64,000 nucleotides of DNA from assembly GCA_049515895.1 (NCBI GenBank), contig JBEKTQ010000006.1, positions 64,234 through 128,233 on the forward strand. The letters are read 5' to 3'. Made by a program: the position numbers and the translations under genes. Positions 1 through 64,000 of this stretch are shown one piece after another. Within the stretch, counting starts at the first letter, position 1. The number at the start of each line of letters is the position of its first letter. Below the pieces are notes generated by a model. The model saw only the letters and a program-made list of their open reading frames with translations. It was not told where the DNA came from and ran no database searches. The stretch is from Candidatus Bathyarchaeia archaeon (GTDB lineage Archaea; Thermoproteota; Bathyarchaeia; Bathyarchaeales; Bathycorpusculaceae).

Positions 1-296
1 TAAACAATCATTAGCGGGTAAATCAACCCTGATTAAGACGCCCCAGCAAAGCTCGAATCCTCAAGCCAACGTTCCGTTAGAATAACCGTCTAAAAAGAAG
101 CTCAAACGGGGCCATGGCATTTGCCCTCGTTCCACCGCCTCAGAAACTTCAAACGCTCGCTTCATACCCCTCTTGCTCCGCTCAATCGTGAAAAACTGTC
201 GCAATTCAGGGAAGCTCGTGCCTCGTTTCCTCACTCGTGCGAAATGATTAAGGAAATAAGTAGTAAAAAGTTACTGAGGCCAAAATATAATCAGTA

Positions 297-737
297 TTAT
301 GAACCGAGTTTCCGCTCATCCAAAACTGCGCCATCGCCTCTCAAAACAGCCGTAAAACTCTGATTTGATTTCATGCTGTCATCAAACCCAATTAATAGGT
401 TGATTTGATCTTGCAGTGTTTCTCCTGCATGAAGCGTAAAGCTTTCAGGGCGATAGTCATATGCGCCAGTTTCGCTGATGTTTCCGTTGACCATTCTTTC
501 AATCGTTAGATTTCCATTCTTGATTTCAGCCGTCCCCGTGTTTTCTACAGTTACATTGAACGTGATAATCATCTCCATCCCAACGATCGGGGAGGGCCCT
601 TCAGCAATGAAGGCTGTTATCTTTGCTTGGAGGCTCGGTTGAGGAGAAAAATAACCAGAATAGAAAAGCAGCGTAGTTACCGACGCAAAAACGATAACGA
701 CCGTAACTATTACTAGAATAAGTTTTCTTTTGATCAT
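297..737 (-). CDS. Membrane-anchored hypothetical protein, possible Ig-like/CARDB-type domain
   Basis: 146 aa; N-terminal TM helix; FNVTVENTG beta-sandwich-like motif. Confidence 0.6.
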   Translation of the reverse strand: MIKRKLILVIVTVVIVFASVTTLLFYSGYFSPQPSLQAKITAFIAEGPSPIVGMEMIITFNVTVENTGTAEIKNGNLTIERMVNGNISETGAYDYRPESFTLHAGETLQDQINLLIGFDDSMKSNQSFTAVLRGDGAVLDERKLGS

Positions 738-969
738 TAATTCAAGTATCCCCTTTTTAGCCAGATAGCTATTTTTTCGTTCTCGATAATTTAGTTTTTT
801 TCCGTTTAAAATCCTTTTTTGTCAAGGTTTATTAACCAACCAATTATTTCTTAGTCCAGATTTCTTGACTAAGGCGAACTTCTAGAGGCTTATAACTAGA
901 AAGTGATCATAACAATATTGGGATATAAAATGAGTTAGGAACCTAAAAAATTACTAAGGCTAAGGGTGG

Positions 970-990
970 GTTACGTCCAGCACACCAGCC
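970..990 (+). repeat. Direct repeat copy 1 (GTTACGTCCAGCACACCAGCC)
   Basis: Near-identical to 3981-4002; the pair flanks the first beta-propeller gene. Confidence 0.5.
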
Positions 991-1094
991 TATTTCGCTA
1001 ACACACCGCACTTTTATGGTCCCTGCTAACAAGGTGCTCCATTAAGAAAGACTCACAAAAAAAATGGAAAGTTGTTTTTGCTTTGCTTCTTTGG

Positions 1095-3716
1095 CTATGG
1101 ACGTTTTCGTGTGACAAGAATTGCTAGTACAGCGCCGATTATGACGATTACGATAATGATTGCTATTCCTACGTACATGATGTCGTTTTGAGTGGTTGCT
1201 TGGCTAAGTGGTGATGCGGTTGGTGCAACTGTTGGTGCTGCGGCGCTAGCGTAGAAAGCTGCTTGACTTGAAGAGCCATAGTATGATTGTGTGCCTGCAA
1301 AAGTGGCGGTGACAGTGTAGTTGCCTGTGATGTCAGGTTTCCAATTGAAGCTGTAGAAGCCGCTGGCAGTGGTTGTGGTTGCGCCGATTGTTCTGTAGTT
1401 GCCGTTGCTGTCCAAGACTGATAATGTAACTGGGACTCCAGTTATGTTGGTTGGCATTGGCTGCTGCATGTAAACGGATTCCATGAACTGCGTCATGCTT
1501 GCGTCGGAAACGCATGGTAGACCGTTGGGGAAGTTTGCTGCACCTACGTCCTGGTTTGCGCCTGCGGAGATGTCAGTCACTCTGCCAGAGATGGTTATTG
1601 GAGCTGCGGTCGTGACGCCAACGTCGGGTGCTGTGACGGTGGTTTTGCTTGGCCCAATGCCGAAGCCGTATATCTGTCCGTCGTAGCCGTTCCATCCGAT
1701 CAGTTCTCCGTCAGCGATAGGTGATACGTCTCTCTGGAAAGCGCCATTTATTTCCCAAACTTCGTTGCCGTTGGCGCAGTTCAATGCAATTTTCTCTCCA
1801 CCTGGAAAGAGCGGCGGATCGTAGCAGCGTCCTTCGGAGAGGAATAGCATTCCATCGGCGATGCTTTGCGTATCAAAGACCCAATTGGGATATATACCGT
1901 AAGGCGTGTTGTATCCAGCACTTCCTCTGGTCCACGTCCAATCAATTTTTCCAGTTGTAAGGTTGAGAGCGTTTACGTAGCCACCGATGTCCCAGATGTA
2001 GACTTGACCGTAGGCGATAGCTCCACCTGCGAAGAGGGTGCTCAGTCCATTTCCTACTAGTTGAGTTGGACCCCAGAGTTTACTGCCAGTTGACAGCGAA
2101 TAGCCGTATGCTTGATCTGTGTCTTTGTCCAGTCTCACGTATATGCCGTTGCCTGATGCCTCAAGGTTGTAATTATGCGCGTTTTGCAATGTCTGGTTTG
2201 TTGGTCCGAAAAGAAGCGCGCCAGTCATGGGATTGTACGCTATATCTGTAACATAAGATCCACCATACTGTGAGAACGATGCGAACACGCCGGCGCTAAT
2301 AAGGGTCGTGGCTGAGGTCAAAAGTATTCCTTGGGTGGTTTCTGAAGAGATGCCAAAGCTTGGATTCGCCATCGGAACTGGCACTGACCACTGGATGCCT
2401 GTTGTGAAGTTGTAGGTTCCTGTTGGTTTAAAGTCACCTGTGTAGATTTCAGCCGAAAGGCCATTTGCTCCTGGACCACCAACAAGGCAAAGTGATGAAT
2501 TCCACATAGTCAGCGATTCCGCGACAACGGGGCTGAAGGGGTTGCCAGGTACGGCATTAGTGGTATTGGTGTAGTAGAGTAGTATTGATCCTGCGCAGTT
2601 AGGTTCGTTGGAATCTATCAGTGCGTTTGTTGATGTTGAAAAGAGGTTAGCTATGCTTCCTGGTACGCTGTTTACAGTTGCCATGTAGTTTCCTGTGAAC
2701 GGATCTAATATGTCATAGTTTGCAGTTGAAGGATTGTACACCCACAGGAGTGCTTGAGAGCCGAATTCCTCAACTGTGTGGAATGTGATCACTTGACCAT
2801 ACACCAGTGTGTCAGTGGTATTCTTTACCCATAACGTTTGTCCGTTGAAGAGGTCAACTGCAACGATGCCTGCGTAGTCGGTTTGAGCGGGATACCAGCT
2901 GTAGAAAAGAATTCCATCCAGAATTATCGGTTCAAAGGTGTGGTAGAGTGGCGAGTTTGCGGCGAATGAGCTCATTTCGTTAGCTGGGGTTTCGCCTCCA
3001 GGTTGGCCTCCAGTTGTGATTAGTTTCGTCCACAGTACGTGCGCCGTCGTTGGTGCTGTGCTGTAGGGTTGGAAGTTGTTTCCTGAGCCGTCGTATCCAC
3101 CTGTATTGTCGAATCCTGGTCTACCCAGTCCGTACCAGTTTCCACCGACCGCTTGCGCCCACCAATAGTTTGATGCGTAAATTGGTGTTGTCCAGTAGCT
3201 CGTTGGAAGAGGAGTACTAGAAAAGTATGATACCGGAGTTGCTTGCACAACAATTGAGACTGCTGGGCTTATTGAGGGATTCACATTATAGGTTATTCCG
3301 CTCGTAAGGTCCTTTCCTAATGATTGCCCAGGAAACACCGCTTGGAATGTGTAGTTTCCCACCGCTGTGGGCACGAAGTTAATTGCTGGGACGCCTCCCG
3401 TGGTGTCTGTTGTGTATGGTCCGAGGGTCTGGTTGGTTCCGTCTGGTTTAATGATGTTGACTTTCAGGTTTGTGAGTGCTGATCCGGCGTTGATGAAGTT
3501 GTTGTAGTTAAGTAATGTTACGGGTTTGGTGAAGAAGAGGGTTATGTACACGGTTTGGCCGACGCCGACGGGGCTGGGTGCTGCGTTGACGTACAGAAAT
3601 GTTGGAAGGTTTACAGGCGACGATGTTTGGGCAGATGCTTGTCCTATCATCATTATCATTGGAGCTGTTAATACTATCATAAGAACCAAAGCAATCAAAC
3701 GTCTTTTGGTTTGCAT
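1095..3716 (-). CDS. Large surface protein with PQQ-binding-like beta-propeller repeats and C-terminal TM anchor (paralog 1)
   Basis: 873 aa; signal peptide; ALNLTTGKIDW/ALNCANGNEVW-type repeats; C-terminal TM followed by RKRP; paralog of 6068-8788. Confidence 0.8.
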   Translation of the reverse strand: MQTKRRLIALVLMIVLTAPMIMMIGQASAQTSSPVNLPTFLYVNAAPSPVGVGQTVYITLFFTKPVTLLNYNNFINAGSALTNLKVNIIKPDGTNQTLGPYTTDTTGGVPAINFVPTAVGNYTFQAVFPGQSLGKDLTSGITYNVNPSISPAVSIVVQATPVSYFSSTPLPTSYWTTPIYASNYWWAQAVGGNWYGLGRPGFDNTGGYDGSGNNFQPYSTAPTTAHVLWTKLITTGGQPGGETPANEMSSFAANSPLYHTFEPIILDGILFYSWYPAQTDYAGIVAVDLFNGQTLWVKNTTDTLVYGQVITFHTVEEFGSQALLWVYNPSTANYDILDPFTGNYMATVNSVPGSIANLFSTSTNALIDSNEPNCAGSILLYYTNTTNAVPGNPFSPVVAESLTMWNSSLCLVGGPGANGLSAEIYTGDFKPTGTYNFTTGIQWSVPVPMANPSFGISSETTQGILLTSATTLISAGVFASFSQYGGSYVTDIAYNPMTGALLFGPTNQTLQNAHNYNLEASGNGIYVRLDKDTDQAYGYSLSTGSKLWGPTQLVGNGLSTLFAGGAIAYGQVYIWDIGGYVNALNLTTGKIDWTWTRGSAGYNTPYGIYPNWVFDTQSIADGMLFLSEGRCYDPPLFPGGEKIALNCANGNEVWEINGAFQRDVSPIADGELIGWNGYDGQIYGFGIGPSKTTVTAPDVGVTTAAPITISGRVTDISAGANQDVGAANFPNGLPCVSDASMTQFMESVYMQQPMPTNITGVPVTLSVLDSNGNYRTIGATTTTASGFYSFNWKPDITGNYTVTATFAGTQSYYGSSSQAAFYASAAAPTVAPTASPLSQATTQNDIMYVGIAIIIVIVIIGAVLAILVTRKRP

Positions 3717-3980
3717 TTTTGTTTTTCTCCTTTAATATTATTTGTGCTGAGAAGAAGCAGAGAAGACGCCTCTTCTCCACGTAGCCCCTCTCTGTCCAAC
3801 TCATATAAGTAATTTGCGCAAAACTCTTAGAGGATAAAGCAAATAAATGCATTTTTTCATTTAAAAGGATGAAAAATTAAACGAAAAGCAGTGGTTGTAC
3901 TTCAAGAAAATACGTTTGCCAACCTAATTCTAACGACCGAAGGAAGAAAGGGGGTGTGGCAATTTCGCCAATCTTGATGT

Positions 3981-4002
3981 GTTACGTCCAACACAACCAG
4001 CC
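3981..4002 (+). repeat. Direct repeat copy 2 (GTTACGTCCAACACAACCAGCC)
   Basis: Matches 970-990 with one substitution and one insertion. Confidence 0.5.
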
Positions 4003-4099
4003 CCCAAAATGACCTGGGAACCAGTGTAAATAACATAAGCCCCTGAAACCCAAAAATAGCGAAACCAACTAAGGAACTTAGCCAATCGGTTAGAATCAG

Positions 4100-4231
4100 T
4101 TATCCAATCTCACACACATTCTCAACCGTCACCTCAGTAACGTCATCATCAAAACAAACTCCGCAAAGACGTGAATCAATTGACCGATTATTCTTAGTCG
4201 AACAGCAACCACAACGAACACGCGTGCCCAA
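4100..4231 (-). CDS. Possible 43-aa Cys-rich micro-protein
   Basis: Manual translation from TTG: MGTRVRCGCCSTKNNRSIDSRLCGVCFDDDVTEVTVENVCEIG; TATA-like sequence just upstream. Confidence 0.3.
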   Translation of the reverse strand: MGTRVRCGCCSTKNNRSIDSRLCGVCFDDDVTEVTVENVCEIG

Positions 4232-4327
4232 TGTTGTTTATAATTCATTTTATAGATTCATAATTATTATTAGACAAGTTTTTCTACAATAGATAAGGTC
4301 AACCTTCCCATTGAGAGTTCTACCATT

Positions 4328-5140
4328 ATGGCCGAAGCTACGACTGAACAGACGATTATGGATTACGCGGTGATAGCAAGAGGACACGTTCTCTCAGCTT
4401 GTACGGACAAAATAGTCCCGAGGAAGACCGTGGTTTTCACAACTCTTGTAGACCCAACCGTCATAAAAGTAGCCGGGGAAAGACTAAAACGACGGCTATT
4501 TACCAAGTTTGGGATTCGGAAGCCCAGCCTTGCAACCATCCAATTAGCTTCTCTGCAAAAATACTACGAACCATACATAGTGATTAGCGCCAGATATTTT
4601 CTAGATTACTACCGCATGTGCGCTTACACTGTTTCAATCGATAGCGAAGTACGCGAGTTCGTCATGCAAAACAGAACATTCTATCCGGAGAAAAGTCAGA
4701 ATTCAACCGCAAGCATAAAGTTTGAGGGCGAAGAACGGCTTGTTGTTGAGAAGAAATCCTTCTTCATGCTATTAAAGAATGGTCAAGAAGCGAATCCTGA
4801 AACGTTACCTAGCGGGCCCCCGGAGAAGAAGCCCAAGGAGTCAATAAGGGCACAATGCATTAAGGAAATCGATCCGGAAGCGGACGTTGACTTTGCTCGG
4901 AAAAGGCTAGTTCATCGACCGGAAAACCTGAGCCGTATAGTCGATGAGGTTTTTGAAATCAGCGAAAGAGTCGTAATTTACGCCCCCAGATTCAAGCTTA
5001 CGTACGTTAATGCGAGCAATTACGAGGAAAAATCAATTGAGTTTGACGGAATTACATCAAAAAGAATCCTCGACGAGAACCTTCCTTCTCGTGCAGTCCG
5101 AGCCATTAAGTCCACCTTGAGCGCGACTTTCAAGAAGTAG
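4328..5140 (+). CDS. Hypothetical protein
   Basis: 270-aa ORF with protein-like composition; no family recognised. Confidence 0.75.
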   Translation: MAEATTEQTIMDYAVIARGHVLSACTDKIVPRKTVVFTTLVDPTVIKVAGERLKRRLFTKFGIRKPSLATIQLASLQKYYEPYIVISARYFLDYYRMCAYTVSIDSEVREFVMQNRTFYPEKSQNSTASIKFEGEERLVVEKKSFFMLLKNGQEANPETLPSGPPEKKPKESIRAQCIKEIDPEADVDFARKRLVHRPENLSRIVDEVFEISERVVIYAPRFKLTYVNASNYEEKSIEFDGITSKRILDENLPSRAVRAIKSTLSATFKK

Positions 5141-5168
5141 AAAAGTGCGCCGGCGCGCGCGTTACTCT

Positions 5169-5399
5169 TTAATTGCGGACATTGAACCCACGTAATCTCA
5201 ACACGAACCATACAACGCACACTAATAGGAATAGGCTGTCGCCGAGGTTCGGCCACAACGGGAAGTAAACCCAGTTGTTAAAGAAGGTCGGAAGTTTTAA
5301 AGCATAACCGGCGATTCCGAAGAGGCACATGATATCGACACACCTTATGAACAATTGTTTTCCTGTTCTAGGAATCCATGAGTAGGATGCCCCTTGCAT
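5169..5399 (-). CDS. Small membrane protein (2 TM), hypothetical
   Basis: 76 aa; two hydrophobic segments; GAGG upstream. Confidence 0.45.
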   Translation of the reverse strand: MQGASYSWIPRTGKQLFIRCVDIMCLFGIAGYALKLPTFFNNWVYFPLWPNLGDSLFLLVCVVWFVLRLRGFNVRN

Positions 5400-5629
5400 T
5401 TGCCTTCGTCCTCTTAATGGATTGAGTTGCTCAACTTAATTTATTTTTACCAACCTCAAATCTTAATATTACAAGTATCCTTTCTTTCAATCTTGCGTGA
5501 GCGCGCGTGCTTGTTCCCAAATTATGAAGTAAGCAGCATTTTTTTCTAACTCCATAGGATGTGCCACCGGCAGCTTCGACCCTGCATTTGATGATGAAAA
5601 GAATCAACAACCTTCAAGTGGCGTAATAA

Positions 5630-5885
5630 GTTGTCTGGCCTGGCCAACAAAATTTCGAAAACGGTTGGGTTAGCGGCATGCTTAATTCTTCTCTTTGTTG
5701 ACTATTTCAGCTATATAGCATAGGACCTCGGATTTTGGGGAGATTTAAGGAGATTTCGGGAGAATTGGGGAGATTTGGGGAGATTTTTAGACGCAACCTG
5801 CAGCCGATCCAAGACCTAAATCAAAAAAGCAACCCAAATCACAAACAACAAATTTGCCGGTTTCCCACGGCGCCAAAATAACTCA
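5630..5885. repeat. Non-coding element copy 1: 10-bp-period (GG)AGATTT array plus conserved ~85-bp block
   Basis: Units at 5741, 5751, 5761, 5771, 5781; block 5784-5870 aligns ungapped to 23184-23270. Confidence 0.8.
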
Positions 5886-6029
5886 CAAAACCATTCCAAC
5901 CTAAACGAACAACTTTTAGCGGCAATGTTGCAGTATTCTTTCATATTAGTGCAGAAAAATGTGACCAAACGCGCGGCGTGCTAATCTTGTGCGAAATGTT
6001 ATGACATTTTCTTAATGCTGTCTTGATTT

Positions 6030-6050
6030 AAAAAATAAAAAAAGAAAAAG
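6030..6050 (-). terminator. Oligo-T archaeal terminator of beta-propeller paralog 2
   Basis: T-rich run on the minus strand just after the stop codon. Confidence 0.5.
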
Positions 6051-6067
6051 GGGTTTTGACTATTTGT

Positions 6068-8788
6068 TTACACTCGTTTTCTTGTGACTAAGATTGCGAG
6101 TACTGCGCCGATTATGATTATGACGATTATTACCGCTATGAGTCCGTACATGACTGTGTTGTTTGAAGCTAAGCCGCTGGCTGGTGATGCTGTTGGTGCT
6201 TGTGTTGCTGGGGGTGCACCTGCGTGGACGGCTGCTTCAGCTGATGAACCGTAGTATCCGTTTGTGCCAGCGAATACTGCATAGATCGTGTAGTCGCCGG
6301 TAATGTCTGGTTTCCACGTGAAGCTGTAGAATCCGCTTCCATCTGAGGTTGTTGTTCCGATTTGTCGATAGTTGTGGTTGCTGTCCAGGACATATAATGT
6401 CACTGGGACTCCTGTAAGGTTGGTCGGTAGTGGCTGCTGCTCGTATGCGAATTCCATTAAGCCTTTCATACTGTCATCGGATACGCATGGTAGTCCGTTG
6501 GGGAAGTTCGCCTTAACTGCTTCTTGTGATGCACCTGCGCAGACATCGGTTACTGTGCCGCTTATGACGACTGGTGTGTCTGTTGTTACTCCGACAGAAG
6601 GTGCGCTAACGGTTGTTTTGCTTGGTCCCTGTGCGTACGCGTAGACTTGTCCGTCGTAGGCGTTGAATGTGGTTAATACGCCGTCTGTCACTTCGGTTCC
6701 TGTGTCGTCGAAGCCCAAGTTGCTCCACACGAGTTTTCCACTTGTTGCGTTCAGTGCCAACTCTAGTGCTCCGTGGAATAGCGGTGGGTTGTATTCGTGT
6801 CCTTCAGATAGGTACAGGATTGTATTAGTTCCTGTTCCAGCCATGGCGTGGTCTGCGAAGACCCAGATTGGGTAGACCCCGTATGGTGACTCTGTTCCGG
6901 CTGGTCCGTTAATCTGGTATGTGCTCCACGTCCAGAGAATGTTGCCGTTGGCCATGTTTACTGCCCATACGTCTCCTCCTAAGCCCCAAACGTACATTGT
7001 GTTCAGTAATGAGTCAGGAAGAGTGACGAGGCCGTAGGCGTCGTAGGTGTTCAGTGAATTGCCGTCTGCCATTTTTACGTTGAGGTTGCTTGTCCATACT
7101 TGCTGGCCTGTGGTGTCTGAGTATGCTGCCATCTGGAAGGTGTTCTGGTTTGTTTCAACGTAGATTCCGTTTGCTGCTGCACTATAAGCTAATCTAGTGT
7201 AGGGTGTGTATATGCCGCCGGTGCGGTTGGTTATCCACATTAGGTTGCCGTCTGTTGCGCTGTAGCCGGCTTCAACCATGTACCCAGTGGTTTCTGAAAC
7301 TGAGACGGAGCCTTGTTCGAATACTAGGGTGTTTCCTGCCCATAATGTCGAGCCTAGAGCTGTGCCGAGTCCTGCCACGAGTTGTCCGTTGAGAACCGGG
7401 TTCATTGAAACAGCCCAGACCAATGCGTAGTTTGCATCGAATACAGTGTTAGGTGCAATGTTCCAGTCGAATAAGCCGCCGAAAGCTGACATTTGGCCGC
7501 TTGCTATGAAAGCGTTGGTTAGGTTGTAGAATTCCAGTACTGGTCCTTTGGATGCGGGGAAGACGACTTTTGTCGTGGGGATTGGGCCAAACATCGGTGG
7601 ACCACCCGGGGACATGTGTGGAATTGTGACGGTCAGATCAGTGGCTGGAGTTGGGGGTCCGAAGAAGTTGATGGTGGCGTTTTGAGCGGCTTGCCAGCCG
7701 ATTATGTTTCCATTAGCGTCTTGCCCGAGGAATCCCAATGAAGGCATGTTGATGATTGAAGCGACCAAATTTCCCGTCATAGCATCCCACATATACCATG
7801 TGGCTGGTCCAGAGGAGAAGAATCCGCCGCCGGTTTGAGTGAAGATGTATGGTCCGACAATGCCGTATTGGTCAATTGTTGGGAAGTTAAGCTCCATGCC
7901 ACATCTTAAGATTGTCGTGGTGTTGATTACCCATTCAGTCTGTCCGTTATACAGGTTTACCGCTATGATGCCTTGCGAGGCGGCGGTTTGTGTTGTGTAC
8001 CAGGTTGAATAGAGTACTCCGTTCATGATAACTGGCGCGTATTTTGGATCGTATTGTGAGGTTGTCCAGAAGCTGCTGTACTGCTCGGTGTTGCCCAGTG
8101 GTGCTCCAGCTGCTCCTCCGACGCACCATGGTTTGGTCCAGAGGATGTGCGCAGAAGCTGGCGCAGCGGAGAACGGGTTGTAGTTGCCAGTGGCGTTGTA
8201 GCCTCCTGTGTTCGCAAATGTGACGGAGGAATATCCCATCCAGCCTCCGTTTAATGCTGCCCAGTTAAAGATGTTTTCAGAGTTTACTGGAGTTTCCCAG
8301 TAGGCTGTTGGGAGTGGAGTGTTTGGTAAGCCTCCCCTTGGCTCTGATGTCACAACAAGCGTCTGTGGTGCACTTTGACTTGGGTCATTGTAATAATTCG
8401 TGTAGCCGAATCCCGTGAAGGGTTGTCCGCCGTAGAACATTTGGAATGTGTAGTTGCCGACTGATGTTGGAGTGTAGGTTGTGAATGTGCCGCCGGTTGT
8501 GTCAGTGGTGAATGTTCCTAGTGAGGATTTTACTCCGGCTGGATTGGTAACGTAGACGGTCATGTTTTTGGCGACTTCTGTATCAAAAATTGGCACAGCA
8601 AGCCAAAAATCAACGGTAACTATTTGACCAACACCGCATGGGTTAGGAGCGACGTTGCAAAAGGATATTGTTGGGACATGGACGATGCTTTGCCCGAACG
8701 CTGATTTCGATACTGTTAAAGCGCCTGCTAAAGATACCATAAGCATGCATAGTATTATCGCAGCAATTTTGTTTTTCAATAAATGCAT
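6068..8788 (-). CDS. Large surface protein with PQQ-binding-like beta-propeller repeats and C-terminal TM anchor (paralog 2)
   Basis: Start set at MHLLKNK (GGAG upstream); shares N-terminus and C-terminal ~190 aa (GPSKTTV..NFPNGLPCVSD..WKPDITG..LVTRKR) with 1095-3716. Confidence 0.8.
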   Translation of the reverse strand: MHLLKNKIAAIILCMLMVSLAGALTVSKSAFGQSIVHVPTISFCNVAPNPCGVGQIVTVDFWLAVPIFDTEVAKNMTVYVTNPAGVKSSLGTFTTDTTGGTFTTYTPTSVGNYTFQMFYGGQPFTGFGYTNYYNDPSQSAPQTLVVTSEPRGGLPNTPLPTAYWETPVNSENIFNWAALNGGWMGYSSVTFANTGGYNATGNYNPFSAAPASAHILWTKPWCVGGAAGAPLGNTEQYSSFWTTSQYDPKYAPVIMNGVLYSTWYTTQTAASQGIIAVNLYNGQTEWVINTTTILRCGMELNFPTIDQYGIVGPYIFTQTGGGFFSSGPATWYMWDAMTGNLVASIINMPSLGFLGQDANGNIIGWQAAQNATINFFGPPTPATDLTVTIPHMSPGGPPMFGPIPTTKVVFPASKGPVLEFYNLTNAFIASGQMSAFGGLFDWNIAPNTVFDANYALVWAVSMNPVLNGQLVAGLGTALGSTLWAGNTLVFEQGSVSVSETTGYMVEAGYSATDGNLMWITNRTGGIYTPYTRLAYSAAANGIYVETNQNTFQMAAYSDTTGQQVWTSNLNVKMADGNSLNTYDAYGLVTLPDSLLNTMYVWGLGGDVWAVNMANGNILWTWSTYQINGPAGTESPYGVYPIWVFADHAMAGTGTNTILYLSEGHEYNPPLFHGALELALNATSGKLVWSNLGFDDTGTEVTDGVLTTFNAYDGQVYAYAQGPSKTTVSAPSVGVTTDTPVVISGTVTDVCAGASQEAVKANFPNGLPCVSDDSMKGLMEFAYEQQPLPTNLTGVPVTLYVLDSNHNYRQIGTTTSDGSGFYSFTWKPDITGDYTIYAVFAGTNGYYGSSAEAAVHAGAPPATQAPTASPASGLASNNTVMYGLIAVIIVIIIIGAVLAILVTRKRV

Positions 8789-9092
8789 TTTTTCTTTTCT
8801 CCATTTAATTTTGTCTTTGTTGAGCAACAAGCAGAAAAGCCAATTGCCCAACGAATCCTCTTTCGACTCACTTTGTATTTAAAACTTGCGATGACCCTGT
8901 ATAGCGCCATTTTTGAGATTCCACGCTATTTCACTTCTTTCTTAAAGAAAAACGCAAAAATCGAGTTTCAATCTCTTGCCTGCTTGAATGAACAAACAGA
9001 AGCCTCCTTTTGTCAATTTGGAGAGGAATCGTTATGAGGTACGATTGCTCTTTTTGTTATTTGCGTGCACGTTGTTAGGAGATGGACTTTTT

Positions 9093-9251
9093 TTGCCGAC
9101 TAAGACTTTGGTTTGCGGTTGTGTTTATGAGGAAAATGAGTGGATGCTTGTCCGAATAAAAGAATGTGAAAAGCATCACAAACTGCGAACTAGAAAAGTT
9201 GAGTACAGGCCAAAAGCGGAATGCAACCGAAACGATACGAGAGGCGAGTAA
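9093..9251 (+). CDS. Small putative Zn-binding protein (CxC...CxxH)
   Basis: TTG start after GGAGATGGA; MPTKTLVCGCVYEENEWMLVRIKECEKHH... Confidence 0.45.
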   Translation: MPTKTLVCGCVYEENEWMLVRIKECEKHHKLRTRKVEYRPKAECNRNDTRGE

Positions 9252-9352
9252 GCCTTCGAGCTTTCGTCAACGGATAGACTTTATAATAAGTTCAGTATTA
9301 GGCAAGCGTGCAAAGAGATTTGCAAAGAACGTAATAGGAAGTGAAAAAACAA

Positions 9353-9496
9353 ATGTCATACGGTAACAAAGAGATGCACAAGGCAACCTGCGCTGACTGC
9401 GGAAAAGAATGCGAAGTTCCCTTCAAGCCAGACGGTAGCAGGCCAGTATATTGTCGTGAGTGCTATTCAAAACGAAGACCACCAAGACGATATTAA
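9353..9496 (+). CDS. CxxC-x17-CxxC domain Zn-ribbon protein
   Basis: Manual translation MSYGNKEMHKATCADCGKECEVPFKPDGSRPVYCRECYSKRRPPRRY; family-typical VPFKP..RPVYC..C motif; below ORF-track cutoff. Confidence 0.9.
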   Translation: MSYGNKEMHKATCADCGKECEVPFKPDGSRPVYCRECYSKRRPPRRY

Positions 9497-9683
9497 GCTT
9501 GTACGCTAAAATCTTTACCTATTTGGTAATATTCTTTTTTCTTTAATTTAACCCTGAATTAAATTCTAAACAATGGTAAACCTGATCTCCAAAAACGGGC
9601 TCGCAAGATTCCAGTGCGAAGCATATTGATGCGAAAAATGTTTTAACTTGGATGCTGTTCTTAACTTCTTATTGGGTGACTTT

Positions 9684-9812
9684 ATGCCTAGTGTAGCAAA
9701 ACGAAAAGCAAAAAACACACAGATTGAACAAAGAAAAAAATTGGAACGCGAAAAAGAAGCAAAAAAGAAACAGATGAGGCAGCAGCTTCCGACTAAAGGC
9801 CAGAAACGTTAG
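9684..9812 (+). CDS. Small Lys/Arg-rich protein A (42 aa)
   Basis: MPSVAKRKAKNTQIEQRKKLEREKEAKKKQMRQQLPTKGQKR; GGTGA RBS. Confidence 0.65.
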   Translation: MPSVAKRKAKNTQIEQRKKLEREKEAKKKQMRQQLPTKGQKR

Positions 9813-9930
9813 GCCTAAAAATAAGTAATTCACGATTGACCTCGTCGCGGCTGATTTAATTAATGCTTTTTTCGTGGCATTCTACTGAAAGTTTTTTATT
9901 AATTGCCCGTGTAATAAGTAGCGATCATTC

Positions 9931-10176
9931 ATGAAATTAGCCGAAATCGCTATTTTGCTTAGGGAAATCGTTGACAGGTGCCCTAATTTAGAAGGAAGCA
10001 CTTTTACGTTGATCCCGCAGAGGGCTATGTACCCATTATTTAATGGATACCATATAAATATTAAAACAAACATTACGAAGGAAAACGTAGGTTGCTTAAG
10101 GAAAATAGTGGAAGGGCACGACTTGGTAATGCAGATTAAACCTGATTCAGTAATAGTTTATGAAACTAGAGGTTAA
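9931..10176 (+). CDS. Hypothetical protein (81 aa)
   Basis: ATG start ~25-30 nt after a TTTTTATTAA box; protein-like composition. Confidence 0.6.
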   Translation: MKLAEIAILLREIVDRCPNLEGSTFTLIPQRAMYPLFNGYHINIKTNITKENVGCLRKIVEGHDLVMQIKPDSVIVYETRG

Positions 10177-10319
10177 AAGCTAAACCGCGTTGATTGCCGC
10201 CCACATTTCAATTAAGGAAAAGGCCGGGATACACTGCATTTTTCTCGATCTTGAAAGACTGCAGGGCACAGCAAAGTTTTTGAGGGCCTATTCCAATGAG
10301 CTTGCAAGGTTGACAAATC

Positions 10320-10448
10320 TTGTCTAGAAGAGAAAAGAAAGCTGAGGGTCTGGAGAAACACAAGAAACTGCAACGCGAAAAAGACCAAAAGCGAAAAGAA
10401 CGAAAACAAATAGCACTCCCAGCAAAGCACTCAAAAGGTAAAAAATAA
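10320..10448 (+). CDS. Small Lys/Arg-rich protein B (42 aa), paralog of A
   Basis: TTG start; MSRREKKAEGLEKHKKLQREKDQKRKERKQIALPAKHSKGKK; shares KKLxREK..K.K...Q..LPxK with A. Confidence 0.6.
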   Translation: MSRREKKAEGLEKHKKLQREKDQKRKERKQIALPAKHSKGKK

Positions 10449-10631
10449 TCAAATCGCGTTTACCGCGTTTTTCCCTTTTTTGATTGAATACAATTTTGCA
10501 GATTTCTCTGATTAACACAAAAGGATACCGAGCCAATTGTTTTCTCTTTGCTGCATTCTGCGTTTTTGGCTTTTTTCGAAAATTATTAAAGCACTAACCT
10601 GCATAAAGTATCATTCGGAGAATAAACAAAT

Positions 10632-10721
10632 ATGCCGAAGAAAGAAAAACCTTTAACTAAAAAAGAACGAGACGAGAAAAGAAAGAAACGTAAAGAAAAA
10701 AAGAGCAAAACCCAGACTTAA
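10632..10721 (+). CDS. Small Lys-rich protein C (29 aa)
   Basis: MPKKEKPLTKKERDEKRKKRKEKKSKTQT; GGAG RBS; T-run downstream. Confidence 0.55.
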   Translation: MPKKEKPLTKKERDEKRKKRKEKKSKTQT

Positions 10722-11049
10722 AACTTCAAGTGAAGAAAAAACGGGTCCTTTTTTTAACCCTTGATTTTTGTCTTTGAAACCAAGAAGAAACGGGCTTCTT
10801 CGTCGAATTCTCGTTTACAAATGTATTCAACCGCCTCCCGCTTTCTACATTTTGCTTTTTCTTCATACTTTAGGTGTTTAACCTGAAAAGGGAACTGATT
10901 TTAGCGTTGAAACTGCAAAAAGCGAGGGGCAGAAAATATTGCAACTGACAGCGCGGTTGCTGAAAAAGTTGTTTCTGGAATAAGATATAAAAAGAAATGT
11001 CGATTTATTTACGTATCAGTGTTACGTTTTGGCAAGAGGCGAAGGTTGA

Positions 11050-12852
11050 ATGGGCGCAAAAAAGGTTGTAAGCAGGAAGACTGCTTTGGGAAGCATAGCT
11101 TTATGCATTGTTTTGTCCGCCGTTGTTATTGGCGTTCTGATACAGAATTCCAATACGAATCTTAAGAATCAAGCTGCAGCAAAAGACTTGGTGATTAATT
11201 CCCTAAACTCGACTGTCAGCTCCCTGAATGCAACAGTTGGAAACTTGAACTCAACCGTCAACTCCTTAAACGCTCAAATAACAAGCCTTCAAAAACAAGT
11301 TAAATCAGAGAATTCAACCAACATAATTCTTGAAAACCAACTTGCGTCAAAATCTTCTTCATTAAACACAGCTGACAATGAGATATCATCGCTTCAAAAC
11401 GAAATTGTTTCAAATCCTCAGGTGACGGCCCTTCAAAACCAGCTTGCTGCCTCGCAAGCACAGGTGGTGACCCTTCAGAACCAAGCCACCTCATATCAAA
11501 CAACAATCACCTCGTTGAACTCTCAGGTTGCAAACTTGGAATCAACTATAGCTAATTGGGATAACCCAGTCAGCAACGCGTTCAGCCTGATTCAAATTAC
11601 AGACACTCAGTTTTTAAGCGAATCAAACCCGGCCTTGTTCAACACTTTGACTAGCTGGATTGTAAACAACACTAATGCATTAAATGTTTCAATGGTTGTC
11701 AACACAGGCGACATCATCAACGTTCCCGGTAACGTCACACAATGGCAAAACGCCAATATTGCAATGATGCAGCTCTACAACAACGGCGTTCCATACAGTT
11801 GGTGCGCGGGAAACCACGATATCATCGGTGAGTCTCTTCCTCAAGGGAACGCTAATGGTGTTTGGCTTGGCGGGAGCGGTGACTCAGCCTTTGACGTTTC
11901 AGTCATGCAGCACGAGCCATATTGGGTTGCAAGCATTTTCAACGGGTCAAGCACGGCAGTGCAGTTCAGCTATGGCAACTACCGCTTCATGATTATTAAC
12001 GTAGCTTATGACGCTAATGCCACGGTGCTGGACTGGATGCAGACTCTTTTGAAATGTAACCCCAACGATAACGTGATTGTAACAACCCATAACTTTCTGA
12101 CTGGATTGGGCACGTATGGATATACGCCGAGCTCTCAGGATATCGCTTGGGCAGCCAACTTTAATAACACGTTGAGTAACTACCCGAACGTCTTTATGAC
12201 GTTAAGCGGACACGACATCAGTGAAGGCACCGCAGCTAACCTAAGGAATGGAAACAGGGAAGACATTTTCTTTAACCGGCAACAAGAAGACAGCCTCCAA
12301 GGTGGGGCAACTGCGAGAATCTACACCTTTAACATGAGCAACCCTGCAAACCCTGTTGTAAGCGTTTACACCTATGAAACATACGCCAATGGAACTGGAG
12401 GAATACCTCAATACTTAACGGACCGGTTGGATCAATTCCGCTTCACAACCAACTTAACTGCATATGCACCTTCGCCTGTGGGCTCTATAAGCGCTGTTTT
12501 CTGGGGCTCAAGCGGCTTCAGCACAAATTTTGCAACTCCGATAACTTTGACGGGCTACAACCAGACAGGTGACCTGCTCAGATTCTACAATTTGACTTTC
12601 AACGGCGTTACATCTAACTTGACAATAAGTTCTGTCGGTGCCAACATGGTGATAAACAACTATAATTCAACGGGCATTTCCTATACTGTTAACGGGGGCG
12701 TCGGCACTCAAACCTTCCTAACGAACGCGCTTCCAACTTCAGTGATCGTCGACAACGCAACACAAACTCCTCCAGGCAACAACTGGAACTATCAAAACGG
12801 AACAGTTACAGTTACGGGCGCAACTCAATCAGTGACAATAAACTTCACCTAA
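11050..12852 (+). CDS. Membrane-anchored extracellular metallophosphoesterase with coiled-coil stalk
   Basis: DTQ, TGDI, AGNHD, TH and SGHD motifs of the calcineurin-like fold; N-terminal TM and heptad repeats. Confidence 0.85.
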   Translation: MGAKKVVSRKTALGSIALCIVLSAVVIGVLIQNSNTNLKNQAAAKDLVINSLNSTVSSLNATVGNLNSTVNSLNAQITSLQKQVKSENSTNIILENQLASKSSSLNTADNEISSLQNEIVSNPQVTALQNQLAASQAQVVTLQNQATSYQTTITSLNSQVANLESTIANWDNPVSNAFSLIQITDTQFLSESNPALFNTLTSWIVNNTNALNVSMVVNTGDIINVPGNVTQWQNANIAMMQLYNNGVPYSWCAGNHDIIGESLPQGNANGVWLGGSGDSAFDVSVMQHEPYWVASIFNGSSTAVQFSYGNYRFMIINVAYDANATVLDWMQTLLKCNPNDNVIVTTHNFLTGLGTYGYTPSSQDIAWAANFNNTLSNYPNVFMTLSGHDISEGTAANLRNGNREDIFFNRQQEDSLQGGATARIYTFNMSNPANPVVSVYTYETYANGTGGIPQYLTDRLDQFRFTTNLTAYAPSPVGSISAVFWGSSGFSTNFATPITLTGYNQTGDLLRFYNLTFNGVTSNLTISSVGANMVINNYNSTGISYTVNGGVGTQTFLTNALPTSVIVDNATQTPPGNNWNYQNGTVTVTGATQSVTINFT

Positions 12853-12884
12853 ATTTCTACTAGAAAATATTTCTACTAGAAAAT
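12853..12884. repeat. Tandem 16-bp duplication ATTTCTACTAGAAAAT x2, each unit near-palindromic
   Basis: Seen directly between convergent genes. Confidence 0.7.
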
Positions 12885-12910
12885 TGAACTACAAAGACGT
12901 TATAGTGTCT

Positions 12911-13252
12911 CTAAGAGTACTCCCTGAAGGTGTGACCGCACTTTGTACAGCGCATAAACTGGGTTGACGCTTCGTCGCCGCCGCGCGTTTGCACTTGCCA
13001 AACGTAAACCAGGTTGTTTTCGCATTTCTCACATTTCATGCGTATTGTCGGCATTGTTTTGACTTTCTGTTCTTCTTCACTTATGACGGTCATGAAAGGC
13101 TGGCATTTAGGTTGGATTAACTTCACCACTTTGGCTTGCTCCCTGTTGCATGAAGCCTGCTTGGTGAAACCGCATTTTGAGCAAACAAGCACTGCGGCGC
13201 CTTCAGATTTTTTAGGTTCGAGACGAACGCCGCACGTTGGGCAAAACTCCAT
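12911..13252 (-). CDS. tfs: Transcription factor S (TFS/RpoM family)
   Basis: Two Zn ribbons; QTRGGDE acidic hairpin; start set at MEFCP. Confidence 0.92.
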   Translation of the reverse strand: MEFCPTCGVRLEPKKSEGAAVLVCSKCGFTKQASCNREQAKVVKLIQPKCQPFMTVISEEEQKVKTMPTIRMKCEKCENNLVYVWQVQTRGGDEASTQFMRCTKCGHTFREYS

Positions 13253-13349
13253 TAACAGAAATCCCTCTTGATATTCCTTCACTCAAAGGAAGCCACGCCA
13301 TATAAGGGTTCTTAACTAAAGAATAAAAATTTCAAGCTGAAAAAGCGTT

Positions 13350-14081
13350 TTGCCGCCCAACTTAATCAATTCTTCAACGTACGAAACGCAAATTAAAAAT
13401 ATCCTTGCGCTTGTAACAGGACAGGGATTAACCTTGGAAAAAGAAGGCAAACCCAAGAGCGTATGGCAAACAATTGACCATGTATTGGCATACTTGGCCA
13501 GAGCAGATAAACTTCCGCACAGGACAGAAGGTGAGAGAGTGCTTCTTGAACAAATTCCCAAGCACACCAAACGCATTTTAGACTTGGGAACGGGCGACGG
13601 CAGACTGATGGCGTTGGTTAAACTTAACCGGCCAGAAGCTGAAGGTGTAGCGCTGGATTTTTCTGAGCCCATGCTCGAATGCGTGAGAAAACGTTTTGCG
13701 CAAGACGAGAAAGTAACGGTAGTTAAGCATGATTTTAGTTTGCCCCTTCCAACTGAGCGATTGGGCTTCTTTGACGCTGTAGTGTCAAGTTTGGCGATCC
13801 ACCATTTGGACCATAAAAGGAAAAGGCAGCTATACAAAGAAGTATTTGGCATGTTAAATTCCGAAGGAGTTTTCTGCAATCTTGATCGTGTTGCTTCTCC
13901 GACTGAGAATCTTCATGTAAAGTTTATGGAAGCGTCAGGAACTCCAAAGACTGAGGACCCATCGAACAAGCTTTTGGATGTTGAGACGCAGCTTAAGTGG
14001 CTGAGACAAATCAGATTTTCTGATGTTGATTGCTACTGGAAATGGTTGGAAATGGCACTCCTAGCAGGTTTCAAAATTTAA
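13350..14081 (+). CDS. Class I SAM-dependent methyltransferase
   Basis: [22 protein letters not shown] motifs; true start probably near 13434. Confidence 0.88.
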
Positions 14082-14163
14082 AACATACCGTTTTTGGCGG
14101 TTAATCGACAAATAGAAAACGATAATAAGGGCTTATACAACGATCTAGTTAAGGTTTGTAGCA

Positions 14164-14673
14164 ATGACAGCAAACAGTAGTGTACAGATTGATTTTAATC
14201 ATTGGCTTGCACGATTAGTCGCTTACATCATTGACGCTGTAATAATTATCGTTGTCTCGGTCATATTAGGCATAATTGTCGCTGCCGCAATCGTTTTAAC
14301 AGGAGCATTTTTCCTGTTCGTGGGATATTATCTCTTCTTTTTGACCTTTGGATTACTTTCGTTGCTGTACTTCATAATTTTAGACGTCGTTTGGGAAGGA
14401 ACCATTGGCAAAAGGGCCATGGGCTTACAAGTGCAGATGGAAAAAGGTGGAAAAATATCGATTGGCCAATCATTCATTCGCAATATAAGCAAAATCTTCT
14501 GGCTTTTCCTCTTTCTCGACTGGTTGATAGCAGTTGTAACAGCTGGAAATGACAAACGCCAAAAACTGACAGACCGCTGGGCAGGAACTACCGTCGCCCA
14601 AACAAAACAAGTATTACAATTCCAATCCAATCCCCCATCTTCAGCACCGCCGACACCGCCGCCTTCTACATAA
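14164..14673 (+). CDS. RDD family membrane protein
   Basis: RLVAYIID..TIGKRAMGL..QKLTDRWAGT. Confidence 0.88.
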   Translation: MTANSSVQIDFNHWLARLVAYIIDAVIIIVVSVILGIIVAAAIVLTGAFFLFVGYYLFFLTFGLLSLLYFIILDVVWEGTIGKRAMGLQVQMEKGGKISIGQSFIRNISKIFWLFLFLDWLIAVVTAGNDKRQKLTDRWAGTTVAQTKQVLQFQSNPPSSAPPTPPPST

Positions 14674-14790
14674 ATCCAAAATCCCTTCTTTTTTTCTCTT
14701 TTCAAAAAACATTCTTAAGCGGACAGCAGATTAGTAAATGATCTTGGTGCTTTTGATAGCTGGGTGTCCAGAATAGGTTGAAAGGTTTTA

Positions 14791-15366
14791 TCATTTCGGC
14801 ATAACTATTCCGTCATTGGGGGCTCCATAAGTTACGGCTTTTCCTTCCAAAAAAAGTTTACCAACGTACGCGCAGGTTACAGCGTCAAGTTCATGATCGC
14901 TTAATTCACTTTTCAATCCTTTTATGCCATAGCCCTCGAGACCCGCCTTCAGCTTTTCGAGCCCCATCTGCTTTCTGGGTATTCCCAAGACATCTTGAGC
15001 GCCGCCTGGATAAGCCTCAATTACAACCCGCCCTTCTGCTTCTAACAAATGCCTCAGGTTTATTCCACGTTGAGTCAGTTTTCTCATCGGTCCTAGCGTG
15101 ACGGGAAAAAACTTTATGCGTCTTTTCAAAAGCTCCTTATCGCAATCCCTGAGGTGAATGTTTGTTCTTTCTTCGAGGGATTTCCTTCCAGGAGGCAGAC
15201 TTAAAGGGGCATCAATTGCGACAAGGGCTGGTTGGGTTTCCGTGATTTTCATAAGGATTTCCGCGTCTGTGTATGTCAAGCTTGTTAGCGCTTTTATTCC
15301 TGTAAGAATGCAGAAACCTGTGGGTCTACGCTCGACGCCTGCCAAATCTAGGCCGATAACAATCAT
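14791..15366 (-). CDS. DUF429 family predicted nuclease (RNase H-like)
   Basis: IGLDLAG, AIDAPLS, EAYP, ELDA motifs. Confidence 0.85.
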   Translation of the reverse strand: MIVIGLDLAGVERRPTGFCILTGIKALTSLTYTDAEILMKITETQPALVAIDAPLSLPPGRKSLEERTNIHLRDCDKELLKRRIKFFPVTLGPMRKLTQRGINLRHLLEAEGRVVIEAYPGGAQDVLGIPRKQMGLEKLKAGLEGYGIKGLKSELSDHELDAVTCAYVGKLFLEGKAVTYGAPNDGIVMPK

Positions 15367-15633
15367 TCGTTACCAAACTTAAGCTTCGTCAGTTTAAACT
15401 AAAATTCTTTTTCCTTAATTTTTCCTTAATTCAGTTTTTCTAGCGCCTGCTTAAGCTTAATGACCGCCACTTGCTCCCCGCAATCTAACGAGTTACCGCT
15501 GATTTTACAAATAAAATGATAATATTCGCCATGTTTTCAACCCTAAAAGAACCTTTTTTACGCACTTTTGCGTGCATCAACCGCAAGTGTTTTATGCTGA
15601 TGCATATGATAACATCCAAGATTAGGGATAACC

Positions 15634-15798
15634 ATGGCAAAATGCCCAACCTGTGGAAAAGAAGTTAAAAACCCAACAAAAACTTGGAAGATGGCTGGCA
15701 AACCAGACAAGAAAGGCAAACGCACACAACTCACAATAGCTCTCTATAAATGCTGCGACAAAACCTTCCGAGAAGTCGTAGATAAGAAAAAGATCTAA
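15634..15798 (+). CDS. Cren7-like chromatin protein (Zn-ribbon form)
   Basis: Manual translation MAKCPTCGKEVKNPTKTWKMAGKPDKKGKRTQLTIALYKCCDKTFREVVDKKKI; P.K.W..., IxL(Y/F) and FR motifs; followed by oligo-T. Confidence 0.75.
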   Translation: MAKCPTCGKEVKNPTKTWKMAGKPDKKGKRTQLTIALYKCCDKTFREVVDKKKI

Positions 15799-15812
15799 AC
15801 GGCAACTTCCAA

Positions 15813-15842
15813 ATTTCCTTTTTTTATTTTTCTTTTTTATTC
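15813..15842 (+). terminator. Oligo-T terminator after Cren7-like gene
   Basis: Long T-rich run. Confidence 0.55.
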
Positions 15843-16005
15843 ATCGCTCAGGTTAACACAATTTATCAAGTGAGCAAATCGGTTCCCGTGTTCCTTAGAC
15901 TTTGGCATGCTTGATGCTCTCATCTGTTACTGACAAAAATCACGGCAAGTAATCTAAAGATTTGCTGCCTCCCTAGCCAAAATTGTCTTGGCCAGGGAAG
16001 ACTTA

Positions 16006-16689
16006 CTAATTATTGGGATTGCCATTTATGAGCGTGCAAATCGTCTTTTTCCCGTTTAAGATTGCCTCGACGCGTTGCGGCTGCAGCCCGTTAACAACAA
16101 AACATTCAACCTTAAACTGCAGAAGCAGTTTAGGCAGAAACCTGTCCACACTCGTCCGCTTTTCCATTTCTAAAAGGTCACAAGCAGACAACCTTCTAAT
16201 CAATCTAGCATCTGAAAACTTTTTAGGGTCGCAATTGTAGACGCCATCAACATCTGTTACCAAAACGACTCTGGGCACATGCAGTCGGCCTGCAACATAA
16301 AGAGCTATGGAGTCAGAGGTCACGTCCCAAGAGTTCTCAAGGTCATCTTCCGAAAATAGAAGAGCAGAAGGCAAAAAGACGGGAAGCCTACCTGAATCCA
16401 AGATTTCTTGCACATCCTCAAGTTTGCAAGTGAGAAATGAGTTGGCCAGAAGTTGAGATAGAAGCAACCCATATTGATCCGTACCCAAAATTGCCATACG
16501 ATGAGAAATTTGAGGCGACAAACTGAAACGCGAATCAACCTTTCTCACCGTATCCGCAAATTCTCCGCCTCCCGGCACAACTATTAATCTGTGCTCTTTT
16601 GCTGACTTCGCCAATTTAGCGCATAAGCTTCTTAGCTTTTCAGGATGTATGGCAAGGCTGCCGCCAACTTTAACGATTACCGCATCCAA
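16006..16689 (-). CDS. mfnE: [5-(aminomethyl)furan-3-yl]methyl phosphate kinase (amino-acid kinase fold)
   Basis: VKVGGS, GGGEFAD, SWDVTSDSIA, TDVDG; operon context. Confidence 0.82.
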   Translation of the reverse strand: MDAVIVKVGGSLAIHPEKLRSLCAKLAKSAKEHRLIVVPGGGEFADTVRKVDSRFSLSPQISHRMAILGTDQYGLLLSQLLANSFLTCKLEDVQEILDSGRLPVFLPSALLFSEDDLENSWDVTSDSIALYVAGRLHVPRVVLVTDVDGVYNCDPKKFSDARLIRRLSACDLLEMEKRTSVDRFLPKLLLQFKVECFVVNGLQPQRVEAILNGKKTICTLINGNPNN

Positions 16690-17747
16690 TTGATTGTTTC
16701 CCCCTCAAACTTGCTAGCAGTCATCAAAGCGACAGCAAACGCAGGAGTAGCCATGGAAACCTCATCAGGAAGAAACGTTCCCAAATCAACAATAGGTTCT
16801 GCGCCGATTTTTTCAGCTGCTTTTCTTGCGATAAAATCCTTGCCGAGACCAGTAACCACCACGGAAACTTCATTGTTCGTCTGTTTTTTCACATAAGAGT
16901 AGACTTTGAGTAAGCCTTCAGCAACCTGCGTAACTTGCCTGTCGTAAATGTACTTTGCCATGCCAACAATTTCTTGCGTGGTTAACATCTCAGTGTCAGC
17001 GCAGACCACTCGGGCCAACCGTGCAAGGGATTCAGGCACGGTTTTTCCTCTTCCATCCGCTGTCTCGTAATCGTATTGCCTCTCAGTAATGTTGCCCAAA
17101 ATCAGATGGACATCGGCTGACAACGCGAACAATTCAGAAGCGACGCCTGCCACTCCGGATTTAACTGGAATCGACTGGACGATTGCAGCAACATTGGTCC
17201 TTAAACTTCCAGTGTAAACCAACTCACCGCAAATAAGCTTATCCAAATCCGTTTTGCCCTTAGCAGCCACTTTTCCCGCCAAAATTGGAATTATGCTAGC
17301 ACTAGTACTTCCGACATCAACCACCACGCCGTCCACAATCGACAGGCCGACCAACCAGCCTGTTGCAGCCCAATTGGCAGCAGCCACCAGAAGCGGCGCC
17401 AATTCCGCCTTGTCGATGGACTCTAATTTCGTATCGCTGTTCAAAACCTGAATAGGCAAGTTGGGAAAAGCTTTTTTTACGCTGGTTAAAACCTGATGTA
17501 CCCCTTCGCGCTTGGTTTGGTAGGCGTCGGATAATTCGGCGGTCATCGTTACGCCTAAATCGTCAAGCCTATCTGCGCCCAACCTCTCCTTGAGTTTCAA
17601 GAGGACGCTGGTGAGTTTTTCAGGGTGCTTCCAAACTGGGAAGTATTCGACCGCCAGCTTTACTTCTTTCAGGTTGCCTTTTTTCGTCCGTACAAAAGCA
17701 GCTTTGGTATTGGCGCCGCCGATGTCGTACCCTAACACGTTTGCCAA
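16677..17747 (-). CDS. mfnF: Methanofuran synthesis protein MfnF (hydantoinase/oxoprolinase-like)
   Basis: DIGGANTK, TMTAELSD, AAANW, DVGST, LARVVCAD. Confidence 0.85.
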   Translation of the reverse strand: MANVLGYDIGGANTKAAFVRTKKGNLKEVKLAVEYFPVWKHPEKLTSVLLKLKERLGADRLDDLGVTMTAELSDAYQTKREGVHQVLTSVKKAFPNLPIQVLNSDTKLESIDKAELAPLLVAAANWAATGWLVGLSIVDGVVVDVGSTSASIIPILAGKVAAKGKTDLDKLICGELVYTGSLRTNVAAIVQSIPVKSGVAGVASELFALSADVHLILGNITERQYDYETADGRGKTVPESLARLARVVCADTEMLTTQEIVGMAKYIYDRQVTQVAEGLLKVYSYVKKQTNNEVSVVVTGLGKDFIARKAAEKIGAEPIVDLGTFLPDEVSMATPAFAVALMTASKFEGETINWMR

Positions 17748-17748
17748 G

Positions 17749-18984
17749 CTATTTTCCCCTTTTTATGATGTTTAGTAGGCGCTTTTTAGCTTCTTCGAAA
17801 CGCAACTGAGCATCAAGCGGGGATCCGTCTTGTCCGGTCACAAGCGTAATCGCTTCTGAATTGCCGTCTAGCGGGAAAGGAGGCGAGACAACTCCGTCTA
17901 TTTGAGTTGCCTTCTGGAAAGCTCCTATTGATGGCTTGGCAGCTCTCACTTTTGAAAAATAAACGAAACCTGCAGTTTCTTGCTTTGAAGGAAGCTTATT
18001 CTTCAGTCGGGCGTCAACTATTGCCTCAGCGACGTTAAAGCCGGCAACTTCTCTTAACCCAACGTAAGATGTTGTTAACCGAGGATTAACATCCAACACA
18101 AACGGTTTGTCTCGAGCTAAAACTAGGTCAACTCCGACATAACCACCCAACCCAGAAAAAGACAGTGCAACCTCTTCCGCTGTCCTAAACACTTCATGTT
18201 TAAGTGCATGGTCGAATGGAACGATTCCGCCTTCATAACATGAAACTCCTTCCGGCTGGGTTATCTTGACGTTTTGCTTGTTTAAGCTAATCGCCGAGGC
18301 TTTAGCTCCCGCGCAAAGTAGGCTGACGCTTACTGGTTCGCCGCGAACGAACTCTTGTACTATGAAGCTTTTTCGAGATGATACGGACCTTATTCTCGCG
18401 ACGGCATTCTTTATTTGCCTATCTTCTTGGACGATGCTGGATCCCCCGCAGCTGACACCATCTAATGGCTTGAAAACCACAGGGTATTCCATCTTGCTTT
18501 TGATTTCTCCCTTAATTTCAGAAAAGTCGATATCCATATCAAAAATCATCGTTTCAGGCGTAAATAAACCGCTGTTTTTCAAGGTTTCATAAAGAACCGC
18601 TTTGTCAGCGACCTCTTGGATGGCATTGGCTTCACAATTAAGCGAAAGTTTGCCGGTCTTCTCAACCAGACTAACGAGTGATTGGAGAGTATTTCCCGTT
18701 TCAGGAGCAATAATGTAGACAGCATCATTGATTTTGGAGGCGTTGGCAAGGAATTTCTTAGCTTCTGGGGCGTACAAAACGGGGGCGGTGCAATCAGCAA
18801 CTATAGGCGGATTCAGTTTTGAAATACGCGCGTCAAGTAAAACAGTTACCTCGTGTCCTGCAGATCTAAAATCTTGGGCAAGACAGCGAAGCATACCAAA
18901 CCCTTCGGACAAAACACTCGGATTCAAAGGTTGCCCTGCATATCCACCTCCTGAAACATGCTCGTAAACTAAAATCTTCAGCAA
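17749..18984 (-). CDS. mfnD: ATP-grasp tyramine--L-glutamate ligase
   Basis: EGFGML, IIAPE, KPLDG, GVDLV, DVNPRLTTS. Confidence 0.82.
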   Translation of the reverse strand: MLKILVYEHVSGGGYAGQPLNPSVLSEGFGMLRCLAQDFRSAGHEVTVLLDARISKLNPPIVADCTAPVLYAPEAKKFLANASKINDAVYIIAPETGNTLQSLVSLVEKTGKLSLNCEANAIQEVADKAVLYETLKNSGLFTPETMIFDMDIDFSEIKGEIKSKMEYPVVFKPLDGVSCGGSSIVQEDRQIKNAVARIRSVSSRKSFIVQEFVRGEPVSVSLLCAGAKASAISLNKQNVKITQPEGVSCYEGGIVPFDHALKHEVFRTAEEVALSFSGLGGYVGVDLVLARDKPFVLDVNPRLTTSYVGLREVAGFNVAEAIVDARLKNKLPSKQETAGFVYFSKVRAAKPSIGAFQKATQIDGVVSPPFPLDGNSEAITLVTGQDGSPLDAQLRFEEAKKRLLNIIKRGK

Positions 18985-19054
18985 AGGTCACTTTTAGAAT
19001 CGATGGAACCAAGCGTACCTTAAAGCTTTTCTCTTTTACCTGAACTCTAAGGTA

Positions 19055-20188
19055 TTATTTTAACTCGCGGATATCTTTCAAGAATGAAATGGCGTGTCTC
19101 TTCTTTACGTGTGGCATAATTACGATTCTTATGCAGTCGTAGCGTGGCACGTAGGAGATAAACCAACCTTGCTGCCTAAGCTTTTCAGCCAAGCGTTTGG
19201 TGTCGCTATTGTTGCGGAAAGCTAAAATGTTAAGCATTGGCTCCACGACAAGTTTGCAGCCTGCATCTGTTAGACCGTTGGCGAGAAAGCGAGTGGTCTT
19301 CATGCATTTACCCACTACTCTCTTGTATCCGTTCATGCCGAGCGACTTGAAAGCTGCCCATGCGGAAGCGGCGGCGGCGCCTGTCCGAGTTCCAACAAAA
19401 GTGTACTGGTAACGATCGGTTAAGTAGGGTGTTTCTGTCCCGAGGCAATTCAATGATTCGCCGTGTCTGAAGATGATTCCACCCGCTGGGATCGCCGCCA
19501 TGCCCATCTTGTGTGGGTCAACAGTTATGGAGTTCACTGCCTCCAGCTCGAAGTCAAATTTAGGTTTGGCGTCGGCGAGAAATGGGATGACTAAACCTCC
19601 GAAGGCTGCATCAACATGCAACCAAACCTTACGTTGGAACGCAATCTGGGAAAGTTCCTCGATAGGGTCGACAACGCCCAATTCTGAAGTCCCCGCTGTC
19701 CCGATAATTGCTATTGTTTTCTTACTTACAACTTTCTCAACCTGGAGAGGGTCAACTCTAAAAGAGCTGTCCAACCCAGCGTAAACTGGCTTCAGGTTTA
19801 GGACGTTGCAGATTTTGGTGAATGAGAAATGTGACGATTCTGGCAATACCACTTCAGGAACGTTAACGTGCACTGTGTTTCTCGCCGCCAAAAGCGCCAT
19901 CAGATTAGCTTCTGTCCCCCCTGAAACAACATGTCCAACGCAATTTTCGCCGTGGAGAAGCTCTGTCAATTCATCTATGACTTCTTCTTCAAGCTTGACG
20001 CTTCCTGGAAAGAGCCCTGGGTCGCCCAAGTTGGAACTCAAAAAGAGCTTGTATGCTTTTTCCGCTGCCGGATGCGGTTTTGTGCACATTGAACATAAAA
20101 TCTTGCCTTCATCATAGCGATGGTCCAATCTGCGGATTTTTTTGATTTCATCTAGCACTAATTTCCTGCTCAAGCCGTTAGCAAGCAA
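19055..20188 (-). CDS. mfnA: L-tyrosine decarboxylase
   Basis: SMCTKPH, NLGDPGLFPG, SGGTEAN, HVDAAFGG, DPHK (PLP lysine). Confidence 0.92.
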   Translation of the reverse strand: MLANGLSRKLVLDEIKKIRRLDHRYDEGKILCSMCTKPHPAAEKAYKLFLSSNLGDPGLFPGSVKLEEEVIDELTELLHGENCVGHVVSGGTEANLMALLAARNTVHVNVPEVVLPESSHFSFTKICNVLNLKPVYAGLDSSFRVDPLQVEKVVSKKTIAIIGTAGTSELGVVDPIEELSQIAFQRKVWLHVDAAFGGLVIPFLADAKPKFDFELEAVNSITVDPHKMGMAAIPAGGIIFRHGESLNCLGTETPYLTDRYQYTFVGTRTGAAAASAWAAFKSLGMNGYKRVVGKCMKTTRFLANGLTDAGCKLVVEPMLNILAFRNNSDTKRLAEKLRQQGWFISYVPRYDCIRIVIMPHVKKRHAISFLKDIRELK

Positions 20189-20190
20189 GA

Positions 20191-20931
20191 TTAAACCCTC
20201 ACTTTGCCGGCTTGCCCTTCAGCCTGTTTGATGGTCTCCACAAGTTCCTCAACGAGAGCTCTTTTTATTTCGCCCCGAACACGGTCGCTGTTTGTACAGG
20301 CAGCTCCGCGTAAACCAGCAATGTCAGCGCCAAAGCGATAGATGACAGGTAAATCTTGCTTACGCAGCGACCCAGCCAATGCAACCTCGAGACCAAATTG
20401 ATGGCTGCAATCAACGAATTCCTCGAGTTGCGTGTCTTTTAGGTAACTGAAGAGGTTTTTTCCGTCTTTGACGCCCGTGTCAAGCATAGCAACCTCCACA
20501 CGGGCTTTAAACGCTATTGAAGGAATCTGCATCGGGTCCAACGAGTCAATTCTCTGTGTATCAGCCAACCCGACAGCAGCCACCTTGATTTTAGGATTGC
20601 ATCCTTTAGCGGCTTTGTTGACGTTCCGCAACAAGTAGACTGCTTCCCCTGCCGTGTTGCACCCACACAACCCAACCTTAATGTAATCGACACCTAGCGT
20701 TGCCGCGCCTAAAGCTGCCAAGGAAACGGAGCCTGGAAGGTTCGGGACATCGCCCAAAGCACAACTCACTCGAACGTTCTTCGGCGCGAGTTCTCTTATC
20801 TGTTTGATAACCCATGGGAAATTGGCTCCTAAAGCGCCTTCCTGCGGGTTTTTGACGTCTATTATGTCAGCGCCTCCGGCTATGGCTTCAGCAGCTTCTT
20901 TTACGTTTGCGGGACTTATGAGTAGCTTCAA
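20191..20931 (-). CDS. mfnB: (5-formylfuran-3-yl)methyl phosphate synthase
   Basis: LLISP, DIIDVKNPQEGALGANFPW, YIKVGL, MLDT, ALAGS. Confidence 0.93.
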   Translation of the reverse strand: MKLLISPANVKEAAEAIAGGADIIDVKNPQEGALGANFPWVIKQIRELAPKNVRVSCALGDVPNLPGSVSLAALGAATLGVDYIKVGLCGCNTAGEAVYLLRNVNKAAKGCNPKIKVAAVGLADTQRIDSLDPMQIPSIAFKARVEVAMLDTGVKDGKNLFSYLKDTQLEEFVDCSHQFGLEVALAGSLRKQDLPVIYRFGADIAGLRGAACTNSDRVRGEIKRALVEELVETIKQAEGQAGKVRV

Positions 20932-21036
20932 CCTTGTGTCAGTATCAAGCGCAGTAATTAACCCTTTAAAAGTTTTGCTCAGCGACGGCTAAGTTTTTCT
21001 ATTCGTTAATAATCATTCCAAAGTGGCGAAACAAGG

Positions 21037-21768
21037 TTGAGAATTATACCTGTGATCGACATTCTAAACGGCATCGTGGTTCATGCGGTCAGAGGCAAAA
21101 GAAGCGAGTACCGACCCCTGCAAAGCGTTCTATCCGATTCGTTTGCACCACTTGAAGTTGCGAAAACATTCAAAACGCTTGGTTTCCGCGAGTTGTACGT
21201 GGCTGATTTGGATGCGATTATTGATTGCTCAGCCGATTTTCATATTTTCAGAAAAATCGCTGATGGAACAGGACTTAAGTTGATGGTTGATGCAGGAGTG
21301 ACGTCGACGGAGAGGGCTGCACGTTTGCTTGAGAATGGGGTTTCTAAACTTGTTATCGGGACCGAAACTCTGCAAAACGCCAGTTTCATCGGTGAAGCAG
21401 TAAATGAGTTTGGAAACGCGCGAGTCATTGTTAGCTTGGATTTGAAAGGCGACCAGGTTCTGACTAAGCCGGGGTTTGACGGCAGTCTGGATCCTCAGCA
21501 CCTTCTGAGAAGATTCAAGGAGATGGGCGTTTCACAAGTTATTGTTTTGGATTTGACCCGGGTAGGGAGTGGTGAAGGAGTTAATATTGGTTTTTTGAGG
21601 AAAGTGCTTGATGAGCCGCCGTTGGATCTTTATGTTGGGGGCGGAGTTAGAGACATAAAGGATTTAGTTGAGTTAAGGGATGCGGGTGTGTCAGGTGCTT
21701 TGGTGGCCTCTTCTTTGCATTCTGGCATAATTTCTGTTGACGAATTGAAGAAGAATCAGATGCTTTAA
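21037..21768 (+). CDS. HisA/HisF-related TIM-barrel protein associated with C1-carrier cofactor genes
   Basis: IPVIDI..VVHAVRG, YVADLDAI, VGSGEG, GGGVR; divergent from mfnB. Confidence 0.82.
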   Translation: MRIIPVIDILNGIVVHAVRGKRSEYRPLQSVLSDSFAPLEVAKTFKTLGFRELYVADLDAIIDCSADFHIFRKIADGTGLKLMVDAGVTSTERAARLLENGVSKLVIGTETLQNASFIGEAVNEFGNARVIVSLDLKGDQVLTKPGFDGSLDPQHLLRRFKEMGVSQVIVLDLTRVGSGEGVNIGFLRKVLDEPPLDLYVGGGVRDIKDLVELRDAGVSGALVASSLHSGIISVDELKKNQML

Positions 21769-21774
21769 GAGGCT

Positions 21775-22506
21775 TTATTGGCGTTTTGCAAGGCAGACAA
21801 TCCCGCCAAGCTGTGTGAGACGTTTTCCAGCGGTTGATTCAGCGTTTATTACTCTTGTTTTTACTCCTTTGTTTGCGGCGACTTGCATGAGTTTTTGAAG
21901 GCGGTATTTTTGTCGGCTTTTTGCTAGGTACTCTTCTGTAAACATGAGGTATTCCGGCTTAGGTTTTCCCTCCGCTTGTGTGTCAAAGATAAAGTGTTCT
22001 GCTTCTTGCATAGAAAAAATGACCAGATTGTCGGCTGAATTTAGCTTTTTTTCCAGGATTTCGAGAAGGTTTTCTGCTTCTTCAGCCGTGGTTTCACTGA
22101 TTAACTTTTTGAAGCCAGCTGTCTTTGTTAGGGCGGCAACTTGCGGTGGAGCACTGGCTGAACCTGTTATTGTGGAAAACGCGGCTTTGTTGGTTCCTTG
22201 AAGAAGCCAGCTGTGGTGGGCCTTGATATGGTTTTGGAATTCTTGTGCATAATTTGTTCTCGGCGGGGTAGCTATTACGATGCTTCTTACCCCTTCTTTC
22301 AACGTTTGCCTCAGCGCGTTCACGATGGCTTCGTGAAAGTTGTAGAGTGCTTTTGGGTCTTTTCTGTTTCCGCTTAAGGAAATGGTCTGCTGTTGCTTGG
22401 CAACTTGGCTGAAAACTTGCCATAAAGCAGCGTGGTCACACTCTATTCCCACCAAAACCGCTACTGGGTATCCTCTTCTGTAAGCCTTCCGCGACATTGT
22501 GTTCAA
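21775..22506 (-). CDS. aeRF1/Pelota-like protein (middle and C-terminal domains only)
   Basis: C-terminus VINAESTAGKRLTQLGGIVCL resembles eRF1 domain 3; only 243 aa. Confidence 0.6.
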   Translation of the reverse strand: MNTMSRKAYRRGYPVAVLVGIECDHAALWQVFSQVAKQQQTISLSGNRKDPKALYNFHEAIVNALRQTLKEGVRSIVIATPPRTNYAQEFQNHIKAHHSWLLQGTNKAAFSTITGSASAPPQVAALTKTAGFKKLISETTAEEAENLLEILEKKLNSADNLVIFSMQEAEHFIFDTQAEGKPKPEYLMFTEEYLAKSRQKYRLQKLMQVAANKGVKTRVINAESTAGKRLTQLGGIVCLAKRQ

Positions 22507-22606
22507 CTATTTGATTGAAGCTACCCTATTTAGCCTTCCTTCAACTACCCAGAATTTGGAACGGTACGTTTATGAACATCGTAAAACCGATTTAGAATGA
22601 TGCCGC

Positions 22607-22930
22607 ATGATTAAAGTCGACGATAAACAAGGCCTTAATGAAGAATTGAAAAAGGATGAGAAAATTCTTGCACTATTTTATGCTTCATGGTGCCCTTACT
22701 GCATCCGTTTTGTCCCAGTTTTCCAAAAGAAAACAGGCGGCTTCAATGGCGCTGCGGTTATTCATGTCATGCTTGATGATTACGACAATCCATTATGGGA
22801 TGACTATGACGTAAAGGCTGTTCCAACCATAATATTCTTTGAAAAAGGCGTCGTCTCTAAACGTCTCGACGGAAAATTCGGCGTCGGCTTGACTGAAAAA
22901 CAGCTTGACAACTGGCTGAAGCAACTTTAA
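22607..22930 (+). CDS. Thioredoxin
   Basis: FYASWCPYC, VPT. Confidence 0.9.
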   Translation: MIKVDDKQGLNEELKKDEKILALFYASWCPYCIRFVPVFQKKTGGFNGAAVIHVMLDDYDNPLWDDYDVKAVPTIIFFEKGVVSKRLDGKFGVGLTEKQLDNWLKQL

Positions 22931-23034
22931 GAGGCAGCGAAACGGAGCAACACGCAATTTTAAAGGTTGCCTCCTATTTTTGGGAGAAACGAGAAATTGC
23001 GTAGAACTCTAATTGCGCAAAGGCAACTTAGTTA

Positions 23035-23281
23035 ATTGCCTGCTCCACGGCCAGATAAAAACAGCGGATTGATACGCGTTTACTTCTTTTTCCATTTCGA
23101 TTTTTTTCAGGTTACCAAGGATTAAACGGGAGATTTTTAGATGTTTCTAGATTAATTTAGATTTTTATAGATCTTTTTAGATGTTTTTAGATTACAGTTG
23201 CAACCAATCCAAACCCCAAATCAAGAAAGCAACCCAAAACACAAACAACAAATTTGCCGGCTTTTCCACACGAAATAACTT
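23035..23281. repeat. Non-coding element copy 2: 10-bp-period (T)AGATNTTT array plus conserved ~85-bp block
   Basis: Units at 23139-23189 every 10 bp; ...AAAGCAACCCAAA.CACAAACAACAAATTTGCCGG shared with copy 1. Confidence 0.8.
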
Positions 23282-26200
23282 ATACATCTTTGTGGTTTTC
23301 GGGTTTCTTGTTTCTCGATAACCGGTAGGGCCACCAGTTGAAACTCTGCGCTAGCCCCATCAGCGACGGCACAAAGAAGAGGATGACGACGGTTACATCG
23401 ATAACGATGGCGGCGGCGACCGCAAGGGCGATTTCTTCGAGAACGGCAATATTGGTTACCAGCAGCGACAAAAAGACGGTGGCCAGAACGAGACCTAAGC
23501 CGAGGATTGTTACCCAAACTTTGTCGATGGCGGTTACTATTGCTTCATCATCTGTTTTTCCATTTAGGACTTCTTCTCTGATGCGAGTTATGAAGAATAT
23601 GTCGTAGTCAATTCCGACGCCAAGCATGGTTACGACAACAAAAAGAGGCGCGAAATCCAAGATAGGCAGGTTAAGGGCATAGTAGAAGACGAAGGAAATG
23701 ATTGCTAACGAGCACACAACACTGCAAAGAATCGTGACAATCAAACGAACCGGCGTGAAAGCTGACTTTAACTGGAAGAACAGGATCACGTAGACCGCAG
23801 CCGCCAGAATAGCAACGACCTCGGGAATCAAGTTTGCCATGAACGCTTGACTATCGGTGGTCGCCTGGGTTTCTCCGCCATAGTAAACCTTTACACCTTC
23901 TGCAAGTGAGAGCTTGCTGCTGATGTTCTTTTCAATTCCCTTCAACGAATTGATGGCGGCGGAGCTCCAGCCCGAATCCACCAGGTTAACGGTGATAACT
24001 GCGGTTTTGTTGTCTTTGCCGATGGTTGAAAACATCTGGCTCTCATACTGCTGCTGAATTGGCAAGGACATTTTTTCGATTAAGGCGTATTCGAATGAGC
24101 TCCCGTATGGTCTAGTTGTTCCAGTGACCGTCGAGACTCCTTTGGAACCCGCAGCGACTGCCGTGACTGCCTCGATTTGGTTAAGCAGAGTCTGGTTAAA
24201 CTGGTTGTCTCCGTACGTTATAGGCGTGGGGGTCGTGATAATGATAGATGTTGGTGAAAGGGTTCCGCTTCCAAAATCGTTCGCTAAGGCGGTGAATCCC
24301 TGGTTGCTTGGGAAGTTCGGAATCAACTTCAGAAACTCCTCGCTCGTCGGCGTACTATACATCACTATGAAGGCGCTCAACGCTACAATGCTGATGATCA
24401 CCACAACCGGTACTTTTCTTTTAAGCGTGCTGTGCCCAAGGCGTCTTAGAGCGTTTTTGTTTGGGTCAGAGTTTTCATTTCTCTTCTTATTTAGTCCCGG
24501 CCAGAAAATTCTGTCGCCTAAAGCAATCTCCAAAGCCGGCAACAACGTCAAAGACGCCGTCAGCAAAATAGCAACGCCGAGGGCTATTGCAGTTCCAACG
24601 TCGCTGAAGATAGGAACGTTAGCGACGGCCATAACAATGTAAGCAACAATAACAGTTATGCCTGCTGTCAAAACTGCTTGGCCTGCCCATTTAATCGAGA
24701 TGCCTACGCTTTCCTCGAGCGATTTGCCTTTCAACCGTTCTTCCCTTGTTCGCCTAAGCTGCAAAACTGAGTAGTCCACTGCTAGACCAAGCATCAAGAG
24801 TATGGTTAATGTAGGGGTAAGAAAAGTTAGGTTTCCATGACCGATCTTCACGAAACCTTCGTAAATCGAGGCGAGCGCGACAGAAATAGAAATCCCACCT
24901 AACAGAACTGGGATTAAAGCAGCCATCGGCGCCAAAAAGAGAAGCCCAACAATTAAAAGCGAGATAGCGACGCCTGGGCCTACGGTTACTTCTAAGGCTG
25001 GCACGAACGCTTTTGCGACATCAGATGTCAAAACTGGGCCGCCGGTCACGTAGACAGTTCCGTAGTTTTGCAGTCCCGAGTTTTGCACAGCGGACTTCAC
25101 GTACGCGATAGTTTTGTCGTCTAGGTTGGAAGAGAAACTGAAAACAATCATCATGGTGTTGTTTTGTGAGTTGATGAAGTTGCCTGTTAACGCGGAGGTT
25201 GGAGCAAACGGGTAGTTTGTGTATGGTTGAGTTGCAATTTCGGTGTCGATGGCTCTGTTTATGTCGCTGATTGTTGCATTCGGCGAAAGGGATGTGAGAA
25301 GACTCGCGAGAGAGGCGCTGTTTACTTTGAAGAGAGGCGACTCGTTAAAGGCGCTTTGGGTAGCGTTAGATGTCAATGCGCAGGCAAGATTCCATTTTTG
25401 CGTGCTATTAGGTGCTGAACCAAGGTCATACGAGGAGTGCATAAGGTCAGAAACTGAAAAGCCTGAGTCAGAAACTGTCAAGTTGCTGTAGCTTTCTTCC
25501 AAGAGGCCAATAGCGTAGTTTTCAACGGTGACGTTTGAAGGCGACTGCCCGAAACTGTAAAGCTCGTTCACGACACTTATTGGTGAAGCGCCAAGTGAGG
25601 ATGCAAGGCTTGATGGAATGCTTGAAGCCATGTTTGTAATCGTCAAATTCTCAATTGCTGCAGGCTGATTCCAAGTTTCAAAGTTTAAACTTGAAGTAAC
25701 GAGACTCACCATTTGACTTGTTTGGGCATCAATCTGCGAATTTCCCAGAAACCCAGCGACTGCTTGCCCAATCGCGTAAGCCTCCCGATTAGACACTGAC
25801 GTGCTGGCTGGAAGTGTCAAGTAGCTTGCATTCCATGCTTTAAAGAAAGCCGTGAAGTAACCGATAGATTCGGCGGCGCCTCCGAAATTGCCTGTTACGC
25901 TGAAGGTAGTTGAATTAGCTTGCGCATTAGCGTCAAAGGGGTTTGTGTCGTCGTATCCGCTGAGCTGCTGTGACACGCCTTGCCAAACATTAACGAACGC
26001 CGCTGGAACTCCCCATACAAGTTGTGCTGTTTGGTTAATGCCGTCCTGCATCTGGAACAGGTTTTCGCTAAGCGAGGAAAGATTCCCCGTGAAAGAATAC
26101 AATCCTTGGTTGATTACAAGTATGCTTGCTTGAAGCATCGCTGTTTGATTGATGATCGCTGGCAAGGAACCGTTAAGGACATTGGCTTCACTCGCGTAAA

Positions 26201-26555
26201 GGCTCTGCTCACCTGTGTAATTGCCGACGTTTGAACTCTCAAACAACGTTTGATTAAGGGCCAAAACAACCTGCCTTAGAGCATCCGAATACACTGAGGC
26301 GTTCTGAACGACAACAAGAATGCTGGTGTCACTGCTGTTCCTCGCAGGAAACTGTGCTCGAATTATACTAGCGGCTCTATCCGACATCGTGTTGGAAGGA
26401 GCCCCAAACCCACCCGTCAGATCATAGGAGACAGACGAGAAAAAGCTTGGGATGAGAAAAAGCGAGAGCACCACTGCAATTACCCAAGCTGCTATAACCC
26501 ACCTGTAACGTCTTCGAATGAAATGATTCAGTGAATCAAAGAAAGACCTTGCCAT
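23280..26555 (-). CDS. MMPL/RND family transporter with large extracellular domain
   Basis: GLAVDY and GVGIDYDIF motifs; duplicated TM blocks; 1091 aa. Confidence 0.9.
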   Translation of the reverse strand: MARSFFDSLNHFIRRRYRWVIAAWVIAVVLSLFLIPSFFSSVSYDLTGGFGAPSNTMSDRAASIIRAQFPARNSSDTSILVVVQNASVYSDALRQVVLALNQTLFESSNVGNYTGEQSLYASEANVLNGSLPAIINQTAMLQASILVINQGLYSFTGNLSSLSENLFQMQDGINQTAQLVWGVPAAFVNVWQGVSQQLSGYDDTNPFDANAQANSTTFSVTGNFGGAAESIGYFTAFFKAWNASYLTLPASTSVSNREAYAIGQAVAGFLGNSQIDAQTSQMVSLVTSSLNFETWNQPAAIENLTITNMASSIPSSLASSLGASPISVVNELYSFGQSPSNVTVENYAIGLLEESYSNLTVSDSGFSVSDLMHSSYDLGSAPNSTQKWNLACALTSNATQSAFNESPLFKVNSASLASLLTSLSPNATISDINRAIDTEIATQPYTNYPFAPTSALTGNFINSQNNTMMIVFSFSSNLDDKTIAYVKSAVQNSGLQNYGTVYVTGGPVLTSDVAKAFVPALEVTVGPGVAISLLIVGLLFLAPMAALIPVLLGGISISVALASIYEGFVKIGHGNLTFLTPTLTILLMLGLAVDYSVLQLRRTREERLKGKSLEESVGISIKWAGQAVLTAGITVIVAYIVMAVANVPIFSDVGTAIALGVAILLTASLTLLPALEIALGDRIFWPGLNKKRNENSDPNKNALRRLGHSTLKRKVPVVVIISIVALSAFIVMYSTPTSEEFLKLIPNFPSNQGFTALANDFGSGTLSPTSIIITTPTPITYGDNQFNQTLLNQIEAVTAVAAGSKGVSTVTGTTRPYGSSFEYALIEKMSLPIQQQYESQMFSTIGKDNKTAVITVNLVDSGWSSAAINSLKGIEKNISSKLSLAEGVKVYYGGETQATTDSQAFMANLIPEVVAILAAAVYVILFFQLKSAFTPVRLIVTILCSVVCSLAIISFVFYYALNLPILDFAPLFVVVTMLGVGIDYDIFFITRIREEVLNGKTDDEAIVTAIDKVWVTILGLGLVLATVFLSLLVTNIAVLEEIALAVAAAIVIDVTVVILFFVPSLMGLAQSFNWWPYRLSRNKKPENHKDV

Positions 26556-26942
26556 TCAACCCAGCCCTAAACAAACCGCTCGAAACTACATTTCATGGAT
26601 AATCATAGCATTTGCCGTCTGCGTCGCCTTTCTTAAGGATTTCCCACAATATGTCCCTAAACCAACAAGAGACAGCTCCCAAAGCAAAGGTAGCAGAAAC
26701 TTAAAGTTTGGATTATTCAAAGTAGAAATGCAACAATGCAAAGATGCTTGTTGTTCTTCTAAGTCTGAGTTGCTCAATGAGCTGCCAAGTGTTGAAAAGG
26801 GCACGCATGAAAATTCTAAGCTATTACTCAAAGGCGGCAATGACTAACAAGGCCTAGAACGTGTTTGTACCTCTGAAGATCTCAGGTTTTTTAGAAAGCG
26901 AAAACAGACTTGTCTTGGGCTTATCCAAAAATGACGAACGAG

Positions 26943-27016
26943 TGCCGAGGGCAGGGTTTGAACCTGCGACGACTCGGTCTTCAGCCGAGCGCTCTCCCAG
27001 GCTGAGCTACCTCGGC
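26943..27016 (-). tRNA. tRNA-Phe(GAA)
   Basis: GCCGAGG acceptor stem; CTCGG-CTGAAGA-CCGAG anticodon arm; GGTTCAAA T-loop; no encoded CCA. Confidence 0.96.
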
Positions 27017-27206
27017 ATATTTTGGGCAACCTTGGGATATTGGAGAGCCTAATCATTTACGTTTCCTCAGAAATATTAAGTTATCTTTTTGGCAGAATGA
27101 CTAAAAATCGAACAAGAAGAGCCGCTTCCGTTTAGTTTTTCAAAACTTTACGCCGACGTGAGGTTGAATCATTCTGGAGCTAAGATCTTACTTTTGGTTG
27201 TTAACT

Positions 27207-27326
27207 TCAAGGAATGAAGCTCATGAAATGCATCAAGAAGTAACCTATAAGTCCGCTCGTTAGGAAACATACAAAGATTAGAGTTCCTTCATGTTCATCA
27301 ACGAGGTCATTTAACTTTCTTTTCAA
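27207..27326 (-). CDS. Possible 39-aa single-TM micro-protein
   Basis: TTG start after AGGTG: MKRKLNDLVDEHEGTLIFVCFLTSGLIGYFLMHFMSFIP. Confidence 0.35.
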   Translation of the reverse strand: MKRKLNDLVDEHEGTLIFVCFLTSGLIGYFLMHFMSFIP

Positions 27327-27414
27327 GCGTTTGGCACCTGCTAAATGATTGTTTTCTTGAGAGGAAAGGTTTTATGAAGGGAGAATACGTAGTTTGAATT
27401 CAGCTTACGTCTGT

Positions 27415-27491
27415 GGGCCGTTAGTCTAGCTGGCTAGGACGTCGCCCTCACGCGGCGAAGATCACCGGTTCAAATCCGGTACGGCCCACCA
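27415..27491 (+). tRNA. tRNA-Val(CAC)
   Basis: GGGCCGT acceptor; TCGCC-CTCACGC-GGCGA anticodon arm; encoded CCA; TTTATGAA box upstream. Confidence 0.96.
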
Positions 27492-27825
27492 ATCTATAAT
27501 TCCGTCCGAAAAGGGAGCCAAGCAACCGTCTAATAATAAACCGCGATTTTTTTTGAATCTGTTCTCAAACATGTAGTAAATTGGTTCGCCGCCGACAAGC
27601 AATGAGCCCACCAAGCAGCCTGCGCCCAGCCCGCGGTACATGATCATTGTCAAGAGGACTACGTAAAGAAGCGGCATGTGAAAAGCGTACGAAAACAAGA
27701 ATCCGCCTACCGCGTAGATTACAAGTTCATCTGGGGTTGGAAGCATAATATACAACTATACAGGTAGCAAAAAGGCTGAAACCCCGACTCTTCTTAAAGT
27801 CATACTAATCTATGCTGATGTCGTT

Positions 27826-28230
27826 TTGCCTAATAGAAATTTTCCAAATCACTCGCGCCTTCAAGAACGTGATGCTGAGATCAAACCAACTTACTTCTTA
27901 ACACTTATTACCTTGAACAATAATTGTAATTATGGGATTTTTATGCATAGAAAACGTGTTTTCACAATCGCAGCAGTCTTTCTTGTTATAGCCATAGTTG
28001 TGCCTCCAGTCATCGTTATCTTAGAAGCGAATAATTCAATATACAAATACATAATTCCAGGCACCACCCCCACCCAAGGATCACCAACCATTCAAATTAC
28101 ACTCACCAATCAAGAACGCGCAAACTTCAACACAGCAATAATCATCGCAGCCACCATCGAAGTCATTTTCTTAGCTCTGTTCATAATAACGCTTTACAAC
28201 GGCATAAACCACACACACCCAGAACACTAA
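27826..28230 (+). CDS. Small 2-TM membrane protein
   Basis: Two hydrophobic helices; likely start at MHRKR (~27943). Confidence 0.6.
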   Translation: MPNRNFPNHSRLQERDAEIKPTYFLTLITLNNNCNYGIFMHRKRVFTIAAVFLVIAIVVPPVIVILEANNSIYKYIIPGTTPTQGSPTIQITLTNQERANFNTAIIIAATIEVIFLALFIITLYNGINHTHPEH

Positions 28231-28479
28231 GCACAAAAACGTGTTTTAGCAACTTTTTCCAAACCAAATCGAAGAGGCTGCGATGGTGCAATTTCAGAGC
28301 CTTAGTAAAGCCTATGCTCGAGAAACCCTGCTGAACATACAAAGCTGCTTCCTGTTAGCTTTGCCTTTAGAAGAAGGCGCCATCTTTTGCTGCTGTGGCT
28401 GCACAACCACAAATTTTTAAAAGCAGTTAACGCTCAATGCCTTTAGCACTACCCTACTGTTTTTTGGGAGGTGTAATTT

Positions 28480-28680
28480 ATGCCTGAAACATCCATTAAC
28501 ATAACCGAAAAACTACAGAAGATTGGTCAAACAGCCCAGGAATATAAAGATGCCATTGTTAATCAATTCAAGGATATGGAAGTCGACGTGAAAGATTGGA
28601 ATTTTGCCGTTGGAAAAGCAGACAAGGAATACACGGTTGAAGTTAACGTTAAGCTCGGAATTCGGCCAAAAAAAACTTAA
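28480..28680 (+). CDS. Hypothetical protein (66 aa)
   Basis: Strong GGAGGTG RBS; TTTTTAAA box upstream. Confidence 0.75.
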   Translation: MPETSINITEKLQKIGQTAQEYKDAIVNQFKDMEVDVKDWNFAVGKADKEYTVEVNVKLGIRPKKT

Positions 28681-28815
28681 GCAAGAGTGCTTGCCTAAGC
28701 AAAACCCCCTTTCTTTAAGAGGCATTCTGCCTACATCTTACGGGTGGCGATTTCCCGACCAAAACAGATAAAAACGTGACTTTGCATCCTCAAAGCTACT
28801 GTAGAGGAAAAGCGT

Positions 28816-29016
28816 ATGCCAACCGAAATTACTGATGTCGATAAGTTTGTAGCAATGAGCGCCAAAGCAAAGTACTGTTCAGTGCAAAGGCTCAAAGACA
28901 AGGTTAAACTGAAACTGCGCACGCCGCGACAACTTTACACGCTTAAGATTGAGCCTATGAGAGTCGACGAAATCATAAAGAAGCTCCAATGCGAAATCCA
29001 AGAAAAAGAAAAATAA
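28816..29016 (+). CDS. rpl38e: 50S ribosomal protein eL38
   Basis: MPTEITD..F..KLKLRTPRQLYTLK signature. Confidence 0.88.
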   Translation: MPTEITDVDKFVAMSAKAKYCSVQRLKDKVKLKLRTPRQLYTLKIEPMRVDEIIKKLQCEIQEKEK

Positions 29017-29100
29017 GACAATTTAACCAAAACTGTAACCTTTCTATTTCTAATCCTCCTTAAAGATCAAAATACTCATCTTTCACTATCTTTGCGTTCT

Positions 29101-29136
29101 CCGTATACAAAAGCATCACCAAAACCCAGTTTTCCA
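29101..29136 (-). repeat. 35-bp motif copy 1 (TGGAAAACTGGGTTTTGGTGATGCTTTTGTATACGG)
   Basis: Dispersed motif with other copies at 33656, 35889, 38813 and 40970. Confidence 0.85.
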
Positions 29137-29176
29137 ACTCCCAACACGGTTTTTAACTTCAAGAATGCTAGAACCT

Positions 29177-29480
29177 TTCGAAAACGAACGAACCTTAAAT
29201 ATACATGGAAACTGAAAAACCGAAAGGGGAAAAGAATGGCACTAAAAGGTTGCAAATCGACCTTTTCATATTTGAAATCAAACACTAGAGTCAAAAAAGC
29301 ATGGGAAACTGGACCTTAAGAGTTGCCAAAGTTAGCATTTCGGGGCACGTCAGAATTTTTTTGGGGGCAGGCAATGGCTTAGCTCGGTCCTCTGTTTGAT
29401 CAAATCTATTAATTATGTTCGTCCAAGCTTTTTTTCATGACCGAAAATTAAACGAATAATCATTTTTTACATAATAAAGT
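29177..29480 (+). repeat. Duplicated non-coding block A (promoter-like 30-mer plus shared motifs)
   Basis: TTCGAAAACGAACGAACCTTAAATATACAT, GGCACTAAAA, ATTATGTT, AACGAATAAT, CATTTTTTACA occur in the same order at 36598-36877. Confidence 0.7.
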
Positions 29481-29714
29481 TTAAAAAACTTCTTAGGCGC
29501 TTGTGAAATAAACAATAATTAATCAATCACTCCATACACGTATTCCTGCTTTACGATTCGTACGGCGAAGGTTGGTTTGATTGGAGTTTGGCAAAGATAA
29601 AGAAGGTATTTCAGTCAGGCAGGATAATTCTGCAGCAATGTAAATAGGGAGAAAACTTGAATTTGAGCGGTCAAGGAGTTGGTGTGTTTGAGGCGCTGGA
29701 AGTTGATGCGTGGT

Positions 29715-29746
29715 CGGAAAGTGAAAGTTGATGATGCTTCGTATCC
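29715..29746 (+). repeat. Degenerate copy of the 35-bp motif
   Basis: CGGAAAGTGAAAGTTGATGATGCTTCGTATCC; inverted relative to copy 1. Confidence 0.4.
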
Positions 29747-29831
29747 AATTTAAAAAATGCGCAAGTGCTTCAGCTGTTCTAGGCAATTCACTTTTTTACC
29801 TATTTGATGCCAATTGTGTTAGGGGTTAGCT

Positions 29832-30545
29832 ATGAGTGTTGAGCGTAATCTGATAATTTCTCTCCTAAAATTGACAAAAGAAGGGCCTGTTTTAACTGAA
29901 CTTGTCAAAAGAGAAGCACACTTGCCTTCAACCGTCACGATAAAATTGCTAGGTAAACTCCAAAACGAAGGCCTCGTTTATCTGAAACAGGGCAGCGTTG
30001 AACCCGAACTCGGCAGCAGGCTTAAAATGGCAGTCAAAGCCCTCTCTCTAGGTGCAGATGTTGAGGATATCAGCAACCTGCTTTGTTGGCAAGAATTCGA
30101 AGAAATTGCATGTTACGCGTTAAAGAAGAACGGGTACACCGTTTCAAATAACGTTCATTTCAAAGGTTCAGGTCGAAGATGGGAAATGGACGTCGTAGGC
30201 TGCAAGAAACCCTTGGTAGTCTGCATCGACTGCAAACATTGGCAACACGCAATCGCGACTTCGGCTCTGAAGAGAATCGTTGATTTGCAGATTGATCGCA
30301 CCCGCGCGTTGGCAGATTCATTGCCTAACCCCGCGTTGAAACTTGAATGTGGACGTTGGAGCGAAGCAAAATTTATGCCTGCGGTCTTGTCGCTTGTGCT
30401 TAGCGCATTCAAATTTTACTATGACGTCCCGATAATTCCCATATTGCAGCTGCAAAACTTCCTAAACCAACTATCCGCATACACAGAAAACGTCAAGCTC
30501 TTCCACAGAACCTTCCAAAAGCTAGGTGATAATCTTCAAAACTGA
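29832..30545 (+). CDS. Mrr-like restriction endonuclease domain protein with N-terminal HTH
   Basis: WQEFEE..EMDVVG..IDCKHW PD-(D/E)xK pattern. Confidence 0.8.
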   Translation: MSVERNLIISLLKLTKEGPVLTELVKREAHLPSTVTIKLLGKLQNEGLVYLKQGSVEPELGSRLKMAVKALSLGADVEDISNLLCWQEFEEIACYALKKNGYTVSNNVHFKGSGRRWEMDVVGCKKPLVVCIDCKHWQHAIATSALKRIVDLQIDRTRALADSLPNPALKLECGRWSEAKFMPAVLSLVLSAFKFYYDVPIIPILQLQNFLNQLSAYTENVKLFHRTFQKLGDNLQN

Positions 30546-32390
30546 GGCTCTCGCCAACTTAAACGCCGGGTAAAGGCTCAAGAGCAGGATTCCTGCCAGC
30601 GCGACGAAAAGTAGTCCGGCTATTTCCAGGATCGTGAAACTTGTGACTATGGGCTGCTGTATCAAAATAAGCATAGTTATGATAGTTCCAAGAGATATTC
30701 CAATTCCGAAGCTTGAAAGAAGCAAGACTGCACTTTGAAGCGCCAAAACCGACACAACGAAGCGTGGTTTGGCACCGACAGCCCGTAAAACTCCGAATTC
30801 TTGGTGTTGTTCATCTGCGGCAAGCATCATGTAGCTTACCATGCAGAGCGCTGCCGCACCCAAAGCAAAGAACGGCATGATCATTATTGTTTGCCAATTT
30901 GAAGCAAGAAAATTCGTGTCTTTTTCTACAATATTACTTAACTGAAAGACGCCCAAGCTCGGATCTGCATTTTGAAGTAGACTTTTAATTTGCGCAACGG
31001 CGGCTGCCTGGTCAGCTGAGTTCTTAAAAGTAACTAGGAGCAGGTTTGGGCTTGAAATCCCAGATGAGTTTTCAAGGGTTTGAATGGGCACAAAGGTTAC
31101 GAAGCCGTTGTTTAAAGGGTCAACGCAGACTCCAACAATGTTAAATGAGGAGTTTTCGAAGATCATGTCTTCAACAAGCGGGTTTGCATCCGATATTCCC
31201 TGGCCCGGATCAGGCGAGTAGATTGTTTGGGCGACCGAATCGCCGACGACAGCTTGGTATTGGTCCCCGCTGTTCAGGAATCGGCCAATAAGGTTCCATT
31301 TGCCTGCAAGCTCTGCGCTGTTTATGCCAACAACTAACGCCTTTGTTGTCCTGTTTCCGCCTAAGTAACTGATTGAACCCGTGTCGCTATAACTGAAGTT
31401 AGCAACCTCCTGAATCTGTCCGCTCAAAACTAAGCGGGAGTCAACCAGAGTTACGCTTGGCAAAGCACTTAATTGGGTTATGATTGAGCTGAGAATCGCT
31501 AGATTTGGGTTTGAATAGTCAAAGCTGCCTTTACTTGAGGTTCCTGAAAACTGTGACAGAAGCTTGAGATATTGGTTTCCCATGTTGTTTGAGGCGATGG
31601 CGATTGTGTTTTTGCCGACGCTGTCTTGAACCCATGTTGTGGTTGTGTTGCTTGCGATGATGCCTCCGCCGATGCAAACCGTTAGTAGGATGAAGGCTAT
31701 TGAAAGCAAAATCACTATCCGAAAAGTTGCTGATTGCCTTCGAAGTAGACTTCTGCTGGCGATGCTCCAGGTTATTCCCGACTTTGAAAGCGGAGTGTGT
31801 TTGGCGGTTGTGGTTAAGCCATGGTAGGTAACGGATGAAAGAGCCTTTATGGGTGACATTTTGGAGGCTTTAAGAAGAGGCCAAATGCCGAAAAAGAGCG
31901 CCAAAACTAGGAAAACCACGAAAACTATGGGTCCCGACCATAAATTGGGCAGCTTGTAGGATGAAAAAACATAGTTTGAAACTCCAAAATCCATTAAGAA
32001 ACCTGCAAGTATGCCTAAGCCGCATCCTGCCACCGTTGTGACTAATAGTTCTGTCATGAAGTATCCTGCGACGAGGCTGTTTGGGCACCCTGCAGCCTTT
32101 ATCAACCCGAAATCTCGTGTTCTTTGAGCCATCATGAAGAAGGCGATGAAAGAAGTCAACATTGCACCCACGGCAAAAATGAGAATGCCGATGAAAAGAA
32201 TGAATTGTGAAAATAACACGCCTATTCCCATAGTAAAAACGTCGTTTGCAGACGTCAAACCGCCTAAGCGGCTACTGAAAAGCAGCAGAAACATGGTGGA
32301 AGCAACGCTTAACGCTAAAGTTGCAATCGTCAAGCCTGTTTGAAGCCGTCTACGGAGCAAATCGTTTATAGGAAAAGCGGCGCTACTCAT
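30522..32390 (-). CDS. ABC transporter permease (FtsX/MacB-like)
   Basis: RDFGLIKAAG and EFGVLRAVGA duplicated FtsX motifs; start set at MSSAAF. Confidence 0.88.
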   Translation of the reverse strand: MSSAAFPINDLLRRRLQTGLTIATLALSVASTMFLLLFSSRLGGLTSANDVFTMGIGVLFSQFILFIGILIFAVGAMLTSFIAFFMMAQRTRDFGLIKAAGCPNSLVAGYFMTELLVTTVAGCGLGILAGFLMDFGVSNYVFSSYKLPNLWSGPIVFVVFLVLALFFGIWPLLKASKMSPIKALSSVTYHGLTTTAKHTPLSKSGITWSIASRSLLRRQSATFRIVILLSIAFILLTVCIGGGIIASNTTTTWVQDSVGKNTIAIASNNMGNQYLKLLSQFSGTSSKGSFDYSNPNLAILSSIITQLSALPSVTLVDSRLVLSGQIQEVANFSYSDTGSISYLGGNRTTKALVVGINSAELAGKWNLIGRFLNSGDQYQAVVGDSVAQTIYSPDPGQGISDANPLVEDMIFENSSFNIVGVCVDPLNNGFVTFVPIQTLENSSGISSPNLLLVTFKNSADQAAAVAQIKSLLQNADPSLGVFQLSNIVEKDTNFLASNWQTIMIMPFFALGAAALCMVSYMMLAADEQHQEFGVLRAVGAKPRFVVSVLALQSAVLLLSSFGIGISLGTIITMLILIQQPIVTSFTILEIAGLLFVALAGILLLSLYPAFKLARASVLKIIT

Positions 32391-33075
32391 TTTTTCTCGC
32401 CAAAACGCCTTCTTCAAGGCATAAAACTTGGTCCGCAAGCTGTTTTATCTGAATATCATGCGTCGCCACAATGACCGTTTTCCCTTTTTCCTTCAGCAAC
32501 TGGAGCACCTGCACGATTTTCTGAGCGTTTTTATCATCCAAATTGCCGGTCGGCTCGTCTGCAAGGATCAACTGAGGGTCATTTGCTAGCGCTCTGGCGA
32601 AGGCGACGCGTTGCTGCTCACCACCGCTTAGCTGGGCTGGAAAATGGTTTGATCTGCTAGCTAATCCCACTGTTTCAAGTAGCTCAGAGATGCGTTTTTC
32701 TATGTCTTCTTGTGGTTTTGCAGTCCACTCCATCGGAAAGGCAATGTTTTCGGCAACAGTTAATGTTGAAACCAAGTTGTATGCTTGAAATACAAAGCCG
32801 ACGCTGTTGCAACGGTAATCTGAGAGGGAGTCTTCGCTTTGGCTTGTTAGGTCCTGGCCGTTGACGAAGATTTTCCCTGTTGTGGGTTTGTCAAGTCCTC
32901 CGATGATGTTGAGCAGGGTTGTTTTTCCTGAACCTGAAGCGCCGCTGAGCACAACAAATTGGGCTTTGTGAATGGAAAATGTGATGTCTTTTAACACGTC
33001 AAGTTTTTCGTTGCCTATCTCGTAAGATTTTCCCAGAGCCTCTGCATAAACGGCAACGTCTTCTTGGGTTTGCAT
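32383..33075 (-). CDS. ABC transporter ATP-binding protein (LolD/MacB-like)
   Basis: GASGSGKT, LSGGEQQR, ILADEPTGNLD; start set at MQTQED. Confidence 0.92.
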   Translation of the reverse strand: MQTQEDVAVYAEALGKSYEIGNEKLDVLKDITFSIHKAQFVVLSGASGSGKTTLLNIIGGLDKPTTGKIFVNGQDLTSQSEDSLSDYRCNSVGFVFQAYNLVSTLTVAENIAFPMEWTAKPQEDIEKRISELLETVGLASRSNHFPAQLSGGEQQRVAFARALANDPQLILADEPTGNLDDKNAQKIVQVLQLLKEKGKTVIVATHDIQIKQLADQVLCLEEGVLARKNE

Positions 33076-33152
33076 TCCTCTCTTTGCCTCTTCCGAATGA
33101 AAAAAGGTGTGCGTGGTAAATAATAACGTTGAGGTACAGTTGCTTCCCAACT

Positions 33153-33587
33153 TCAGGGGTATGTCGTGTCCAGATTTAGGTTTCCTCGGTCGCGTTTGAG
33201 AATGCGTATTTTTTCCGGTAGTTTGTCTTTCTCCCAATCTGCCCAGGGGACCTCTTTGAAAAGCCATCTTTTGCCTAAGTGCGCGGCGACGACTGCATGT
33301 TTGTAGGAATTCTCTGAGGGGATGAATTGGTTGAGGAACCTGAAGAGTTTATCAACTTGCTGTTTGGGAAAGTAGGCATAGTACGTGGCGTTTTTCACTT
33401 CAAAAGCATACGTGTGAAGATCCCGTCTAGCCATTATGTCCGGCAGCGGATTGAGGCTGGGGTTGCTGACGGGAACCCGAACGGCGTAGTAGCCCTTCTT
33501 CTGCAGCAACTTCACCAAAACGGTTTCACTATAGAAGCCTCTTTTGCGCCAGCGACGAAGTCTCACCCTGTCAATTTCTTTACTCAA
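33153..33587 (-). CDS. hjc: Archaeal Holliday junction resolvase family nuclease
   Basis: KRG..E..LV..L..KGY.AVRVP.S..PDI..FEVK. Confidence 0.75.
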   Translation of the reverse strand: MSKEIDRVRLRRWRKRGFYSETVLVKLLQKKGYYAVRVPVSNPSLNPLPDIMARRDLHTYAFEVKNATYYAYFPKQQVDKLFRFLNQFIPSENSYKHAVVAAHLGKRWLFKEVPWADWEKDKLPEKIRILKRDRGNLNLDTTYP

Positions 33588-33655
33588 GCGGCTTTTTCTC
33601 CGCGTTTGCTGTTTTATCTGCTCTCAGAGGATAAAAATTGTTGCCTTAGAGACAC

Positions 33656-33688
33656 TGGAAAATGGGTTGGGTGATGCTTTTGTATACG
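33656..33688 (+). repeat. 35-bp motif copy 2
   Basis: TGGAAAATGGGTTGGGTGATGCTTTTGTATACG. Confidence 0.85.
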
Positions 33689-34659
33689 CTTGCCTTAAGC
33701 GGTGGCACCCTGGCGCATGCTGGTGATGGACACCAACAAACGTGATACGTACGGCACCAAAACAACCATACACGGAATCTGCGTCATCTACGCGCCAAAG
33801 ATATTGCCAGTTTAGACTACATTAAGCGCTACAGAGTTAGCGCTGGCCCCAAAAACGATGGGGACACAACATCTACAGTAAACGGAAAATTGCCAAGAAA
33901 GCACCTGGTGAACATAGAAAAACACTTCTCTTTCAGAAAACCTCAAGAAGGGCCAAACCGATTTGAGAAAACCGCGAAACAGAAAACTGAAAAAACGAGC
34001 AGCTTCTGATTTTTTTCTAGCAACCGAGACTCTGATTTACCTCCAGAACCGGACTAAAATTTTTTATGACGCTTAACTTCAAAACCGGGAAATTATCCCA
34101 ACCCAGGACGAAAGCTATTTGCAAAAGAGCGTACTGCGTGAAAAAATTGGTTCTAAAATTTTTTGTCAAAAATAAGCAAAGTTTCACCCACACCCAAAAA
34201 AACCGGGGGAAAGCTCGAACATAGTTCGAAAAATCATGGGTTTGCTTCGCATGGAGATTTTCGGGGGTACTTATATGAGGCCACGATATTCCCCATGCGA
34301 GGCTCCTAGGGAGCAGGTAAAAAAGGCTGGAATAAGGTTTTTTTGGCATTTTGCGGTTGAATTAGGCTTTTCGGTTATCGGTTTAGGGTAAAAAACTCTT
34401 GTAATTTTTCGAATACTTCTTTTCGAACAAAAACAGCAACGTCGGACAGGAATATTGGTAAAATAAGCCATAAAATTAGCTATTTTAGTAAAAAAACCAA
34501 AACGCTAAACCGATTTTTCCAGTCACTGAAGCGCGGTTTTTTTGGAAGCCACGAGTGAAAATTTTGAACCTAAGCAAGTAAAGCTGTGCGAGCCAAAATC
34601 AAGCTCCCTAAAATGTGTCAATTAAAAATCTGCTGGGCCGACAGAAAAGAAGGTCGCAT

Positions 34660-35088
34660 AAAAATCTTATTCGACAATGAAGAGTATCGGGTTGTCTACT
34701 ACCAAAGCTGACGTTGGCAAAAACTGGAACTCGGTCTGACTCTAGTAAAATAGAGCAAGAAGAAACATGATCGGGCCAAAAATGTAATAAAGCTGGTGAG
34801 GGGAAGATTGGCTCGCCTAATTGTTTCCAGCATACACCACGCTTCTTGCCACAGAGAAGAATTTAGAGTTCTGGAAATTTGTTCCCAGAAATGGGCCAAG
34901 AACATGTCTATGCCGCGGCCTCCTTGAATTGCACAGAATTGCTAAAATGCGATGCCGCAAGAAAACGCCACGGTCTTTTTGACCGTGTCAAAAACCCAGA
35001 AAGACAGGGACATTTTCAAGGGATCAAAGATGAAGCCGTTGAACAGGCATCTGAAATTTTAAGCTGTAGAGTGCAGTCATATTTTTGA
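34660..35088 (+). pseudogene. Possible decayed PIN-domain gene
   Basis: HVYAAASLNCTELLKCD resembles the PIN C-terminal motif; upstream frames are interrupted. Confidence 0.2.
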
Positions 35089-35888
35089 GTCTGCGCGGCA
35101 AACGCTCACTCGTTGATTGTGCCTTTTTGCCAACTCTCTTAGTTCACTCAACTATTCAAGTTAACTGATGGGAGATGCATTATTGCAATTCTTGCTAACG
35201 CTTTCTTCTCAATTTATCCTTGGCCCATAGAAACGTAATTTCAGCAGATTCCCTCCAGGTTACTACGCACAATAAGCAAGCGTAAACGGCACTATATCGC
35301 AGCGATTGCTTGGCCGGTAAATATGGTTGTGTGAATATAGTGTTGTTAGTATTACTCTGTTAGGTAACCGTCACAGACCCTAACCAGCCAAACAATTAGC
35401 GCAAAAAACCGTCAGAACAAATGGAAAGTGGAGGTTTCCAGCGAAAAATTAGCTCAGGGAACAGAACTATCAGGGCATAGAAACTGACTATCTAATAGTC
35501 AACAAGATTCAATCGCATTAAAAAAATGTAGTTATTTTTAGCGCAGAAATAATGATTTTACAAGCCATTTTGCAATCATGCACTGCTTATCGCCAACTTC
35601 GAAAAAAGCGCGGCAAAATCTTCAGTTTAGATCTCATCTGACCAGATAAGCTGTCGCATAGCTATCAAATTATGTGTGACGGTGAAACTCACACAGATGG
35701 TCCGATTTTTTCTATCATGTTTCAAGTTGCGTCTTACAGTGCCAGTAAGAAAAGGCAAGCTAATTTTTTTGACATTCAAAAACTCTAACACGCGAAGATT
35801 TCTATTTGCACCAAGAATAAACTCCGGGTTTCAGTAATTATCCCTGAAAAAATTCACAATAAGGTACCGAGGAACAACATATGGGTTT

Positions 35889-35920
35889 GTATACAAAAGC
35901 ATCAACAGAACCAATTTCTA
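35889..35920 (-). repeat. 35-bp motif copy 3
   Basis: Reverse complement TAGAAATTGGTTCTGTTGATGCTTTTGTATAC. Confidence 0.75.
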
Positions 35921-36067
35921 AATCCAGCTACATCTGGTTCTGTTAAGTCTGTGTCTAGTGGTTTCCTCTGTGAAAAAACGTCTAGAGTTTCATCATTACT
36001 TTCAACAAAAGGTTCTGTAATTCCTCCGAGGAATTACTCTCCATGTAGACTTTCGAGGGAAAAGTCA

Positions 36068-36388
36068 TCAAAAGTGTTCAACTTTATCATGGACAACTAC
36101 CCACTCGCCTTTTTCGCTTTTTTCTTCTACAAGATGATGCTTGATTCTGTTTTTTTTGTCTATTTCTAATCGTATTCTTGCTATTTTACCATTCTTGCCT
36201 ATTCTTTCTCCAGCTTGCATAAAGCCGTCGTATTTATGGTGACTTTTAACATTCTGTTTAACCGTTAACATCTCAAAAACTTTTGCTTCATCAGCTACTG
36301 CAACAGAACGATCTAAACTTCCACAGTTAGGACATGAATTAGAGGCATTTTCAACTGCTATTTCAATACCACAATTAAGACATTTCAT
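36068..36388 (-). CDS. Zn-ribbon hypothetical protein, AT-rich
   Basis: CLNC..CPNCGS; GGTGA RBS. Confidence 0.75.
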   Translation of the reverse strand: MKCLNCGIEIAVENASNSCPNCGSLDRSVAVADEAKVFEMLTVKQNVKSHHKYDGFMQAGERIGKNGKIARIRLEIDKKNRIKHHLVEEKSEKGEWVVVHDKVEHF

Positions 36389-36597
36389 TATCGCTAACGT
36401 ACTTCACCTTTCAATGACTTAACTTGAATTGTTGCAGTTCAAATATTTGTTTTTTTCTATTAACGAAAAAATGCTTGAAAACAAATTTAAGGCGTTAATC
36501 AAAGAGGGCGCTAGACGATTTTTCACATGAACCACTGAATAGACAGAGACTTCACAGAACCCTACATCTGTTTTTTGACATTTTTTAAGCATTAAGG

Positions 36598-36877
36598 CTT
36601 CGAACACAAACGAACCTTAAATATACATATTCAACCTTGAGCAACATTCTAAAAGGCGACACCAGTCAGGAGGAATATCATTCTTAAGTTGAAAAATAAG
36701 CTGGAAAAACTTGAAAACCGAGTCGACGGCACTAAAACCTGCAGTTCTTAATGCAAAACCCTAACTATTATTATGTTGGAAGCTGACTTTCAGAGTTTTG
36801 ACAAAAAATGGCCTAAAATACGCAAAGCCTCGTTTAACGAATAATGCCCTGAATGAACATTTTTTACAAATAAAAGT
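36598..36877 (+). repeat. Duplicated non-coding block B, containing a dif-like site
   Basis: TTCGAACACAAACGAACCTTAAATATACAT and other motifs shared with block A; CAAAACCCTAA-CTATTA-TTATGTTGGAA at 36754-36781. Confidence 0.7.
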
Positions 36878-37089
36878 CAAATTGGTTATTATTGCTATCT
36901 AAAATATAACAGTTTCTTTATAATTACGGGTAGTCGACACGATTTTTGATGACCTTGGATAACGAACAGGTCCGTTTTGTCAGTTACTCCAACTCAGAAC
37001 CAAGTATTCGAGTAAGCGCCTGACCGCTCAAAGCCATTGTTTTCCTCGAAATGTTTTTCTGCGAAGCAGCAATAAAAGTCAAGGGGAGC

Positions 37090-37506
37090 ATGTCAAACTT
37101 TAAGGTCGTAAATAATAGTTTCAGCTTCACTACAAAGGGTGAAATCGACTTCATAGATTTATCCGACAAAGTCCAAGGAGAGGTCTCAGCTTCAGGCGTA
37201 AGAAACGGGGTGGTCCACGTGTTTGCCCCGCACGCGACAGGCATCCTCATATTAACTGAAAACGACGACGACCTGATGAACGACATCAAGGCATTCCTTG
37301 AAGAGATTGCGCCAAAACATGCAACGTACCAGCACCCATCTAACGCCCATTCACATCTGCGTTCAATGCTTCTCCCGCCTGACAAAACCTTGCCAATCGT
37401 TAACGGGAAGGTCACCTTTGGAACCTGGCAATCACTCTTCTTTGTGGAAACAGACGTTTATCCGCGTAAACGAACCGTAATCATTCAAGTAATAGGCGAA
37501 CAATAG
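37090..37506 (+). CDS. yjbQ: YjbQ/UPF0047 family protein
   Basis: HATG..ENDD, NAHSHL, GTWQSLFFVETD. Confidence 0.9.
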   Translation: MSNFKVVNNSFSFTTKGEIDFIDLSDKVQGEVSASGVRNGVVHVFAPHATGILILTENDDDLMNDIKAFLEEIAPKHATYQHPSNAHSHLRSMLLPPDKTLPIVNGKVTFGTWQSLFFVETDVYPRKRTVIIQVIGEQ

Positions 37507-37933
37507 ATGCAAAAAGGATGGCTTCCAACACGTTTTAGTTATTGTTAAAGTTTCTTTCTTCGCTTACTGCCGCTGCAGAAAGAAAGCCAGAGTCCATGCA
37601 GTTTTAATGATTTAATTGCAATTTAGAGTACTTTAGCTCAATTATTTAACTATTTATTGTAAAGATTATTCATTCGAGACTTTTTCGCATGGGTTGGAGG
37701 CTGCAAAGGTATTTAGAGGAGTGTACAATAGTGAAAAGACATTTGCAACCTGCCAAAACCAACATAAATAGGGAGCTGTAGAAACTTTTTCTAGAACTTT
37801 GAATGCTTTTTCGGGTTGAAATAAATTAAGATTAACTGTTTTCCCGATTAAACTCTTTGGCTATGTTTCATTTGACGTTATTTGCAAACTTCAGAATCAT
37901 GGTTATATAAGGTTCGCTGGACTTCGAAGGAAA

Positions 37934-38662
37934 TCAGCCCTTACGTTCAGTCGGAAGCCTCTTTGAGGATCCACGAGGTCGCATTCGAGCCTTCTTCTTC
38001 ACATTAGCTCGTTCAGCCGGTTTATCTTCCAATACGTCTGCTTCAGCTTCGTCCACAGACAAGACATCAACTGCCTCTGGAAAATCAGCGGTTGACGCCT
38101 GCAAAGCACCACGTTTTAGCATTGATTCAACTGCCTGATCAACGTCGCCAGGCTTAACGTTAATGCCCCGTATTGCATCCATGAGAACCATGGTTTCAAA
38201 GCCATGTTTACGTGCGTCAAGAACAGTGTTCAAAACGCAGTAGTCAGTTGCTAATCCGCCTACGAAAAGCCGTTGTATATTGCGCTCTTTGAGTTCTTTC
38301 AAGAAGTTAGTTCCGTCAAAAACTGAATAGCTCTCCCGCATCGGATCCGTAGCTTTAAAGACAACTACTGCATCTTTGGGCAGTCTAAGCTTGGGGCTGA
38401 ATTCGGCGCCTTTGGTGTCTTGAACGCAATGCGGGGACCAAAAACCGCCCTGCTGTTTGAAGGAGCAATGATTCGGAGGGTGCCAATCCTTGGAAGCAAA
38501 AACGTGCGCTTTAGCGTCCTTGAAGATTCGTGCATACTCATTCAGAACTGGGATAATTTCGTCGCCGCCGGCGATAGGCAGTTCTCCGCCGGGCAGGAAA
38601 TCGTTTTGGATGTCAGTTATCAAAATGGCATCTGAGCTTGTTAGGTTGTAGATTTTGTTCAA
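37934..38662 (-). CDS. pncA: Nicotinamidase/pyrazinamidase
   Basis: DIQNDF, DWHP..H, HCVQ, GLATDYCV. Confidence 0.9.
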   Translation of the reverse strand: MNKIYNLTSSDAILITDIQNDFLPGGELPIAGGDEIIPVLNEYARIFKDAKAHVFASKDWHPPNHCSFKQQGGFWSPHCVQDTKGAEFSPKLRLPKDAVVVFKATDPMRESYSVFDGTNFLKELKERNIQRLFVGGLATDYCVLNTVLDARKHGFETMVLMDAIRGINVKPGDVDQAVESMLKRGALQASTADFPEAVDVLSVDEAEADVLEDKPAERANVKKKARMRPRGSSKRLPTERKG

Positions 38663-38812
38663 ACGGATACCTCATAAAATTGCTGTTCAGATTAACCTAT
38701 TTTAGAATTCAAAATATCTAGCGTTACACTATTGGATAAACCTTTTGCGGACTTCGTTGGCTTGAAGAATAGGGAAGGAGACGCATTGGCATTAAATTGA
38801 TTGATTTTTAAT

Positions 38813-38838
38813 GTGTTTTGGTGATGCTTTTGTATACC
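38813..38838 (+). repeat. 35-bp motif copy 4 (partial)
   Basis: GTGTTTTGGTGATGCTTTTGTATACC. Confidence 0.8.
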
Positions 38839-38875
38839 GTTAGCAAGGCTTATCTCTTAACCCGCACTCAATAAA

Positions 38876-40426
38876 ATGCAAGGCGTTAGAATGAAAACCA
38901 GAAACAAACCAATGACAAGCAGGGAAATGCGCGCCCTGGAAGCCAACGCTGAATACTTTGGCATAAGCTTTCTTCAGTTAATGGAGAACGCTGGAAGCAG
39001 CGTTGCCCAGGAAGTAATTAGACGATTTCCCGAAAGCAAAAAGATCGTTGTTTTCTCCGGCTTAGGCGGAAACGGAGGCGACGGCTTTGTCGTAGCTAGG
39101 CACCTGTTAGGAGCTGGTTACGAAGTTACGGTAATACTAGCCGGTAGGAGTCGGGACATCAGTCATGACTCAGCGCTGAAAAACTGGGCTATTCTTCAAT
39201 CTATCAAAGACAAAATTCCGTTGGTTGAGTTAACGGACAGCTCAACTATTCCCGAGGTATCTACTGACGTAATAATCGATGCCTTATTAGGAACCGGTAC
39301 CAAAGGGCAAATTAAGCCGCCTATAAGGCAGTTAGTCGAATGCATCACCAATTCGGATTCTTTCAAAATCGCTGTGGACGTGCCTACGGGCATAGATTCG
39401 GACACGGGCGAGGTCTTGGGCACGGCAGTAAAAGCTGACTTGACCGTCACTTTCCACAGGTCAAAGGCAGGCTTAGAAAAAGCCAAAAAATACGTCGGCG
39501 AACTCGTCGTGAAAGACATTGGGTTGCCCGTGGAAATTGAACGGTACACAGGTCCAGGCGACGTTTGTCTTGCAAAAGTTCCGCGTGGTCCATCAGCCCA
39601 CAAAGGTGATTTCGGGCGATTGCTCGTCATCGGCGGAAGCGAAGTTTACTCTGGAGCACCCACGCTGGTTTCGCTGGGCGCCATGCGGACAGGCGTTGAC
39701 ATTGTTTATGTTGCTGCGCCCTCGAAAACCGCGTACGCGATTTCTTCTATATCCCCTGATTTGATAACTATAAAGCTTGACGGAAACAACCTGAAGCCCC
39801 GCAACATGGAAACGCTGAAGCCGTACTTGGACATGGTTACCGCGGTTGCGGTGGGCCCGGGTTTGGGTTTGAACCCCGAAACTATCGACTTCGTAAAGCT
39901 TTGCGTTGAAGAGGTTGAACATGCGGGGAAACCTTTGCTTTTGGACGCCGATGGACTTAAGGCCTTTGCTAATTTTAAAAGACCCCTGAAGGTGCCGCTT
40001 GTTCTCACGCCTCACGCTGGCGAGTACGCGATACTTACAGGTGAAACTTTGCCTGAAAACCAGGAAGAAAGAGTTATGGCAATACAAAAAACCGCCAAAA
40101 AACTCGGCGCCGTTGTTCTAGTAAAGGGCAAGGTTGACTACATTTGCAGTCCAGAACGTTTTAAGTTGAATTTTACTGGGAACCCAGGCATGACTGTCGG
40201 CGGCACTGGAGATGTCCTCAGTGGTATAGTTGGGGGTTTAATGGCTCAGAACGTTGATCCGTTTGAAGCTGCCGTTGCTGGAGCGTTTGTTAACGGTGCA
40301 GCTGGCGATTTTGTTGCAAGCGAACTAGGTTTCCACATGGTTGCAACGGACATTATTGATTGGATTCCAAGGGTTTTTGATAATCCGATGAGTCATTTGA
40401 AGGTGCGCAAAACAAGTGGAAGCTAA
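38876..40426 (+). CDS. nnr: Bifunctional NAD(P)H-hydrate epimerase/dehydratase
   Basis: LMENAG, GNGGDG, HKGDFG, TPHAGE, GGTGDVL. Confidence 0.93.
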   Translation: MQGVRMKTRNKPMTSREMRALEANAEYFGISFLQLMENAGSSVAQEVIRRFPESKKIVVFSGLGGNGGDGFVVARHLLGAGYEVTVILAGRSRDISHDSALKNWAILQSIKDKIPLVELTDSSTIPEVSTDVIIDALLGTGTKGQIKPPIRQLVECITNSDSFKIAVDVPTGIDSDTGEVLGTAVKADLTVTFHRSKAGLEKAKKYVGELVVKDIGLPVEIERYTGPGDVCLAKVPRGPSAHKGDFGRLLVIGGSEVYSGAPTLVSLGAMRTGVDIVYVAAPSKTAYAISSISPDLITIKLDGNNLKPRNMETLKPYLDMVTAVAVGPGLGLNPETIDFVKLCVEEVEHAGKPLLLDADGLKAFANFKRPLKVPLVLTPHAGEYAILTGETLPENQEERVMAIQKTAKKLGAVVLVKGKVDYICSPERFKLNFTGNPGMTVGGTGDVLSGIVGGLMAQNVDPFEAAVAGAFVNGAAGDFVASELGFHMVATDIIDWIPRVFDNPMSHLKVRKTSGS

Positions 40427-40979
40427 CTCCGAAGGTGTAAAACCAGCTTTTCCAGTGAGGATTTCCATTTATCATGCGGCTCAAGATGACCCCAAAAAAA
40501 ATACTGCTCTAAGACTAAAACGTCGAGGGCTAGCGAGAATAGTTACCAAGGTAAGGTTTTTGCCAAAGAGAGCCATCGTGCTGAACCCTTTTGGCGAAAT
40601 CGCATTTTCTCCAGCAGACAGGGACCGGCTTTTGCATTTTGGTTTGGCGGCGTTGGATTGCAGTTGGGAACAAGCCCAAAAAGTTATGAGTGAACACGTT
40701 AAAGGAACCAGTCGCTGCCTCCCCATCCTTATCGCAGGCAACCCAGTGAACTTTGGAAAACTTACAAAACTGACCACCGCTGAAGCCATAGCCGCTTCTC
40801 TGTATATTGCTGGTTTTAAGAAGGAGGCGGAAGAGCTTTTGTCGATTTTTACGTGGGGACACACGTTTTTCGAGTTAAACGGTGAGTTGCTTGACAATTA
40901 TGCAATGGCAAAAGACAGCAGTGAGATAGTGGAGATGCAGACGAGGCTTATTAAAATGAAAAGATGCAGTGAAAACTGA
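40416..40979 (+). CDS. tsr3: 16S rRNA aminocarboxypropyltransferase (DUF367)
   Basis: DPKKNT, LDCSW, LIAGNPVNFGK..L.TAEA, F.WGHTF. Confidence 0.92.
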   Translation: MEANSEGVKPAFPVRISIYHAAQDDPKKNTALRLKRRGLARIVTKVRFLPKRAIVLNPFGEIAFSPADRDRLLHFGLAALDCSWEQAQKVMSEHVKGTSRCLPILIAGNPVNFGKLTKLTTAEAIAASLYIAGFKKEAEELLSIFTWGHTFFELNGELLDNYAMAKDSSEIVEMQTRLIKMKRCSEN

Positions 40980-41004
40980 GTTTTGGTGATGCTTTCGTAT
41001 ACGG
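40970..41004 (+). repeat. 35-bp motif copy 5, supplying the tsr3 stop codon
   Basis: TGAAAACTGAGTTTTGGTGATGCTTTCGTATACGG. Confidence 0.85.
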
Positions 41005-41031
41005 CAGGTAAAACATGCTAATTAGCAACGA

Positions 41032-41685
41032 ATGCTTAAACAAACACTAATCGGTCATATTGGCCGTTTGAAGGAAAACCGCATGCAGAAAAGCCAGGAA
41101 AACGCTGACGTTGAACATTTCAACCGCAGAGCAGCAACCTATGAGACTGCAAGTAGTCAGGGCTACTTCTTTGACAGAGTTCAGAGAAGAGTTATACAGT
41201 TGGCTAAAGACCAAAGTAACCCAGAAGTTGTTATGGATGTTGGCTGCGGCACAGGCCGATTGCTTAGAAAAGCCAAGAAGCAGTGGCCAAACGCAAGGTT
41301 AGTGAGTTTTGACGCAGCTAAGAAAATGATAGATCAGGCAACGCAACTTTTTCCAGAAGCAGAATTTCATGTTGCTATGGCTGAAGCTTTGCCTCCGCCC
41401 GAAGCCTCTGTTGACCTTGCCTTCAGCACTCTTTCATTCCATCATTGGACAAATCAAACCAAAGGAATCAATGAAGTTGCTCGTGTTTTGCGACCGCATG
41501 GAAGGTTTGTGCTGGCCGATATTGTTATACCGCACTGGCTGTCATTTTTTGTAAGAAACTTCAGACATAACAGCCCAGCAAGGATACGAGACATGTTTAC
41601 GCAAGCAGGTTTAGCTGTAGAACTTCAACAGCAGCCCTGGCGATGGTCACGGGTTCTCCTAATAACCGTTGGAAGGAAACTCTAA
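41032..41685 (+). CDS. Class I SAM-dependent methyltransferase
   Basis: MDVGCGTG, FHHW, VLRPHG; likely start 41083. Confidence 0.88.
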   Translation: MLKQTLIGHIGRLKENRMQKSQENADVEHFNRRAATYETASSQGYFFDRVQRRVIQLAKDQSNPEVVMDVGCGTGRLLRKAKKQWPNARLVSFDAAKKMIDQATQLFPEAEFHVAMAEALPPPEASVDLAFSTLSFHHWTNQTKGINEVARVLRPHGRFVLADIVIPHWLSFFVRNFRHNSPARIRDMFTQAGLAVELQQQPWRWSRVLLITVGRKL

Positions 41686-41689
41686 AACC

Positions 41690-42322
41690 ATGGCTTTCAT
41701 CACTAACGAATACCTGTTCTTTGCCTCAGTCTTGGTAATTTCTCTGTCAGGTGTACTTATGCCAGGACCCTTATTCGCAGCAACTATTCAGCAAGCGACA
41801 AAACGCAAGTCCGCCGGAATATTAATTGCCGTGGGACATGCAGTTGTCGAGTTTCCACTTATGTTTCTAATCTATTTCATCCTCACCCAATTTAGCATTC
41901 CCAGTGATGCCCAGTTTGCTGTGGGACTGATTGGCGGGCTCTTGATGGTTTTCATGGGCATTCAAACGTTAAGAAACAAGAATAAAACCCAAGAAAACCA
42001 GGTTTCACAAAAAAGAGACTCATTGTTTGCTGGAATTTACACTACAGCGATGAACGCTGGCTTTATTCTTTGGTGGCTTACGATTGGAACCACCCTTATA
42101 CTCAATGCTCAACTTTTTGGGCTAATTGGCTTCTCCATTTTTGCAGGCATTCATTGGCTATGCGACCTTTCCTGGTACACCGTTACTGCACTTGTAGTCT
42201 TCGGGTCTCAACGTTTCTGGACAGCGCGCACCCGTTCAGGGATCACGCTTTTCTGCGCCGCCGTCTTCATCGGCTTCGGAGCATACTTTGCGGGTTCAGC
42301 GTTATGGTTGATATTAGCATAG
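41690..42322 (+). CDS. LysE family transporter
   Basis: SGVLMPGPL, GHAVVE, WW..IG. Confidence 0.85.
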   Translation: MAFITNEYLFFASVLVISLSGVLMPGPLFAATIQQATKRKSAGILIAVGHAVVEFPLMFLIYFILTQFSIPSDAQFAVGLIGGLLMVFMGIQTLRNKNKTQENQVSQKRDSLFAGIYTTAMNAGFILWWLTIGTTLILNAQLFGLIGFSIFAGIHWLCDLSWYTVTALVVFGSQRFWTARTRSGITLFCAAVFIGFGAYFAGSALWLILA

Positions 42323-42343
42323 TTAAATAGCGTTTAGCAGTAA

Positions 42344-42907
42344 GTGGTAGATATGGAATTTCAAGTTGGAAAAACCGTTTTGCAAATAATCAGGGGAGAC
42401 ATAACGGATGTTGACGCAGAAGCGATTGTGAATGCCGCAAATTCCTCGCTGATGGGGGGCGGCGGAGTTGACGGCGCAATACATCGCAAGGGCGGACCCA
42501 AAATCGATGAGGAGTGCAGGCGAATAAGGGAGACAGAGTGGCCTGATGGTCTTCCGACGGGGAAAGCCGTTATTACGTCAGGCGGCAACTTAAAGGCGAA
42601 GCATGTGATTCACACGGTCGGGCCTGTTTGGCTCGGCGGTTTCCATGTTGAGGCCGAACTTCTTAAGCAAGCGTACAGAAACTCGTTGAAGCTTGCCGCT
42701 GCCAAAGGGCTCAAAGTAATCGCTTTTCCTTCAATCAGTACAGGAGCGTACGGTTACCCGATTGAAGAAGCTAGCCGTATAGCTATGAAAACGGTGAAGG
42801 ATTTTTTGGAAAAAGAAGACAAGCTGGATAGGGTTATCTTGGTTTTATTTTCTGAAAGCGACTTCCAAGTTTACGAGGAAACTGCTAAGTCGATTTTGGT
42901 GGATTAG
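42344..42907 (+). CDS. Macrodomain O-acetyl-ADP-ribose deacetylase (YmdB-like)
   Basis: GDIT, NAAN, GGGGVDGAI, HTVGP, PSISTGAYG. Confidence 0.92.
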   Translation: MVDMEFQVGKTVLQIIRGDITDVDAEAIVNAANSSLMGGGGVDGAIHRKGGPKIDEECRRIRETEWPDGLPTGKAVITSGGNLKAKHVIHTVGPVWLGGFHVEAELLKQAYRNSLKLAAAKGLKVIAFPSISTGAYGYPIEEASRIAMKTVKDFLEKEDKLDRVILVLFSESDFQVYEETAKSILVD

Positions 42908-43095
42908 CTAATACGGCATTTTATAAACTGTTGGCGGTCGTCAAGGCGTTTTTCTGTTGTAGGTTTGTCGCGGTCACATATCGATGATTTGTTTTGTTCA
43001 ACAGTAAGGCTTGGATCTGATTCACTGAAAACGCTTAAATATTGAATATTACGATATGCTGTATTGGATCTCTTTACAATAAGGAAGATGATAAG

Positions 43096-43476
43096 ATGGG
43101 TCAGTATGAAATATCATTAGATCCTTCTGCTGGAATTTCATTGACGAATTGGCATGCGGAAGAATGTTTTGAAGATGCAGTTGGGCAGGCGATAAATGCC
43201 ATTCTTTCTAGCTTAGGAGAAAACACTAAACAAGCCATTTATAGCCACCTGGAAAACGCCTACGGGATAAACAAAGATGATATTCCAGGCAAAATTGAAG
43301 TTTTCGCGAAAGCTATTGAGGAAACTTTCGGTTTAGTTGGCAAACTGATTGAGATAAAAATAATTGAAAAGCTGCACTCCCAATACGTGGATTTCCACTT
43401 CGCCCCGAAAAATGGAGAACTAGATTTCGTTGAATACATTACTCATCTGCAAAACAGTTTAGAGCTAAAAATCTAA
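43096..43476 (+). CDS. Small helical hypothetical protein
   Basis: LSSLGE..KQAIY.HLE..YGI..DIP..FAKAIEETFG pattern, recalled from TACK signalling-associated small proteins; unverified. Confidence 0.6.
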   Translation: MGQYEISLDPSAGISLTNWHAEECFEDAVGQAINAILSSLGENTKQAIYSHLENAYGINKDDIPGKIEVFAKAIEETFGLVGKLIEIKIIEKLHSQYVDFHFAPKNGELDFVEYITHLQNSLELKI

Positions 43477-43527
43477 AATCTGCAGAAACTGAAGCTTGCT
43501 TTTGGCAAAGCTGCACGAGTTTTCTTT

Positions 43528-44073
43528 TCAGCTGTTTGTGGTTTGCATTTGGATCAGCGAGTACATGTCGTATTTGCCGTCTATTAGTTTTCTTCCTTCC
43601 AGATAGCAGAGCTCAATCAAGAAACCTAAGCCCACGACTTCGCCGCCAAGTTTTTCGACTAGATCAATGTTTGCCTTCATGGTTCCGCCGGTTGCTAGTA
43701 AGTCATCGATAAGCAAGATTTTCTGTCCCTTTTCAATAGCGTCTTCATGGATCTCGATTACGTCAGATTCGTATTCTTTCTTGTACAAAAGTTCGACGCA
43801 TCTGGAGGGCAACTTGCCTTTTTTCCTTATAGGCACGAAGCCGACGCCCAACTCATAGGCTACAGCCGCGCCGATGATGAAGCCTCTTGCCTCGTTTGAA
43901 ACAACCAAATCGACGTGTTCTTTCCTGAAATGATCGGCTAACTGCTTTACGCTTTCATGCAGCGAATCCGTGTCTTTTAAGAGCGGCGTTATATCCCAGA
44001 ATACCACGCCTTTAAACTGTGATATCCTTCTAACTTTAGATTTTAAGTCCATTTTCTTGTCGGGTTTACTCAC
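43528..44073 (-). CDS. apt: Adenine phosphoribosyltransferase
   Basis: FWDITPLL, EARGF, RKKGKLP, IDDLLATGGT. Confidence 0.93.
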   Translation of the reverse strand: MSKPDKKMDLKSKVRRISQFKGVVFWDITPLLKDTDSLHESVKQLADHFRKEHVDLVVSNEARGFIIGAAVAYELGVGFVPIRKKGKLPSRCVELLYKKEYESDVIEIHEDAIEKGQKILLIDDLLATGGTMKANIDLVEKLGGEVVGLGFLIELCYLEGRKLIDGKYDMYSLIQMQTTNS

Positions 44074-44088
44074 GTTCGGGTCCTCCTT

Positions 44089-44880
44089 TCAGACGAATGC
44101 TCCTTTCAAGGCTTCTCCACATGTGCAGCTGGATTCGTTCGGCAGTTTGGTAACGGTTTCGGCGATTATGTGCTTTACATTTTCGATGTTTGTTTTCATT
44201 ACTTTGATAACCTCGTCGACGCAGACTGGGTGGTCCTTCCAGACATCGTAGTCTGTCACGGTTGATATGGATGCGTAGCATATTTCTGCTTCTCTTGCAA
44301 GCACGCATTCAGGAACCAAGGTCATGCCGACAACGTCTGCACCCCATTGTTGATACATTTTTGATTCAGCCTTGGTGGAGAAACGTGACCCTTCAATGCA
44401 GACATAAGTCCCTGTGGGATGCATTTTTACTCCCAGCGTTTTGGCGACTGAGATCATGTTTTTTCTCAATTCTGGGCACATTGGCTCGGCGACGGTTATG
44501 TGGCAAACTCTGTCTTGGGTGTAAAATGATTCTTCACGTCTTGTTGTACGGTCTATGAATTGGTCGCAGAAAACGATTTCTCCTGGATGATACGCTTCCC
44601 GAAGAGACCCTACAGTGGAAGGAGCTAAGATGCGTCTTACTCCGAGTTTCTTTAATGCGAAAATGTTGGCTCTGACGTTGATGTCAGTTGGCCTGATTGT
44701 ATGCCTTTTGCCGTGTCTGGGTAAGAAAGCCACGCATTTGCCGCCTAACTCTCCCACGGTTATAGAATCCGAGGGGTTGCCATACGGCGTTTCCACCGTT
44801 ACTTCTTGAATATTCCTAAGAAGTTTAGGGTCATAAAGACCAGTGCCGCCGATTATCCCGATTTCTGCTTGCATGCCCAT
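44089..44880 (-). CDS. mtnP: 5'-methylthioadenosine phosphorylase
   Basis: GIIGGTG, PRHG, QFIDRT, GMT..PE, TDYD. Confidence 0.92.
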   Translation of the reverse strand: MGMQAEIGIIGGTGLYDPKLLRNIQEVTVETPYGNPSDSITVGELGGKCVAFLPRHGKRHTIRPTDINVRANIFALKKLGVRRILAPSTVGSLREAYHPGEIVFCDQFIDRTTRREESFYTQDRVCHITVAEPMCPELRKNMISVAKTLGVKMHPTGTYVCIEGSRFSTKAESKMYQQWGADVVGMTLVPECVLAREAEICYASISTVTDYDVWKDHPVCVDEVIKVMKTNIENVKHIIAETVTKLPNESSCTCGEALKGAFV

Positions 44881-45094
44881 TTACATTCAAACGTTGAACT
44901 TAAGAATAGCGATTTTTTTGCCTGAGAAATTTGTTTTGATTCTGTCTATGTTTGCTTGCGATTTATTTTGTAGTCTGTTGCAAGTTGTGAGCATATTTCT
45001 TTAGTTGCAAATGAACCCGAGATGAAGTGGGCCAAAAAATAACACAAATGCTTATCTTTAATGAACTGTAATTTTTGATAGGGCGCGCGAAATC

Positions 45095-45415
45095 ATGGAC
45101 GAGATGGAAGATTTTTTCCCAGCCTTAGAAGAGAAAGAGCTCAAAGAAGGCACAATGAAGCTAGTTTCGGTTGAAGACACGCCAATCTTACTCATTAAGC
45201 AGTTCGGTCAAATTTTCGCGATTGATAACCGGTGTCCACACCAAGGCTGCGGTTTCTCCGGAGGAAACTTGGATGGCACGGTAATTGTTTGTCCTTGCCA
45301 TGATTGGCGTTTTGATCTTAGAACAGCGGAATACGAAAAAGAACCCATGATGAAGCTGATGAAGTACGAGTGGATAATAAAAGAAGGCAAAATCTGGGTA
45401 AGGATTGAAGAATAA
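45095..45415 (+). CDS. Rieske [2Fe-2S] ferredoxin
   Basis: CPH...CPCH ligands. Confidence 0.9.
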   Translation: MDEMEDFFPALEEKELKEGTMKLVSVEDTPILLIKQFGQIFAIDNRCPHQGCGFSGGNLDGTVIVCPCHDWRFDLRTAEYEKEPMMKLMKYEWIIKEGKIWVRIEE

Positions 45416-45475
45416 AATTGTGCCTATTTGGCGATGGCTTAATATTAGTTTTTTTAATTAACGTTATTAAAGAAA

Positions 45476-45841
45476 TTGAGGCAAAACAACTTGGCAACAT
45501 TCACTCTGATAATTTATGAGGCGCCTTATGCAAAAGAAAGAGCTCTCTCTGCGCTTCGATTCGCGTGGACCTGCGACGTAGAAGGGCACGAAATAAGAAT
45601 CTGGCTGTTTGAAAATGGCGTTTACCTAGCCAAGAAAGGACAAAAACCCGCCCAAGGCTTAACCAACTATGGGCAAATGTTAGAGGACCTGATGAAAGGT
45701 GGGGCGGAAGTCAAAGCCTGCGTCGTCTGCTGCGAAGCACGCGGTCTAACCCAAGGTGACCTTATTGAGGGAGTAAAAATCGCAACCGTACATGAGCTTG
45801 TCGAGTGGACCGTGAACAGCGATAAAGTAATCACCTTTTAG
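45476..45841 (+). CDS. DsrE/TusD-like sulfur relay protein
   Basis: APY..AL.FA, ENGV, CVVCCEARG. Confidence 0.88.
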   Translation: MRQNNLATFTLIIYEAPYAKERALSALRFAWTCDVEGHEIRIWLFENGVYLAKKGQKPAQGLTNYGQMLEDLMKGGAEVKACVVCCEARGLTQGDLIEGVKIATVHELVEWTVNSDKVITF

Positions 45842-45850
45842 TGACCTTCC

Positions 45851-46075
45851 TTGGCAATTGAAAAGTTAGATGTCAGAGGAAAAATGTGCCCTATGCCAGT
45901 GGCTTTTACAAAACGCAAACTGGCAAGTATGGCTTCTGGACAAATACTCGAGGTTGTTGGAGAAGGAGAGTTGGAGTTTAATAACATTCAACATTGGGTT
46001 AAGAATAACGGAAACGAAGTTATAGAAGCCTCTAAATCTGAAACCGAGTTTAAGATTTTGATTCGAAAACGCTGA
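45851..46075 (+). CDS. tusA: TusA/SirA family sulfur carrier
   Basis: LDVRGKMCPMP. Confidence 0.9.
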   Translation: MAIEKLDVRGKMCPMPVAFTKRKLASMASGQILEVVGEGELEFNNIQHWVKNNGNEVIEASKSETEFKILIRKR

Positions 46076-46096
46076 GTGTTAGGGAGGAAAATTTGA

Positions 46097-47116
46097 TTGG
46101 GCTATCGATTAACAAAAGTCGTTTCAGTTCATGGTTGCAGCTGTAAGCTTCCTCAGTACCAACTTGGCAGACTACTTGATAACGCGGGTTTATCAGGTGA
46201 TTTCGACGAAGCGGTGCTAGCAGGTCCATGGGAAAACTCCAGTGTCGTAGAAATAGCCAAAGGAATTGCAGTTTTGAACACTTTGGATTTCTTCACCCCG
46301 ATTGTTGATGAACCAGAGATTCAAGGCAGAATTGCAGGAAGCAACGTGACCAGCGACATTTACGCCATGGCCGTAACCCACATAGTTAGTGTCTTGTCGA
46401 TTATGGCGTTTCCGGAAAATATGCCTGACGAGTTAGCCGTGGGAATGCTAAAAGGGTTTGGTGACTTCTGCCGCGAGATGGGAGCTCCGGTGGTTGGCGG
46501 GCACACGATTAGGAATCCATGGCCCATTATCGGTGGCGCAGCAACTGGAGTCGGCGATCCAAATAAGATTGTGTACACCCGCGGTGCAAAGGTCGGCGAC
46601 AGACTATTTTTGACTAAGCCACTTGGGATAGCTCCCGCGATGGCTGCCTACAGGCTTAGAAAAGAATCTGAAGGACGAGAACTGCTAAAAGAAATCCCCG
46701 AAGAGATGGTCGAAGAGGCAGTTAATGAAGCCGTTGAAGGAATGATCAGTTCGAATAAGCCTGTTGCGGAAGCCATGCAGAAGGTTCCAGTTCACGCAGC
46801 CACCGATGTCACAGGCTTCGGGCTCAAAGGTCACGCCGAGAACATGGCACTTCTCGGAAAAGTGGACATTGTTATTGACCATTTGGCTGTGATTCGTGGG
46901 ACACCTCGTTTGGCGGAACTTTTCGGTTACCCATTGTTGACTGGTGAAGCAAAGGAAACTGCAGGTGGAATGCTCATTGCCGTTGCAATAGAAGACGAAG
47001 ATGCCCTGATGAGCGAGTTGGATAAACGGAAAGTTAGGCATTTTGACGTTGGCTATGTGACAAAAGGCAATGGCAACGTGAACGTTCTAAAAGACACGAA
47101 AGTCACTGAAGCATAA
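46097..47116 (+). CDS. selD: Selenophosphate synthetase family protein, Cys form
   Basis: HGCSCK, DFFTPIVD, SDIYAM, GGHT, TKPLG, TDVTGFGL.GH, ETAGG; codon 14 is TGC. Confidence 0.92.
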   Translation: MGYRLTKVVSVHGCSCKLPQYQLGRLLDNAGLSGDFDEAVLAGPWENSSVVEIAKGIAVLNTLDFFTPIVDEPEIQGRIAGSNVTSDIYAMAVTHIVSVLSIMAFPENMPDELAVGMLKGFGDFCREMGAPVVGGHTIRNPWPIIGGAATGVGDPNKIVYTRGAKVGDRLFLTKPLGIAPAMAAYRLRKESEGRELLKEIPEEMVEEAVNEAVEGMISSNKPVAEAMQKVPVHAATDVTGFGLKGHAENMALLGKVDIVIDHLAVIRGTPRLAELFGYPLLTGEAKETAGGMLIAVAIEDEDALMSELDKRKVRHFDVGYVTKGNGNVNVLKDTKVTEA

Positions 47117-47170
47117 AGCAATCGCTAACCTTAATTCTGTTTATCCAATAGTTAAGAGAGGCGGCTAACA

Positions 47171-47500
47171 ATGAAAAAGTTGGACTATGCAGTTAAACTT
47201 TGGATGGTCAACGATAAGGGCGAATCAGTTTTCGGCGACGGCTTAGCTGAACTTCTGGAAGAGATAGACAGGTGCCATTCAATGTTGAAAGCTGCTGAAA
47301 ATTTGGAAATGTCTTACCGATATGCATTGCATCGGATTACATTGGCAGAAGACCGGCTTGGGCAGTTGTTGGTTATACGGCTTCGAGGTGGGGCGAAGGG
47401 CGGAGGATCGTCGGCGGTTACAGATTTCGGTAAAGATTTGGTTAAAAGATACCGGAGTGCTCAAGCAGAGCTTGGCAGGGAACTGAAAGAAATGCCGTGA
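47171..47500 (+). CDS. ModE-type winged-helix regulator (N-terminal domain only)
   Basis: FGDG..LL..I..S..KAA..L.MSYR..RGG..GG.S..T..G. Confidence 0.88.
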   Translation: MKKLDYAVKLWMVNDKGESVFGDGLAELLEEIDRCHSMLKAAENLEMSYRYALHRITLAEDRLGQLLVIRLRGGAKGGGSSAVTDFGKDLVKRYRSAQAELGRELKEMP

Positions 47501-47545
47501 GCGACGCTAAGTTTAACCTTTTGCATAAGCCCTGATGTGATATCT

Positions 47546-47568
47546 CGTTATTTTTGTTTGTAGCAACG
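47546..47568. promoter_or_regulatory. Putative ModE-like operator
   Basis: CGTTAT-N11-GCAACG just upstream of a TTTATA box (47586) before modA; imperfect match to the bacterial ModE box. Confidence 0.35.
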
Positions 47569-47630
47569 TATGTTTCAAAGAAATGTTTATAGGGCGACTT
47601 TACTGACTGATAACATCGAGTATATGGAAC

Positions 47631-48659
47631 ATGAATAATAAGTATGTCGCAGTAGCGTTGGTAGTCATAATAATAATGGCCTCAGCAATAGGTTATTTGG
47701 CGTACAAAGGCACATTCTCAGCCAGCTCCAACACTTCTTCTACACCTGCTCCAACGACAACTGCATCCCCTTCACCCACGCCTGTTCCAATACCTACGAC
47801 CAAACTCTCGCCCACAGCATCACCCACAACAACGGCCACACCCACCCCAACAGGGTCTCCGACGCCTCAGCCAACACCCACTCCTCAACCTGTAACTCTA
47901 ACAATATTCGCCGCATCAAGTTTAACCAACGTTATTGCAAACATGACAGCAGCATTTGACAAAGAATACAACTGCAACATAGTAGTCAACCCTGGCTCAT
48001 CCAGCACACTTGAAGCGCAAATTGCTGCAGGCTCCCCATGCGATGTCTTCATGTCCGCAGACATCAAATGGACCAACACATTGAACATCTCCACCCTCAT
48101 TTACAACAACCTTTACACTAATTTCACCACAAACAGCCTCTGCGTAATTCTGGCGCAGGGCAACCCGAAAAACATTACATCACTAGCAGATCTAGCTTCC
48201 ACCGCTACAGGCGCTAATAAAATACATCTCGTAATAGCGCAAACATCAGTACCTGTTGGCTCATACACAAACCAAACACTGACAAAAATCAATAACACAT
48301 GGGGCAACCCGAGTTCTCCAAGCTACATCAACAACGGTTCTTACCTGAACTATTACACGAATTTCCAAAACAACGTCATCAATACGCTGCAAACCGATGA
48401 ACAAGTCGTTGGCGCAGTTAACCTCAACGTAGGAGTCGCCGACGCGGGCATCGTGTTCTATTCTGATGAGGTTTACGCTAACATGATCGGAACAACAGTG
48501 CAATTCCTTTCGATACCTTCCTCAGTAAACACTGCTGGCACCTATGGCATCTGCATACCTAGCGAAACGGCTCAACCGACTGTAGCACAAGAATTTTACA
48601 ATTACTGGCTTTCAAGCCAAGGACAAGCCTTACTGACAGAATTCGGGTTTGGGTTTTAA
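47631..48659 (+). CDS. modA: Molybdate/tungstate ABC transporter substrate-binding protein
   Basis: FAASSL, GSS..L..QI..G..DVFMSA, VPVG; N-terminal TM plus Pro/Thr linker. Confidence 0.9.
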   Translation: MNNKYVAVALVVIIIMASAIGYLAYKGTFSASSNTSSTPAPTTTASPSPTPVPIPTTKLSPTASPTTTATPTPTGSPTPQPTPTPQPVTLTIFAASSLTNVIANMTAAFDKEYNCNIVVNPGSSSTLEAQIAAGSPCDVFMSADIKWTNTLNISTLIYNNLYTNFTTNSLCVILAQGNPKNITSLADLASTATGANKIHLVIAQTSVPVGSYTNQTLTKINNTWGNPSSPSYINNGSYLNYYTNFQNNVINTLQTDEQVVGAVNLNVGVADAGIVFYSDEVYANMIGTTVQFLSIPSSVNTAGTYGICIPSETAQPTVAQEFYNYWLSSQGQALLTEFGFGF

Positions 48660-48714
48660 AAGTGATATTAAGCACACTCACACCCTTTTTTAACCAATCA
48701 ACCGGTGCGCAACA

Positions 48715-49533
48715 TTGAATCATGGCTTCGCAAATTCCCTGTCGAATAAAATCATAATTTTAATTATGGGTCTCATAGTACTAACATATCTTCTTTTCGT
48801 TACTTTGCCCATTTTAGCGGTTTTTCTAAAAATAGAACCAAGCCAGGTCAGCGCTCAACTTCGTAATGCTGGGATTATAGAAGCAATAAAACTAAGCTTA
48901 ATTACATCAGCCTCAGCGACTTTGATTGCTTTTGTCTTAGCAGTACCATCTGCCTATTTCATGGTGACAAGGAATTTTCCTGGAAAAACAATCCTTGACA
49001 CTCTAATGGATTTACCGATAGTGTTACCGCCTGCCGTAGCGGGCGTCGCACTGCTATACACATTTGCGCCCAAAGGACTATTGGGCCCCTTCTTCAACAA
49101 ACCTGGATTCATCATACCAGGGAGCACGATAGCGGTAGTAATTGCAGAAACTTTTGTAGCGTCCCCATTTCTATTTAGATCCGCCAAAATTGGATTTGAA
49201 AACATGGATAGAGACGTAATTAACAGTGCCAAAATGCTGTCAGGTTCTCGCCTTAAAGTATTTTTGACAATCACCTTCCCCCTATCAATACGTGCCATAA
49301 TTTCCGGAACCATGATGACGTGGGCCAGAGCTATGGGCGAGTTTGGCGCAACCCTAATGTTCGCGGGAAACATTGCGGGCATAACACAGACAATGCCCCT
49401 GGCGATCTACATGTTTCTGTATTCTGATCCTTTAGCGGGAATCATGTTATCTATCATTTTAATCATTATTTCATTTTCGATTCTTATAATCGTTAAGCTT
49501 CTTGATCAAAAAAAGTTTGGAGCTAAAAAATGA
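48715..49533 (+). CDS. modB: Molybdate ABC transporter permease
   Basis: LPIVLPPAVAG, WARAMGEFGAT, TQTMPL. Confidence 0.92.
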   Translation: MNHGFANSLSNKIIILIMGLIVLTYLLFVTLPILAVFLKIEPSQVSAQLRNAGIIEAIKLSLITSASATLIAFVLAVPSAYFMVTRNFPGKTILDTLMDLPIVLPPAVAGVALLYTFAPKGLLGPFFNKPGFIIPGSTIAVVIAETFVASPFLFRSAKIGFENMDRDVINSAKMLSGSRLKVFLTITFPLSIRAIISGTMMTWARAMGEFGATLMFAGNIAGITQTMPLAIYMFLYSDPLAGIMLSIILIIISFSILIIVKLLDQKKFGAKK

Positions 49534-50636
49534 TCAAAGCTGATTCAATCACCAAGTCATTTGACGATAAAAAAGTACTAGAAAATCTAAGCCTAGAAGT
49601 AAAAAACGGAGAAATCTTATCTTTGCTTGGACCGAATGGTTGCGGAAAATCAACTTTGCTAAACATAGTTTCGGGCTTAATAATGCAAAATGAAGGCCAA
49701 ATTTACGTCAATGATGTTTTAGTTAGTGGAAAAGTGGGCGCAAAAAAAGTTTACATCAAGCCTTCTGAGCGCAAAATCGGGTATGTCTTTCAAACAGTAT
49801 CTCTTTTTCCTCACCTTCGGATTCAAGATAACGTTGCATACGGCTTAAAGTCGCTTCACTTACCTAGACAAGAAGTCAAAAAAAGAGCAAGTAATTTGCT
49901 TGAATTTGTGGGTCTTCTTGAATACGCAAAGTATTATCCACATCAGCTTAGCGGCGGTCAAAAGCAACGCGTTGCCTTAGCAAGGTCTTTAGCTACTGAC
50001 CCGCAAGTTCTGCTTTTGGATGAGCCTGTGTCCGCTGTAGATCCTCAATTGAGGGAATCTTTCAGGCTGGAACTTAAAAACTACCTGCAGGCGCTGAAAA
50101 TCACGGTGGTGTATGTTACTCACAATTTGTCTGAAGCGTTCGTAATGTCAGACAGGATAGCTGTGATGGGTAATGGGCGTATTGAGCAAGTGGGCAGCAG
50201 AACGGATATTTTTGATAAGCCCAGTTCATCATACGTTGCCAAGTTCCTTGGAATAAATACTTTCAAAGGCAAAGCTATTGAAACCCGCGGCGGCCTCTTA
50301 GAAATTGAAGTAAATGGAATGCTATTGTTGGCACCTCAAGCGCCTAATTTAGTCGGAAAAAGTGTTATTGCAACAATTAAGCCCGAAGACATAATGCTTT
50401 CAAAATCAGCTGATTTCAATCAAGTTGGTGTTTCACGCAATTCTGTCGAAGGCGTCATTACTGAGATGGTTCAAATGAGATCAAACGCTCAAGTTACAAT
50501 AGATGCAGGATTCTTGGTAAAGACACGAGTTCCTTTAAGCGATATAAAGAATTTGGGACTCAACTTAGGAGACAAAGTATACCTGCGTTTCAATGCTGAC
50601 GCATTAAACGTATTTGAAGACAACAGCCGTAACTAA
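49530..50636 (+). CDS. modC: Molybdate ABC transporter ATPase with TOBE domain
   Basis: GPNGCGKS, LSGGQ, LLDEP; C-terminal TOBE-like region. Confidence 0.88.
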   Translation: MIKADSITKSFDDKKVLENLSLEVKNGEILSLLGPNGCGKSTLLNIVSGLIMQNEGQIYVNDVLVSGKVGAKKVYIKPSERKIGYVFQTVSLFPHLRIQDNVAYGLKSLHLPRQEVKKRASNLLEFVGLLEYAKYYPHQLSGGQKQRVALARSLATDPQVLLLDEPVSAVDPQLRESFRLELKNYLQALKITVVYVTHNLSEAFVMSDRIAVMGNGRIEQVGSRTDIFDKPSSSYVAKFLGINTFKGKAIETRGGLLEIEVNGMLLLAPQAPNLVGKSVIATIKPEDIMLSKSADFNQVGVSRNSVEGVITEMVQMRSNAQVTIDAGFLVKTRVPLSDIKNLGLNLGDKVYLRFNADALNVFEDNSRN

Positions 50637-50960
50637 AATTTTGGTAATCTGGGTCTTCAAAGAAATTGTTGGGATTTGAATTCTGCTGGGGATGGCCAGA
50701 AATATTTTAGATTCGGCACTTTTCACTCGATCAAAAGGTCAAAAGAAAATGTTAAAGGCGACGCGCCGACAGCGCCCAGATATCAAATGTTGCCTTCACA
50801 GTGGCAGTGGTTGTGCTCTTCTGGATCTTCAGGTACAGCGAATAAACCGAACAAAGTAAAATGTTTATACTTGTTTCTCTTTTTGGGCATCCTAACCCCA
50901 ATTAGAACCTAATGCAATGAATGATATAAACGTAGTTTTAGATTCTACGCGAAGGGAGAC

Positions 50961-51482
50961 TTAGGGATCCCCGCATGTTACGGCTTCCTTCACCACTAAA
51001 TCGGCAATTTCTCTAGTTTGTGTTAAAATCCTAAACACAGGAACGCTGAACGCTGTTGCTTTCTTTGTTTCTACACCTGACTCCGTTATCAGACCTGAAA
51101 CTGCAATGACAGATTCATCCAAGTAGCTTTTCACTTCGTCAGCCGTTTTCGCAGCGATAATCTTGGGAAGTGTCTGCTCACGCTCGAAATCTTCTAAAAC
51201 CACGTAATCCAACCCGGCGAGAAATGGCAAAATCTCCCTTACATTGAGTCGTTTTTTGATAAATACGACAGTTTCTTCGCGTGGAACCGCCACTATGACT
51301 TCTGCTCCGGCGTTGCGGTATCTTTCGGTTTCGGTGGCAGGGGTATCCAAAGTCGGGATACGAACCATCTCTTTGATTGCCCCAACAGTGTAACTACGGC
51401 TCTTTAGTTCCGTGATTAAGTGCTCAATTATTGTGGTTTTTCCGGAGTGCTTCCCGCCGATAACTGCAATCATTTTTGGCAA
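50961..51482 (-). CDS. mobB: MobB-like protein (paralog 1)
   Basis: GGKHSGKTT P-loop; canonical KH replaced by KE. Confidence 0.75.
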   Translation of the reverse strand: MPKMIAVIGGKHSGKTTIIEHLITELKSRSYTVGAIKEMVRIPTLDTPATETERYRNAGAEVIVAVPREETVVFIKKRLNVREILPFLAGLDYVVLEDFEREQTLPKIIAAKTADEVKSYLDESVIAVSGLITESGVETKKATAFSVPVFRILTQTREIADLVVKEAVTCGDP

Positions 51483-51568
51483 ACCTTGACACCTACCACC
51501 CTTAGACATAAGAGTCATATATTATTTTTAGCAGAACAAATTTCGGGTTGGCAGCCACTTGATTCGAT

Positions 51569-52954
51569 TTACGAATTGTTGTGAAGGGCGTACAGTGCTG
51601 CGTCTAAGATTAATCCGTTTGTGTTGCAGCCTGTGCCTGGTATGATTTGTCCGCTGCTGTTTGCTCCGTCGCAGTACCCGTTTGCGGTTGGATTAGGAAG
51701 CATGCTTTGTAAATAAACAACCAAGTTTTGGGCGAAGGTCGAGTTATACAGTGCCAGGAAGCTGTAAGTGACTTTGGTGTAGATGATGGGGTTCACGTTG
51801 ACGTAGGAGTTTGCGGTATTGGTTATTTTCCATGTCTCGCCGTTCGGGGCGACTATCCATTCGTAGAGGTATTGGCTAGTTAAAGAATTTCCTTCGCTGA
51901 ATGCAACATGCTTACCTGTAGCCGCATAATATGCTTTGTGGGCAAGGTAAACCTGATGAGTTAAACTGCTTAGTTCAGTGTTGCTGTTGTTGAGTTCGAA
52001 TATTGCGCAGAGCAGAGGTTCACTGGTGAGTGCGGTATTTGGTAATGAAACTCCATAGGTTGTAACATTCTGCGTTTCACCTAAATTATTCATTACTTCA
52101 TTTGGGACGCCGCTGACTTCGGGCCAAAAGCTTGCGAAGCCGCTGTCAATGTAGTAGGAATAAACGTTGTTTGACGCCGCGTCTTTTTCTACGCCGGAAA
52201 GCAAAGAGGCGTAGTCGCTCTGGTTGTAAACGATGTTATCTATTTCAGGCGTAAAGCTGCTGTTGTAGTTTCTAAGATTATTAAGTGCGACAAACAGTCT
52301 TCCTGTGTCAGCTCCGTCAACGACACCTGTTGCCTTATCCGACATTGCATGATAGTCTTGTCCGTTTGTCGCATCGTAATACCAGTACGGAAAACCAGTT
52401 TTTGGATTCAAAGGCCGATTTTCAAGAAAACTCATAACTTTCTCCAATCTTACGCTGGAGCTCCAAGAACCTCCTTCACTCACTACCCCGAGTCTCTGCG
52501 CGTCAAGGATAGCTTGGATATAAACTCCTAAATCCCAAGCAGTAAAGGCTTCGAAATTTGTGCCTGAAGCGTACGGAAGCCCAGTTTTTGCGTCAACACC
52601 TATGCCGGGTTGAAAGTAAGCCCAGGCGTTTGCTGCTATGCCGAGCCAAACTGAACTGTTAACAGGTTGACCCGAGACAACCAAGCCAGAACCGCCATTT
52701 TGAGGAGCCAAGGGGACATAGTCAATACCAAGGCAACGTTGCAACTGCGAGATTGAACTGGAAATGGCAACAAAAAAAGAAATTAGCACCATAGCAGCAA
52801 TGACAATTGCCACGGCATATCTTGTTTTCCTGCTAAAACTTCCATGGCTCCGTTTTGAAGAGTCTTTTTTTCCGCCAGCTAAGAACAAAGGCAGTTTGAC
52901 AAAGTTTATGAACTTAAATGCAATTTTCTTGTTGAGCAGATTGCAGATCATCAA
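51569..52954 (-). CDS. Membrane-anchored DUF3131/glucoamylase-like protein
   Basis: AWAYF..TGLP..T.WD.G, DTGRL, SEP, FSEG, NTNGLIL. Confidence 0.65.
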   Translation of the reverse strand: MMICNLLNKKIAFKFINFVKLPLFLAGGKKDSSKRSHGSFSRKTRYAVAIVIAAMVLISFFVAISSSISQLQRCLGIDYVPLAPQNGGSGLVVSGQPVNSSVWLGIAANAWAYFQPGIGVDAKTGLPYASGTNFEAFTAWDLGVYIQAILDAQRLGVVSEGGSWSSSVRLEKVMSFLENRPLNPKTGFPYWYYDATNGQDYHAMSDKATGVVDGADTGRLFVALNNLRNYNSSFTPEIDNIVYNQSDYASLLSGVEKDAASNNVYSYYIDSGFASFWPEVSGVPNEVMNNLGETQNVTTYGVSLPNTALTSEPLLCAIFELNNSNTELSSLTHQVYLAHKAYYAATGKHVAFSEGNSLTSQYLYEWIVAPNGETWKITNTANSYVNVNPIIYTKVTYSFLALYNSTFAQNLVVYLQSMLPNPTANGYCDGANSSGQIIPGTGCNTNGLILDAALYALHNNS

Positions 52955-53160
52955 ATCCAGCTTGGGAATTGGATATCATGAGGTTTATTTAAAACTAATG
53001 CATAAAGAAAGGTTTTCAGCGATTGCCCAGCAGGAACCAGAGGACAGGCCTTCAACCGAAGTTGACTTGATCCAAGGCTAAATAATATTTAAAATTCCAG
53101 AACCTAGGCGCAATTTATAAAAAGAGAGTAATTATCTTTCCAACTGGAGCGCGAACTCGT

Positions 53161-53727
53161 ATGGTTTTGGTTGTTGCCGCGGTCGGCGTGAGTGGTTCAG
53201 GAAAAACGGTTACGTTAGAATACTTGATTTCTCGCCTATCAGAGGAAGGCTACAAAATTGGGTCAATTAAGCATGTTCACCATAAAGGTTTCACGATGGA
53301 TAAAGAAGGCACCAACACTTGGCGTTATGCTAAGGCAGGTTCAAAAGTAATCGTTGCAATCTCTCCAGAAGAGATAGACGTCATAAAGAAAACCCAAATG
53401 GCGCTTAACAACTTAGACCAAATAACAGCACTGCTCGAAGGTGAGAAACTTGACTTGGTTTTCATCGAAGGCTTTCACAGCTTAATCGCAAAAAGGGTGG
53501 ATGTGCCCAAAATTGTCACGGCAAAAGATGAGGAAGGACTTAAGCAAACGTTGGAGGGCACCGTTGATCCGATCATTGCTATTGCAGGTGTGGTAGCTGC
53601 AAAATCAGCGAGCAATGAATACCGTAACATACCAATAGTCAAAGTCCCCAAAGATGGGCAAAAACTCGTTGATTTAATCAAAAAGCAGCTAGTCCAAAGC
53701 AAACCTTGCTCAGAAGCAACTGAATGA
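53161..53727 (+). CDS. mobB: Molybdopterin-guanine dinucleotide biosynthesis protein B (paralog 2)
   Basis: GVSGSGKT, IKHVHH..D.EG.NT, IEGF. Confidence 0.88.
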   Translation: MVLVVAAVGVSGSGKTVTLEYLISRLSEEGYKIGSIKHVHHKGFTMDKEGTNTWRYAKAGSKVIVAISPEEIDVIKKTQMALNNLDQITALLEGEKLDLVFIEGFHSLIAKRVDVPKIVTAKDEEGLKQTLEGTVDPIIAIAGVVAAKSASNEYRNIPIVKVPKDGQKLVDLIKKQLVQSKPCSEATE

Positions 53728-53739
53728 GGGAGAAGCTAC

Positions 53740-54828
53740 TTGACCAAATTGGCAGCGCTAATTTTGGCAGGTGGAAAAGCTCGACGATTCCAGGTTAAAA
53801 GCGGAGGAGTGTGGGAGGACAAGGCGCTTGCCACTCTTTCGGGTAAGCCTTTGCTGATCCGCGCTGTTGAAAATGTGCAGGGGATCGTCGACGACGTTGC
53901 AGTAAGTGTGAACGATGAGCAACGTAGGGTAAAGTACGCTAGAATCCTCAAAGAACACTCGTTAGAATCCGTACGGGTTGTGATTGATGAAAAAACAGAT
54001 ATCAGCGGACCCACTGTCGCGATTATGTCAGGGCTCAGCCGTGTTCAGGCTGATTATTGTCTCACTTTGCCCGTTGACATGCCCTTTCTGCAACCAAAAG
54101 TTGCGGATTACCTGTTTAAGCAAGCAGTGGGGTTCGAGGTCGCTACTCCAATGTGGCCTAACGGAAGGCTTGAAACCCTGTTAACTGTGCTGGATCGGGA
54201 AATCGGGTTAGAAATCACTAAGACCTTATGCGCGCTTAAACGTCCACGTTCAGACGACATTCAACGTGGCGCCAGCAAAGCCCTGCTTGTATCTGCCGTG
54301 AACGAAATTAAGGTGCTTGACCCTGAACTGAAAAGCTTCATCAACATCAACTCCAAAGAAGACCTTAACCTGCTGCAAACCCGTCGAGCTCACGGTCCAG
54401 TCAAACAAAATGTAAGCTTGATTTTGGGAACTACCCCCGTTTCTGATTTAAATCATCTCAGAAAAGGAGCCAAAATGATCCAGCAGGCTAAACTTACAGA
54501 AGCACAGGGCGTTTTTTCTTCATGTATCAAGAGTTTTGAGGACAAAGAGTTGAGTTTTTGGGCTGGAGTAAGCGGCGAAAATCAGGGTGAAACCTTGCTG
54601 AAACTTGGCGGACAGCAACAGGAACATAAAACGGCTGTCGAGCTGGATTTTGAAGGTAAAGAGGCTTTCTTGAGATCGGCGAACAATTACCGAATTGAAG
54701 CAGAGCGGTATGAAGAACATGGTTGCCGACTACTAGCTGAGCGTGGGTTGGCTGATAAGGCATGGTGCGAGTCATGGGCCATGGGAAAAACCGCACATGG
54801 GCACAGGTACTCGTCAAAAGTTGCTTAA
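53740..54828 (+). CDS. mobA: Molybdenum cofactor guanylyltransferase with C-terminal helical extension
   Basis: ILAGG..RF..DKA, GP, DMPF, FININS. Confidence 0.85.
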   Translation: MTKLAALILAGGKARRFQVKSGGVWEDKALATLSGKPLLIRAVENVQGIVDDVAVSVNDEQRRVKYARILKEHSLESVRVVIDEKTDISGPTVAIMSGLSRVQADYCLTLPVDMPFLQPKVADYLFKQAVGFEVATPMWPNGRLETLLTVLDREIGLEITKTLCALKRPRSDDIQRGASKALLVSAVNEIKVLDPELKSFININSKEDLNLLQTRRAHGPVKQNVSLILGTTPVSDLNHLRKGAKMIQQAKLTEAQGVFSSCIKSFEDKELSFWAGVSGENQGETLLKLGGQQQEHKTAVELDFEGKEAFLRSANNYRIEAERYEEHGCRLLAERGLADKAWCESWAMGKTAHGHRYSSKVA

Positions 54829-56105
54829 ACACCAAACGAAGCTATTTCTTGTTTGCCGAATAAGGTGACTTCCACTTCGCTCCTTTTTGCCAAGGCGGTA
54901 TGTGGCGGCACAATCGTGTAGCCATTAGATTTTACGATGGTTGTTAAGGCACTTGAGCCGCCTTCTGCCGGCTCGGCTAAGAACTTGCCTTTACCGTGGA
55001 TTATTCGTAATAGCAAAAACTTGAATTGCGGGCCAGAATCCAAAGCCTTAGTTAACTCTGCAGTCAAACGCGGCTGCATCCCCGTTTCATCTAAGCCAGT
55101 GAAAAGGCTAATTAAGGGTGCAGCGAAAAGGTAGAAACCGGCGATGCATGACCCGATGTGCCCAGGCAACATGACGATCGGTTTGCCTTTGACAAGACCG
55201 AAGCCTGAAACCGCGCCAGGTCTTAGCAGGATCCCTTGAACAACAACGCCTGGTTTTCCGAGCGAGTTTACCGCATCTGGGACAAAATCTTTCACCCCGA
55301 CCGAGGAGCCGCCTATAGTGAGGACAATATCCGAATGCGCCAATGCTTCACTGATTTTAGCTTGCACCTTATCCATGGAATCAGGCATGATTCCTAGCGT
55401 TGAAGTTGACGCACCGAGTTCAGATGCTAAGCCTGAGACGACAAGTGCGTAGTTGTTGGCGATTTTTTCGGGGCTTTTTTGGCATTGCCTAATTAACTCG
55501 TCTCCCCCCGACAAAATGGCGACCGTTGGCTTCCTGAATACTTCAGCCCTCGTTAACCCGATAGAGGCGAGCAACCCAATGTCTTGCGGCCTCAAAACCT
55601 GGCGTTTCCGTAGAATCAAAGCGCCCTTTTTCACATCATCGCCTTGCGGTATTATACCTTCGCCGGGCTTGATTGACCTGAGAACTTGAATTTGGTCGCC
55701 ACTTAGCCTGGTTTCCTCCACTTTTACGGTTGAAGATGCACCTTTTGGGATTGGGGCTCCACAGGCAACGTAAACGGCTTCTCCGTTCCCAACACTTACA
55801 GCAGTTGGGTAGTCAACTGGGAACAGCTTTCCAACAACCTTGAAAGTGGCGGGCTTGTTGACTGATGCGCTTTTGGTCAGAGCGGGGTTGATTGCGTAGC
55901 CGTCAATGAAGGTTTTATCGTAGCCTGGGATGTTAACGTCCGAAATTGCACCTTTTGCTAAGACTCTGCCTAAAGCTTCCGTTAGTGGAATAATCTCACT
56001 ATGTAGCTTGGTTGCGTGTGCGGCTTCAAGGAGCTGTTTTTGCGCGTCGAGAGGGTTTGCACGTTTGGGTAGCCTCTTAATGTCGGGTCTAATCACTTGG
56101 GGCAC
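54825..56105 (-). CDS. moeA: Molybdopterin molybdotransferase
   Basis: LGRVLA, DGYA, GDEL, GGSSVG.KD, RPG, LPG. Confidence 0.9.
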   Translation of the reverse strand: MPQVIRPDIKRLPKRANPLDAQKQLLEAAHATKLHSEIIPLTEALGRVLAKGAISDVNIPGYDKTFIDGYAINPALTKSASVNKPATFKVVGKLFPVDYPTAVSVGNGEAVYVACGAPIPKGASSTVKVEETRLSGDQIQVLRSIKPGEGIIPQGDDVKKGALILRKRQVLRPQDIGLLASIGLTRAEVFRKPTVAILSGGDELIRQCQKSPEKIANNYALVVSGLASELGASTSTLGIMPDSMDKVQAKISEALAHSDIVLTIGGSSVGVKDFVPDAVNSLGKPGVVVQGILLRPGAVSGFGLVKGKPIVMLPGHIGSCIAGFYLFAAPLISLFTGLDETGMQPRLTAELTKALDSGPQFKFLLLRIIHGKGKFLAEPAEGGSSALTTIVKSNGYTIVPPHTALAKRSEVEVTLFGKQEIASFGV

Positions 56106-56909
56106 CTACAGGATTATTCTTTCGGCTCCTGTGTAAATGTTCATTCGGGTCCCGCGGACGAAGCCTATAAGGGCAATGTTTGCTTTCTCTGCCGACGAGA
56201 TGCCTGAGTTCAAAACCGCTGCCACAGAAGCAATAATGGGCAAGCCGACTTTCGCGGCTTTGTAAATCATGTCGCCGGGAACTCGCCCAGTTATAATCAT
56301 GAAGCACTCGCTGAAATCCACTTTGTCTAGCGAAGCTTCTCCTATGACTTTGTCAACTGTGTTATGTCTGCCAACGTCTTCGGAAAAAGCGACCATTGTG
56401 CCGTCTGCCTTGAAAATACCTGAGTCATGGAGGCCCCCAGTTTCTTTGAAGCCTTTAGCACGGCTGTTCATTTGTTTTATGCAGTCAAGGATAACTTGCG
56501 CCTTCACCTTCAGCGGCGACTTCACCAAAGGTATTTTCTCATCATGCTGGTACGGGGATGCGCTGGACTTAATCAACGGTATGATTCGGGTGCTGCGGCG
56601 TGAGTGCTTCATGCGCTCATCCAAGTCCACTGTTGCCTTCAGCTTGATCTGGCACCTGTTCTCAGTTTCGCTGGTAAGTAGCGACTCGATTTCGTCGACC
56701 CTCCGCAAAATGTCCTCCGCAAGCAAATATCCGACTGCAAGCTCTTTGAATTGGGAGGGAGAGCACCAAATCACAAAAGTGTAAACGTCGTTAAGTGAGA
56801 TTTGGAGAGGAACCTCCTCGGCGACACAATCCACCCTCTTTTCAGCTTTCCCCGTTGATAAGTCAAGCCTCAGCATGTCAACTTGCCGCATAACTCTATC
56901 CTCGCGCAT
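56106..56909 (-). CDS. fdhD: Formate dehydrogenase accessory sulfurtransferase
   Basis: EEVP, LAVGYL, TGGLH, EDVGRHN..DK, TGR. Confidence 0.9.
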   Translation of the reverse strand: MREDRVMRQVDMLRLDLSTGKAEKRVDCVAEEVPLQISLNDVYTFVIWCSPSQFKELAVGYLLAEDILRRVDEIESLLTSETENRCQIKLKATVDLDERMKHSRRSTRIIPLIKSSASPYQHDEKIPLVKSPLKVKAQVILDCIKQMNSRAKGFKETGGLHDSGIFKADGTMVAFSEDVGRHNTVDKVIGEASLDKVDFSECFMIITGRVPGDMIYKAAKVGLPIIASVAAVLNSGISSAEKANIALIGFVRGTRMNIYTGAERIIL

Positions 56910-57053
56910 CGTTGTGTTTTCAACTCAGCGCCTTTGATAAGTCATTCGGCTGGAGCAAGAGATGGCTAAAAACTATTTAACATGCGAGGATACCTACAGA
57001 ACCTATACCTCTTTTATTTTAAATAGTTCCATACATATAGAGAATAAAGAGGA

Positions 57054-57290
57054 TTGCATTTGAACTCAAGAATGATTGGGCTAATTCGGGGCGCAATAAT
57101 TATCGTTATAGCATTAATAGTCGGAGGAATACAGATTTTGCACGTGTACAACATTTACGGGGCTGCGCATGTAAACAAATGGATTTTCTACGGTGTAGTG
57201 GCAATAGTCGGAATCATTGGCATTATACAAGTAGCGTACAGCGCATTAAAAGAAAAACCAAAACGGGTTGGTCCAATAGCAAACACGTAG
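57054..57290 (+). CDS. Small 2-TM membrane protein
   Basis: Two hydrophobic helices; GAGG RBS. Confidence 0.6.
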   Translation: MHLNSRMIGLIRGAIIIVIALIVGGIQILHVYNIYGAAHVNKWIFYGVVAIVGIIGIIQVAYSALKEKPKRVGPIANT

Positions 57291-57525
57291 ATTATAACAG
57301 ACCTTTTTCGAGAGACAGAATTACGGCCCGATTCTTAACAGCTTCAGCCATCACCTACAAAGTTAACAGAACCCGAGGGATGATTCGCAAAACAGTGGTC
57401 ATTAGAGGTAGTGCTCTAAGTCAATTAGCAAGTAGAAGAAGAAGTGTGCTTGCTAGGTTAAATCATCTTCTTTTGAAGTAAAATAGGAAAAGAGTTGACT
57501 TCAGATGATCAACCAAAAACGGAAG

Positions 57526-58341
57526 TTAGAGATATTTTTCGTAGAATTTCATTTGTGGGTTGTTGGCTTTGTTGACGAAGATCTTGCCTGTGCCATGCTC
57601 TGATAGGTCGCCGAGGAACACGTAGAAGGGCCCTGCCACGCTTTGAGTATCGTCAATTTTGACTTTGGGCTTGACGCCATCAATTGTGAATGTGGGCATG
57701 ACTTCCTCGATTGTGCCTGTTATGACGATTTTTCCGCCTGTCATGCATGCGCCAGCGCGAGTTTCACATTCCTTGTCAACGAGGATTGCGCCATCACTCA
57801 TATGATAGCCTAGGAATCGGCCAGCTCCACCTTTGATTTTTAGAACTCCGCCGCGCAGATAACAGCCTACGTCGCTGCCGACTTTGCCGTCAACAGTGAT
57901 CAAACCGCCTTTCATGCCTGTGCTGCTGCTTCCGCGGTATGGGGAAGCCAAGTAATCGCCAGCGTCGCCGTGAATTTCGATTGTTCCAGCTTTCATTTCG
58001 TTGCCTGTCCATCCGCCTACGTTGCCGTTTACAATTATTTTGCCGCCAAGCATTTTTTCGCCCGTGTGCATTCCGCAGTCGCCGTTGATGACTATTTCGC
58101 CACTTGTCATGCATGAACCTACGCGTTTAACTTTGCCGGCGTCGCCGTTGATGGTTATGGCTGGAGTTTCAGCGCTATCTTCAGTTATTTCAAAGAGGTC
58201 GCATAGTTTCAGCGGTTGGTTGCCTTCGGTTACTGGCAGGTTTGCTATTTCAGTGGCGGTTTTGCCTTTGAACACGTCCGGGCTGATGCATGCTGCCTGA
58301 ACAGGTACCTCAAACTTTCTCAGTGGCCTAAGAGTTATCAT
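57526..58341 (-). CDS. fwdC: Formylmethanofuran dehydrogenase subunit C
   Basis: GxxMxGGxIxxxG beta-helix repeats; GDL..HG.G. Confidence 0.93.
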   Translation of the reverse strand: MITLRPLRKFEVPVQAACISPDVFKGKTATEIANLPVTEGNQPLKLCDLFEITEDSAETPAITINGDAGKVKRVGSCMTSGEIVINGDCGMHTGEKMLGGKIIVNGNVGGWTGNEMKAGTIEIHGDAGDYLASPYRGSSSTGMKGGLITVDGKVGSDVGCYLRGGVLKIKGGAGRFLGYHMSDGAILVDKECETRAGACMTGGKIVITGTIEEVMPTFTIDGVKPKVKIDDTQSVAGPFYVFLGDLSEHGTGKIFVNKANNPQMKFYEKYL

Positions 58342-58343
58342 TT

Positions 58344-60035
58344 TTACACCGTCGCCTTTATTGTCAATTTTTCTGGAACCCGCAGGTAGTGATCAAACAC
58401 CGGGTAATTATCATACTCAACGGTCCAATACTGCCTGAACTTTCGCTTCATCTCTTCGTCGATAATGCACGGCTCTTTCGTTTGGACATCAAGCCACATG
58501 GTTCTGCCACTGGCTTCGCCCACGACTTTGCCGTTTTTAACCACGATTTTCCCGTCCTTAACAGTGTAAGCTGCATGCTTGAACGCCCTACGCACAGTCT
58601 TGTAGGTGGCGGCTATGTCGGTTGTCTCAGGATTAATGTTGTATATTGCAACGTCCGCGTCTGCGCCAACGCCAAGATGCCCCTTGTTTTTGAGCCCTAA
58701 TGCTTTGGCTTGCCCCGCACGAGTCATAATTGCAAGCTCGTAAAGCGTCAGTTCCCTATCGATTGATGGTAGCAAACTCTTTTTCTGTGCTTTCTTATGA
58801 CAATGATTTAATGTTGCCGTCCGCGCTTGCTTGCTCATTAGCCAAGCGAGGATTCGCGGGTAAGCAAAGAAGGGCCCAGCGTTGGGGTGGTCCGTTGTCA
58901 GGAAGATTTTCCAGGGGTCCTTAATCAGCAACGCTAACTCTAAACCGATTGACCACTGTGTAGCGTTAACAGCGTTGTTTTTCTTGTAATGAAACGGAAT
59001 AATTCCGCCGCTTGTCTCAGTTTCAATGTCGCTGTTAACCCACTTGTGTCCGCTTAACTCATAGAGCGTGAACTCAAATGGTCCGTCAGCCGTCATGGTT
59101 GTGGTATCTGTGAATATGATCTGTCCCATGTCGACGGTCATGTGATTATGTGCATTGAGATAACCTGCAATTTCTTCCGCTCCCGATGTAAAGTGGCTCC
59201 AACTGTCGCCGCCGAAACTGCTGAACTGCAAATGAGTTATGTGTGCCACAGGTTTGCCGTCTGTGGATAAGTCTTCAAGCGCTCTCATTGTGTCCAATGT
59301 TGTCGTGTAGTTTCCCGGCAGCCCAAGATTGTTTGTGTGAAGATGAATTGAGTGAGGAAGATTCAGCAGTTTGTTAACTTTAGCTAAACCCCTAATTATC
59401 TCGCGTGGAGTAATGCAAAAGTTTGGAACCTGGTCATCTATGCTATGGACGTTGTGCCCGAAACCCCAAGATTCCAAGCCTCCTGGGTTAACGATTTTTA
59501 TTGCGTAACCTTTGGTCGTATCCAGCATCCATGCGACGTGGCGCGCGCATTCTTCAATATTGCCTTTTGCGAGGTTTTCAAGTACAAACCACCAGTCGCC
59601 CAGAAGCGGGTAGGTGGCTTTGTCAACGAGTGGAATATCGTTTAATTCTTCATGAGTGTGCTTCGCTTCCAAGGGCGCCATTGATGGATTCATGATTGTT
59701 GTGTAACCCATACGTGAATAACGGTAGCCAGTCGTGAAAGTGGATGGAATCGAATAGCCGGTGCCTGAACGTGTTAATCGGGTTTTGCGCTCCACATCCT
59801 TAACGTGGTCTTCGGGACGAATAATTCTGCCAGTATTAACCTCTCCGCCTGCAACGTGGGTGTGAATATCAACACCACCCGGCATGACTGTTAAGCCAGT
59901 GGCGTCTATCACGTGAGCTTTGCGCGTGACTTTTCCAACGATTTTGCCGTTCTTGATAGCTACATCCATTTTTTCGCCGTTAATCCCGTTTATGGGGTCA
60001 AAGACGAAGCCGTTTTTTATTAGTAACTCAGTCAT
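58344..60035 (-). CDS. fwdA: Formylmethanofuran dehydrogenase subunit A
   Basis: GGVDIHTH, KIVNPGG, H.H.NNLG.PGN, TTDHPN; ATGA overlap with the fwdB stop. Confidence 0.95.
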   Translation of the reverse strand: MTELLIKNGFVFDPINGINGEKMDVAIKNGKIVGKVTRKAHVIDATGLTVMPGGVDIHTHVAGGEVNTGRIIRPEDHVKDVERKTRLTRSGTGYSIPSTFTTGYRYSRMGYTTIMNPSMAPLEAKHTHEELNDIPLVDKATYPLLGDWWFVLENLAKGNIEECARHVAWMLDTTKGYAIKIVNPGGLESWGFGHNVHSIDDQVPNFCITPREIIRGLAKVNKLLNLPHSIHLHTNNLGLPGNYTTTLDTMRALEDLSTDGKPVAHITHLQFSSFGGDSWSHFTSGAEEIAGYLNAHNHMTVDMGQIIFTDTTTMTADGPFEFTLYELSGHKWVNSDIETETSGGIIPFHYKKNNAVNATQWSIGLELALLIKDPWKIFLTTDHPNAGPFFAYPRILAWLMSKQARTATLNHCHKKAQKKSLLPSIDRELTLYELAIMTRAGQAKALGLKNKGHLGVGADADVAIYNINPETTDIAATYKTVRRAFKHAAYTVKDGKIVVKNGKVVGEASGRTMWLDVQTKEPCIIDEEMKRKFRQYWTVEYDNYPVFDHYLRVPEKLTIKATV

Positions 60036-61522
60036 TTGCATGCCACCTCAATTTTAGGCTCTTTCTTTGCTTTTTGTGCCTTAATCACTCGGACTTCCTT
60101 AAGAATTCTCTTTAGAAGCTGCTCGTCGTTTAGGATCCCTGGCGGAGGTTCAACCACCTTGCGCAGCATTATTGGCACGTGATCCATGCGGTAAGCTGAG
60201 CCTTCGTATTCTATTCCGCACCACTGGGTTGGAAACACTACGTCGCCTAGCCTTGAGATGGCGTTCATGTCTGGGTTAATGGTGATTAACGGGTGCTTCA
60301 TCATATTTTGCATGGCTGACTTAGGAAAGTTCGCACCTGGATCTGATGAAATAACTAACGTTGCATCATTGTCGCCGCGTCTCAACAGGTCGATGGTTGT
60401 GAATTCCCCCGGGTTGTATTGTGGGTACCCTTGTGAGAAGTCGAGGGCATATGGGTAACCTGTGGACCAAGCGAAAACCACGTTTGCACCCGTGACGTTG
60501 AAGTGTCCTCGCATCGGAGAGATTACGAACTTGGTTCTCCTGTTCAGGTCCCTTGTCAACGCGATTGCTATTTCGATATTTCTGAATCTGCCTGCACTTT
60601 GAGTTAAGCCGAGACCGAAGAAGATGACGCCGAAATTGCAGTTCACCATTGCGTCGGTTACTTCTTTGAGGTATTCAACTTGGACACCGCCAACTTGTTC
60701 AACATCCAGTTCTTGATCTACGACTAAACATCTCATGGCGTCTAGTATTTCATAGTCCTTGTTTGGTTGAACTTGAATAAAGTAATCAGCTGCCTCGGCA
60801 GTCATGGTTTTTCTAACGTCGACAACAATCAGTTTACGCCCCGCCTTGTTAATTGCCTGTGGCGGTCGGTCTACAGTGCATGCTTGTGGGGCAATTGGAG
60901 GATTATAACTATTTAATATTCGCCTTGAGGCTGCTTCTACTTTTTTCTTGCTTTGGGTACCTTTTAATTTTTCTAGGTAACTTTTCCATTCGCTACCCTC
61001 AAAGCGTCCATCAGTGAAACTGGTATATCTTTCAAGATGCCTTGGATGTGAAGACCAGGGGTCGCATGCCCAGTAAACTATTAGATCTGCACGATGTCTG
61101 ATTTGCCCAAGAGTGCATGCGGGGATACCGATTTCTTGTGTAGCCATAACTGATGGACCGTGGCAAACACTGCAGCAATTATCTAATGCTGAGCCTAATT
61201 CTTCAGCTAACTGAACGCCGATTCTCTGAGCTTCACAGGTTGAACTACTCCAACCGAACAACAGAGGATACTTCGCGTTTGTGAGAATCTGGGCTGCTTT
61301 GTGTACTGCTTCATCCATCGGCACAGGAACTAACTTACCGTCCTTTCGTATAAGCGGTTTTAGAATTCGCTCATCGCTCTTGTACCCGTGAACCATTTTA
61401 GCTTCACATTGGGCACAGCCGTTCTTCATCTTAACAATCTCGTTGTTTTCCACTGTTACTTCTAGGTCATCACACAAGCAGCCGCAAATTGGACAAACAA
61501 CTGATTTTATAGTTTCCGTCAT
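60032..61522 (-). CDS. fwdB: Formylmethanofuran dehydrogenase subunit B (Cys ligand)
   Basis: CPICGCLCDD, SVCHGP, HPRH.ERY, MRGHFNV, YRMD. Confidence 0.93.
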   Translation of the reverse strand: MTETIKSVVCPICGCLCDDLEVTVENNEIVKMKNGCAQCEAKMVHGYKSDERILKPLIRKDGKLVPVPMDEAVHKAAQILTNAKYPLLFGWSSSTCEAQRIGVQLAEELGSALDNCCSVCHGPSVMATQEIGIPACTLGQIRHRADLIVYWACDPWSSHPRHLERYTSFTDGRFEGSEWKSYLEKLKGTQSKKKVEAASRRILNSYNPPIAPQACTVDRPPQAINKAGRKLIVVDVRKTMTAEAADYFIQVQPNKDYEILDAMRCLVVDQELDVEQVGGVQVEYLKEVTDAMVNCNFGVIFFGLGLTQSAGRFRNIEIAIALTRDLNRRTKFVISPMRGHFNVTGANVVFAWSTGYPYALDFSQGYPQYNPGEFTTIDLLRRGDNDATLVISSDPGANFPKSAMQNMMKHPLITINPDMNAISRLGDVVFPTQWCGIEYEGSAYRMDHVPIMLRKVVEPPPGILNDEQLLKRILKEVRVIKAQKAKKEPKIEVACK

Positions 61523-61527
61523 CAAGA

Positions 61528-61929
61528 TTACCTTCCATACTCCTCTTTCAAAAGTTCATCAAGCGTTAAGACGACTTGGTTTGGGGCAGGTTCAACTTCA
61601 ACCGCAAAACCCTTAAACAGAGGCATACCCATTCCGAAGGTTTCATCTCCGCAGATGGCATTGGCCCATAGACCGCAAGGGATGAAAACCAACCCGGGAT
61701 TGGAACCGTAGGGGTTTTTAACCGCTTTAACTATGACTGAACCGTACTTTGAAGTGACCTTAACGTTTGTTCGGCTTTTTATGCCCATTTTTTTCATGTC
61801 AGCTTCATCTATAATGCAGATGGCGGAGCCGTCAAAGTACTCTTTTGAGCCTTTTCCCATCTCTTTTCCAACACCTTGATCGATTGTTCTACCAGTAATT
61901 AGAATTACGCTTAGCTTTTGCTCTACCAT
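61528..61929 (-). CDS. fwdD: Formylmethanofuran dehydrogenase subunit D
   Basis: LITGRTIDQG, FIP.G.WAN, GMP.FKG. Confidence 0.93.
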   Translation of the reverse strand: MVEQKLSVILITGRTIDQGVGKEMGKGSKEYFDGSAICIIDEADMKKMGIKSRTNVKVTSKYGSVIVKAVKNPYGSNPGLVFIPCGLWANAICGDETFGMGMPLFKGFAVEVEPAPNQVVLTLDELLKEEYGR

Positions 61930-62514
61930 CGTCTAAGACCTTACCCAATAGAAATTTATAGAGTCATATTTAAAATTAAGTTAAATAAAAATATAAAATT
62001 CACCTTTAACTCGGTAGATTACAACGCTTCAATGTCCATCTCACCATCACTTTATTTGTTTGCCACGAAAATCAAAAAGGCAACTTTGCAAAAGCTTCCC
62101 TGAAGTCTGTGTATATGTGTCATAGTGTGTATGTGATAGATTGTGGTTGATGGAGTAAGGGAGGTTTGGTTGGATTAAAATTTAATCTTTTTTCCCCCAA
62201 AAAATGCACCAGGCATCACGGATGGAGTAATCCGCTAATGTCCCTAAAAAGTCCCCTAAGAAAGCGGAGTCAATGGAGCACTAACATTTCGCTTTTTTTT
62301 CATTAACGCAATCTTCTTTCGCCGTTTAATATTTGTCTTTGTTCGAAAAATGCTTCCATGAGTGTTTTGGTAAAACTTGTTTCCTTTATTTCTCAAGATA
62401 TTTTCAACCCTTTGATTTACTGATTATAACCTCCTTATTTGAGTATACCTATAGGTTTCTTCAGTTTCTTCATGAAGTTACAATTATTGAGAGAGCGCTT
62501 AAAATTTTTTAGTC

Positions 62515-62748
62515 CTATTCTGCATAAATGTGTTCCTCAACAGCTACGGCTAAAGCGTCAAAGAGAGTGTTGACTATATCAACCATTGTATCTACCTTGT
62601 ATCCTTTAGGCAAACCTTTTGGAAGAGGTAATTCAATGCCAAATTTCTCTTTAATTGCTTTACTGATTATTTCCTTGTTAGTTTCTATGCGGATTCTTTT
62701 GGTCTCTAATTGAGCAAGGATACTGTTGTTTTCGCTCATTCTTTTCAC
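62515..62748 (-). CDS. Hypothetical small protein (virus-like region)
   Basis: GAGGTGA RBS; likely start MSENN. Confidence 0.65.
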   Translation of the reverse strand: MKRMSENNSILAQLETKRIRIETNKEIISKAIKEKFGIELPLPKGLPKGYKVDTMVDIVNTLFDALAVAVEEHIYAE

Positions 62749-62836
62749 CTCAGTTCTATTTCTGAGCTATGCAGATTTAAGACTTATCAAGAAGACATGA
62801 AAGTCTTTGGAAGTTATTTTAGAGATAGAAGTGAGT

Positions 62837-63037
62837 TTAGGGAAAACTTTGCTCGTTTAGTTTCTTTTGCTTTAGTTTCATTCTCTTGGCTATCTTAGCT
62901 TCACATCTTTTCCTAACGCAACTTGTCCTGCACTTGTTCGAATGGTGCACTTTTTCTGGGTCATAGGTTTTGAATACGATACCACAGGGGCAGGTTCTAA
63001 TAAGAACTACATTACTTAATCTTTCAAAGTTTCCCAT
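62837..63037 (-). CDS. Small Cys/His Zn-finger-like protein
   Basis: CPCG..F..HSNKC. Confidence 0.5.
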   Translation of the reverse strand: MGNFERLSNVVLIRTCPCGIVFKTYDPEKVHHSNKCRTSCVRKRCEAKIAKRMKLKQKKLNEQSFP

Positions 63038-63439
63038 ATCGCTCTACCCAACAATTCTTACATTCAAGAAACTTATGAACACTCATACCCGCTCAGTATA
63101 CTCAGCGATTAAGATAATAAGTCCTTCTTTTCTATTTATTCGCTATTTTTTTAGACTCGTTGTTCATATCTCTATCCCATTAGGATCTAACTAAAAACAA
63201 ACTTAAAGAAAACAACGCCATTTTCTTGTAATTATCTAGAACCTGCCTTGTGCTTACCTGCCTTATACGTCCCCATGCCACAATCAAGACACTTAACGAT
63301 ATCTTCATCTTTTTCAAGGCGAGTGCTACCACAATAAGGACACGTTGAACATAAATCGTCATTCAAGTTTTCACAGGTTGTTTATTTACCTTATTTGTAT
63401 CTTAGTTACCTTATTTTAGTGTTTGGCTATTTCTCCTTG

Positions 63440-63622
63440 CTATTTTTTGGCTAGTGCCACGCGATAGTTTGCGTATATTTCTGTTTGGGTTAGTCCATAA
63501 AACTCTGCATATCCCTGTGTCGGTGTTTTCTTGTTTTCAAGACATTCAGAATTAATACAGATGTACTCACCACATACCCCTTCAATTCGTTTAAGAGTTT
63601 GACCACAAGCAGGACATTTCAT
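63440..63622 (-). CDS. Small Zn-ribbon protein
   Basis: MKCPACG..CINSEC. Confidence 0.6.
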   Translation of the reverse strand: MKCPACGQTLKRIEGVCGEYICINSECLENKKTPTQGYAEFYGLTQTEIYANYRVALAKK

Positions 63623-63691
63623 AATCAGTCAATTCACTTTCTACGGATGCAGATTTAACACTTATCATCATTCCTCTACCCTTCCTTTTTT

Positions 63692-63866
63692 GTTGTGTTG
63701 GGTCGTGTCGTTGTGGTGCGGTGTGGTGTGGAGTGCGGTTTGCGGTGCGGTGGTTGTAGGTGTTAAGAGTAGGGGGGTGTAGGTGGTAGGTTAGGTTGGA
63801 TTTGGTCAGGTTGGAGTTGGTTAGTAGTTGTAGGGAGGGAAGGGAGTGGTGGGGTAAGGAGAGAGA
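63692..63866 (+). repeat. G/T-rich strand-skewed low-complexity tract with ~5-nt periodicity
   Basis: GTGTG/GTGCG then AGGTT/GGTT units; very few C in the second half. Confidence 0.7.
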
Positions 63867-64000
63867 AAATTTAAATTGTATCCACAAAAAATACTGGTTT
63901 ACAAATTTAGTTTAAACTTGCTAATACACATGCAGGATGTATTCACGCTTGCAGGAAGTTTAGTAATCTTCATCATACGGAATTTGGTTGATTGTCTTTT

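Follow-up and report, generated by a model that had tools for sequence, protein, structure and literature searches.

The window analysed here is a 64,000-nt stretch of the genome that we label G000 (other G-numbers denote comparison genomes, and C3 and C21 are contigs of G000). Annotation with Pfam and NCBIfam profiles bore out all genes and coordinates of the original prediction (Table 1). From the Rieske ferredoxin to ModC the genes are co-oriented and closely spaced, as had been described: by ORF coordinates 60 nt separate the Rieske gene from dsrE, 9 and 21 nt flank tusA, gaps of 54, 130, and 55 nt follow, and the last two genes overlap by 4 nt. The dsrE-tusA-selD genes (45476-47116) might share a transcript with the Rieske gene upstream. 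The ModE-like regulator has no Mop/TOBE domain and is the next matched gene past selD, or past selD-PhoU, in many relatives. By their profile matches, ModA-ModB-ModC (47631-50636) would form a molybdate/tungstate-type ABC importer, and MobB, MobB, MobA, MoeA, and FdhD (50961-56909) are predicted molybdenum/tungsten cofactor maturation genes, the two MobB proteins scoring 81.7 and 88.2 bits. A DUF3131 gene absent from the earlier gene list lies inside this maturation block.

Table 1. Genes of the selenium, molybdenum/tungsten, and formylmethanofuran dehydrogenase region of the window
Gene or product	Position	Strand	Profile evidence
Rieske-type [2Fe-2S] ferredoxin	45095-45415	+	PF00355 72.3 bits
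DsrE-like, CxxC motif (CVVC)	45476-45841	+	PF02635 80.9 bits
TusA/SirA-like carrier, CPxP motif	45851-46075	+	PF01206 73.8 bits
SelD, Cys-type selenide, water dikinase (selenophosphate synthetase)	46097-47116	+	NF010705 338.5 bits, TIGR00476 241.8 bits
Small ModE-N-terminal-like HTH regulator	47171-47500	+	TIGR00637 55.8 bits (below cut-off 98.5); PF00126 27.5 bits
ModA	47631-48659	+	TIGR01256 89.8 bits (cut-off 62.5)
ModB	48715-49533	+	TIGR02141 195.2 bits (cut-off 182.6)
ModC	49530-50636	+	ABC_tran and TOBE domain
MobB	50961-51518	-	TIGR00176 (cut-off 76.2)
DUF3131	51569-52954	-	Pfam/NCBIfam profiles
MobB, second copy	53161-53727	+	TIGR00176 (cut-off 76.2)
MobA	53740-54828	+	NTP_transf_3
MoeA	54825-56105	-	Three MoeA domains
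FdhD	56106-56909	-	TIGR00129 194.7 bits (cut-off 140.9)
FwdC, FwdA, FwdB, FwdD (fwdDBAC, formylmethanofuran dehydrogenase)	57526-61929	-	NCBIfam profiles

Three fwd matches exceed their own cut-offs (TIGR03122, 244 bits; TIGR03121, 817 bits; TIGR03129, 543 bits), and FwdD falls under its cut-off of 175 (NF042908, 108.7 bits). FwdB, single-copy in G000 by tblastn, has Cys rather than Sec, as predicted: its 497-aa ORF is uninterrupted, and Cys121 aligns with Cys118 of Methanothermobacter wolfeii FwdB (5T5I_B, 453.8 bits), a residue that we take to be the tungsten ligand.

The SelD scores clear two equivalog cut-offs (291 for NF010705 and 125 for TIGR00476) and mark the protein as a predicted genuine Cys-type selenophosphate synthetase. 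It reads VHGCSCKLPQ, with the first Cys encoded by TGC at 46136-46138 as originally described, and H12, G13, C14, C16, and K17 are invariant in an alignment of 46 sequences. Among solved structures the best match is human SEPHS1 (3FD5, 174 bits), ahead of Escherichia coli SelD (3U0O, 112 bits), which fits the archaeal/eukaryote-type lineage proposed for it. The C.VC motif of DsrE is at least 95% conserved among 62 orthologs, and Cys13, Pro14, and Pro16 of TusA are invariant in 43 sequences. The top NCBIfam models for TusA are of YedF type, each under its own cut-off (NF008242, 48.1 bits; TIGR03527, 36.6 bits), and DsrE does not match TIGR03527; we therefore use “split YedF” for the pair as an analogy of domain content, not of orthology. 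The Rieske protein has conserved Cys/His ligand motifs (53 orthologs), and its gene sits where the selenium module meets the Mo/Fwd cluster. It is not assignable to the selenium module, because G010 and G001, which lack SelD, have a 66%-identical ortholog beside MobB-MobA-FdhD-Fwd.

Known selenophosphate consumers and the Sec island

The suggestion that this SelD is an orphan, made from the window, holds genome-wide. In the 100%-complete G000 assembly we found no SepSecS, PSTK-aSelB fusion, aSelB, SelU, YqeB, YqeC, or FGE-sulfatase-domain enzyme; the top PSTK score was 53.8 bits against the 290.5 needed, and the top score for a selenoneine-type SenB protein (TIGR04348) was 31.5 bits against 300. 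ARAGORN detected no tRNA-SeC in G000 and one in each of three relatives' Sec islands, and the top whole-genome match to RF01852 reached 41 bits (threshold 47). As a positive control, all five relatives with TGA in selD have SepSecS at 468-493 bits, and four of the five have tRNA-Sec above threshold. Thus, no known selenophosphate consumer is encoded in G000.

That the Sec pathway is truly absent is shown by an empty site in G000, at the place where two sister genomes have a Sec island. Segments of ~7.1 kb in G230 and ~4.9 kb in G605, which hold the PSTK-aSelB fusion, SepSecS, and tRNA-Sec, have no counterpart in G000, where the flanks run contiguously (C21:~28505-28654). The adjoining HdrA-MvhD gene contains two in-frame TGA codons in the sisters and Cys at these places in G000; both TGA codons of G605 align with G000 Cys211 and Cys677.

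Distribution and selection within the genus

Across 120 genomes of the genus, SelD occurs in 84 and SepSecS in 10, and these 10 genomes are precisely those with the PSTK-aSelB fusion. A DsrE ortholog is found in 83: it accompanies SelD in 82 genomes, both are lacking from 35, and the three discordant genomes are all fragmentary. Of the 63 loci that extend 3 kb or more upstream, 59 have DsrE and TusA next to selD, and nine genomes keep both dsrE and selD on separate contigs. The claim that DsrE and TusA carry selenium or sulfur to or from SelD is thus upheld as regards the tie to SelD, while the direction of flow is our reading. A ModA ortholog is present in 61 of the 120. Genomes without Sec machinery hold 61 of the 69 intact Cys-type SelDs, each as a 339-aa ORF (67%-88% identity), and include the single-contig G014, G400, and G577.

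In 22 genomes that form a clade without Sec machinery, purifying selection acts on all module genes (median dN/dS 0.07-0.12), although the values are rough because dS is saturated (medians 1.0-1.8). For SelD the median is 0.067 (115 of 231 pairs computable; dS >1), compared with 0.050 among Sec-positive genomes and 0.089 for G000 versus its orphan sisters (dS about 1.0); for DsrE it is 0.077 and for TusA 0.114. In relatives the module also includes a selenium-type LysR regulator (dN/dS 0.116; 234 bits from a partial sequence on NF040786, cut-off 250) and a double-cubane reductase. Most relatives keep both, and G000 lacks the LysR gene and the adjacent reductase; it is a reduced form, and these losses might be signs that the module is disappearing. 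In a FastTree gene tree of SelD, which need not match the species tree, the closest relatives of G000 are the Sec-less G569 and G570 (80% and 88% complete). The next, G605, G230, G398, and G567, all decode Sec, so Sec loss in the lineage of G000 could be fairly recent.

Possible uses of the selenium module

We take dsrE-tusA-selD to be a selenium-activation module that probably still makes selenophosphate, for a consumer beyond those known. In this scheme DsrE and TusA would act like a split YedF, carrying reduced selenium on their cysteines and handing it to SelD at its N-terminal Cys14/Lys17 loop, and SelD, with ATP, would convert it to selenophosphate. This direction of transfer agrees with passages in Haft and Self (2008, PMC2276186) and Lin et al. 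(2015, PMC5322559) that connect YedF-type SirA/TusA and DsrE proteins with SelD and suggest that they act ahead of selenophosphate formation. The orthologous module would feed the archaeal Sec pathway (PSTK-aSelB fusion, SepSecS, tRNA-Sec) in about one in 12 species of the genus, yielding at least the Sec-containing HdrA-MvhD. G000 no longer has the Sec island, nor the LysR regulator and the adjacent double-cubane reductase found with the module in most relatives; its HdrA-MvhD has Cys, and the module is intact. Selenophosphate production most likely continues because the module is intact in G000 and its genes are under purifying selection in Sec-less relatives; as no consumer was found, we infer continued catalysis from conservation. 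The retained SelD and carriers point to a use of selenium outside the known ones, not clearly to the tungsten/molybdenum neighbors.

A consumer or obligate partner could be the double-cubane [8Fe-9S] reductase, whose gene lies between tusA and selD in relatives (NF040772, 498.6 bits; cut-off 350). It might reduce a selenium compound that feeds SelD, or its cluster might receive selenium from selenophosphate, with G000 relying on a paralog that is accompanied by two activases at C3:~131-134 kb. Of 63 genus loci, 39 have the reductase gene next to selD, and 33 of these 39 are in Sec-less genomes. In the Sec-less clade purifying selection acts on this gene (dN/dS 0.082), and in the distant-family G152 an activase and an NF040772 protein (477 bits) directly adjoin a Sec-type SelD. 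Part of the Haft 2022 preprint (10.1101/2022.07.06.499078) places 955 of 970 such proteins in SelD-containing assemblies and gives selenium in the double-cubane cofactor as a formal possibility, and the STRING neighbors of YedF shown in a section of Lin et al. (2015, PMC5322559) include a “2-hydroxyglutaryl-CoA dehydratase subunit” and activase. However, at least 20 genomes of the genus besides G000 have selD without an adjacent reductase, the C3 paralog is only 36% identical and falls below the family cut-off (337.2 bits), and the preprint itself cautions that co-occurrence may stem from shared anaerobic niches. We consider this role unlikely.

The original prediction placed the client nearby: formylmethanofuran dehydrogenase, whose W/Mo-bis-pyranopterin cofactor would receive selenium (or sulfur) from SelD, DsrE, and TusA as a terminal chalcogen ligand, in parallel with or replacing FdhD. 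Its argument is one of lineage-level synteny, and we find it improbable. In the window selD shares one block with modE, modABC, mobB, mobA, moeA, fdhD, and fwd, and the proposed linkage recurs in part among relatives: 23 of 42 long genus loci have Mo/W/Fwd genes within ~10 kb of selD (the same ~19-kb locus), including the rearranged G034, G599, and G366 with Fwd-FdhD-MobAB on the opposite side, but the other 19 have none nearby. Beyond the genus, a sister genus (G260, G272) retains FwdBD-Rieske beside the module, and in G051, from another family, MobA-FdhD directly adjoins SepSecS, PSTK/SelB, and SelD. There is also precedent in Se-dependent molybdenum hydroxylases, with labile selenium on their Mo cofactor, found via orphan selD according to a passage in PMC2276186; YqeB and YqeC are, however, absent from G000, which has FdhD for the ordinary sulfuration step. 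Further, the same module and synteny occur in Sec-decoding sisters, where Sec synthesis is already a client of SelD. Among 36 congeners without SelD, 28-29 still have FwdB, and the three clade-B loci examined among them (G010, G001, G003) keep an intact MobB-MobA-FdhD-FwdCABD without selenium genes, two with the Rieske ortholog; Fwd maturation is thus not dependent on SelD. In the nine genomes with selD and dsrE on different contigs, the fetched selD loci carry none of the tested Mo/W/Fwd genes, and annotated ones have housekeeping neighbors (e.g., a Toprim-domain protein and an alcohol dehydrogenase). The ModA ortholog is almost confined to SelD-positive genomes but is missing or broken in many of them, and its co-occurrence with SelD may reflect a single event, since the SelD-less genomes form one FwdB subclade (65%-69% identity). 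Because all of this synteny lies within one order, it may be inherited rather than selected, and we interpret the location of the module next to modE-modABC, the cofactor-maturation genes, and fwd as a gene order passed down in the family rather than as evidence for a shared pathway.

Another reading is that SelD, DsrE, and TusA are functionless leftovers of a recently lost Sec trait. The loss of the Sec island, LysR, and the adjacent reductase from G000, Sec decoding in its nearest well-sampled SelD relatives, and broken selD copies in G011, G016, G587, G589, G594, G607, and G612 are all in keeping with decay. Several of these broken copies are probably assembly errors, however, because FwdB is also riddled with stops in G016, G594, G607, and G612. 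An intact SelD ORF in 61 Sec-less genomes, low dN/dS in the all-orphan clade and in G000 versus its orphan sisters at dS of about 1 or more, and conservation of DsrE and TusA in step with SelD make a relic a poor account of the module.

Least credible, and very improbable, is a sulfur variant in which DsrE and TusA, which are sulfur carriers in characterised systems, would bring sulfide to the Cys-type SelD for thiophosphate synthesis. The precedent invoked from Sulfolobales and Thermoproteales, for which parts of PMC4210487 and PMC9312934 propose thiophosphate synthesis by a crenarchaeal SelD-like family, concerns a different family, since this full equivalog-level SelD reaches just 34.2 bits against NF038049, the model for the sulfur type (cut-off 250); it is, moreover, 84%-88% identical to the SelDs of eight Sec-decoding congeners, which are obliged to make selenophosphate, and exactly its TGC codon is TGA (Sec) in G424, G260, and G272.

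SelD and the lost Sec island

Pfam and NCBIfam scans of the window confirmed the gene list of the original prediction: a co-oriented run of Rieske ferredoxin, DsrE, TusA, SelD, a small ModE-type HTH protein and ModABC, with gaps of 9 nt between dsrE and tusA and 21 nt between tusA and selD, followed by a pair of mobB genes and by MobA, MoeA, FdhD and FwdC-A-B-D. A DUF3131 protein, absent from that list, is encoded between the two mobB genes. SelD contains AIRS and AIRS_C domains, matches two equivalog models (NF010705, 338.5 bits against a cut-off of 291, over residues 4-338; and TIGR00476, 241.8 bits against 125), and carries the N-terminal Sec/Cys-x-Cys-Lys loop as VHGCSCKLPQ, with its first Cys encoded by TGC (46136-46138). 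H12, G13, C14, C16 and K17 of this loop are invariant across 46 orthologs, and the Cys14 codon position is TGA in the relatives G424, G260 and G272. Among solved structures, human SEPHS1 is nearest with 174 bits, against 112 bits for E. coli SelD. Since Sec-decoding congeners have SelDs 84-88% identical to it, the window protein probably forms selenophosphate from selenide and ATP. The suggestion that it makes thiophosphate found no support, the match to the sulfur-type family NF038049 being 34.2 bits against a cut-off of 250. By the same score, the SelD-like proteins of Sulfolobales and Thermoproteales that had been offered as a precedent, described in the accessible part of Li et al. 2014 (PMC4210487) as an AIR-synthase-fold family near SirA-like genes, are a different family from this true SelD.

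That SelD is an orphan, as had been proposed from the window, held for the whole genome (G000; 3.18 Mb in 53 contigs, rated 100% complete). ARAGORN found no tRNA-Sec in it, and the best RF01852 match (41 bits, threshold 47) falls on an ordinary 72-nt tRNA; SepSecS, aSelB and the PSTK-aSelB fusion gave no match, and PSTK reached 53.8 bits against a cut-off of 290.5. Markers of other selenium traits were equally absent from G000: SelU/YbbB (TIGR03167) matched none of 14 candidates at E <= 0.01, YqeB (TIGR03309) and YqeC (TIGR03172) were not matched, TIGR04348, which we take to be the SenB-type glycosyltransferase, reached 31.5 bits against a cut-off of 300, and the FGE-sulfatase domain of SenA/EgtB-type enzymes (PF03781) did not occur. 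The negatives can be trusted, since close relatives do give hits in these searches: all five relatives with an in-frame TGA at the SelD Cys14 codon have SepSecS (468-493 bits), and tRNA-Sec exceeds its threshold in four of them.

The sister genomes G230 and G605, whose SelDs are 87-88% identical to that of the window, carry a compact Sec island consisting of a 731-aa PSTK-aSelB fusion, SepSecS and tRNA-Sec. Blastn of these regions placed both island flanks on contig C21 of G000, where they abut at ~28505-28654, leaving an empty site that lacks ~7.1 kb of the G230 version or ~4.9 kb of the G605 version. Adjoining the island is an HdrA-MvhD (FlpD) fusion, which in G605 has two in-frame TGA codons; the G000 protein, 71% identical, has Cys opposite both, and the two form a clean Sec/Cys pair inside one genus. 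Together, the empty site and the Cys residues of HdrA-MvhD show that loss of Sec decoding belongs to the organism and is not an assembly gap, and the orphan status of SelD in G000 is solid.

The DsrE-TusA-SelD module across the genus

The closest loci belong to Candidatus Bathyarchaeia/Bathyarchaeota, some of them to Ca. Bathycorpusculum and some to Bathy6. Among the 120 genomes of the genus, SepSecS exceeds its cut-off in 10 and the PSTK-aSelB fusion occurs in the identical 10; in every Sec-decoding member of Bathyarchaeia examined, PSTK and aSelB form one protein of ~730 aa with KTI12, GTP_EFTU, D2 and aSelB_III domains. SelD is present in 84 genomes and 36 have none. The 84 comprise 69 intact full-length Cys-type copies, one Sec-type (G424), two truncated or frameshifted (G016, G377) and 12 partial or broken. 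Sec machinery is missing from 61 of the 69 genomes with intact Cys-SelD, among them the single-contig genomes G014, G400 and G577. Eight others (G230, G605, G398, G567, G584, G412, G606 and G613) combine Cys-SelD with Sec decoding, so the ortholog of the window SelD serves Sec synthesis there. A reading of the broken selD copies as decay was withdrawn, as FwdB is equally full of stops in G016, G594, G607 and G612; the stops and frameshifts that hit selD and also fwdB, a core gene, suggest that these four assemblies are error-prone and that apparent pseudogenes in them should not be trusted.

When ~19-kb selD loci from 75 genomes were mapped with the window proteins, a recurrent order emerged: Rieske, a divergent LysR, DsrE, TusA, a ~430-aa HGD-D-family gene and SelD, often followed by a PhoU/AbrB-type regulator and then ModE-ModABC-MobB-MobA-MoeA-FdhD-Fwd. 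The HGD-D gene encodes a double-cubane-cluster reductase, with 498.6 bits against the NF040772 cut-off of 350. The LysR, which has a PBP_like domain, comes closest to the LysR family of selenium metabolism (234 bits with NF040786 from a truncated copy, against a cut-off of 250), and its reading as a Mo/W-responsive regulator was dropped on that ground. Of the 63 genus loci that extend 3 kb or more upstream of selD, 59 have DsrE and TusA adjoining it, 52 the LysR and 39 the reductase, and Sec-positive genomes resemble Sec-less ones in these frequencies. A DsrE ortholog is present in 83 of the 120 genomes: 82 have both DsrE and SelD, 35 have neither, and the three discordant cases are all fragmentary. 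Nine genomes have selD and dsrE on separate contigs and keep both. The CPxP motif of TusA and the CxxC motif of DsrE are conserved. Further out in the class, in distant families, SelD is accompanied by Sec genes plus the same accessory types, in the order activase, double-cubane reductase, SelD(Sec), PSTK/SelB, SepSecS, tRNA-Sec in G152 and TusA, SelD(Sec), PSTK/SelB, SepSecS in G094. G000 itself has a minimal module in which neither LysR nor reductase adjoins selD, and tblastn found no match to the selenium-type LysR (NF040786) anywhere in its genome.

In a FastTree codon tree of 74 SelD genes, rooted on G051 from another family and with support values not inspected, Sec-type selD genes are basal, G000 groups with the Sec-less G569 and G570 beside four Sec-decoding genomes, and one clade of 22 genomes is wholly without Sec machinery. 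Median Nei-Gojobori dN/dS values within that clade, which are rough because dS is saturated, are 0.067 for SelD (115 of 231 pairs computable, median dS 1.7), 0.077 for DsrE, 0.082 for the double-cubane reductase, 0.114 for TusA, 0.116 for LysR and 0.169 for Rieske; for comparison, SelD gives 0.050 among Sec-positive genomes and 0.089 between G000 and G569/G570. Saturated dS notwithstanding, an unconstrained 1-kb frame would have closed over such divergence. The best-supported reading is that of a selenium-activation module, orthologous to the Sec supply of the sisters and maintained by selection once the Sec island was gone, presumably for a further consumer; in it, DsrE and TusA would act as a relay to SelD. 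If the module were a slowly decaying remnant, the case would be of smaller value, as one of stepwise Sec loss with a Sec-to-Cys swap in HdrA-MvhD.

Features of the selenium, Mo/W and Fwd loci (window positions unless a contig C or fetched locus L is given)
Feature	Location	Strand	Remarks
Rieske gene	45095-45415	+	upstream of module
dsrE-tusA-selD module	45476-47116	+	SelD 46097-47116
ModA	47631-48659	+
DUF3131 protein	51569-52954	-	461 aa
MobA	53740-54828	+	362-aa ORF
FwdB	60032-61525	-
PSTK-aSelB fusion, G230	L240:12049-14244	+	KTI12 + GTP_EFTU + D2 + aSelB_III
PSTK-aSelB fusion, G605	L242:7538-9733	-
PSTK-aSelB fusion, G152	L237:10699-12888	+
PSTK-aSelB fusion, G094	L238:11539-13716	+
HdrA-MvhD, G230 and G605	L240:~5400-7162 (G230); L242:12188-~14700 (G605)		TGA contexts ..DCSI*IEG.. 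and ..CNW*GYAGAD..
HdrA-MvhD, G000	C21:28530-30974 = L271:4531-6975	-	Cys211, Cys677
Double-cubane reductase directly upstream of selD	L017:124-1419	+	plus 38 other genus loci
Double-cubane reductase with ATP-dependent activase beside selD, G152	L237:7351-9529		NF040772
C3 locus, G000	C3:~130058-134083 (L270:4059-8084)		NapH-like ferredoxin, double-cubane-like protein, two activase genes
Cys-type SelD and TPMT-like methyltransferase, G119	L239:9989-11750		tail to tail
UGSC-family ORF, G094	L238:8313-8657	-	PF24696, 62 bits

Candidate clients of selenophosphate

Across the genus the double-cubane reductase is the better-evidenced candidate partner, though it is not in G000's own operon. The selD-adjacent reductases of the genus loci and of G152 reach 477-499 bits with NF040772, and the accessible text of the Haft 2022 preprint places 955 of 970 NF040772 proteins in SelD-containing assemblies and mentions, as a formal possibility, that the cofactor contains selenium. 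STRING neighbours reported in the part of Lin et al. 2015 available (PMC5322559) likewise include a "2-hydroxyglutaryl-CoA dehydratase subunit", its activase and a Se-type LysR. The genus follows the association of the preprint in that the 39 adjoining reductase genes lie between tusA and selD. The window departs from it, having no NF040772 gene at that place; G000 has only a sub-threshold paralog on contig C3, accompanied by two activases, 36% identical and, at 337.2 bits, just below the cut-off of 350. In 12 selD loci away from the Mo cluster, we found no consumer candidate among the shared neighbours; those that recur are a Toprim-domain protein, RNase HII, a proton pyrophosphatase, an amino-acid kinase, an aldehyde dehydrogenase, a metallo-beta-lactamase-fold protein and two small or unassigned proteins.

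The original prediction had the module provide a selenium or sulfur ligand for the Fwd cofactor. TIGR03121, TIGR03122, TIGR03129 and TIGR00129, the models for Fwd and FdhD, all score above their cut-offs; FwdD falls below its own (NF042908, 108.7 bits against 175), a Molydop_binding domain nonetheless being found. FwdB is an open 497-aa frame with Cys rather than Sec at the ligand position, as had been noted, Cys121 aligning to Cys118 of the M. wolfeii protein (5T5I_B). The genus shares with its sister genus (G260, G272) the block that joins selD to Mo/W and Fwd genes; the block persists despite rearrangement in G034, G599 and G366, and in G051 MobA-FdhD directly adjoins SepSecS, PSTK/SelB and SelD. 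However, only 23 of the 42 loci that extend 8 kb or more to each side contain a Mo/W or Fwd gene; the loci of G591, G579, G007 and G577 stop at PhoU-ModE after selD, and mod genes may follow beyond. FwdB also occurs in 102 of the 120 genomes, and 28-29 of the 36 SelD-less ones are among them. These SelD-less genomes form one subclade, with FwdB 65-69% identical, and in all three of its members examined MobB-MobA-FdhD-FwdCABD is intact without any selenium gene. Two of these three loci retain a Rieske ortholog (66% identity), which places the Rieske gene at least equally on the Fwd side; the selenium module and modE-modABC form a block between Rieske and mobB. ModA orthologs occur in 61 of the 120 genomes, nearly all SelD-positive, but ModA is absent or broken in many other SelD-positive genomes, and the co-occurrence may reflect a single event, given the one SelD-less subclade.

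FdhD sulfurates bis-MGD enzymes, and TusA acts in E. coli Moco synthesis. The window resembles FdhD-dependent systems in having fdhD beside mobA, moeA and fwd, but FdhD-Fwd clusters are unchanged in the SelD-less congeners and nothing ties FdhD to SelD. A chalcogen ligand on Fwd is possible, though its case draws on inherited synteny and loses weight through the SelD-less congeners. An ancestral selenoprotein FwdB fails to explain the adjacency of selD and fwd, as the gene has no in-frame TGA in the Sec-decoding relatives G605, G230, G260 and G051; that of G424 is in two pieces.

Returning to the selenium-activation module as a whole, it is conceivable, though we would not bet on it, that most species of the genus (Bathy-6-type), including G000, have a Sec-independent, selenophosphate-dependent trait that is none of Sec, 2-selenouridine, Se-Mo hydroxylase or selenoneine. 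Its supply would be the DsrE-TusA-(double-cubane reductase)-SelD operon with the selenium-type LysR, and its client could be a Se-bearing Fe-S or pyranopterin cofactor, for example that of the double-cubane reductase or Fwd.

Several proteins of the Mo/W and Fwd part have features of their own. FwdB aligns to M. wolfeii FwdB in two blocks, 4-174 and 227-485, with ~50 residues between them that have no counterpart in the solved structure. The MobA/NTP-transferase match covers just the first ~215-230 residues of the MobA ORF and leaves its C-terminal third unassigned. Only some relatives match ModA over its first 85-90 residues, many orthologs aligning only from residue 84-89; the real start of ModA may be further downstream, or there may be two forms. 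The DUF3131 gene between the two mobB genes recurs at that place in G020, G605, G571, G398, G422, G601 and G377.

Relation to described selenium systems

The case resembles orphan SelD genes as described in the accessible parts of earlier reports (Haft and Self 2008, PMC2276186; Zhang et al. 2008, PMC2432076; Lin et al. 2015, PMC5322559), with selD lacking Sec/SeU machinery, a SirA/TusA-type neighbour and molybdenum-related genes near. The absence of YqeB and YqeC from G000 sets it apart from the Se-Mo hydroxylase trait, where the Mo/W enzyme near selD is a molybdenum hydroxylase and not, as here, the bis-pyranopterin Fwd, and the absence of SenB-type and FGE-sulfatase-domain genes sets it apart from selenoneine synthesis. 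YedF (TIGR03527), as presented in the sections available of Haft and Self (PMC2276186) and Lin et al. (PMC5322559), joins a SirA/TusA-like domain to a DsrE-like domain with CGxC and is linked to SelD, and both papers place SirA/TusA and DsrE proteins ahead of selenophosphate formation. The window has both domain types side by side immediately 5' of selD, with CPxP and CxxC kept, but in two separate genes; TusA reaches 36.6 bits with TIGR03527 (cut-off 110) and DsrE gives no match at E <= 0.01. The module is thus not a YedF, and its likeness lies in domain content and context.

For Bathyarchaeota, both Sec decoding and a fusion of PSTK with SelB have been published before (Mukai et al., cited in the accessible part of PMC9499178). 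The sisters carry this published system (PSTK-aSelB fusion, SepSecS, tRNA-Sec) together with the same DsrE-TusA-SelD module, whereas G000 has lost it and its SelD has Cys, not Sec. The part of Lin et al. 2015 (PMC5322559) at hand records an orphan SelD in a single archaeon, and SelD in four euryarchaeal orders only. Our literature search found no publication on an orphan SelD in Bathyarchaeia, and "Bathyarchae" appears nowhere in a 2026 review of the prokaryotic selenoproteome.

Previous sets of unexplained selD genes each opened up another selenium use, the selenoneine pathway among them. The Se-Mo hydroxylase cofactor trait was deduced from orphan selD genes according to the accessible text of Haft and Self (PMC2276186). 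Here, 61 genomes of one archaeal genus have an intact, constrained SelD and its carriers, with no known consumer found, and a double-cubane reductase is placed within a selenium operon. The Sec-decoding (10), Sec-less SelD-bearing (61) and SelD-less (36) congeners provide a natural loss-of-function series for tracing selenophosphate use, and enrichment cultures of some relatives may exist.

Two further loci lie outside the genus. In G119, a member of a different family in the class, a TPMT-like methyltransferase and a Cys-type SelD occur in a region that also has transposase, integrase and restriction-modification genes, and the two may be a mobile pair for selenium methylation or detoxification. 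Near the Sec island of G094, a UGSC-family ORF may be an additional selenoprotein gene of Sec-decoding Bathyarchaeia.
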